From Macrostomum lignano (taxonomy: Eukaryota), in NCBI GenBank assembly GCA_002269645.1, contig NIVC01004595.1, positions 1 through 41,039 on the forward strand: a stretch of 41,039 bases of DNA, written 5' to 3'. Positions 1 to 41,039 of the stretch are shown in pieces. How positions within the stretch are numbered: the first letter of the stretch is position 1; each line of letters starts with the position of its first letter. A program made the position numbers and the translations under genes. Under the pieces are notes generated by a model. It was not told the origin of the DNA. It saw nothing but the letters and a program-made list of their open reading frames with translations, and did no database searches.

Positions 1-558
1 GCGAAAGGAGAAGATGAGTGGGAGGAGGAGAGGAGATGAAAGGAGCAAGGAAAGGAGAAAGAGAGAATGGAGAGATAGAAAAGAGAGAAGAGAAGAGACA
101 GGGGATAGTGAAAAGGAGGAGAAGATGGGAGACAAGAAAGTAGTGTCAGAGCGTATATGAAATATGAGAAATGAGAGCAGAGAGAAGAGAAAAGAGAGAA
201 GAGAGAGAGGGGTTAAGAGAGACGATAGATAAGTGATAGAGATGACATATGAGAGAGGAGAGAAGAGGGAAGATAAGAGTGAAGAGAGGAGACAGAAGAC
301 AGGAGAAGTACAGACGAAGACGAGGAGAAGAGATAAATAAGGGAGCAGAGGTAGAGATGAGATGAGAGAGAGGAGAGAGGAGATATGAGAGACTTGAGAG
401 TCTTTGAGCTATGGTCTTTGAAAGATTTTGTAAAGAATTTGGAGACGATTGGAAGATAGGGTTAAAGACATGGAATTTCAGTTGATGGATATTCATGGAA
501 TAGAATTCCGGTGATGGGAGTTCTTCCCCTTTCTCCTCCGAAGGAGGAGTTCCACTCT
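1..558 (+). mobile_element. Non-autonomous Helitron unit, 3' part (cut by window start)
   Basis: GA tract, pre-terminal GAGTCTTTGAGCTATGGTCTTTG motif, hairpin 533-549, end CTCT. Confidence 0.75.
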
Positions 559-1779
559 TAATACTAAGTTGGTGCGTTGTTTGTTTGTCTGTGTGTGTGT
601 GTGTTTGTTGGATAACTCCTCCTAGAATACTTGCAAGTCAGCGTTGAAACTTATATGGGAAAACTGCAAATTTTCCGGAGGATGGCTTTAGGCTATTTTA
701 ATCTTTCATTTTCAATTTTAAGATCCCTAAAAAAGCAGAAAATGGCGGTCTTGACCTTTGATAATCTTAATTGTCCCTCTTTCTGCTTGGAGCTGAAAAT
801 TTGCATAAATTTTAGTATTGCGCCATAAAATTTTTCTATCTTGGCAGTGTATTTTCTCTCAAGTGGGGGGATGGTCGCGTTCTCAGTGGCTGCGTGTGTA
901 CACTTGAACCCTGGCTCACTACTGACTTTATAGACAATTGCGCAACTATTTGTGTTCTGTTTTTTAACAGGAAGCCCTGTGTATTTTTTGCACAGTGAAA
1001 TTCAGTGCATTTTAATGCATAAACTTGCGAGCATCTTTAGCAGGCAGTGAACGTACACTCGATATTTCAATGCTTAAAATCAGAAAGTTTCAAACACTAA
1101 CTGTTGCTCGAGTTTTGAACTTGAGAGGAGAGACTTATATTGCTGGAAAGATCTTGCTGCATGAGTTCGGGGATATAAGTTTTTTGCTTTAAATATGAAA
1201 ATTAAATTCACAGCATTCAAGAAAAGATTTTCATACTTTTAGCTTTCTGCAAAGATTTTGCTCATTTTGGAGTTCAATGGGGGTTCGACCGACCCCCCAA
1301 TAGTTGGTGGGGGGGTTCAATTTCTAGCTGCACTGCGTATTGGAAGGGGGGTCGGTTGCTGTGTATTTGAGGGTTGATTTAGATTGCGCAATCTTTTTGT
1401 TAACTTTAACTGAGGCTGATACTGACTGCCTGAGAAATAAGTTGCGCAATTTAATTGGTTCAATGTTTTTACGGCGCCTTTCAACACGCAGCTGTCAACC
1501 CTAACCCTAACCCTAACCAATGAATTCTGAGAGCTGGGCTATTTGACGTAGAAATTTCGATTTAGTCCAGTTTCACGGAGAGGATTTCTATTTCGCGGAG
1601 AATATTTCGATGGTGTTCAGTTTCACGGAGAGGATTTCGATAGTGTTCAGTTTCACGGAGACGATTTCTGTTGCGCGGAGAGGTGTTGGAAAATGGGATT
1701 CCGCTGATGGAGTTCAGGGAATGGAATTCCGCTGATTGGAGTTCTTCCCCTTTCTTCTCCGAAGGAGGAGTTGGCCTCG
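559..1779 (+). mobile_element. Non-autonomous Helitron unit (1221 bp, no GA tract)
   Basis: Family 5' end, CCCTAA tract, minisatellite, hairpin 1754-1770, CTCG. Confidence 0.8.
1499..1516 (-). repeat. Interstitial (TTAGGG)3 tract
   Basis: (CCCTAA)3 on +. Confidence 0.9.
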
Positions 1780-2987
1780 TTAATACTAAAACTGGTGCGT
1801 TGTTTGTCTGTGTGTGTGTGTTTGTTGGATAACTCCTCCTAGAATACTTGCAAGTCAGCGTTGAAACTTATGTGGGAAAACTGCAAATTTTCCGAGGATG
1901 GCTTTAGGCTGTTTTAATCTTTTATTTTTACATTTTAAGATCCCTAAAAAAGCAGAAAACGGCAATTCTGACCTTTGATAATCTTAATTGTACCCTCTTT
2001 CTGCTCGGAGCTGAAAATTTGCATGAATTTTGAGTGATTACGCCACAACTTTTTCCTATGTCGCCAGTGCATTTACTCTCCAGTGGGGGATGGGGCGTTC
2101 TAAGTGGCTGCATGCGTACAATTGGACCCTGGCTCACCGGCAATTGCTACGGATCGATATTAGTCAACTGCAATTTGGCTTAATTGATGAATTTCGTGGG
2201 TGGTGGGTGTGAAGCGCAACGATATGGCTACTGGGTCGAGATTCAATTGGTTTTATTATCAGCGCCTTTCATTAGGAAACCCTGTGTTGAACTGTGAAAT
2301 TCAATGAATAAACTTGCGAGCCTCTCAGTGGAAAAGGCAGTGAATGTACGCACAAAAATTCAATGCTTTAAACTGGGAAGTTTTAAACGCAAAGTGTTCC
2401 TCAACTTTTAAAATTTGAGAGGAGAGACTTATATTGCTGGAAAGATCTTGCAACGCTGGTTTCAAAGATGTAAGTTGTTTGCTTTAAAAATGAAAACTTA
2501 AAGCACAGCATTCAGAAAACGATAACCATGCTTTTAACTTTCTGCAAAGATTGTACTCATTTTTGCGATACGTAATAGATAAAGTTGAGGAGTTCAATTT
2601 CTTACTGCCGCTCTGCATTGGAGGGGGGTCGGTCGCTGTGTATTGGAGGGTTTATTAAGATTGCGTAACCTTATTTTTAACTTTCAGATAAAATTGGGGG
2701 ATTGCGTTCGCACATTTAAGCCAGCTATCATTTGGAGTAATTTCAGTATTTGAGGAGTCGGGGGGGGGGTGGAGGCTCAAGTTATTTTTTTGACTAAAAT
2801 CACGTACACTGGGCCTTTACTTACACTGAACTCTTACTTAATAGCGCGAAATTCCAATTCAGTTACATTTCCTTCGATATCAGAATAGAATTTGTCTAAT
2901 ATTCCGATTGAGCTATTTCCTTATTTTTTTGTCATTTGCTTTTTGCTTTTTTGCCCATTTGCTATTCCCTATTTGCTTACTATAATA

Positions 2988-3529
2988 ATGCCAAAACGTG
3001 GTCGAGGAAGCCTTTCCCGCTCTACACGCGCTGCATCGGATGCCAAGAAGCGCAGGGCGTCGGAGACACCCGATGAGCGTGCAGCGCGCGTTGAGCGGGA
3101 GCGGCAGCATAGGGCCGAGAGAGCCGAGGGCGAAGTGGAGCGCCAGAATCGCCTCGAGTCCAATCGAATGCGCACAGCCGGAAGCCGTGAGGCCGAAGGC
3201 GAAGTGCAGCGCCAGCATCGCCTTGAGTGCAATCGACTGCGCACAGCCGGAAGCCGTGAGGCCGAAGGCGAAGTGCAGCGCCAGCATCGCCTTGAGTGCA
3301 ATCGACTCCGCTTAGCTGAAAGCCGGGATGCTGAAGGCGAGGTGGAACGCCAGAATCGGCTCGACCACGACCGGCTGCGTGCTGTCGAAAGCCGTGAAGC
3401 CGAGGAGGAGGCAGTCCATCTGCATCGCCTGGAGGCGCAGCGGCAGCGCCAGGTCCAGTATCGCGCGGCTGAGTCCGCTGAGGACCACGACCGCCGTGTA
3501 CACGCACAGGCAGAGTGGCGCCGAGACAG
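2988..3529 (+). CDS. RepHel: RepHel exon 1 (NLS-like MPKRGRG..KKRR plus 23-aa repeats)
   Basis: ATG at 2988 where GC content rises; donor AG|GTAGGG at 3530; phase 2 matches exon 2. Confidence 0.8.
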
Positions 3530-6500
3530 GTAGGGTTCCTATATAAAATTTTATTCTGCTATTCTTATGTGTGGTAGCTCATAATCTGAGACTATTAAAT
3601 TTTCTGCATGTGGATCTGGATTTTCAAGAATTCCTGATTAAAATACTCTATTTCATTACCACAGGCTGCTGGAGCTGGCACACCAGCCACATGTTCTCGG
3701 TCGCATGGACCGCCAATGCCCTCACTGCAGCGCGCTACGCTGGACGGACGAGCCAGCTAGCATTTGCTGCCATGCTGGAAAGGTGAGTTGATATTTATTG
3801 TTTTAGTTTACTTGAATTGCTGCCTCATTTATGCCTCCTGTACTGTATCAAGCCTCTGACCACCTATGGAGTCATCGACAATTGCATGATTTGCTGCAGC
3901 CCGTCTCCGCATAAAAGCTACTTCAGTTTTTTTTCTAACACTGACAGACCGTCCTGGAGCAGCGCCGAGACCCGCCTGATGTTCTGAAGCGGCTGCTGAC
4001 TGGCGAGCATCCGTTCAGCTCGCAGTTCCTGAAGGACATCAGGAAGTATAACGGCGCGCTCCATATGACCTCGCTTGGTTCCAGGCAGCGTGAACAGCCC
4101 GGGTGGAACCCCAGCTTCATCCTCCATGGTCAGATGCACCATCGGATCGGCAGCCTGTTGCCGGACCCAGGGGATGCGGCCAGGTTCTGCCAGGTCTTCT
4201 TTGTGGACCAAGAGCTGCAGAACAGACTGCAATGGACAGCAGGTCTCAACGACACTTTGCTGCAGGAGCTGCAAGCTGTTCTGCATGATTGCAACAGCTA
4301 CGTGCGCAGCCTGAAGTCCGCAGTCGACTTGCTGCGCAGCGACCCGCAGCTGCAGAGCGCCAGGGTCGTCATCAACCCCGATGCCCGCCCATCTGGGGAG
4401 CATGTCCGACGCTTCAACTTGCCCGAGTGCAGTGAGGTCGGCATCCTGACGGACCTTGGCGATGCTGATGGCGTAGTTCAGGCGCAATGGCGGAGCGTGG
4501 TTTTGCGTCTGAGAGGTGGTGGTAAGTACTTTAAGCGTCTTAAAAGACTTAAAATTTGGGTTGCATTGTAAAGTTAGATAATAAAATAAACGTTTTGGGT
4601 TATTCAGGTGTACATTTTGGTTGCTTTTGAACTGTAGTTTAGAATTAAATTACCCAACTGCATCCACAGGCCTCCAGGAGATCTCTGAGACCCATCGCTC
4701 CTACGATCCGTTGGAGTACGTGCTGCTGCTTCCGTACGGCGAGGACGGCTGGCACATTGGGCTCAAGAAGGATCGAGGCATCACCATGATGAAATACTAC
4801 GCCTACTTGATCCAGGTGCGACCAGGCCAGTTCAACAGCCTGCTGTACGGTCGCCGGCTCTTCCAGCAGTTCCTGGTGGACCAGGCTGCCAAGATCGAGT
4901 CCGAGCGACTTACGTACATCCGGCAGCACCAAACGGATCTGGTGTCCGAAAGTCTTCGGGGTCTCCGCGATGCGCTGCACGAGGACGACGGCAGGCCGGA
5001 AGAAGTCGGGAAGCGTGTCATTCTTACTTCCAGCTACGTGGGAGGTCCACGGTACCGTCTGGAGCGTCAGCAGGATGCCATGGCGTATGTTCACGCCTTT
5101 GGCCGCCCAGACCTGTTTCTGACGATGACATGCAACCCGAAGTGGCCGGAAATTCTGGCCGAGCTGCTTCCAGGGCAGACTGCCGTCGATCGGCCGGACA
5201 TCACCGCCCGGGTGTTCGAGCTGAAGAAGAAGGCCTTCTTAAACAGGCTTAAGAGTCTGTTTGGAGATACTCTGGCTCGAGTCTGCTCGCTGGAGTACCA
5301 GAAGCGAGGCAAGTGTACTTTTAAGCTTTAAACTGTAGCATTAACTGTTGGCTCCATAACTTCGTAAATTTCAATAAAATTATTGATGATCAATTATCAA
5401 TAAATTTTATCCACAACCAGGTCTTCCCCACGTGCACGCGCTGCTGTGGCTGGCGAACAAGCTGAAGCCGGATCAGTACGACGCCGTCATCAGCGCGGAG
5501 ATCCCGGACCCTGTCGCCGACGCCGACCTGCATCAGCTGGTGGCGGAGAACATGCTGCACGGTCCCTGTGGGCAGCAGCTCAACTCTGCCGCGGCGTGCA
5601 TGGAGAAAGGCAAGTGCAGCAAGCGCTACCCGAGGGAGTTCCTGGCCGCCACGAAGGTGGAGGAGGATGGCTACCCGCATTACTGCCGCAGATCCGTCGA
5701 GATGGGCGGCTTCACGGTGACGAAGCTCGCAAAGCTGCGCGGCGGTCAGAGGGTGATGTTCACCTTTGACAACCGCTGGGTGGTGCCGTACTGCCCAGCG
5801 CTGCTGCGCGAGTTTCGCTGTCACCTGAATGTCGAGATCTGCGCGACAGTTCGGGCCATCAAGTACGTGGTGAAGTACATCACCAAGGGTAGCGACATGG
5901 CAGCATACCAGATCCGTAAGGAGTCGGCGGCTGCTGCGAATGCCAGCGCTGATTCGGCCACTGAAGGACCACTGGCGATCGCCGGTCCGTCCACGTCGAC
6001 TGGGACTGCTGCTGCTGCTGCTGCGACTTCCGCAAAGCGACACAAGATCGATGAGATCGACGAATACCTACTGGGCAGGTTCATCGGTCCAATGGAGGCG
6101 GTCAACACCATCCTGGGCTTTGAGGTTCACAGCCGATACCCCCTGTGATCAGGCTCGCGGTTCATCTTAAGGACGAGCAGCGGGTCTTCTTCACAGACGA
6201 GACGGCTCAGGCTGTTGCTGCTACGCCCAAGGCCACGACTTTGACCGCCTTCTTCGATGTGAGTTTTGCAGAAAAAGTGCAATTTTTCAACTTTTTCCTC
6301 CTTCCTGTTAATTCCTGTTCTTATTCTTACCCGCCCAGCTTTGTCGCCATGACGATATCGCCCGAGGGCTGCTGTACCAGGAGGTGCCCCGGCACTTCAC
6401 CTGGGACAGAAGTGCGCACCAGTGGCATCGCGCAGGTCGCGGCCGAGTCGCTGCTGATCAGCCAGCCGATGTTCTGACGACCAGCAACATCGGCCGCATC

Positions 6501-8669
6501 TACACAGTCAGTCCACGGATGGGCGACTGTTTTTACCTGCGCCTGCTGCTGGTGAATGTGCGCGGCCCGACTTCGTTCGAGGCTCTGCGCACTGTCGATG
6601 GAGTCCTGCTGCCGACCTTCAAGGCCGCCTGCCAGGCTCGCGGACTGCTGGAAGACGACAGGCACTGGCAGCTGTGTCTGTCCGAAGCTGCCCAGACGCG
6701 GATGCCTGCTGCTCTGCGCCGACTTTTTGCCGCAATTTTGGCGCACGGCGATCCAAGCGACCCCGTGAAGCTCTGGGAGGAGTTTTCCCGCGAGATGGCT
6801 GGCGACCTGCTGCACCAGGGCTTGAGCGCCGAGGCTGCTATGGCCGAAGTGCTGCGGTCGCTGCAGAAGCGGCTGGAGCGGATGGGCGGATCCGAGCTGT
6901 CTGCCTACGGCCTTCCTCAACCACTGGCAGAGCGGATCAGTAAATAAAATCACTTCTATGCACTGACTGTTATATTTTTACCTTTATTTGCTACTGATGA
7001 CAGCTTTTCAATATCCAGACTCGGCTTCTTTCTGACTGCCTGCCGACGCCCATGAAGCTGCTGAGCTGCAGTCCGAAGTGGATGCGCTGGTCGCTACCCT
7101 GACTGACGAGCAGCGAGCTGTCTTCGAGGCCGTGCAGTCCAATCTGACGGCCGGTGGCGGCGGGCTGCATTTCATTGACGCTCCTGGAGGCACAGGCAAG
7201 ACGTTCCTGCTCACGCTTCTGCTGAAGTCGGTTCGAGCAAGACGTCAAATCGCTGTTGCCGTCGCGTCATCGGGCATCGCGGCGACTATTCTACCCGGAG
7301 GTCGGACCGCCCATCGATGTGAGTTTTGTGTCCGCATAAATATTTTATAAACTGTTATTTTTAAGCACAGAAAGTCATCCTTATTTATCCTCAAATTGAA
7401 TCCTCGCGATACCTGCCTACAGGTTCAAGATCCCCGTCTGCGCTGTACGGCAGGACAGCGCCTTCTGCTCCATCGGCAGGCGGAGCAAATTGGCGGAGAT
7501 TCTGCGGAACGCCCGCCTCATCGTGTGGGACGAGGCTCCGATGACGCACCGCAAAGACCTCGAGATCGTCGAGCGGACTCTGCGGGATTTGCTGCACGGT
7601 GGGCAGCCGTTCGGGGAGCGCTGCTGGTGCTGGCTGGCGACTTTCGGCAGTTGCTTGCTGTTGTGCCCGGAGGGACGCAGGCCAACACGATCGAAGCCTG
7701 CCTGAATCGGTCGGTGCTGTGGCCGCACTTCCGGCAGCACCAGCTCACAAGGAATCTGCGGCTGGAGGGCGGCTCGGCTCTCCAAAGCTACGCGGATTTT
7801 CTTATGCAGGTGAGAATCTCTGGAGTTTCTATGCTCTCATTAAGCATGCGAATTGAAGGAAAAAATTGTAAAATTTCATTCCACTTTTTCACCGTCAGGT
7901 TGGCAACGGGGAGCTGCCAGAGGACGTTGAGGGCATGGTCTCCTTGCCTAGCGAGATCCTTCTGCCCGAGGACACAACCACTGAGCAGCTCATCCGGCAC
8001 GTTTACCCGTCCTTTGAGCCGAGTGCGCAGCGTGACCAGATGTTCGCGGAGCGGAGCATCCTGGCGCCACTCAACAGGACGGTGGACGAGGCCAACGCCG
8101 CCTGCTTAGCGCTCTTCCCCGGTGAGAGCCGACTCTACTTATCTGTCGACTCGATTCCGAATGACGACACGGCAGCGACCAATTTTCCGCCGGAGCTGCT
8201 GAACCGGCTGGACCCCAGCGGTATGTCGCATCACCGACTGGAGCTGAAGGTCGGCATGCCGGTCGTCATGATGCGGAATCTCGACCCACCGCTGCTGTGC
8301 AACGGGACTCGGCTGCTGCTGCGTGAACTGCGTGACAACGTCCTGCTAGCGGAGGTAACCACTGGCGTCTACCGTTCGCGGCAGGTGTTCATCCCGCGGA
8401 TCCCGCAGGAGCCGAGTCCGACAGAGGTTCCGTTCGTTTTCCGCCGTCTGCAGTTCCCGATCCGGCCGTGCTTCGCCATGACCATCCACAAGAGCCAGGG
8501 CCAGTCGCTGGGCACCTACGCCGTCGACCTGACGACGGCTTGCTTTCAGCATGGCCAGCTCTACGTGGCTCTGAGTCGTGCGCGGAGTGCCGATGGCGTC
8601 AAAGTTCGGGCTCCAGGCGGACGGACGCGGAACATCGTGCTGCGCCAGCTTATCGGCAAGCAGAACTAA
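2988..8669 (+). CDS. RepHel: Helitron Rep/helicase (RepHel), 9 exons, ~1,590 aa after restoring three 1-nt deletions; one unresolved junction
   Basis: Zn-knuckle CPHC..CC; Helitron_like_N-type region; Rep motifs PDLFLTMTCNPKW, EYQKRG|LPHVHALLW and KYVVKYITKG; Walker A DAPGGTGKT; Walker B LIVWDEAP; PIF1 C-terminal FAMTIHKSQGQ and HGQLYVALSR. Exons join in phase at GT(GC)-AG sites except where noted. Frameshifts at ~6139-6144, ~7314 and ~7613-7616. Confidence 0.95.
3123..3529 (+). repeat. 69-bp coding tandem repeat (~6 copies, 23 aa each)
   Basis: Units start at 3123, 3192, 3261, 3330, 3399 and 3468, e.g. AEGEVQRQHRLECNRLRTAGSRE. Confidence 0.9.
3665..3782 (+). CDS. RepHel: RepHel exon 2 (Zn-knuckle)
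   Basis: CAG|G acceptor; reads LLELAHQPHVLGRMDRQCPHCSALRWTDEPASICCHAGK; donor GTGAGT at 3783. Confidence 0.9.
3948..4521 (+). CDS. RepHel: RepHel exon 3
   Basis: Acceptor CTGACAG; TVLEQRRDPPDVLKRLLTG..FLKDIRKYN..HGQMHHRIGSLLP; donor GTAAGT at 4522. Confidence 0.9.
4670..5308 (+). CDS. RepHel: RepHel exon 4 (Helitron_like_N region, Rep motif 1, start of motif 2)
   Basis: HRSYDPLEY..GEDGW, RLFQQFLVD, PDLFLTMTCNPKWPEI, LEYQKR; likely GC donor AG|GCAAGT at 5309. Confidence 0.9.
5421..6258 (+). CDS. RepHel: RepHel exon 5 (HUH motif, catalytic tyrosines); 1-nt deletion at 6139-6144
   Basis: GLPHVHALLWL, MLHGPCG, CSKRYPR, DNRWVVPY, HLNVE, KYVVKYITKG, DEI..GRFIG; the frame switches to VIRLAVHL..TTLTAFFD; donor GTGAGT at 6259. 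Confidence 0.9.
6339..6939 (+). CDS. RepHel: RepHel exon 6 (linker)
   Basis: CAG acceptor; LCRHDDIARGLLYQEVPRHFTW, IGRIYTVSPRMGDCFYLRLLL, GPTSFEALRTVDG, GLLEDD; probable donor GTAAAT at 6940. Confidence 0.85.
7019..7318 (+). CDS. RepHel: RepHel exon 7 (PIF1 Walker A); start uncertain
   Basis: LTDEQRAVF..FIDAPGGTGKTFLL..AVASSGIAATILPGGRTAH; donor GTGAGT at 7319. The best acceptor (CAG 7016-7018) runs into TGA at 7033-7035. Confidence 0.7.
7423..7809 (+). CDS. RepHel: RepHel exon 8 (PIF1 Walker B); 1-nt deletion at 7613-7616
   Basis: FKIP, LIVWDEAPMTHR, QPFG then a frame switch to ALLVLAGDFRQLLAVV..LTRNLRL; donor GTGAGA at 7810. Confidence 0.85.
7899..8669 (+). CDS. RepHel: RepHel exon 9 (PIF1 C-terminal domain), stop TAA
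   Basis: VGNGE, RSILAPLN, LELKVGMPVVMMRNLDPPLLCNGTRL, VFIPRI, RRLQFPIRPCFAMTIHKSQGQS, HGQLYVALSR. Confidence 0.95.
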   Translation, partial: VGNGELPEDVEGMVSLPSEILLPEDTTTEQLIRHVYPSFEPSAQRDQMFAERSILAPLNRTVDEANAACLALFPGESRLYLSVDSIPNDDTAATNFPPELLNRLDPSGMSHHRLELKVGMPVVMMRNLDPPLLCNGTRLLLRELRDNVLLAEVTTGVYRSRQVFIPRIPQEPSPTEVPFVFRRLQFPIRPCFAMTIHKSQGQSLGTYAVDLTTACFQHGQLYVALSRARSADGVKVRAPGGRTRNIVLRQLIGKQN

Positions 8670-8728
8670 CTATTATCTGAACTGAACTGAACTGAATCAT
8701 AGGCAGGATGAAAGAAATATATAGGTTT

Positions 8729-9410
8729 GAGTGACAGATTATAAGAGTGAGTGGCAAATTATGATAGCGAGTGACAAATAATGAGAGTGAGTGCCAAATA
8801 ATGAGAGTGAGTGACAAATTATGATAGCGAGTGACAAATTATGAGAGTGAGTGACAAAGTATGAAAGGGAGTTACAAATTTGAGAGCGATAATGCATATA
8901 AGAGTTCCAAATTATGAGAGTAAGTGAGTGAAAAATGATGAGAGGTAGTGACAAATTGTGGCAAAGTGTGGCAAATTATGAGAGTAACGAATTCGAGAGC
9001 GATAATACTTATGAGAGTGCCAAATTATGAGAGTGATTGAGTGAAAAAGGATGAGGGAGTTACAAATTTTATGAGTGAGTGAGTGAAAAATGACGAGGGA
9101 GTGACAAATTATCAGAGTGAAAAATTATAAGATTGATAAATTATGAGTGACAAACTATGAGAGTGACAAATTATGAGTGAAAAGTTGAGAGTTGAAAATT
9201 ATGTGAGTGATAAATTGTGAGAGTGCCTAATTAAGAGTTTTGCAAATAATGAGAGTAACAAATTTGAGAGCGATAATACTTATGAGAGTGCCGAATTGAG
9301 AGTGTGACAAGTTATAAGAGTGAAAAATATGAGAGTGACAAATTATGAAAGTCAAAAATCAAAATCATGAGAGTGATGAATTATAAGAGTGACGAATTAT
9401 GAGTGATAAT
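8729..9410. repeat. Degenerate 16/20-bp minisatellite (GAGAGTGACAAATTAT-like) downstream of RepHel
   Basis: Many imperfect copies of GAGAGT(GAGT)GACAAATTAT. Confidence 0.85.
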
Positions 9411-9429
9411 TTTGTAACATGAATAATAA

Positions 9430-9800
9430 ACTACTGGCAAAACTGTTCCACTTACAGAGCTGCTGAATGAATTACAGATATAATATTTTAGTATAAGGGG
9501 ATGCTTCTAAGAAAGCTCGGGCTCCTACCAATTTAGATCCAATTGCTGTATTTATTTTTCAGAATATTTTCGACGTACAAAGTATCCATACGTAATTATT
9601 TATATTAAACATTCTATTTCGTTCTGCATAATTTTCACTCAATTTTAAATCCTATTTTTTAAGTTAAAGATGATCGCGCTCAAATGCTATAAAGTAGGTT
9701 CCCAGTGTAGCTCTTAGATCGCCTCCTAAATACTTATTTAGATTTTCAATCAAGTCTAAAAAACAACTCTAGAAAACAACCTTGATAATTATTTGCCCTT
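9430..9800 (+). pseudogene. Possible highly degraded LINE ORF2 C-terminal relic inside the Helitron 3' region
   Basis: By-eye fragments KLFHLQ, LRKLGLLPI and DFQSSLK resemble the end of L2/CR1-like RT proteins; many stops and frame changes. Confidence 0.25.
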
Positions 9801-10849
9801 TTCTCTTCCCATTTCTCTCCACCTGTGCTTGCATCCCTATATTGTAATGCATTGCTTAAAACAAATATATGCCATACTGTACTCGGGGTGCGCAGGATTC
9901 AGAATACAAACAAGGCTGTCAATCATAGGCTATTAGTAACATGTATAAGTAATGGAAAGGCATAAAATTCACATGAATTTAAACTTAACAAGTACTTAGC
10001 CAAAGAGACTATCCCATTTATTCGATCGTTTCCTGCGTACCCCCCAATAATGTCTTTGAATTAGTTTTTATATTCAACAGAGGTGAAGGAATTCGAGTAG
10101 GGGTATTCAGCTAGCTGTGAAAGGAACGCAGCAACATAAGTACTTGAAGAAGTCAAGAAGTTGTAATTCAGTGCAGCTATACAAAGTAGTTTTGGTACTT
10201 TTTCCACCATTCTCACTAAGATGTACAGTCCTGCATGACTGCTATAGCTGACGGGCAGCCAATCAGTTTTTCGCACATTTAACTGCCTTACAATGAATTG
10301 GCAGAGAATGAGTAGCCAACCAGCTGTTACAGAGTGATTCATTCAATTAATGATTTGCGCAAAGTGGCGGTCTATCACAGACTTTAGATTATCACAATTT
10401 TAGACTGACTGTGAACTCTAAGCTCTTAATAGAGAATGCCATAGCAGAACATTTAAGCTGCAATCGCACCCTAACGCTGACTCATATTCCTAAAGTTTGA
10501 TTTGCATCAATTTCAGTTGACAGTGAGCACTTGAATTTTACAGCTTTATTATCGGTGCCTTTCAAAAGGCAGCCCTGTGTATTAGCTGCGCAGTGAAATT
10601 CAAGAGGTGGGGGGGTCAAATGCCGCGGTGCATTGGAGGGGGTGGGTCGCTGTGTATTGGAGGGTTGATTTACATAGATTGCGCAACTATAATGTTCACT
10701 TAATTGAGACTGATACTGACTGCCTGAGAAATAGTTATGTCAATGTCAAAGCTGCTTCGTGTGACTTTTACTGAAACTGAGTTGGGTTATGGGATTCAGC
10801 TGATGGAGATCACTTAATGGAATTCCGGTGATAGGAGTTCTTCCCCTTT

Positions 10850-10875
10850 CTCCTCCAGCGGAGGAGTTGGCCTCG
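10850..10875 (+). other. Helitron 3' terminal hairpin and terminus of the autonomous unit
   Basis: CTCCTCC-AGC-GGAGGAG, TTGGC, CTCG; same position and stem as at the other junctions. Confidence 0.8.
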
Positions 10876-11799
10876 TATATACTAAAGTTGACGCGTTGTT
10901 TGTCTGTCTGTCTGTCTGTCTGTGTGTCTGTCATTTCGACAACTCCTCCTTGAATAGTGGCAACTCAGCGTTGAAACTTATATGGGAAGATTGGAAATTA
11001 TCCGAGGTCGGCTATAGGCTATTTTAATTCTGAAATTTTAATTTCTAAGATCCTCAAAAAAGCAGAAAACGGCGGTCTTGACCTTTGATAATCTTAATTG
11101 TCCCCTCTTTCTGCTTGGAGCTGAAAATTTGCATGAATTTCAAGTGATTGCGCCACAACTTTTCCCTATCTCTGCAGTGTATTTTCTCTCCAGTGGGGGG
11201 ATGGGGCGTTCTAAATGGCTGCCTGTGTACAATCGGACCCTGGCTCACTGGCTGACTGTATAGACAATTGCGCAAAGATTTGTGTTCTAATTTTCAATAG
11301 GCAGCCCTGTGATTTTGTTGAACCTTGAAATTCAATGCATAAACTTGCGGGCCTCTTTAGCAGGCAGTGAACGTACAATTGATATTTCAATGCTTTAAAT
11401 CAGAAAGTTTCAAACGCAAACTGTTGCTCGAGTTTTTAACTTTGAGAGAAAAAATTAATATTGCTGGAAAGAACTTGCAAAGCTGATTTCAGGGATATAA
11501 ATTGTTTGCTTTAAATATGAAAAGAAAGAGCACAGCATTGAAAAAACTATTTCCATACTTTTAACTTTCTGCAAAAATTGTACTCAGTTTTGCGAGACGT
11601 AATAGATAAAGTTGGGGGGAGAGTTCAACTTCTCACTGCTGCTGTGTATTGGAGGGTTGATTTAGATTGCGCAATGTTTTTGTTAACTTTAACTTAGACT
11701 GATACTGACTGACTGTGAAATCGGTTGCGCAATGAATTGATTCAATTAGTTCAATATTTTTATCAGCGCCTTTTAACACGAAGCTGTGCGTAGTTTTAA

Positions 11800-11823
11800 C
11801 CCTAACCCTAACCCTAACCCTAA
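11800..11823 (-). repeat. Interstitial (TTAGGG)4 tract
   Basis: (CCCTAA)4 on +. Confidence 0.9.
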
Positions 11824-11869
11824 CCAATGAATCCGGAGTTGAGTTGTTTGACGGAAAAAAATTGATTGA

Positions 11870-12235
11870 GTCCAGTTTAGCGGAGACGATTTCAATGTTT
11901 TAATTTGACAGAGAGGATTTCTGTTTCGTGGAGAGGATTTCGATGATGTTCAGTTTCACGAAGAGAGGATTTCGATGATGTTCAGTTTCACGAAGAGAGG
12001 ATTTCGATGATGTTCAGTTTCACGAAGAGAGGATTTCGATGATGTTCAGCTTCACGGAGAGGATTTCTGTTTCGCGGAGATAATTTATAATTGATTTCTG
12101 TTTTATGAAGACCATTTTGATGGATTTAAGTTTTAATGAGAGGATTTCGAAGGAGTCCAGTTTTACGGAGAGGATTTCGATGGTTTTCAGTTGCACAGAC
12201 AAGATTTCTGCTTCGCAGAGAGGATCTTGATGGAT
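11870..12235. repeat. 20/30/32-bp minisatellite block (TTTCGATGGTGTTCAGTTTCACGGAGAGGA family); present in nearly every short unit
   Basis: Tandem imperfect copies just after the CCCTAA tract; homologous blocks at ~1555, 14335, 16870, 18490, 20930, 22510, 25740, 27680, 30070, 31200, 33485, 35345 and 37690. Confidence 0.85.
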
Positions 12236-12249
12236 TTGGCATCTTCAAT

Positions 12250-13200
12250 CAGTCAGAGAAGAGAGTAAAGAGAAGAATGAAAAGAGAAGAGCGATGACAT
12301 GATAGAAAACAGAGTAGAAATGAATGGAGAGATTAGACATGACAGATGGGAGAGAAGAGGGGAGTAAGGCGGGAACGAAGAGGGAGAGAGAAGAGAAGAG
12401 GAGAGAGGAGATGAGAGGGGAGATATGAGATAGCAAAGGGAGACAAGAGAGATAATAGGAGAGAGAATAGATGAGGGATAAGAGCGTACAGAGGAAATAG
12501 AAGAGAGGGGAGAGTAGAGGAGAAAGAAAGAGTGAGATGAGGGATGAGAGATGAGAGAGGAAAGGAGAGAGAAGAGAAGAGAAAAGAGGGGAGAAAGGAG
12601 ACAGGAGAGAGAGCAGACGAAAGACCAGGGAGAAGATATAAATAAGGTAGTAGAGATGAGAGGAGAGAGAGGAGAGAGAAGCGAAAGGAGAAGAGAGTGA
12701 GGAGAGAGGAGAGAGATGAAAGATCAGAGAGGAAAGTAGTGAGGAGAGGAGAGATAAGAGATGCGATGAGAAGAGATGCGTGAGAACATAAGAGAGAAGA
12801 GATTAGAGATTAGAGAAGAGAGGGGAGAAGATCAAAGGAGCAAGGAGAGGAGAAAAGAGAGAATGGAGAGGATATAAAAGAGAGAAGAGAAGAGACAGGG
12901 GATAGTGGAAAGAAGGAAAGAAAGATGGGAGACAAGAAAGTAGAGTGTGAGAGCGTATATGAGATATGATAAATGAGAGCTGAGAGAAGAGAAAAGAGAA
13001 GAGACAGAGAGGGTTAAGAGAGACGATAGATAAGTGAGTAGAGATGACATATGAGAGAGGAGAGAAGAGGGAGAGATATGAGAGAAGAGACGGGACAAGA
13101 GACAGGAGAGGGTACAGACGAAAGACGAGGGAGAAGAGATAAATAAGGGAGCAGGGGTAGAGATGAGATGAGAGAGAGGAGAGAGGAGATATGAGAGACT
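12250..13200 (+). repeat. Polypurine GA-rich low-complexity tract
   Basis: Overwhelmingly A/G on +; homologous tracts at ~1-395, 14640-14865, 15140-15710, 18645-19300 and 21115-21380. Confidence 0.9.
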
Positions 13201-13366
13201 TGAGAGTCTTTGAGCTATGGTCTTTGAAAGATTTTGTAAAGAATTTGGAGACGATTTGGAAGATAGGGTTAAAGACATGGAATTTCAGTTGATGGATATT
13301 TCAGGAAATGGAATTCCGGTGATGGGAGTTCTTCCCCTTTCTCCTCCGAAGGAGGAGTTCCACTCG

Positions 13367-15911
13367 TCTATATACTAAAGTTGACGCGTTGTTTGTCTGT
13401 TTGTGTGATACACATCTCCTCCTAGACGACTTGCAAGTCAGCGTTGAAACTTATATGGGAACACTGCAAATTTTCCGAGGATGGCAGTGGGCTATTTCAA
13501 TTTTTTATTTTCACGTCTTAAGATCCCTAAAAAAGCAGAAGTAGTAAAACAATAGGGGAATATGAACATCTTGCGTAATTTACAATTATTGCGCCACAAC
13601 AGCCGGCCTATCTGTGCAGTGTATTCTTTCAACTGAAGGGGGTAAGCTGGGCCGGTTGACATCAATTTTTAGCGATTGCGCCACAACTGTGTGCACTGAG
13701 AACTTAACCAAACCCCCCTGTGTTGAGGGTGCTGGGGCGGCAGTGGAATTCAATGAATAAACTTGCAAGCCTTTTTAGCAGGCAGTGCACGTATGCGTAC
13801 ACTCGATAGTTCAATGCTTTAAATTGGGATATTTCAAACGCCAACTGTTCCTCGAGTTTTGAACTCTGAGAGAAGAGACTCATATTGCTGGAAAGATCTT
13901 TTAATGCTGACTTCGAGGATATAAGTTGTTTGCTTTAAATATGAAAGCAAAAAGCAAAGCAAAAGCAAAGACGATATTTCAATACTTTTAACTCTCTGCA
14001 AAGATTGTACTCATTTTACGGGTTCAATGGGGGTTCGACCGACACCCCAACAGTTAGGGGGGGGGGGGTTGAATTTCTAACCTTCACTGCGTATTGGAAG
14101 GGGTCGGTCGCTGTGTATTGGAGGGTTGATTTAGATTGCGCAATTTTTTTTTCTAATTTTACCGAGACTGATACTGAATGACTATGAAATTGGTTGCGCA
14201 TTCAACTGATTCAATTGGTTCAATTTTTTTATCGGCGCCTTTCAACACGCTGCTGTGTGTAGCTCTAACCCTAACCCTAACCCTAACCCTAACCATTGAA
14301 TCCTGGGAGTATATTCCCTTTGACGGAGAAAATTTCGATTGAGTCCAGTTTCACGGAGAGAATTTCAATGGTTTTCAGTTTCTTGGAGATGATTTCTGTC
14401 TTGCGGAGAGGATTTCGATGGTTTTCAGTTTCACGGAGAGGATTTCTGTTTCGTGGAGAGAATTTTGATGTATTTCTGTTTTACGGAGACAATTTTGATG
14501 GATTTTAGTTTCACGCAGAGGATTTCCTTGGAGTTCAGTTTCCCGGAGAGGATTTCTGTTTCGTGGAGAGAATTTTGATGTATTTCTGTTTTACGGAGAC
14601 AATTTTGATGGATTTTAGTTTCACGCAGAGGATTTCCTTGGAGATCAAGAGAGAGAGAAGAGAGAGGAGAGATGAGACAGGAGACGGTAGAGAGGAGAGG
14701 GGAAAGATGAGAGAATAGAGATGAGAAAATAGAGATGAGAGCGCAGAGAGAAGAGATGAGAGATTGGAGATTATTGATAAGAAAGTAAGAGTAGAGATGA
14801 GAGAGGAGATAAGAGCAGAGAGAAGAGATTATATAAAGGAGCAAAGAGGAGAGAGTAGATAGGAGAGTCTCAGTCTGGACCATGGCAGTCAATTTTTGCA
14901 AACAGGGAAAACATGCTATGATATTTCAGAGGTTTTATGGAGGATTTTGAAGATTTTTTTGACGTAGACCCAAACAATTAAAAAGCATATTTTTATAGAC
15001 CAGTTTCATAGTCTTGATTGACTGAAATTTGATAGAGATAATATTTTTTAAATTGATGGATTGTAGCTTGAAGGAGATGATACACGCTTGATTGCAGTTT
15101 AATGGAGAGGATTTTGATGATACATGTATCTGTTTCATAGAGAGGATGAAATGGCTAAATGAAAGGGATTAGAGAAAAGAGAAAAGGAAACAGTAGATAA
15201 AATATTAGATGAAAGAGAACATGAAAAGAGAGAATTAAAAGGGACAGATTAGAGAAAAGAAAAAGAGAATAAAGGCGAGAGAAGAGATGAGGGAATTGAG
15301 AGGAGAGAGGAGAGGGGGTACGAGAGGAGAAAGAGGAGACAGGAGGGAGTAGAGCCGAAAGACGAGAGAGAAGAGATAAATGAGTAGAGATGAGGGGAGG
15401 GAGAGGAGAGAGAAGCGAGAGGATAAGGGAGAGAGGAGAGGGGAGAAAGTAGAGTGATGAGAGAGCAGAGAGGAGATAAAGGAGAGGAGAGAGAAGAGAT
15501 AAAAGAGGAGAGAGAAAAAAGTAGTGAGGAGAAAGAAGAGAGTAGATATGAGAGCGCAGAAAGGAGAGATAAGAGAGTAGAGATGAGAGATGGGAGAGAT
15601 GAGATGAGAGAGATGAGATGAGAAATAATAGATAAACGAGCAGATGAGAGCAGAGAGGAGATAGGAGAGATTAGAGATGAGAGAGCAAAGAAGAGAGAGG
15701 GACAGACGACAGTCTCAGTCTGGACAATGGCAGGCAGTCAATTTTTGCAAACAGGTAAAACAACATGGTTTTTGGGAGGTTAATAGAGGATTTGGAGAGG
15801 ATTTGGACGATGGGATTCATGTCATTGGATTCAGCTGATGGATTTCAAGGAATGAAATTCTGGCGATGGGAGTTCTATCCCCTTACTCCGCCAACGGAGG
15901 AGTTGGCCTCG
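13367..15911 (+). mobile_element. Non-autonomous Helitron unit (2545 bp)
   Basis: TCTATATACTAAAG start; variant hairpin CTCCG-CCAA-CGGAG 15886-15899; CTCG. Confidence 0.8.
14269..14292 (-). repeat. Interstitial (TTAGGG)4 tract
   Basis: (CCCTAA)4 on +. Confidence 0.9.
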
Positions 15912-16804
15912 CTTAATACTAAAGTTGGTGCGTTGTTTGTCTGTTTGTGTGATACACATCTCCTCCTAAACGACTTGCAAGTCAGCGTTGAAACTTATAT
16001 GGGAACACTGCAAATTTTCCGAGGATGGCAGTGGGCTATTTCAATTTTTTATTTTCAAATTTTAAGATCCCTAAAAAAGCAGAAATCGTAGAACAATAGG
16101 GGAATATGCCCATCTTGCGTAATTTGCAATGATTGCGCCACAGCAGCTGGCCTATCTGTGCAGTGTATTCTTTCAGCTGAAGGGGTGTAAGCTGGGCCGG
16201 TTGACATCAATTTTTAGCGATTGCACCACAACTGCGTGCACTGAGAACTTAACCAAACCCCCCTGTGTTGATGGTGCTGGGGCGGCAGTGGAATTCAATG
16301 AATAAACTTGCAAGCCTTTTTAGCAGGCAGTGCACGCATGCGTACACTCGATAGTTCAATGCTTTAAATTGGGATATTTCAAACGCCAACTGTTCCTCGA
16401 GTTTTGAACTCTGAGAGAAGAGACTTATATTGCTGGAAAGATCTTTCAATGCTGACTTCGAGGATATAAGTTGTTTGCTTTAAATATGAAAGCAAAAAGC
16501 ACTGCATTCAAGAAGAGATTTCCATACTTTTAACTTTCTGCAAAGATTGTACTCATTTTACGGGTTCAATGGGGGTTCGACCGACCCCCTAACAGTTGGG
16601 GGGGGGTTGAATTTCTTACCTTCACTGCGTATTGGAAGGGGTCGGTCGCTGTGTATTGGAGGGTTGATTTAGATTGCGCAATTTTTTGTTAACTTTTACT
16701 GAGACTGATACTGAATGACTGTGAAATCGGTTGCGCTTTCAATTGACTCAATTGGTTCAGTTTTTCATCGGCGCCTTTCAACACGCTGCTGTGTGTAGCT
16801 CTAA

Positions 16805-16828
16805 CCCTAACCCTAACCCTAACCCTAA
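16805..16828 (-). repeat. Interstitial (TTAGGG)4 tract
   Basis: (CCCTAA)4 on +. Confidence 0.9.
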
Positions 16829-17174
16829 CCATTGAATCCTGAGAGTTTATTCCTTTTGACCGAGAAAATTTCGATTGAGTCCAGTTTCACGGAGAGAATT
16901 TCAATGGTTTTCAGTTTCTTGGAGAGGATTTCTGTCTTGCGGAGAGGATTTCGATGGTTTTCAGTTTCACGGAGAGGATTTCTGTTTCGTGGAGAGAATT
17001 TTGATGTATTTCTGTTTTACGGAAACAATTTTGATGGATTTTAGTTTTACGCAGAGGATTTCCTTTGAGTCCATTTTCACGGAGACGATTTCTGTTTCGC
17101 GGAGAGGATTTTGATGGTGTTCAGTTGCACGGAGACGATTTCTGTTGCGCGGAGAGGATTTCGATGGTGTTCAG

Positions 17175-17404
17175 TTTTGCGGTGAGGAGTTGGATGATTT
17201 TGCGGTGAGGAGTTGGACGATTTTGCGGTGAGGAGTTGGATGATTTTGCGGTGAGGAGCTGGATGATTTTGCGGTGAGGAGTTGGATGATTTTGCGGTGA
17301 GGAGTTGGATGATTTTGCGGTGAGGAGTTGGATGATTTTGCGGTGAGGAGTTGGATGATTTTGCGGTGAGGAGTTGGATGATTTTGCGGTGAGGAGTTGG
17401 ATGA
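17175..17404. repeat. 23-bp minisatellite x10 (TTTTGCGGTGAGGAGTTGGATGA)
   Basis: Ten near-perfect copies, period 23. Confidence 0.95.
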
Positions 17405-17490
17405 TGGGATTCAGTTGGTGGATTTCAGGGAATTGAATTCCGGTGATGGGAGTTCTTCCCCTTCCTCCTCCGAAGGAGGAGTTCCACTCG

Positions 17491-19469
17491 TATATACTAA
17501 AGTTGACGCGTTGTTTGTCTGTCTGTCTGTGTGTCTGTCTGTCATTTCGACAACTCCTCCTTGAATAGTGGCAACTCAGCGTTGAAACTTATATGGGAAG
17601 ATTGGAAATTATCCGAGGTCGGCTATAGGCTATTTTAATTCTGAAATTTTAATTTCTAAGATCCTCAAAAAAGCAGAAAACTCAAATCTTGACCTTTGAT
17701 AATCTTATTTGTCCCCTCTTTCTGCTCGGAGCTGAAAATTTGCATGAATTTTAAGTGATTGCGCCATAAAATTTTGCTACCTTGGCAGTGTATTTTCTCT
17801 CCAGTGGGGGGATGGGGCGTTCTAAATGGCTGCATGTGTACAATCGGACCCTGGCTCACCGGCTGACTTTATAGACAATTGCGCAAAGATTTGTGTTCTA
17901 ATTTTCAATAGGCAGCCCTGTGATTTTGTTGAACCTTGAAATTCAATGCATAAACTTGCGGGCCTCTTTAGCAGGCAGTGAACGTACACTCGATATTTCA
18001 ATGCTTTAAAACGGGAACTTTCAAACGCTAACTGCTCTTCGAGTTCTAAACTTTAAGAGAAGAGACTTATACTGCTGAAAAGATCTTGCAACGCTGAGTT
18101 CGAGGATATAAATTGTTTGCTTTAAATATAAAGACTAAAAGCACAGCATACAAAAACTATTTCCATACTTTTAGCTTTCTGCAAAGATTGTACTCATTTT
18201 TAGTTCAATGCCCCCAACACCCGGGTTAAATTTCTAACTGCCACTGCGTATTGAAAAGGGGCCGGTCTCTGTGTACTGGAGGGTTGATTTAAATTTCGCA
18301 ATCTTTTTGTTCACTTTACCCGAGACTGATACTGACTGACTTTGAAATCGGTTGCGCAATCAATTGATTCAATTGGCTCAATTTTTTATTTAAACACGCA
18401 GCTGTGTGTAGCTCTAACCCTAACCCTAACCCTAACAATAACCCTAACCAATGAATCCTGATATTTTATTCTTTTTGACGGAGAAAATTTCGATTGAGTC
18501 CAGTTTTAAAGAGATAATTTCGATGGTTTTCAGTTTCACGGAGAGGATTTCTGTTTCGCGGAGAGGATTTCAATGGTTTTCAGTTTCACGGAGAGGATTT
18601 CTGCTTCGCGGAGAGGATCTTGATAGATTTGGCATCTTCAATCAGTCATAAAAGAGAGTAAAGAGAAGATCGAAAAGAGAAGAGACATGAGATGGTATAA
18701 AACAGAGTAGAAATGAGTGGATAGATTAGACATGACCGATGGAAGAGAAGAGGGGAGTAAGGCGGAAACGAAGAGGGAGAGAGAAGAGAAGAGGAGAGAG
18801 GAGATGAGAGGGGAGATATGAGATAGCAGAGGGAGACAAGAGAGATAATAGGAAAGAGAATAGATGACGGATAAGAGCGTACAGAGGAAATAGAAGAGAG
18901 GGGAGAGTAGAGGAGAAAGAAAGAGTGAGATGAGGGAAGAGATATGAGAGAGGAGATATGAGAGACGTGAGAGTCTTTGAGCTATGGTCTTTGAAAGGTT
19001 TTGTAAAGAATTTGGAGAGATGATAGGAGAGAGAATAGAGATGAGGGATAAGAGCGTACAGGGGAAATAGAAGAGAGGGGAGAGTAGAGAAGAAAGAAAG
19101 AGTGAGATGAAGGATGAGAGATGAGGGAGGAGAGGGAGAGAGAAGAGAGGAGAAAAGAGGGGAGAAATGAGACAGGAGAGAGTAGAGACGAAAGACCAGG
19201 GAGAAGATATAAATAAGGGAGTAGGGGTAGAGATGAGATGAGAGAGAGGAGAGAGAAGAGGGTCACGATAATAGCGAAGAGAGGAGAGAGGAGATATGAG
19301 AGACGTGAGAGTCTTTGAGCTATGGTCTTTCAAAGGTTTTGTAAAGAATTTGGAGACGATTTGGAAGATGGGATTCAAGTCATGGAGTTTCAGCTGATGG
19401 ATTTCAGGGAATGGAATTCCGGTGATGGGAGTTCTTCCCCTTTCTCCTCCGAAGGAGGAGTTCCACTCG
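17491..19469 (+). mobile_element. Non-autonomous Helitron unit (1979 bp)
   Basis: Family 5' end; hairpin 19444-19460; CTCG. Confidence 0.8.
18418..18447 (-). repeat. Interstitial telomere-like tract with CAATAA variant
   Basis: (CCCTAA)3 CAATAA CCCTAA. Confidence 0.9.
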
Positions 19470-21543
19470 TATATACTAAAGTTGACGTGTTGTTTGTCTG
19501 TCTGTCTGTGTGTGTGTGTGTGTGTCATTTCGACAACTCCTCCTTGAATAGTGGCAACTCAGCGTTGAAACTTATATGGGAAGATTGGAAATTATCCGAG
19601 GTCGGCTATAGGCTATTTTAATTCTAAAATTTTAATTTCTAAGATCCTCAAAAAAGCAGAAAACTCAAATCTTGACCTTTGATAATCTTATTTGTCCCCT
19701 CTTTCTGCTCGGAGCTGAAAATTTGCATGAATTTTAAGTGATTGCGCCATAAAATTTTGCTACCTTGGCAGTGTATTTTCTCTCCAGTGGGGGATGGGGC
19801 GTTCTAAATGGCTGCATGTGTACAATCGGACCCTGGCTCACCGGCTGACTTTATAGACAATTGCGCAAAGATTTGTGTTCTAATTTTCAATAGGCAGCCC
19901 TGTGATTTTGTTGAACCTTGAAATTCAATGCATAAACTTGCGGGCCTCTTTAGCAGGCAGTGAACGTACACTCGATATTTCAATGCTTTAGATCAGAAAT
20001 TTTTAAATGCTAACTGTTGCTAGATTTTTGAACTTTGAGAGGAGAGACTTATATTGCTGGAAAGAGCTTGCAACGCTGAGTTCGGGGATATAAGTTTCTT
20101 GCTTTAAATATTAAAACTAAAAGCACAGCATTTAAAAAAACGATTTCATACTTTTAACTTTTTGCAAAGATTGTACTTATTTTTGCGATAGGTCAGAGAT
20201 AAATTTGGGGGGTTCAATTGCCAATTCAATTGGGGGTCGGGCGCTGTGTATTGGACGGTTGATTTAGATTGCGCAATCTTTTTGTTAACTTTACTGAGAC
20301 TGATTCTGACTGACTGTGAAATCGTTTGCGCCATCAATTTGTTTTATTATCTGTGCCTTTCAATAGGCTGCCCTGTGTAGTAGCCGGCCTGTGTAATGAA
20401 TGAATAGACTTGCGAGCCTCTTTGGTAGGCAGTGAACGTACACTCGATGTTTCAATGCTTTAAAACGGGAACTTTAAAACGCTAACTGCTCTTCGAGTTC
20501 TAAACTTTAAGAGAAGAGACTTATACTGCTGAAAAGATCTTGCAACACTGAGTTCGAGGGTGTAAGTTTTTTGCTTTAAATATGAAAAGAAAAGCACAGC
20601 ATTTAAAAAACTATTTCCATACTTTTACTTTCTGCAAAGATTGTACTCAGTTTTGCGAGACGTAATAGATAAAGTTGGGGGGAGGGTTCAACTTCTCACT
20701 GCTGCTGTGTATTGGAGGGTTGATTTAGATTGCGCAATCATTTTGTTAACTTTAACTGAAACTGATACTGTCTGACTGTGAAATCGGTTGCGCAATGAAT
20801 TGATTCAATTAGTTCAATATTTTAATCAGTGCCTTTTAACACGAAGCTGTGCGTAGTTCTAACCCTAACCCTAACCCTAACCCTAACCAATGAATCCTGA
20901 GAGTTGAGTTGTTTGACGGAAAAAAATCGATTGAGTCCAGTATAGCGGAGACGATTTCAATGTTTTAATTTCAACAGAGAGGATTTCTGTTTCGTGGAGA
21001 GGATTTCGAAGGAGTCCAGTTTCACGGAGAGGATTTCGATGGTTTTCAGTTGTACGGACAGGATTTTTCTGCTTCGCGGAGAGGATCTTGATGGATTTGG
21101 CATCTTCAATCAGTCAGAGAAGAGAGTAAACAGAAGAATGAAAAGAGAAGAGAGAGAGAGAGGGTTTAGAGAGACGATAGATAAGTGAGTAGAGATAAGA
21201 TATGAGAGGAGAGAAGAGGGAGAGATAAAAGAGAAGAGAGGAGACACGAGACAGGAGAGGGTACAGACGAAAGACGAGGGAGAAGAGATAAATAAGGGAG
21301 TAGGGGTAGAGATGAGAGAGAGGAGAGAGAAGAGAGTCACGATAATAGCAGAGAGGAGAGAGGAGATATGAGAGACGTGAGAGTCTTTGAGCTATGGTCT
21401 TTGAAAGGTTTTGTAAAGAATTTGGAGACGATTTGGAAGATAGGGTTCAAGACATGCAATTTCAGTTGATGGATATTTCAGGGAATGGAATTCCGGTGAT
21501 GGGAGTTCTTCCCCTTTCTCCTCCGAAGGAGGAGTTCCACTCG
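19470..21543 (+). mobile_element. Non-autonomous Helitron unit (2074 bp, internal module x2)
   Basis: Family 5' end; hairpin 21518-21534; CTCG. Confidence 0.8.
20863..20886 (-). repeat. Interstitial (TTAGGG)4 tract
   Basis: (CCCTAA)4 on +. Confidence 0.9.
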
Positions 21544-22444
21544 TCTATATATACTAAAGTTGACGCGTTGTTTGTCTGTCTGTGTGTCATTTCGACAACT
21601 CCTCCTTGAATAGTGGCAACTCAGCGTTGAAACTTATATGGGAAGATTGGAAATTATCCGAGGTCGGCTATAGGCTATTTTAATTCTGAAATTTTAATTT
21701 CTAAGATCCTCAAAAAAGCAGAAAACGGCGGTCTTGACCTTTGATAATCTTAATTGTCCCTCTTTCTGCTTGGAGCTGAAAATTTGCATGAATTTCAAGT
21801 GATTGCGCCACAACTTTTCCCTATCTCTGCAGTGTATTTTCTCTCCAGTGGGGGGATGGGGCGTTCTAAATGGCTGCCTGTGTACAATCGGACCCTGGCT
21901 CACTGGCTGACTGTATAGACAATTGCGCAAAGATTTGTGTTCTAATTTTCAATAGGCAGCCCTGTGATTTTGTTGAACCTTGAAATTCAATGCATAAACT
22001 TGCGGGCCTCTTTAGCAGGCAGTGAACGTACAATTGATATTTCAATGCTTTAAATCAGAAAGTTTCAAACGCAAACTGTTGCTCGAGTTTTTAACTTTGA
22101 GAGAAAAAATTAATATTGCTGGAAAGAACTTGCAAAGCTGATTTCAGGGATATAAATTGTTTGCTTTAAATATGAAAATAAAAAGCACAGCATTGAAAAA
22201 ACTATTTCCATACTTTTAACTTTCTGCAAAAATTGTACTCAGTTTTGCGAGACGTAATAGATAAAGTTGGGGGAGAGTTCAACTTCTCACTGCTGCTGTG
22301 TATTGGAGGGTTGATTTAGATTGCGCAATGTTTTTCTTAACTTTAACTGAGACTGATACTGACTGACTGAGAAATCGGTTGCGCAATCAATTGATTCAAT
22401 TGGTTCAATTTTTTATTTGAACACGCAGCTGTGTGTAGCTTTAA

Positions 22445-22474
22445 CCCTAACCCTAACCCTAACAATAACCCTAA
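22445..22474 (-). repeat. Interstitial telomere-like tract with CAATAA variant
   Basis: (CCCTAA)3 CAATAA CCCTAA. Confidence 0.9.
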
Positions 22475-22679
22475 CCAATGAATCCTGATATTTATTTTTT
22501 TGACGGAGAAAATTTCGATTGAGTCCAGTTTAAAAGAGAGAATTTCGATGGTTTTCAGTTTCACGGAAAGGATTTCAAAGGAGTCCAGTTTCACGGAGAG
22601 GATTTCGATGGTTTTCAGTTGCACGGACAGGATTTCTGCTTCGCGGAGAGGATCTTGATGGATTTGCATCTTCAATCAG

Positions 22680-23680
22680 TCAGAGAAAAGAGTAAAGAGA
22701 AGAATGAAAGCAGAAGAGAGATGAGATGATAGAAAACAGAGTAGAAATAAGTGGAGATATTAGACATGACAGATTGGAGAGAAGAGGGGATTTAGGCGGG
22801 AACGAAGAGGGAGAGAGAAGAAAAGAGGAGAGAGGAGAGAAAATAGATTAGGGATAAGAGCGTACAGAGAAAATAGAAGAGAGGGGAGAGTAGAGGAGAA
22901 AGAAAGAGTGAGATGAGGGGATGAGGGATGAGAGAGGAGGGAGACAGAGAGACAAGAAAGGAGAAAAGAGGGGAGAAAGGAGAAAGGAGAGAGTAGAGAC
23001 GAAGGACCAGTTAGAAGATATAAATACGGTAGTAGAGATGAGAGGAGAGATAGGAGAGAGAAGCGAGAGAAGAAGCGAGAGGAGAAGAGAAAGAGGAGAG
23101 AGGAGAGAGATGAAATAGATAAGAGAGTTAAGAGAGGAAAGTAGTGAGGAGAGGAGAGATGAGAGATGCGATGATAAGAGATGAGTGAGAACATAAGAGA
23201 GAAGAGAGAAGAGATTAGAGAAGAGAGGGGAGAAGATAAAAGGAGAAGGGGAGGAGAAAAGAGAGAATGGAGAGGATAGAAAAGAGAGAAGAGAAGAGAC
23301 AGGGAAAAGTGGAAAGGAGGAAAGAAAGATTGAGACAAGTAAGTGGAGTGTGAGAGCGTATATGAGATATGAGAAATGAGAGCAGAGAGGAAAGAAAAGA
23401 GAAGAGAGAGAGGGTTAAGAGAGACGATAGATAAGTGAATAGGGATGACATATAAAAGAGGAGAGAAGAGGGAGAGATAAGAGAGAAGAGAGAAGACAGG
23501 AGACAGAAGTGAAGAGGAGAGATATGAGAGAAGAGAGGAGACAAGAGACAGGAGAGGGTACAGACGAAAGACGAGGGAGAAAACATAAATAAGGGAGTAC
23601 GGGTAGAGATGAGATGAGAGAGAGGAGAGAGAAGAGAGTCACGATAATAGCACAGAGTGGAGAGAGTAGATATGAGAGAC
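22680..23680 (+). repeat. Polypurine GA-rich low-complexity tract
   Basis: As above; homologous tracts at ~26030-26500, 27930-28940 and 31340-32350. Confidence 0.9.
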
Positions 23681-23847
23681 GTGAGAGTCTTTGAGCTATG
23701 GTCTTTGAAAGGTTTTCTAAAGAATTTGGAGACGATTTGGAAGATAGGGTTCAAGACATGGAATTTCAGTTGATGGATATTTCAGGGAATGGAATTCCGG
23801 TGATGGGAGTTCTTCCCCTTTCTCCTCCGAAGGAGGAGTTCCACTCG

Positions 23848-26674
23848 TATATACTAAAGTTGACGTGTTGTTTGTCTGTCTGTCTGTCTGTGTGTGTGTG
23901 TGTCATTTCGACAACTCCTCCTTGAATAGTGGCAACTCAGCGTTGAAACTTATATGGGAAGATTGGAAATTATCCGAGGTCGGCTATAGGCTATTTTAAT
24001 TCTGAAATTTTAATTTCTAAGATCCTCAAAAAAGCAGAAAACGGCGGTCTTGACCTTTGATAATCTTAATTGTCCCCTCTTTCTGCTTGGAGCTGAAAAT
24101 TTGCATGAATTTCAAGTGATTGCGCCACAACTTTTCCCTATCTCTGCAGTGTATTTTCTCTCCAGTGGGGGGATGGGGCGTTCTAAATGGCTGCCTGTGT
24201 ACAATCGGACCCTGGCTCACTGGCTGACTGTATAGATAATTGCGCAATGATATGCTACTGATAAGTTTTCCTGCCTCTCAATGGCAGCCCTGTGTATTTG
24301 TTGGACATTTAAATTAGCAGGCAGTGAACGTACAATCGATATTTCAATGCTTTAAATCAGAAAGTTTCAAACGCAAACTGTTGCTCGAGTTTTTAACTTT
24401 GAGAGAAAAAATTTATATTGCTGGAAAGAATTTGCAAAGCTGATTTCAGGGATATAAATTGTTTGCTTTAAATATGAAAACTAAAAGCTCTGCATTGCAA
24501 AAACTATTTCCATACTTTAAACTTTCTGCAAAGATTGTACTCATTTTAGGATTTCAATGGCGTTCGACCGACCCCCAACAGTTAGGAGGTCGGTCGGTGT
24601 GTATTTGAGGGTTGATTTAGATTGCGCAATCTGTTTGTTAACTTTAACTGAGACTGATACTGACTAACACAGAAATATATTGCACAATCAATTGATTCAA
24701 TTGGTTCATTTTTTATTATCGGCCCTGTGTATTAGTTTGGCAGTGAAATTCAATGAATAAACTTGCGAGCTTCTCTAGACAGAAGTCGGAAATCGGTAAA
24801 TTTCAAACGCTAACTGTTCCTCGAGTTTTAAACTTTCAGAGGAGAAACATATATTGCTGGAAAGATCTTGCAACGCTGAGTTCGGGGATATAAGTTGTTT
24901 GCTTTAAATATAAAAAGAAAAAGCACAGCATTGAAAAAACTATTTCCATGCTTTTAACTTTCTGCAAAAATTGTGCTCAGTTTTGCGAGACGTAATAGAT
25001 AAAGTTGGGGGGAGGGTTCAACTTCTCACTGCTGCTGTGTATTGGAGGGTTGATTTAGATTGCGCAATGTGTTTGTTAACTTTAACTGAGACTGATACTG
25101 ACTGACTGTGAAATCGGTTGCACCATCAATTTGTTTTATTATCTGTGCCTTTCAATACGCTGCCCTGTGTAATAGCCGGCCTGTGTAATGAATGAATCAA
25201 CTTGCGAGCCTCTTTGGCAGGCAGTGAACGTACACTCGATATTTTAATGCTTTAAAACGGAAACTTTCAAACGCTAACTGCTCTTCGAGTTCTAAACTTT
25301 AAGAGAAGAGACTTATACTGCTGAAAAGATCTTGCAACGCTTAGTTCGAGGATATAAATTGTTAGCTTTCAATATAAAGACTAAAAGAGCAGCATCAAAA
25401 AAACTATTTCCATACTTTTAGCTTTATGCAAAGATTGTACTCATTTTTTGGTTCAATGCCCCCAACAGATGGGGGTTCAATTTCTAACTGCCACAGCGTA
25501 TTGAAAAGGGGTCGGTCTCTGTGTACTGGAGGGTTGATTTAGATTGCGCAATGTTTTTGTTAACTTTAACTGAGGCTGATACTGACTGACTGTGAAATCG
25601 GTTGCGCAATGAATTGATTCAATTAGTTCAATAATTTTATCAGTGCCTTTTAACACGAAGCTGTGCGTAGTTCTAACCCAAACCCTAACCCTAACCCTAA
25701 CCAATGAATCCGGAGAGTTGAGTTGTTTGACGGAAAAAATTCGATTGAGTCCAGTTTAGCGGAGACGATTTCAATGTTTTAATTTTGACGGAGAGGATTT
25801 CTGTTTCGTGGAGAGGATTTCGATGGTGTTCAGTTTCACGGAGAGGATTTCTGTTTCGCAGAGATAATTTATGACTGATTTCTGTTTTATGGAGACGATT
25901 TTGATGGATTTAAGTTTCAAGGAGAGGATTTCGAAGGAGTCCAGTTTCACGGAGAGGATTTCGATGGTTTTCAGTTGCACCGACAGGATTTTTCTGCTTC
26001 GCGGAGAGCATTTGGCATCTTCAATCAGTCAGAGAAAAGAGTAAAGAGAAGAATGAAAAGAGAAGAGAGATGAGATGATAGAAAACAGAGCAGAAATGAG
26101 TGGAGAGATTAGACCTGACAGATAGGAGAGAAGAGGGGAGTAAGGCGGGAACGAAGTAGAGAGAAGAGAAGAGGAGAGAGGAGATGAGAGGGGAGATATG
26201 AGATAGCAGAGGGAGACAAGAGAGATGATAGGAGAGAGAATAGAGATGTGAGATAAGAGCGTACAGAGGAAATAGAAGAGAGGGAGAGTAGAAGGGAAAG
26301 AAAGAGTCAGATGAGGGATGAGAGATGAGAGAGGAGGGGAGAGAGAAGAGAGGAAAAAAGAGGGGAGAAATGAGACAAGAGAGAGTAGAGACGAAAGACC
26401 AGGGAGAAGATATAAATAAGGTAGTAGAGATGAGAGGAGAGAGAGGGGAGAGAAGAGAGTCACGATCACGATAATAGCGAACAGAGGAGAGAGGAGATAT
26501 GAGAGACGTGAGAGTCTTTGAGCTATGTTCTTTGAAAGGTTTTGTAAAGAATTTGGAGACGATTTGGAAGATAGGGTTCAAGACATGAAATTTCAGTTGA
26601 TGGATATTTCAGGGAATGGAATTCCGGTGATGGGAGTTCTTCCCCTTTCTCCTCCGAAGGAGGAGTTCCACTCG
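23848..26674 (+). mobile_element. Non-autonomous Helitron unit (2827 bp, internal module x3)
   Basis: Family 5' end; hairpin 26649-26665; CTCG. Confidence 0.8.
25677..25700 (-). repeat. Interstitial telomere-like tract
   Basis: CCCAAA (CCCTAA)3. Confidence 0.9.
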
Positions 26675-27602
26675 TCTCTCTATACTAAAGTTGACGCGTT
26701 GTTTGTCTGTCTGTCTGTCTGTCATTTCGACAACTCCTCCTTGAATAGTGGCAACTCAGCGTTGAAACTTATATGGGAAGATTGGAAATAATCCGAGGTC
26801 GGCTATAGGCTATTTTAATTCTGAAATTTTAATTTCTTAGATCCTCAAAAAAGCAGAAAACTTGAATCTTGACCTTTGATAATCTTAATTGTCCCCTCTT
26901 TCTGCTTGGAGCTGAAAAAATGCATGAATTTTTAGTGATTGCGCCACAACTTTTCCCTATCTCTGTAGTGTATTTTCTTTCCTGTGGGGGGTGGGAGCGT
27001 TCTCAGTGGCTGCGTGTGTACACTTGGACCCTGGCTCACTGGCTGACTGTATAGATAATTGCGCAATGATATGGCTACTGATAAGTTTTCCTGCCTTTCA
27101 ATGGGCAGCCCTGTGTATTTGTTGGACATTGAAATTCAAGGCATCAACTTGCAAGCAGGCAGTCAACGTACACTCGATACTTCAATGCTATAAATCAGAC
27201 AGTTTTAAACGCTAACTGTTCTTCGAGTTTTAAACTTTGATAGGAGAAACTGATATTGCTGGAAAGATCTTGCAACGCTGAGTTCGGGGATATAAGTTGT
27301 TTGCTTTAAATATGAAAAGAAAAAGCACAGCATTTGAAAAAGTATTTCCATACTTTTAACTTTCTGCAAAAATTGTACTCAGTTTTGCGAGACGTAATAG
27401 ACAAAGTTGGGGGGAGGGTTCAACTTCTCACTGCTGCTGTGTATTGGAGGGTTGATTTAGATTGCGCAATGTTTTTAATAACTTTAACTGAGACTGATAC
27501 TGACTGACTGTGAAATCGGTTGCGCAATGAATTGATTCAATTATTGCAATAGTTCAATATTTTTATCAGTGCCTTTTAACACGAAGCTGTGTGTAGTTCT
27601 AA

Positions 27603-27632
27603 CCCTAACCCTAACCCTAACCCTAACCCTAA
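27603..27632 (-). repeat. Interstitial (TTAGGG)5 tract
   Basis: (CCCTAA)5 on +. Confidence 0.9.
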
Positions 27633-28031
27633 CCAATGAATCCGGAGAGTTAAGTTGTTTGACGGAAAAAAAATTGATTGAGTCCAGTTAGCGGAGACGA
27701 TTTCAATGTTTTAATTTTGACGGAGAGGATTTCTGCTTCGTGGAGAGGATTTCGATGGTGTTCAGTTTCACGGAGAGTATTTCTGTTTCGCGGAGATAAT
27801 TTATGATTGATTTCTGTTTTATGGAGACGATTTTAATGGATTTAAGTTTCAAGGAGAGGATTTCGATGGTTTTCAGTTGCACGGACTGCTTTGCGGAGAG
27901 GATCTTGATGAATTTGGCATCTTCAATCAGTCAGAGAAGAGAGTAAAGAGAAGAATGAAAAGAGAAGAGAGATGAGATGATAGAAAACAGAGTAGAAATG
28001 AGTGGAGAGATTAGACATGACAGATGGGAGA

Positions 28032-28091
28032 CTTAGCTGCAGGGCTGTCCCGGGGGACACAGCGGGAAGGCGCGAACGCCCATTCCGCTAA
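28032..28091. other. 60-bp GC-rich insertion flanked by a 12-bp target-site duplication
   Basis: ACAGATGGGAGA at 28020-28031 and 28092-28103; the site is single-copy and empty in sister units. Confidence 0.85.
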
Positions 28092-29105
28092 ACAGATGGG
28101 AGAGAAGAGGGGAGTAAGGCCGGAACAAAGGAGGGAGAAGAGAAAAGGAGATAGGAGATGAGAGGGGAGATATGAGATAACAGAGGGAGACAAGAGAGAT
28201 GATAGGATAGAGAATAGATGAGAGATAAGAGCGTACAGAGGAAATAGAAGAGAGGGGAAAGTAGAGGAGAAAGAAAGAGTGAGATGAAGGATGAGAGATG
28301 AGAGAGGAGGGGAGAGAGAAGAGAGGAGAAAAGAGGGGAGGAAGGAGACAGGAGAGAGTAGAGACGAGAGATCAGGGAGAAGATATAAATAAGGTAGTAG
28401 AGATGAGAGGAGAGAGAGGAGAGAGAAGCGAAAGGAGAAGAGAGAGAGGAGAGAGGAGAGATGAAAGATGTGATGAGAAGAGATGATTGAGAACATAAGA
28501 GAGAAGAGATTAGAGATTAGAGAAGAGAGGGGAGAAGATGAAAGGAGCAGGGAGAGGAGAAAAGAGAGAATGGAGAGGATAGAAAAGAGAGAAGAGAAGA
28601 GACACGGGATAGGGAAAGGAGGAAAGAAAGATGGGAGACAAGAAAGTAGAGTGTGAGAGCGTATATGAGATTTGAGAAATGAGAGCAGAGAGGAAAGAAA
28701 AGAGAAGAGAGAGAGGGTTAAGAGAGACGATAGATAAGTGAGTAGAGATGACATATGAGAGAGGAGAGAAGAGGGAGAGATAAGAGAGAAGAGACGGGAC
28801 AAGAGACAGGAGAGGGTACAGACGAAAGACGAGGGAGAAGAGATAAATAAGGGAGTAGGGGTAGAGATGAGATGAGAGAGAGGAGAGAGAGGAGAGTCAC
28901 GATAATAGCGAAGAAAGGAGAGAGGAGATATGAGAGACGTAAGAGTCTTTGAGCTATGGTCTTAGAAAGGTTTGTAAAGAATTTGGAGACGATTTGAAAG
29001 ATAGGGTTCAAGACATGGAATTTCAGTTGATGGATATTTCAGGGAATGGAATTCCGGTGATGGGAGTTCTTCCCCTTTCTCCTCCGAAAGGAGGAGTTCC
29101 ACTCG

Positions 29106-30227
29106 TCCTAATACTAAAGTTAGTGCGATGTTTGTGCGTCCGTTTGTTGCATAACTCCTCCCAGACTACTTGCAAGTCAGTGTTGAAACTTATATGGGAA
29201 GACTGCAAATTGTCCGAGGATGGCTTTAGGCTATTAAATTTTTGCATTTTCATATTTTAAGATCCCCAAAGAAGCAGAAATAGTATAACAATAGGGATTA
29301 CGATCACCTTGCGCAACTCTTAATGATTACGCCACAACAGCTGGCCTATCTGTGTAGTGTATTCTTTTAACTGAGGGGGTGTAGCCGGGCCGGTTGACAA
29401 TTTTTTTTAGTGATTGCGCCACAACTGTGTGCACTGTTTTTTAGCGATTGCGCTGTGTGCACTGAGCAATGGAGCAAATAGAACCCCCCGTGTTAGGGGT
29501 GTTGAGGCGGCAGTGAAATTCAATGAATAAACGTGCGAGCCTCCCACTGTAGCAGGCAGTGAATGTACTCTTAAAAATTCAATGCTCTAAATCAGAAAAA
29601 TTTAAACGTTAACTGTTCCTCGAGTTTTAAACTTTAAAGGAAGACACTTATATTGCTGGAAAGATCTTGCAACGCTGAGTTCGGGAATATAATTTGTTTG
29701 CTTTAAATGTGAAAAGAAAAGGCGCAGCATTCGAAAGACTATTTTCATACTTTTAACTTTTTTTAAAGATTGTGCTCATTTTTGCGAGACATAATAGATA
29801 AAGTTCGAGGGTTGAATTTCTAATTGCTCAGTGTGCTTTAGTGGGGGGGGGGGCGGTCACTGTGTACTGGAGGGTTGATTTTGATTGCGCAATCTTTTTG
29901 TTAACTTTAACTGAGACTGATACTGACTGACTGACTGAGAAATACATTGCGCAATCAATTGATCAATCAATTAAATCTTTTTATCGGCGCTTTTCAGCAC
30001 GCAGCTGTGTGCAGCTCTAACCCTAACCCTAACCAATGAATCCTGAGTGTTGAGTTCTTTTTGACGGAGAAAATTTTGATTCAGTCCAGTTTCACGGAGA
30101 GGATTTCGATGGTGTTCAGTTTCGCGGAGCTTAGTTAAGTAATGGGATTCAGCTGATGGATTTCAGGGAATGGAACTCCGGTGATGGGAGTTCTTCCCTT
30201 TCTCCTCCATCGGAGGAGTTGGTCTCG
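29106..30227 (+). mobile_element. Non-autonomous Helitron unit (1122 bp, shortest, no GA tract)
   Basis: TCCTAATACTAAAG start; hairpin with ATC loop 30202-30218; CTCG. Confidence 0.8.
30021..30032 (-). repeat. Interstitial (TTAGGG)2 tract
   Basis: (CCCTAA)2 at the homologous position. Confidence 0.8.
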
Positions 30228-32050
30228 TCTCTATATACTAAAGTTGGTGCGATGTTTGTGTGTTTGTTTGTCTGTTGCATAACTCCTCCTAGAATACTTG
30301 CAACTCAGCGTTGAAACTTATATTGGAAAACTGCAAATTTTCCGAGGATGGCTTTAGGCTATTTTAATCTTTCATTTTTACATTTTAAGATCCCTAAAAA
30401 AGCAGAAAACGGCGGTTTTGACCTTTGATAATCTTATTTGTCCCCTCTTTCTGCTTGGAGCTGAAAAAATGCACGAATTTTTAGTGATTGCGCCACAACT
30501 TTTCCCTATCTCTGTAGTGTATTTTCTTTCCAGTGGGGGGTGGGAGCGTTCTCAGTGGCTGCGTGTGTACACTTGGACCCTGGCTTACTGGCTGACTGTA
30601 TAGATAATTGCGCAATGATATGGCTACTGATAAGTTTTCCTGCCTCTCAATGGGCAGCCCTGTGTATTTGTTGGACATTGAAATTCAATGCATCAACTTG
30701 CAAGCAGGCAGTGAACGTACACTCCATACTTCAATGCTATAAATCAGACAGTTTCAAACGCTAACTGTTCCTCGAGTTTTAAACTTTGAGAGAAGAGACT
30801 TATATTGCTGGAAAGATCTTGCAACGCTGAGTTCGGGGATATAAATTGTTTGCTTTAAATATGAAAAGAAAAAGCACAGCATTTGAAAAACTATTTCCAT
30901 ACTTTTAACTTTTTGCAAATATTGTACTCAGTTTTGCAAGACGTAATAGATAAAGTTGGGGGAGGGTTCAACTTCTCACTACTGCTGTGGATTGGAGGGT
31001 TGATTTAGATTGCGCAATCTTTTTTTAACTTTAACTGAGACTGATACTGACTGACTGAGAAATCGGTTGCGCAATCAATTGATTCAATTGGTTCAATTTT
31101 TTATTTGGACACGCAGCTGTGTGTAGCTCTAACCCTGACCCTAACCCTAACAATAACCGTAACCAATGAATCCTGATATTTTATTCTTTTTGACGGAGAA
31201 AATTTCAATTGAGTCCAGTTTTAAAGAGATCATTTCGATGGTTTTCAGTTTCACGAAGAGGATTTCGATGGTTTTCAGTTGCACAGACAAGATTGCTGCT
31301 TCGCGGAGAGGATCTTGATGTATTTGGCATCTTCAATCAGTCAGAGAAGAGAGTAAAGAGAAGAATGAAAAAAGAAAAGAGATGAGATGATAGACAATAG
31401 AGTAGAAATGAGTGGAGAGATTAGACATGACAGATGGAAGAGAAGAGGGGAGTAAGGCGGGGACGAAGGAGAGAGGAGATGAGAGGGGCGATATGAGATA
31501 GCAAAGGGAGAAAAGAGAGATTATAGGAGAGAGAATAGATGAGGGATAAGAGCATACAGAGGAAATAGAAGAGAGGGGAGAGTAGAGGAGAACGAAAAAG
31601 TGAGATGGGGATGAGAAATGAGAGAGGAGGGGAGAGAGAAGAGAGGAGAAAAGAGGGGAGAAAGGAGACAGGAGAGAGTACAGAAGAAAGACCACTGAGA
31701 AGATATAAATAAGGTAGTAGAGATGAGAGGAGAGAGAGGAGAGAGAAGCGAAAGGAGAAGAAAGAGAGGAGAGAGGAGAGAGATGAAAGATCAGAGATAA
31801 GAGAGTGTAGAGAGGAAAGTAGTGAGGAGAGGAGAGATGACAGATGCGATAAAAAGAGATGAGTGAGAACATAAGAGAGAAGAGATTAGAGATTAGAGAA
31901 GAGAGGGGAGAAGATGACAGGAGCAATGAAGAGGATAGAAAAGAGAGAAGAGAAGAGACAGGGGATAGTGGAAAGGAGGAAAGAAGGATGGGAGACAAGA
32001 AAGTAGAGTGTTAGAGCGTAAATGAGATATGAGAAATGAGAGCAGAGAGG

Positions 32051-32082
<32 letters not shown>

Positions 32083-32516
32083 GGTTAAGAGAGACGATAG
32101 ATAAGTGAGTAGAGATGACATATGAGAGAGGAGAGAAGAAGGAGAGATAGGAGAGAAGAGAGGAGACAAGAGAGAAGTGAAGAGGAGAGATATGAGACAA
32201 GAGAGGAGACAAGAGACAGGAGAGGGTACAGACGAAAGACGAGGGTGAAGACATAAATAAGGAAGTAGGGGTAGAGATGAGATGAGAGTGAGGAGAAAGA
32301 AGAGAGTCACTATAATAGCGAAGAGAGGAGAGAGGAGATATGAGAGACATGAAAGTCTTTGAGCTATGGTCTTTGAAAGGTTTTGCAAAAAAAATTGGAG
32401 AAGATTTGGAAGATAGGGTTCAAGACATGGAATTTCAGTTGATGGATATTTCAGGAAATAGAATTCCGGTGATGGAAGTTCTTCCCCTTTCTCCTCCGAA
32501 GGAGGAGTTCCACTCG
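30228..32516 (+). mobile_element. Non-autonomous Helitron unit (2289 bp)
   Basis: TCTCTATATACTAAAG start; hairpin 32491-32507; CTCG. Confidence 0.8.
31133..31162 (-). repeat. Interstitial degenerate telomere-like tract
   Basis: CCCTGA (CCCTAA)2 CAATAA CCGTAA. Confidence 0.8.
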
Positions 32517-34376
32517 TGTATACTAAAGTTGGTGCGATGTTTGTGTGTTTGTTTGTCTGTTGCATAACTCCTCCTAGAATACTTGCAACTCAGCGTTGAA
32601 ACTTATATTGGAAAACTGCAAATTTTCCGAGGATGGCTTTAGGCTATTTTAATCTTTCATTTTTACATTTTAAGATCCCTAAAAAAGCAGAAAACGGCGG
32701 TTTTGACCTTTGATAATCTTAATTGTACCCTCTTTCTGTTTGGAGCTGAAAATTTGCATGAATTTTGAGCGATTGCGCCATAACTTTCTCCTATCTCTGC
32801 AGTGTATTTTCTCTCCAGTGGGGGGATGGTCGCGTTCTCAGTGGCTGCGTGTGTACAATCGGACCCTAGCTCACTGGCTGATTGTATAGACAATTGCGCA
32901 ACGATATGTGTTCTGATTTTCAATAGGCTGCCCTGTGTAGTTTTGGACAGTGAAATTCAATGAATAAACTTGCGAGCCTCCCACTGCTGCAGGCAGTGAA
33001 CGTACACTCGATATTTCAATGCTTTAAATCAGAAAATTTCAAATGCTAACTGTTGCTCGATTTTTTAACTTTGAGAGGAGAGACTTATATTGCTGGAAAG
33101 AGTTTGTAGCGTTGAGTTCAGGGATATAGGTTTTTTGCTTTAAATATGAAAACTAAAAGCACAGCATTCAAAAACGATTTAAATACTTTTGCAAAGATTG
33201 TACTTATTTTTGCGATAGGTTAGAGATAAAGTTGGGGGGGTTCAACTTCTACTTGCCACTGCGTATTGGAAGGGGGCGGTGGCTGTGTATTGGATGGTTG
33301 ATTTAAATTGCGCAATCATTTTGCTAACTTGAACTGAGACTGATACTGGCTGACTGAGAAATCGATTGCTCAATCTGTTGCTTCAATTAGTTCAATTTTT
33401 TATTATTGGTGCCTTTCAACACGCAGCTATGTGTAGCTCTAACCCTAACCCTAACCCTAGCCACTGAATCCTGAGAGTTGAGTTCTGTTTGACAGAGAAA
33501 ATTTCGATTGAGTCCAGTTTCACGGAGAGGATCTTTTTGTCTTCGGAGAGGAGTTGGATGATGCAACTCGGGTTATGGAATTCAGCTAATGGAGTCCAGG
33601 AAATCGAATTCCGGTGATGGGAATTCTTCCGATGCGAGAGAAAAGAGAAAAGAGAACAGAGAAAAGAGATTATAGAAAAGAGAGTAGATATGAGAGAGGA
33701 GAGATTAGAGATTAGAGAAGAGAGGGGAGAAGATGAAAGGAGCAAGGAGAGGAGAGAAGAGAGAATGAAGAGGATAGAAAAGAGAGAAGAGAAGAGACGG
33801 GGATAGTGGAAAGGAGGAAAGAAAGATGGGAGACAAGAAAGTAGAGTCTGAGAGCGTACATGAGATATGAGAAATGAGAGCAGAGAGGAGAGAAAAGAGA
33901 AGAGAGAGGGTTAAGAGAGACGATAGATAAGTGAGTAGAGATGACATATGAGAGAGGAGAGAAGAGGGAGAGATAAGAGAGAAGAGAGGAGACAGGAGAC
34001 AGAAGTGAAGAGGAGAGATATGAAAGAAGAGAGGAGACAAGAGACAGGAGAGGGTACAGACGAAAGACGAAGGAGAAGAGATACATAAGGGAGTAGAGAT
34101 AAGAGGAGAGAGAGGAGAGACTAGATATAAGATAGCAAAGAAGAGAGAGCAGAGATGAGAGACTAGAGATGGAAAGCAGATTAGAGAGAAGAGATAAGAG
34201 ACTACACTGTAGAGATGAGAGGGCAAAGAGGAGAGCAAAAAGGCTTTACAGAGGATTTGGAGATGATTTGGAAGATGGGATTCAAGTCATGGAGTTTCAG
34301 CTGATTGATTTCAGGGAATGGAATTCCGGTGATGGGAGTTCTTCCCCTTTCTCCTCCGAAGGAGGAGTTCCACTCG
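32517..34376 (+). mobile_element. Non-autonomous Helitron unit (1860 bp, contains an aborted internal 3' end)
   Basis: Family 5' end; truncated terminal segment at ~33570-33630; final hairpin 34351-34367; CTCG. Confidence 0.8.
33443..33460 (-). repeat. Interstitial telomere-like tract
   Basis: (CCCTAA)2 CCCTAG. Confidence 0.8.
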
Positions 34377-35275
34377 TATATACTAAAGTTGACGTGTTGT
34401 TTGTCTGTCTGTCTGTCATTTCGACAACTCCTCCTTGAATAGTGGCAACTCAGCGTTGAAACTTATATGGGAAGATTGGAAATTATCCGAGGTCGGCTAT
34501 AGGCTATTTTAATTCTGAAATTTTAATTTCTAAGATCCTCAAAAAAGCAGAAAACGGCGGTCTTGACCTTTGATAATCTTAATTGTCCCCTCTTTCTGCT
34601 TGGAGCTGAAAATTTGCATGAATTTCAAGTGATTGCGCCACAACTTTTCCCTATCTCTGCAGTGTATTTTCTCTCCAGTGGGGGATGGGGCGTTCTAAAT
34701 GGCTGCATGTGTACAATCGGACCCTGGCTCACCGGCTGACTGTATAGACAATTGCGCAAAGATTTGTGTTCTAATTTTCAATAGGCAGCCCTGTGTTTTG
34801 TTGAACCTTGAAATTCAATGCATAAACTTGCGGGCCTCTTTAGCAGGCAGTGAACGTACAATTGATATTTCAATGCTTTAAATCAGAAAGTTTCAAACGC
34901 AAACTGTTGCTCGAGTTTTTAACTTTGAGAGAAAAAATTAATATTGCTGGAAAGAACTTGCAAAGCTGATTTCAGGGATGTAAATTGTTTGCTTTAAATA
35001 TGAAAATAAAAAGCACAGCATTGAAAAAAACTATTTCCATACTTTTAACTTTCTGCAAAAATTGTACTCAGTTTTGCGAGACGTAATAGATAAAGTTGGG
35101 GGGGAGAGTTCAACTTCTCACTGCTGCTGTGTATTGGAGGGTTGATTTAGATTGCGCAATGTTTTTCTTAACTTTAACTGAGACTGATACTGACTGACTG
35201 AGAAATCGGTTGCGCAATCAATTGATTCAATTGGTTCAATTTTTTATTTGGACACGCAGCTGTGTGTAGCTCTAA

Positions 35276-35305
35276 CCCTGACCCTAACCCTAACAATAAC
35301 CCTAA
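35276..35305 (-). repeat. Interstitial degenerate telomere-like tract
   Basis: CCCTGA (CCCTAA)2 CAATAA CCCTAA. Confidence 0.8.
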
Positions 35306-35514
35306 CCAATGAATCCTGATATTTTATTCCTTTTTGACGGAGAAAATTTCAATTGAGTCCAGTTTAAAAGAGATAATTTCGATGGTTTTCAGTTTCACGG
35401 AAAGGATTTCGAAGGAGTCCAGTTTCACGGAGAGGATTTCGATGGTTTTCAGTTGCACGGACAGGATTTCTGCTTCGCGGAGAGGATCTTGATGGATTTG
35501 GCATCATCAATCAG

Positions 35515-36520
35515 TCAGAGAAAAGAGTAAAGAGAAGAATGAAAGCAGAAGAGAGATGAGATGATAGAAAACAGAGTAGAAATAAGTGGAGATATTAGAC
35601 ATGACAGATTGGAGAGAAGAGGGGATTTAGGCGGGAACGAAGAGGGAGAGAGAAGAAAAGAGGAGAGAGGAGAGAAAATAGATTAGGGATAAGAGCGTAC
35701 AGAGAAAATAGAAGAGAGGGGAGAGTAGAGGAGAAAGAAAGAGTGAGATGAGGGATGAGGGATGAGAGAGGAGGGGAGACAGGAGAGACAAGAAAGGAGA
35801 AAAGAGGGGAGAAAGGAGAAAGGAGAGAGTAGAGACGAAGGACCAGTTAGAAGATATAAATACGGTAGTAGAGATGAGAGGAGAGATAGGAGAGAGAAGC
35901 GAGAGAAGAAGCGAGAGGAGAAGAGAAAGAGGAGAGAGGAGAGAGATGAAATAGATAAGAGAGTTAAGAGAGGAAAGTAGTGAGGAGAGGAGAGATGAGA
36001 GATGCGATGATAAGAGATGAGTGAGAACATAAGAGAGAAGAGAGAAGAGATTAGAGAAGAGAGGGGAGAAGATAAAAGGAGCAAGGGGAGGAGAAAAGAG
36101 AGAATGGAGAGGATAGAAAAGAGAGAAGAGAAGAGACAGGGAAAAGTGGAAAGGAGGAAAGAAAGATTGGAGACAAGTAAGTGGAGTGTGAGAGCGTATA
36201 TGAGATATGAGAAATGAGAGCAGAGAGGAAAGAAAAGAGAAGAGAGAGAGGGTTAAGAGAGACGATAGATAAGTGAATAGGGATGACATATAAAAGAGGA
36301 GAGAAGAGGGAGAGATAAGAGAGAAGAGAGAAGACAGGAGACAGAAGTGAAGAGGAGAGATATGAGAGAAGAGAGGAGACAAGAGACAGGAGAGGGTACA
36401 GACGAAAGACGAGGGAGAAAACATAAATAAGGGAGTACGGGTAGAGATGAGATGAGAGAGAGGAGAGAGAAGAGAGTCACGATAATAGCACAGAGTGGAG
36501 AGAGTAGATATGAGAGACGT
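35515..36520 (+). repeat. Polypurine GA-rich low-complexity tract
   Basis: As above; homologous tracts at ~33632-34240, 37840-38870 and 39655-40620. Confidence 0.9.
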
Positions 36521-36685
36521 GAGAGTCTTTGAGCTATAATCTTTGAAAGGTTTTCTAAAGAATTTGGAGACGATTTGGAAGATAGGGTTCAAGACATGGA
36601 ATTTCAGTTGATGGATATTTCAGGGAATGGAATTCCGGTGATGGGAGTTCTTCCCCTTTCTCCTCCGAAGGAGGAGTTCCACTCG

Positions 36686-39034
36686 TCTATCTCTATACTA
36701 AAGTTGACGCGTTGTTTGTGTGTTTGTTTGTCTGTTGCATAACTCCTCCTAGAATACTTGCAACTCAGCGTTGAAACTTATATGGAAAACTGAAAATTTT
36801 CTGAGGATGGCTTTAGGCTATTTTAAAATTTCATTTTTACATTTTAAGATCCCTAAAAAAGCAGAAAATGGTGGTCTTGACCTTTGATAATCTTAATTGT
36901 CCCCTCTTTCTGTTTGGAGCTAAAAATTTGCATAAATTTTGAGTGATTGCGCTACAACTGTCTCCTATCTCTACAGTGTATTTTCTCTCCAGTGGGGGAT
37001 GGTCGCATTCTCAGTGGCTGCGTGTGTACAATCGGACCCTAGCTCACTGGCTGATTGTATAGATAGACAATTGCGCAACGATATGTGTTCTGATTTTCAA
37101 TAGGCTGCCCTGTGTAGTTTTGGACAGTGAAATTCAATGAATAAACTTGCGAGCCTCCCTCTGCTGCAGGCAGTGAACGTACACTCGATATTTCAATGCT
37201 TTAAATCAGAAAGTTTCAAACGCTAACTGTTGCTCGATTTTTGAACTTTGAGAGACGAGACTTTTATTGCTGGAAAGAGCTTGCAGCGCTGAGTTCGGGG
37301 ATATAAGTTGTTTTGCTTTAAATATGATAATAACTAAAAATACGGCATTCAAAAAACGATTTCCATACTTTTGCAAAGATTGTACTTATTTTCGACAGGT
37401 CAGAGATAAAGTTGGGGGGTTCAACGTCTACTTGCCACTGCGTATTGGAAGGGGGGCGTCGCTGTGTATTGGATGGTTGATTTAAATTGCGCAATCATTT
37501 TGTTAACTTGAACTCAGACTGATACTGACTTATTGAGAAATCGATTGCGCAATCTGTTGCTTCAATTAGTTCAATTTTTTATTATCGCTGCTTTCAACAC
37601 GCAGCTGTGTGTAGCTCTAACCCTAACCCTAACCCTAACCCTAGCCACTGAATCCTGAGAGTTGAGTTCTGTCTGACGAAGTAAATTTCGATTGAGTCCA
37701 GTTTAAAAGAGATCATTTCGATGGTGTTCAGTTTCACGGAGAGTGTTTCCGTTTCGCGGAGAGTATTTCGATTGTTTTCAGTTGCACAGACAGATTTCTG
37801 CTTCGTGGAGAGGATCTTGATGGATTTGGCATCTTCAATCAGTCAGAGAAGAGAGTAAAGAGAAAAATGAAAAGAGTAGAAAGATGAGTGGGTAGAAAAC
37901 AGAGTAGAAATGAGTGGAGAGATTAGACATGACAGATGGGAGAGAAGAGGGAGTAAGGCGGGAACGAAGAGGGAGAGAGAAGAGAAGAGGAGAGAGGAGA
38001 TGAGAGGGGAGATATGAGATAGCAAAGGGAGACAAGAGAGATAATAGGAGAGAGAATAGATGAGGGATAAGAGCGTACAGTGGAAATAAAGAGAAAGGAG
38101 AGTAGAGGAGAAAGAAAGAGTGAGATGAGGGATGAGAATGAGAGAGGAGGGAGAGAGAAGAGAGGAGAAAAGAGGGAGAGAAAGGACACAGGAGAGAGTA
38201 GAGACGAAAACCAGGGAGAAGATATAAAAAGGTAGTAGAGATGAGAGGAGAGAGAGGAGAGAGAAGCGAAAGGAAAGAGAGAGAGAGAGAGAGAAAGATG
38301 AAAGATGAGAGATGAGAGAGTTAAGAGAGGAAAGTAGTGAGGAGAGGAGAGATGAGAGATGCGATGAGAAGATATGAGTGAGTACATGAGAGAACAGATT
38401 AGAGATTAGAGAAGAGAGGGAAGAAGATAAAAGGAGCAAGGAGAGGAGAAAAGATACAATGGAGAGGATAGAAAAGAGAGAAGAGAAGAGACATGGGATA
38501 GTGGAAAGGAGGAAAGACAGATGAAAGATAAGAAGTAGAGTGTGAGAGCGTATATGAGATATGAGATATGAGAGCAGAGAGGAGATAAAAGAGAAGAGAG
38601 AGAGGGTTAAGAGAGACGATAGACAAGTGAGTAGAGATGACATATGAGAGAGGAGAGAAAAGGGAGAGATAAGAGAGAAGAGAGGAGACAGGAGACAGAA
38701 GTGAAGAGGAGAGATATGAGAGAAGAGAGGGACAAGAGAAGAGAGGGTACAGACGAAAGACGAGGGAGAAGAGATAAATAAGAGAGTAGGGTAGAGATTA
38801 GATGAGAGAGAGGCGAGAGAAGAGAGTCACGATAATAGCGAAGAGAGGAGAGAGGAGATATGAGAGACGTGAGAGTCTTTGAGCTATGGTCTTTGAAAGG
38901 TTTGTAAAGAATTTGGAGACGATTTGGAAGATAGGGTTCAAGACATGGAATTTAAGTTGATGGATATTTCAGGGAATAGAATTCCGGTGATGGGAGTTCT
39001 TCCCCTTTCTCCTCCGAAGGAGGAGTTCCACTCG
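36686..39034 (+). mobile_element. Non-autonomous Helitron unit (2349 bp)
   Basis: TCTATCTCTATACTAAAG start; hairpin 39009-39025; CTCG. Confidence 0.8.
37621..37644 (-). repeat. Interstitial telomere-like tract
   Basis: (CCCTAA)3 CCCTAG. Confidence 0.85.
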
Positions 39035-40783
39035 TCTATTATACTAAAGTTGACGCGTTGTTTGTCTGTCTGTCTGTCTGTGTGTGTGTGTGTCATTTCG
39101 ACAACTCCTCCTTGAAATAGTGGCAACTCAGCGTTGAAACTTATATGGAAGATTGGAAATTATCCGAGGTCGGCTATAGGCTATTTTAATTCTGAAATTT
39201 TAATTTCTAAGATCCTCAAAAAAGCAGAAAACGGCGGTCTGACCTTTGATAATCTTAATTGTCCCCTCTTTCTGCTTGGAGCTGAAAATTTGCATGAATT
39301 TTAAGTGATTGCGCCATAAAATTTTGCTACCTTGGCAGTGTATTTTCTCTCCAGTGGGGGATGGGGCGTTCTAAATGGCTGCATGTGTACAATCGGACCC
39401 TGGCTCACCGGCTGACTTTATAGACAATTGCGCAAAGATTTGTGTTCTAATTTTCAATAGGCAGCCCTGTGTTTTGTTGAACCTTGAAATTCAATGCATA
39501 AACTTGCGGGCCTCTTTAGCAGGCAGTGAACGTACAATTGATATTTCAATGCTTTAAATCAGAAAGTTTCAAACGCAAACTGTTGCTCGAGTTTTTAACT
39601 TTGAGAGAAAAAATTAATCAAGAGGATCTTGATGGATTTGGCATCATCAATCAGTCAGAGAAAAGAGTAAAGAGAAGAATGAAAGCAGAAGAGAGATGAG
39701 ATGATAGAAAACAGAGTAGAAATAAGTGGAGATATTAGACATGACAGATTGGAGAGAAGAGGGGATTTAGGCGGGAACGAAGAGGGAGAGAGAAGAAAGA
39801 GGAGAGAGGAGAGAAAATAGATTAGGGATAAGAGCGTACAGAGAAAATAGAAGAGAGGGGAGAGTAGAGGAGAAAGAAAGAGTGAGATGAGGGGATGAGG
39901 GATGAGAGAGGAGGGGAGACAGGAGAGACAAGAAAGGAGAAAGAGGGGAGAAAGGAGAAAGGAGAGAGTAGAGACGAAGGACCAGTTAGAAGATATAAAT
40001 ACGGTAGTAGAGATGAGAGGAGAGATAGGAGAGAGAAGCGAGAGAAGAAGCGAGAGGAGAAGAGAAAGAGGAGAGAGGAGAGAGATGAAATAGATAGAGA
40101 GTTAAGAGAGGAAAGTAGTGAGGAGAGGAGAGATGAGAGATGCGATGATAAGAGATGAGTGAGAACATAAGAGAGAAGAGAGAAGAGATTAGAGAAGAGA
40201 GGGGAGAAGATAAAAGGAGCAAGGGGAGGAGAAAAGAGAGAATGGAGAGGATAGAAAAGAGAGAAGAGAAGAGACAGGGAAAAGTGGAAAGAGGAAAGAA
40301 AGATTGGAGACAAGTAAGTGGAGTGTGAGAGCGTATATGAGATATGAGAAATGAGAGCAGAGAGGAAAGAAAAGAGAAGAGAGAGAGGGTTAAGAGAGAC
40401 GATATATAAGTGAATAGGGATGACATATAAAAGAGGAGAGAAGAGGGAGAGATAAGAGATAGAGAGAAGAGAGGAGACAAGAGACAGGAGAGGGTACAGA
40501 CGAAAGACGAGGGAGAAAACATAAATAAGGAGTACGGGTAGAGATGAGATGAGAGAGGAGAGAGAGAAGAGAGTCACGATAATAGCACAGAGTGGAGAGA
40601 GTAGATATGAGAGACGTGAGAGTCTTTGAGCTATGGTCTTTGAAAGGTTTTCTAAAGAATTTGGAGACGATTTGGAAGATAGGGTTCAAGACATGGAATT
40701 TCAGTTGATGGATATTTCAGGGAATGGAATTCCGGTGATGGGAGTCCTTCCCCTTTCTCCTCCGAAGGAGGAGTTTCCACTCT
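39035..40783 (+). mobile_element. Non-autonomous Helitron unit (1749 bp, internal deletion)
   Basis: TCTATTATACTAAAG start; ~540 bp missing at ~39619; hairpin 40757-40773; end CTCT. Confidence 0.8.
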
Positions 40784-40980
40784 CTTAATACTAAAAGTGG
40801 CTGCGCTGTTTGTTTGTCTGTATGTGTGTTGCAATTTTTCTCCTAGACTACTGACAAGTCAGCGTTAAAACTTATATGGGAAAACTGCAAATTTTCCGGA
40901 TTGGGTTTATAGCTATTTTAATCTTTAGGTTTTATATTTTAAGATCCCTAAAAAAGCAGAAAACTGATTTCCTAACCTTC
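40784..40980 (+). mobile_element. Diverged, truncated 5' fragment of a further unit
   Basis: CTTAATACTAAAAG, GTTT/GT microsatellite, AAGATCCCTAAAAAAGCAGAAAA; similarity is lost after ~40980. Confidence 0.65.
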
Positions 40981-41039
40981 TTTGGCCCTTCTGTGGCCAC
41001 TCCTGCCTCTCCATTGGAGGGGTTGCAGTCTGTTTGTAA

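What the first reader, a model, noticed from the sequence alone, without database searches (positions are those of the whole stretch)
1..40980. A 41-kb head-to-tail Helitron array with its own autonomous RepHel element as one of the monomers
Seen: 17 co-oriented junctions (hairpin, ~5 nt, CTCG or CTCT, then (TC)TATATACTAAAG and a GTCT/GT microsatellite) divide the window into 15 complete 1.1-2.8 kb units, two partial units and one 9.1-kb unit (1780-10875) carrying the spliced Rep/PIF1 gene. That unit has the same 5' arm and 3' hairpin as the short units. Known: Helitrons start with TC, end with a hairpin plus CTRR, and tandem Helitron arrays have been reported. Inference: what looks like satellite DNA is an engine-plus-cargo system in which the embedded RepHel could mobilise and extend the array.
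Basis: partly seen in the sequence, partly recalled or inferred. Interest (0 to 1): 0.85.

Follow-up and report, generated by a model that had tools for sequence, protein, structure and literature searches.

The report
Head-to-tail Helitron array in a flatworm
The whole 41-kb window is a same-direction, end-to-end chain of rolling-circle transposon (Helitron) copies from a Macrostomum-type flatworm; one copy carries a nearly complete transposase gene, which makes this a clear new example of a known way in which transposons turn into satellite-like DNA.

Summary
Seventeen co-oriented junctions (7-bp-stem hairpin, 5-6 nt, CTCG/CTCT, 2-9 variable nt, ATACTAA...) cut the window into 15 short units (1.1-2.8 kb), one 9,096-bp unit (1780-10875) and two partial units; none is expected by chance.

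The long unit encodes a canonical RepHel protein: 9 exons and 8 short introns, with the HUH motif, both catalytic tyrosines and the Pif1-type helicase motifs all present. Its closest named relatives are Macrostomum lignano proteins (85-89% identity).

As assembled, the reading frame is broken by 3 to 6 single-base deletions. All lie in or beside G/C runs, and there are no stops or insertions. This looks like long-read consensus error, so "autonomous" is neither shown nor refuted.

The short units are internal-deletion derivatives. They carry a (CCCTAA)n tract, a 30-bp minisatellite and a long GA-rich tract.

Precise end-to-end joints need a Helitron-type event. The units are also mosaics of 98-100% identical blocks with changing partners, so recombination has done much of the recent reshaping.

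Tandem Helitron arrays are already known in plants, bats, nematodes and cnidarians. This is a new member of a known kind. The "engine-plus-cargo" reading stays untested.

The parts
1..558 (+). U00, partial unit: GA-rich tract plus 3' arm, hairpin 533-549, end CTCT
559..1779 (+). U01, short unit (1,221 bp), 5' arm group B, (CCCTAA)n at 1500-1518, 30-bp minisatellite 1539-1668, no GA tract
1780..10875 (+). U02, 9,096-bp RepHel-bearing unit: 5' arm 1783-2684, gene 2988-8669, 16-20-bp satellite 8728-9403, unique 9404-10544, arm-homologous 10545-10733, 3' terminal 10786-10875 (hairpin 10850-10866, CTCG)
2988..8669 (+). RepHel gene. Exons: 2988-3529, 3665-3782, 3948-4521, 4670-5308, 5421-6258, 6339-6939/6940, 7058 or 7019-7318, 7423-7809, 7899-8666, then the stop codon. 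Introns are 78-165 nt and GT-AG, except intron 4, which is GC-AG. Model of ~1,577-1,591 aa. Zn-finger-like CPHC...CCHAGK; HUH motif LPHVHALLW; tyrosines KYVVKYITK; Walker A GGTGKT; Walker B IVWDEAP.
6138..6142 (+). Frame break 1: C5 run where M. lignano paralogues need C6 (RYP-P-VIRL)
6933..7051 (+). Region of uncertain structure. One option is a canonical GT-AG intron at 6940-7057 (model 1). The other, by collinearity with M. lignano P0132, needs three more single-base gaps: at ~6933, at the donor G at 6940, and in the C3 run at 7049-7051 (model 2).
7318..7423 (+). Frame break at the exon 7/8 joint: donor T|GTGAGT and acceptor CAG|G leave the codon one base short (TAHR-x-FKIPV)
7613..7616 (+). 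Frame break: G4 run where paralogues need G5 (PFG-G-ALLVLAGDF)
2614..2705 (+). Left copy of a ~90-bp direct repeat that flanks the coding part of U02. The short units hold one hybrid copy.
10626..10710 (+). Right copy of the same direct repeat
10876..13366 (+). U03 (2,491 bp), 5' arm group A, (CCCTAA)n 11801-11825, GA tract
13367..15911 (+). U04 (2,545 bp), group C, (CCCTAA)n 14265-14294
15912..17490 (+). U05 (1,579 bp), group C, (CCCTAA)n 16801-16830, 23-bp repeat 17175-17405, no GA tract
17491..19469 (+). U06 (1,979 bp), group A, (CCCTAA)n 18414-18449
19470..21543 (+). U07 (2,074 bp), group A, internal duplication in the 5' arm, (CCCTAA)n 20859-20888
21544..23847 (+). U08 (2,304 bp), group A, (CCCTAA)n 22442-22476; ~99% identical to U14 over its whole length
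23848..26674 (+). U09 (2,827 bp), group A, triplicated 5'-arm segment, (CCCTAA)n 25673-25702
26675..29105 (+). U10 (2,431 bp), group A/B mosaic, (CCCTAA)n 27599-27634
29106..30227 (+). U11 (1,122 bp), divergent (group C-like), (CCCTAA)n 30017-30034, no GA tract
30228..32516 (+). U12 (2,289 bp), 5' arm group B with a majority-type 3' arm, (CCCTAA)n 31140-31151
32517..34376 (+). U13 (1,860 bp), group B 5' arm, (CCCTAA)n 33439-33456
34377..36685 (+). U14 (2,309 bp), group A, twin of U08, (CCCTAA)n 35272-35307
36686..39034 (+). U15 (2,349 bp), group B 5' arm, (CCCTAA)n 37617-37643
39035..40783 (+). U16 (1,749 bp), group A 5' arm to about +577, then a GA tract 98-99% identical to that of U08/U14; lacks the telomere-type tract and the minisatellite; ends CTCT
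40784..41039 (+). U17, partial unit: 5' arm only

Best explanation
The window is a tandem, same-orientation array of copies of one canonical (Helraiser-type) Helitron family in a Macrostomum-type flatworm genome.

One copy (1780-10875) is a near-complete RepHel-coding element. The other fifteen complete copies are non-autonomous derivatives. In these, the coding part has been lost between two ~90-bp direct repeats. The region just upstream of the 3' arm has gained a short (CCCTAA)n tract, a 30-bp minisatellite and a polypurine tract of 0-1 kb.

Each copy ends with a 7-bp-stem hairpin, then 5-6 nt, then CTCG. It is joined with 0-9 variable bases ((TC)n(TA)n-like) to the next copy's 5' end, T(C)TATATACTAAAG.

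Inferred step 1: an end-to-end joint with no host DNA cannot arise by ordinary duplication of dispersed copies. The first joints were therefore made by a Helitron-specific event. Two candidates are rolling-circle read-through or concatemer formation (the same 3'-end|5'-end joint as in a Helitron circle), and insertion at the A|T formed by a host A and the T that begins a resident copy.

Inferred step 2: after that, the array grew and was reshuffled mainly by unequal exchange and gene conversion between units, as in satellite DNA. Copying of single units by the Helitron machinery may have contributed.

Whether the embedded RepHel gene is functional today is open.
For: Array and junctions: 17 of 17 co-oriented junctions against 0 expected.

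Hairpin: it is conserved in position. Loops vary (GAA, AGC, ATC, AAC, GAAA). The stem is kept in 15 of 17 junctions and altered in two (CTTCTCC, CTCCGCC).

RepHel:
- Pfam Helitron_like_N, PIF1 and Pif1_2B domains.
- Nine exons with GT/GC-AG introns; exon GC 0.62 against intron GC 0.35.
- The Rep domain aligns to Helraiser 7LCC at E=6e-87, with the HUH motif and both tyrosines conserved.
- The gene lies on the same strand as the 5'-to-3' element orientation.

Derivation of the short units: arm homology, and the direct repeat present twice in U02 but once in the short units.

Host: 85-89% amino-acid identity to M. lignano proteins.

Recombination:
- 5'-arm groups (A, B, C) and 3'-arm groups are discordant.
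- The nearest neighbour switches along units.
- Blocks of at least 97.5% identity end at internal positions (+400, +518, +880, +1104/-342).
- The TAT-type junction travels with the group A 5' arm.

Unit-wise copying:
- U08 and U14 are ~99% identical from -68 to +1 of their junctions, while their flanks are only 70-86% identical.
- The J03/J09 block starts at -3.

Prior knowledge:
- Helraiser circles join CTAG directly to TC, and the terminal 40 nt carry the cleavage determinants (PMC4778049).
- Tandem Helitron arrays are reported in plants and bats (PMC5876387), in nematodes (PMC9071541) and in cnidarian subtelomeres (PMC11934779).
Against: - No flank of the array lies in the window, so the A|T target and the absence of a target-site duplication were never seen.
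- No dispersed copy could be found; two metagenome scans gave 0 hits.
- The 3' end is CTCG, not CTRR.
- Ten of 17 junctions lack TC after CTCG.
- Breakpoints near junctions could simply reflect recombination favouring the best-conserved ~70 nt, or HSPs cut by the variable filler and microsatellite.
- The hairpin is only modestly more stable than shuffles (z -1.4 to -3.0) and shows no compensatory changes.
- The assembly of such an array cannot be checked without reads.
Confidence: 0.6

Rival explanations
1. Active engine-plus-cargo system. The RepHel copy inside the array is functional. By rolling-circle replication from the array, it currently makes new units and lengthens the array.
For: - The gene has no stop codon or large deletion, and all catalytic motifs are kept.
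- Every frame break is a single-base deletion in or beside a G/C run. This is the pattern of long-read consensus error.
- 34 of the last 40 nt of U02 match the majority 3' end.
- The U08/U14 twin pair is bounded by the element ends.
- 7 of 17 joints are CTCG|TC, the form of a Helitron circle joint (PMC4778049).
Against: - As assembled, the frame is broken 3-6 times.
- U02's 5' end is TTAATAC, without TC.
- U02's arms are among the most divergent in the array: 3' arm 65-78% and 5' arm 70-91% identical to the other units.
- Most near-identical blocks have internal ends and changing partners, which recombination explains and unit transposition does not.
- No expression or polymorphism data are available.
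Confidence: 0.2
2. Serial targeted insertion. The array was built copy by copy, as independent Helitrons of several subfamilies inserted into A|T sites at or within the (TA)n 5' terminus of a resident copy.
For: - Units of three 5'-arm groups are interleaved.
- The fillers fit this model at some joints. J08 reads CTCG-TCTA-TATATAC and J09 reads CTCG-TATATAC, as expected if U08 went into TCTA|TATATAC of U09. J15 reads TCTA-TCTCTATAC.
- A host A plus the element's first T recreates an AT target at every 5' boundary (inference from the AT target in PMC4778049).
Against: - The predicted TCTA remnant is missing upstream of most TAT-type joints (J02, J05, J13).
- The (TC)n(TA)n filler can equally be explained by slippage.
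- Mosaic units show that recombination has occurred in any case.
Confidence: 0.1
3. Chromosome-end addition. Units were added one after another to a chromosome end, with telomerase adding (TTAGGG)n between additions. Alternatively, Helitrons inserted into telomeric repeats, as proposed for Paramecium.
For: - 14 of 15 short units hold (CCCTAA)2-6, all in the same polarity and on the Helitron sense strand. This is the same polarity relation described for Paramecium Helitrons (PMC13085455).
- Helitron-like arrays are subtelomeric in cnidarians (PMC11934779).
Against: - The tract lies ~880-920 nt inside the unit, not at the element ends.
- It is flanked on both sides by sequence conserved among units, so it was inherited from a common ancestor and not added each time.
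- The RepHel unit and U16 lack it.
- No terminal telomere lies in the window.
Confidence: 0.04
4. Assembly artefact. Dispersed Helitron copies were wrongly chained by the assembler.
For: - The sequence shows signs of uncorrected single-base deletions.
- Long repeats are hard to assemble.
Against: - Seventeen joins all fall exactly at element ends with no host DNA.
- The units differ in length (1.1-9.1 kb), in subfamily and in junction filler.
- A collapse or mis-join would not produce this.
Confidence: 0.03

Closest known systems
Canonical animal Helitrons (Helibat1 / reconstructed Helraiser)
   Same: - RepHel protein with an N-terminal zinc-finger-like motif, HUH, two tyrosines and an SF1B Pif1-like helicase; the Rep domain aligns at E=6e-87.
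- A 3' hairpin ~10 nt before the end.
- An A/T-rich 5' end starting with T(C).
- Non-autonomous deletion derivatives that share the termini.
   Different: - The 3' end is CTCG rather than CTAG.
- The 5' TC is missing in many copies.
- The gene has 8 introns.
- The copies are chained end to end instead of being dispersed at A|T sites. That target could not be examined here.
Tandem Helitron arrays attributed to rolling-circle replication in plants and bats (cited in PMC5876387 and PMC11934779; Xiong et al. 2016) and in nematodes (PMC9071541)
   Same: Head-to-tail copies with direct 3'-end/5'-end joints. Satellite-like appearance.
   Different: Here a near-complete RepHel copy sits in register inside the array. 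The units are heterogeneous mosaics of several subfamilies, and each carries a telomere-type tract. I did not read the primary plant and bat papers, so finer differences are not established.
Subtelomeric Helitron-like repeats of cnidarians (HSymSHlR in Hydractinia, NveSHlR in Nematostella; PMC11934779)
   Same: Tandem arrays of Helitron-derived units of variable length (median ~2.1 kb), associated with minisatellites and with local amplification.
   Different: - Those units are degraded, with only partial Helitron affinity and no coding copy in the arrays.
- Their position is known to be subtelomeric, whereas the position of this array is unknown.
Paramecium telomere-capping Helitrons (PMC13085455)
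   Same: C-strand telomeric repeats on the Helitron sense strand. Many satellites lie between the ORF and the ends.
   Different: There the repeats flank the element ends, as insertion into telomeres predicts. Here the tract is internal and inherited.
Helentron/DINE-type elements carrying satellites (Drosophila DINE-TR1; oyster Helentron-associated satellites, PMC7492417)
   Same: Rolling-circle elements with internal tandem repeats that seed satellite DNA.
   Different: - Those belong to the Helentron/Helitron2 branch and have terminal inverted repeats.
- In them the repeat is an internal short monomer, not the whole element.
- No terminal inverted repeat and no endonuclease domain is present here.

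Membership tests
Canonical Helitron (HLE1) | RepHel protein: HUH nuclease with two catalytic tyrosines fused to an SF1B (Pif1-like) helicase | tested here: met
   Pfam Helitron_like_N at 1.8e-52, plus PIF1 and Pif1_2B. Alignment to Helraiser 7LCC conserves LPHVH and KYVVKY. Walker A and B motifs are present. The frame as assembled is broken 3-6 times.
Canonical Helitron (HLE1) | 5' terminus begins with TC | tested here: inconclusive
   7 of 17 junctions read CTCG|TC...; 6 read CTCG|T(A/G)TATAC; 4 read ...TTAATAC or ...CTTAATAC. The RepHel unit itself has no TC.
Canonical Helitron (HLE1) | 3' terminus CTRR | tested here: not met
   15 ends read CTCG and 2 read CTCT, that is CTYR/CTYY. Non-CTRR ends such as CTTG are documented for maize Helitrons and for Helraiser (PMC4778049), so the deviation is mild.
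Canonical Helitron (HLE1) | Short hairpin about 10-12 nt upstream of the 3' end | tested here: met
   A 7-bp stem with a 3-4 nt loop ends 9-10 nt before the last base in 17 of 17 copies. It is the predicted MFE structure in 3 of the 5 variants folded.
Canonical Helitron (HLE1) | Insertion between host A and T without target-site duplication | not testable with these tools
   No array flank lies in the window. No dispersed copy could be retrieved.
Canonical Helitron (HLE1) | No terminal inverted repeats (unlike Helentron/Helitron2) | tested here: met
   The 5' end TATATACTAAAGTTG and the reverse complement of the 3' end (CGAGTGGAACTCC) are unrelated. Only a subterminal CTCCTCC motif at about +55 echoes the hairpin.
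Helentron | C-terminal AP-endonuclease domain | tested here: not met
   The protein ends after the helicase at 8666, and no further domain was found.
Tandem Helitron array | Successive complete elements in the same orientation, joined 3' end to 5' end without host DNA | tested here: met
   17 joints with 0-9 nt of (TC)n(TA)n-like filler.
Autonomous Helitron | Uninterrupted RepHel reading frame | tested here: inconclusive
   There are 3 (model 1) to 6 (model 2) single-base deletions, all at G/C runs, with no stops. The pattern fits consensus error, but reads are needed to decide.
Telomere-targeting Helitrons (Paramecium type) | Telomeric repeats directly flanking both element ends | tested here: not met
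   The (CCCTAA)n tract lies ~880-920 nt inside the units and is absent from the RepHel unit.

The most novel reading that the evidence does not exclude
The array is a living, self-extending Helitron satellite. In this reading the embedded RepHel is intact and the frame breaks are consensus errors. It copies single units bounded by hairpin-CTCG, as the U08/U14 twins suggest. The family, whose units carry telomere-type repeats in one polarity, builds or buffers chromosome ends in a flatworm that still has telomerase. That would parallel the subtelomeric Helitron expansions of cnidarians and the telomere-capping Helitrons of Paramecium.
Probability: 0.12. Interest if true: 0.75.

Novelty: new member of a known kind. 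Interest (0 to 1): 0.42.

Why it matters
How transposons turn into satellite DNA is usually reconstructed from degraded remains. Here the parts are all still readable in one locus: a near-complete RepHel copy, its deletion derivatives, precise end-to-end joints, and clear recombination mosaics.

The host appears to be Macrostomum, a laboratory flatworm that has transgenesis and inbred lines. The roles of rolling-circle copying and of unequal exchange in array growth could therefore be separated experimentally.

No description of a Helitron array in Macrostomum turned up in the literature searched.

There is also a practical warning. ORFs in this assembly seem to carry single-base deletions at G/C runs.

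Tried and rejected
- Two metagenome scans, one with the 3' terminal motif and one with the 5' terminal motif, found no match. The dispersed-copy and A|T test could not be done.
- The termini were sought in related loci L001-L006 and gave no match. These loci are 63-68% identical relatives from unnamed sequencing runs.
- An M. lignano contig, L007 (NIVC01000958), was fetched. It holds a different Helitron family (52% amino-acid identity) and has no array or junction motif.
- A full-text search for the terminal sequences returned only irrelevant hits.
- The supplement of the cnidarian paper is not held, so NveSHlR and HSymSHlR could not be compared.
- Rfam and tRNA scans found nothing.
- Pfam on the N-terminal 412 aa, including the 23-aa repeats, gave no hit even at E<=1.
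- A BLAST self-comparison with a 96-97% identity filter returned only the self-hit, because HSPs extended into divergent sequence. It was replaced by stricter scoring.
- Telomerase addition at each unit was considered and rejected, because the tract is internal and sits at a homologous position in all units.
- A Helentron/Helitron2 classification was rejected: there are no terminal inverted repeats and no endonuclease domain, and the Rep domain is close to Helraiser.
- My first gene model placed intron 6 at 6940-7057. Collinearity with M. lignano P0132 suggests a different structure with more single-base gaps. Both models are reported.

Full report
**What is in the sequence**

The + strand carries 17 copies of a composite junction. 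Each consists of a hairpin CTCCTCC-GAA-GGAGGAG, then TTCCA or TTGGC, then CTCG (15 times) or CTCT (2 times), then 2-9 variable bases, then ATACTAAAGTTG(A/G)(C/T)GCG.TGTTTGT and a GTCT/GT microsatellite. The pattern GGAGGAGTT-N3-4-CTC-N1-12-ATACTAA matches 17 times on + and never on -. It matched 0 times in 100 shuffles.

Taking the last base of CTCG as the element end gives 15 short units of 1,122-2,827 bp, one unit of 9,096 bp at 1780-10875, and two partial units at the window edges.

**Anatomy of a short unit**

- About 880-920 nt of unique 5' arm.
- A (CCCTAA)2-6 tract. This is the TTAGGG-type telomere repeat, with the C-strand on +.
- A 30-bp minisatellite (TTTCACGGAGAGGATTTCGATGG...).
- A polypurine (GA-rich) tract of 0 to ~1 kb.
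- A ~130-nt 3' arm that ends in the hairpin and CTCG.

The telomere-type tract is present in 14 of the 15 short units. It always has the same polarity and the same homologous position, and it is flanked by conserved sequence on both sides.

**The long unit**

Its first ~900 nt (1783-2684) and last ~90 nt are homologous to the arms of the short units. Between them lies a RepHel gene on the + strand. Pfam finds Helitron_like_N (1.8e-52), PIF1 and Pif1_2B.

Reading the frame switches against a 63-68% identical relative (L001) shows a 9-exon gene with 8 introns of 78-165 nt. The introns are GT-AG, except for one GC-AG with a consensus gag|GCAAGT. Exon GC is 0.62 and intron GC is 0.35.

The ~1,580-aa model has:
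- a zinc-finger-like CPHC...CCHAGK;
- the HUH motif (LPHVHALLW);
- both catalytic tyrosines (KYVVKYITK), aligned to Helraiser Y727/Y731 (PDB 7LCC, E=6e-87);
- Walker A GGTGKT and Walker B IVWDEAP.

There is no endonuclease domain and there are no terminal inverted repeats. The element therefore belongs to the canonical Helitron branch, not to Helentron/Helitron2.

**Is the gene intact?**

Not as assembled. Three -1 frame breaks are unavoidable:
- the C5 run at 6138-6142;
- the exon 7/8 joint (7318/7423);
- the G4 run at 7613-7616.

The last-exon protein is 89% identical to Macrostomum lignano A0A1I8G2F6, and two further M. lignano proteins are 85-89% identical. These paralogues read RYP-P-VIRL and PFG-G-ALLV at two of the breaks, so the window is one C and one G short there.

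Collinearity with M. lignano P0132 (AYGLP..PDQT.RL.DCLPT.EEA.ELQ) suggests three more single-base gaps, at about 6933, at the donor G at 6940, and in the C3 run at 7049-7051. The alternative is a canonical intron at 6940-7057 that skips this stretch.

All 3-6 defects are single-base deletions in or beside runs of G or C. There is no insertion, no premature stop and no larger lesion. That is the signature of uncorrected long-read consensus error rather than of ordinary decay, but only reads can decide. "Autonomous" is therefore undecided, at roughly even odds.

**Relation of long and short units**

U02 holds a ~90-bp direct repeat on both sides of the coding part (2614-2705 and 10626-10710). 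The short units hold one copy. Its left part continues from the 5' arm, and its right part continues as in the second U02 copy. This is what deletion between the repeats would leave.

The short units are thus deletion derivatives of a U02-like element. They later acquired, once, the telomere-type tract, the minisatellite and the GA tract in the ~50-nt interval that U02 has at 10734-10785. Because the tract is internal and inherited, repeated telomerase addition or insertion into telomeres (the Paramecium model, PMC13085455) does not explain it.

**How the array behaves**

The 5' arms fall into three groups:
- group A: U03, U08, U09 and U14 are ~100% identical; U06, U07, U10 and U16 are 91-97% identical to them;
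- group B: U01, U02, U12, U13 and U15;
- group C: U04, U05 and U11.

Most 3' arms are 90-99% alike whatever the 5' group. U01, U02, U04, U05 and U11 are divergent.

In a sliding comparison, the nearest neighbour of a unit changes every few hundred bases, often at 98-100% identity. Blocks of at least 97.5% identity end at internal positions: +400, +518, about +880 (the telomere tract), and +1104/-342. These mosaics require unequal exchange or gene conversion (or template switching), as in satellite DNA. The TAT-type filler travels with the group A 5' arm, so junctions are inherited by duplication and not made anew each time.

Two observations point the other way:
- U08 (21544-23847) and U14 (34377-36685) are five units apart and ~99% identical over the whole unit, including the GA tract. 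The identity stops at the very last base of CTCG, while the neighbouring units are only 70-86% alike.
- The 99% block shared by J03 and J09 starts 3 nt before the joint.

This fits copying of single units bounded by the element ends. It could also be a conversion tract whose ends fell in the best-conserved 70 nt, so it is suggestive only.

**Origin of the joints**

A joint of 3' end to 5' end with no host DNA is the joint found in Helraiser circles (CTAG|TC, PMC4778049). Duplication of dispersed copies does not produce it. I infer that the first joints came from a Helitron-specific event. One candidate is rolling-circle read-through or concatemer formation. The other is insertion at the AT target that a host A and the element's first T recreate at every 5' boundary.

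The variable (TC)n(TA)n filler can be read as slippage or as traces of insertion into the (TA)n terminus. J08/J09 and J15 fit the insertion reading; J02, J05 and J13 do not.

**Comparison with what is known**

Tandem Helitron arrays and head-to-tail joints have been reported in plants and bats (PMC5876387 and PMC11934779, citing Xiong 2016). Long tandem tracts made by Helitrons are noted in nematodes (PMC9071541). Xenopus Helitrons form small arrays (PMC12001565). Helitron-like units of ~2 kb form subtelomeric arrays in Hydractinia and Nematostella (PMC11934779).

The present locus differs in four ways. It holds a near-complete coding copy in register. It is built of several interleaved subfamilies. 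Each unit carries a telomere-type tract. It comes from a flatworm, for which I found no such report. These are differences of detail, so I file it as a new member of a known kind.

**Limits**

- No array flank, no dispersed copy, no reads, no expression data and no chromosomal position were available.
- Two metagenome scans for the termini were empty.
- The species is inferred only from protein identity to M. lignano. The window itself is not in the protein collection, so it may be a diverged paralogue or a sister species.

Noticed in passing
window 3114-3403: Exon 1 of RepHel contains a 69-bp tandem repeat, about 4 copies at 77-88% identity. It encodes a 23-aa unit (AEGEVQRQHRLECNRLRTAGSRE), charged and helix-like, just upstream of the zinc-finger-like motif. 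Pfam gives no hit even at E<=1.
   Followed up: partly
window 8728-9403: A 16-20-bp satellite (TGAGTGACAAATTATGAGAG, ~35 copies in higher-order 42/60/65-bp patterns) starts 60 nt after the RepHel stop codon. It occurs only in the long unit. Sequence 9404-10544 is also unique to that unit.
   Followed up: no
window 1500-1518, 11801-11825, 14265-14294, 16801-16830, 18414-18449, 20859-20888, 22442-22476, 25673-25702, 27599-27634, 30017-30034, 31140-31151, 33439-33456, 35272-35307, 37617-37643: Interstitial telomere-type (CCCTAA)n tracts, one per short unit, all with the C-strand on the Helitron sense strand. They are absent from the RepHel unit and from U16. They sit at a homologous internal position, so they were inherited and not added anew. 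Their origin (capture of subtelomeric DNA?) is unexplained.
   Followed up: partly
window, about +50 to +60 of every unit (e.g. 17551-17560, 1843-1852): A conserved AACTCCTCCT (or ATCTCCTCCT) motif lies just after the 5' microsatellite in 16 of 17 units. It equals the 5' half of the 3' hairpin stem and is complementary to AGGAGGAGTT at the 3' end. It may be a second binding or pairing site for the transposase.
   Followed up: no
window 12341-13112, 14646-15702, 22776-23560, 27933-28896, 35611-36398, 38089-38774 and others: Polypurine (GA-rich) tracts of up to ~1 kb, always purine-rich on the + strand, give the window a steadily rising GC skew. Their length differs greatly between units (0 to ~1 kb). 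Such tracts can form triplex DNA and may promote exchange.
   Followed up: no
window 6138-6142, ~6933, 6940, 7049-7051, 7318/7423, 7613-7616: Every interruption of the RepHel frame is a single-base deletion in or next to a run of G or C. If these are consensus errors, other reading frames in this assembly are likely to be affected in the same way.
   Followed up: partly
window 5309-5420: Intron 4 has a GC-AG boundary (gag|GCAAGT...CCAG|g). The HUH motif is split just downstream of it.
   Followed up: no
window 19470-21543 (U07) and 23848-26674 (U09): A ~400-450-bp segment of the 5' arm is present twice in U07 and three times in U09. This accounts for part of their extra length.
   Followed up: no
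window 17175-17405: A 23-bp tandem repeat (TTTTGCGGTGAGGAGTTGGATGA, 10 copies, 98% identical) occurs in U05 only. It is a very recent local expansion next to the 3' arm.
   Followed up: no
L001 5736-6835 (Logan SRR31628435): The nearest non-Macrostomum relative (63-68% amino-acid identity) has fewer introns and a downstream ORF with a weak RPA-like OB-fold match. The window's element has no counterpart of that ORF (tblastn negative).
   Followed up: partly
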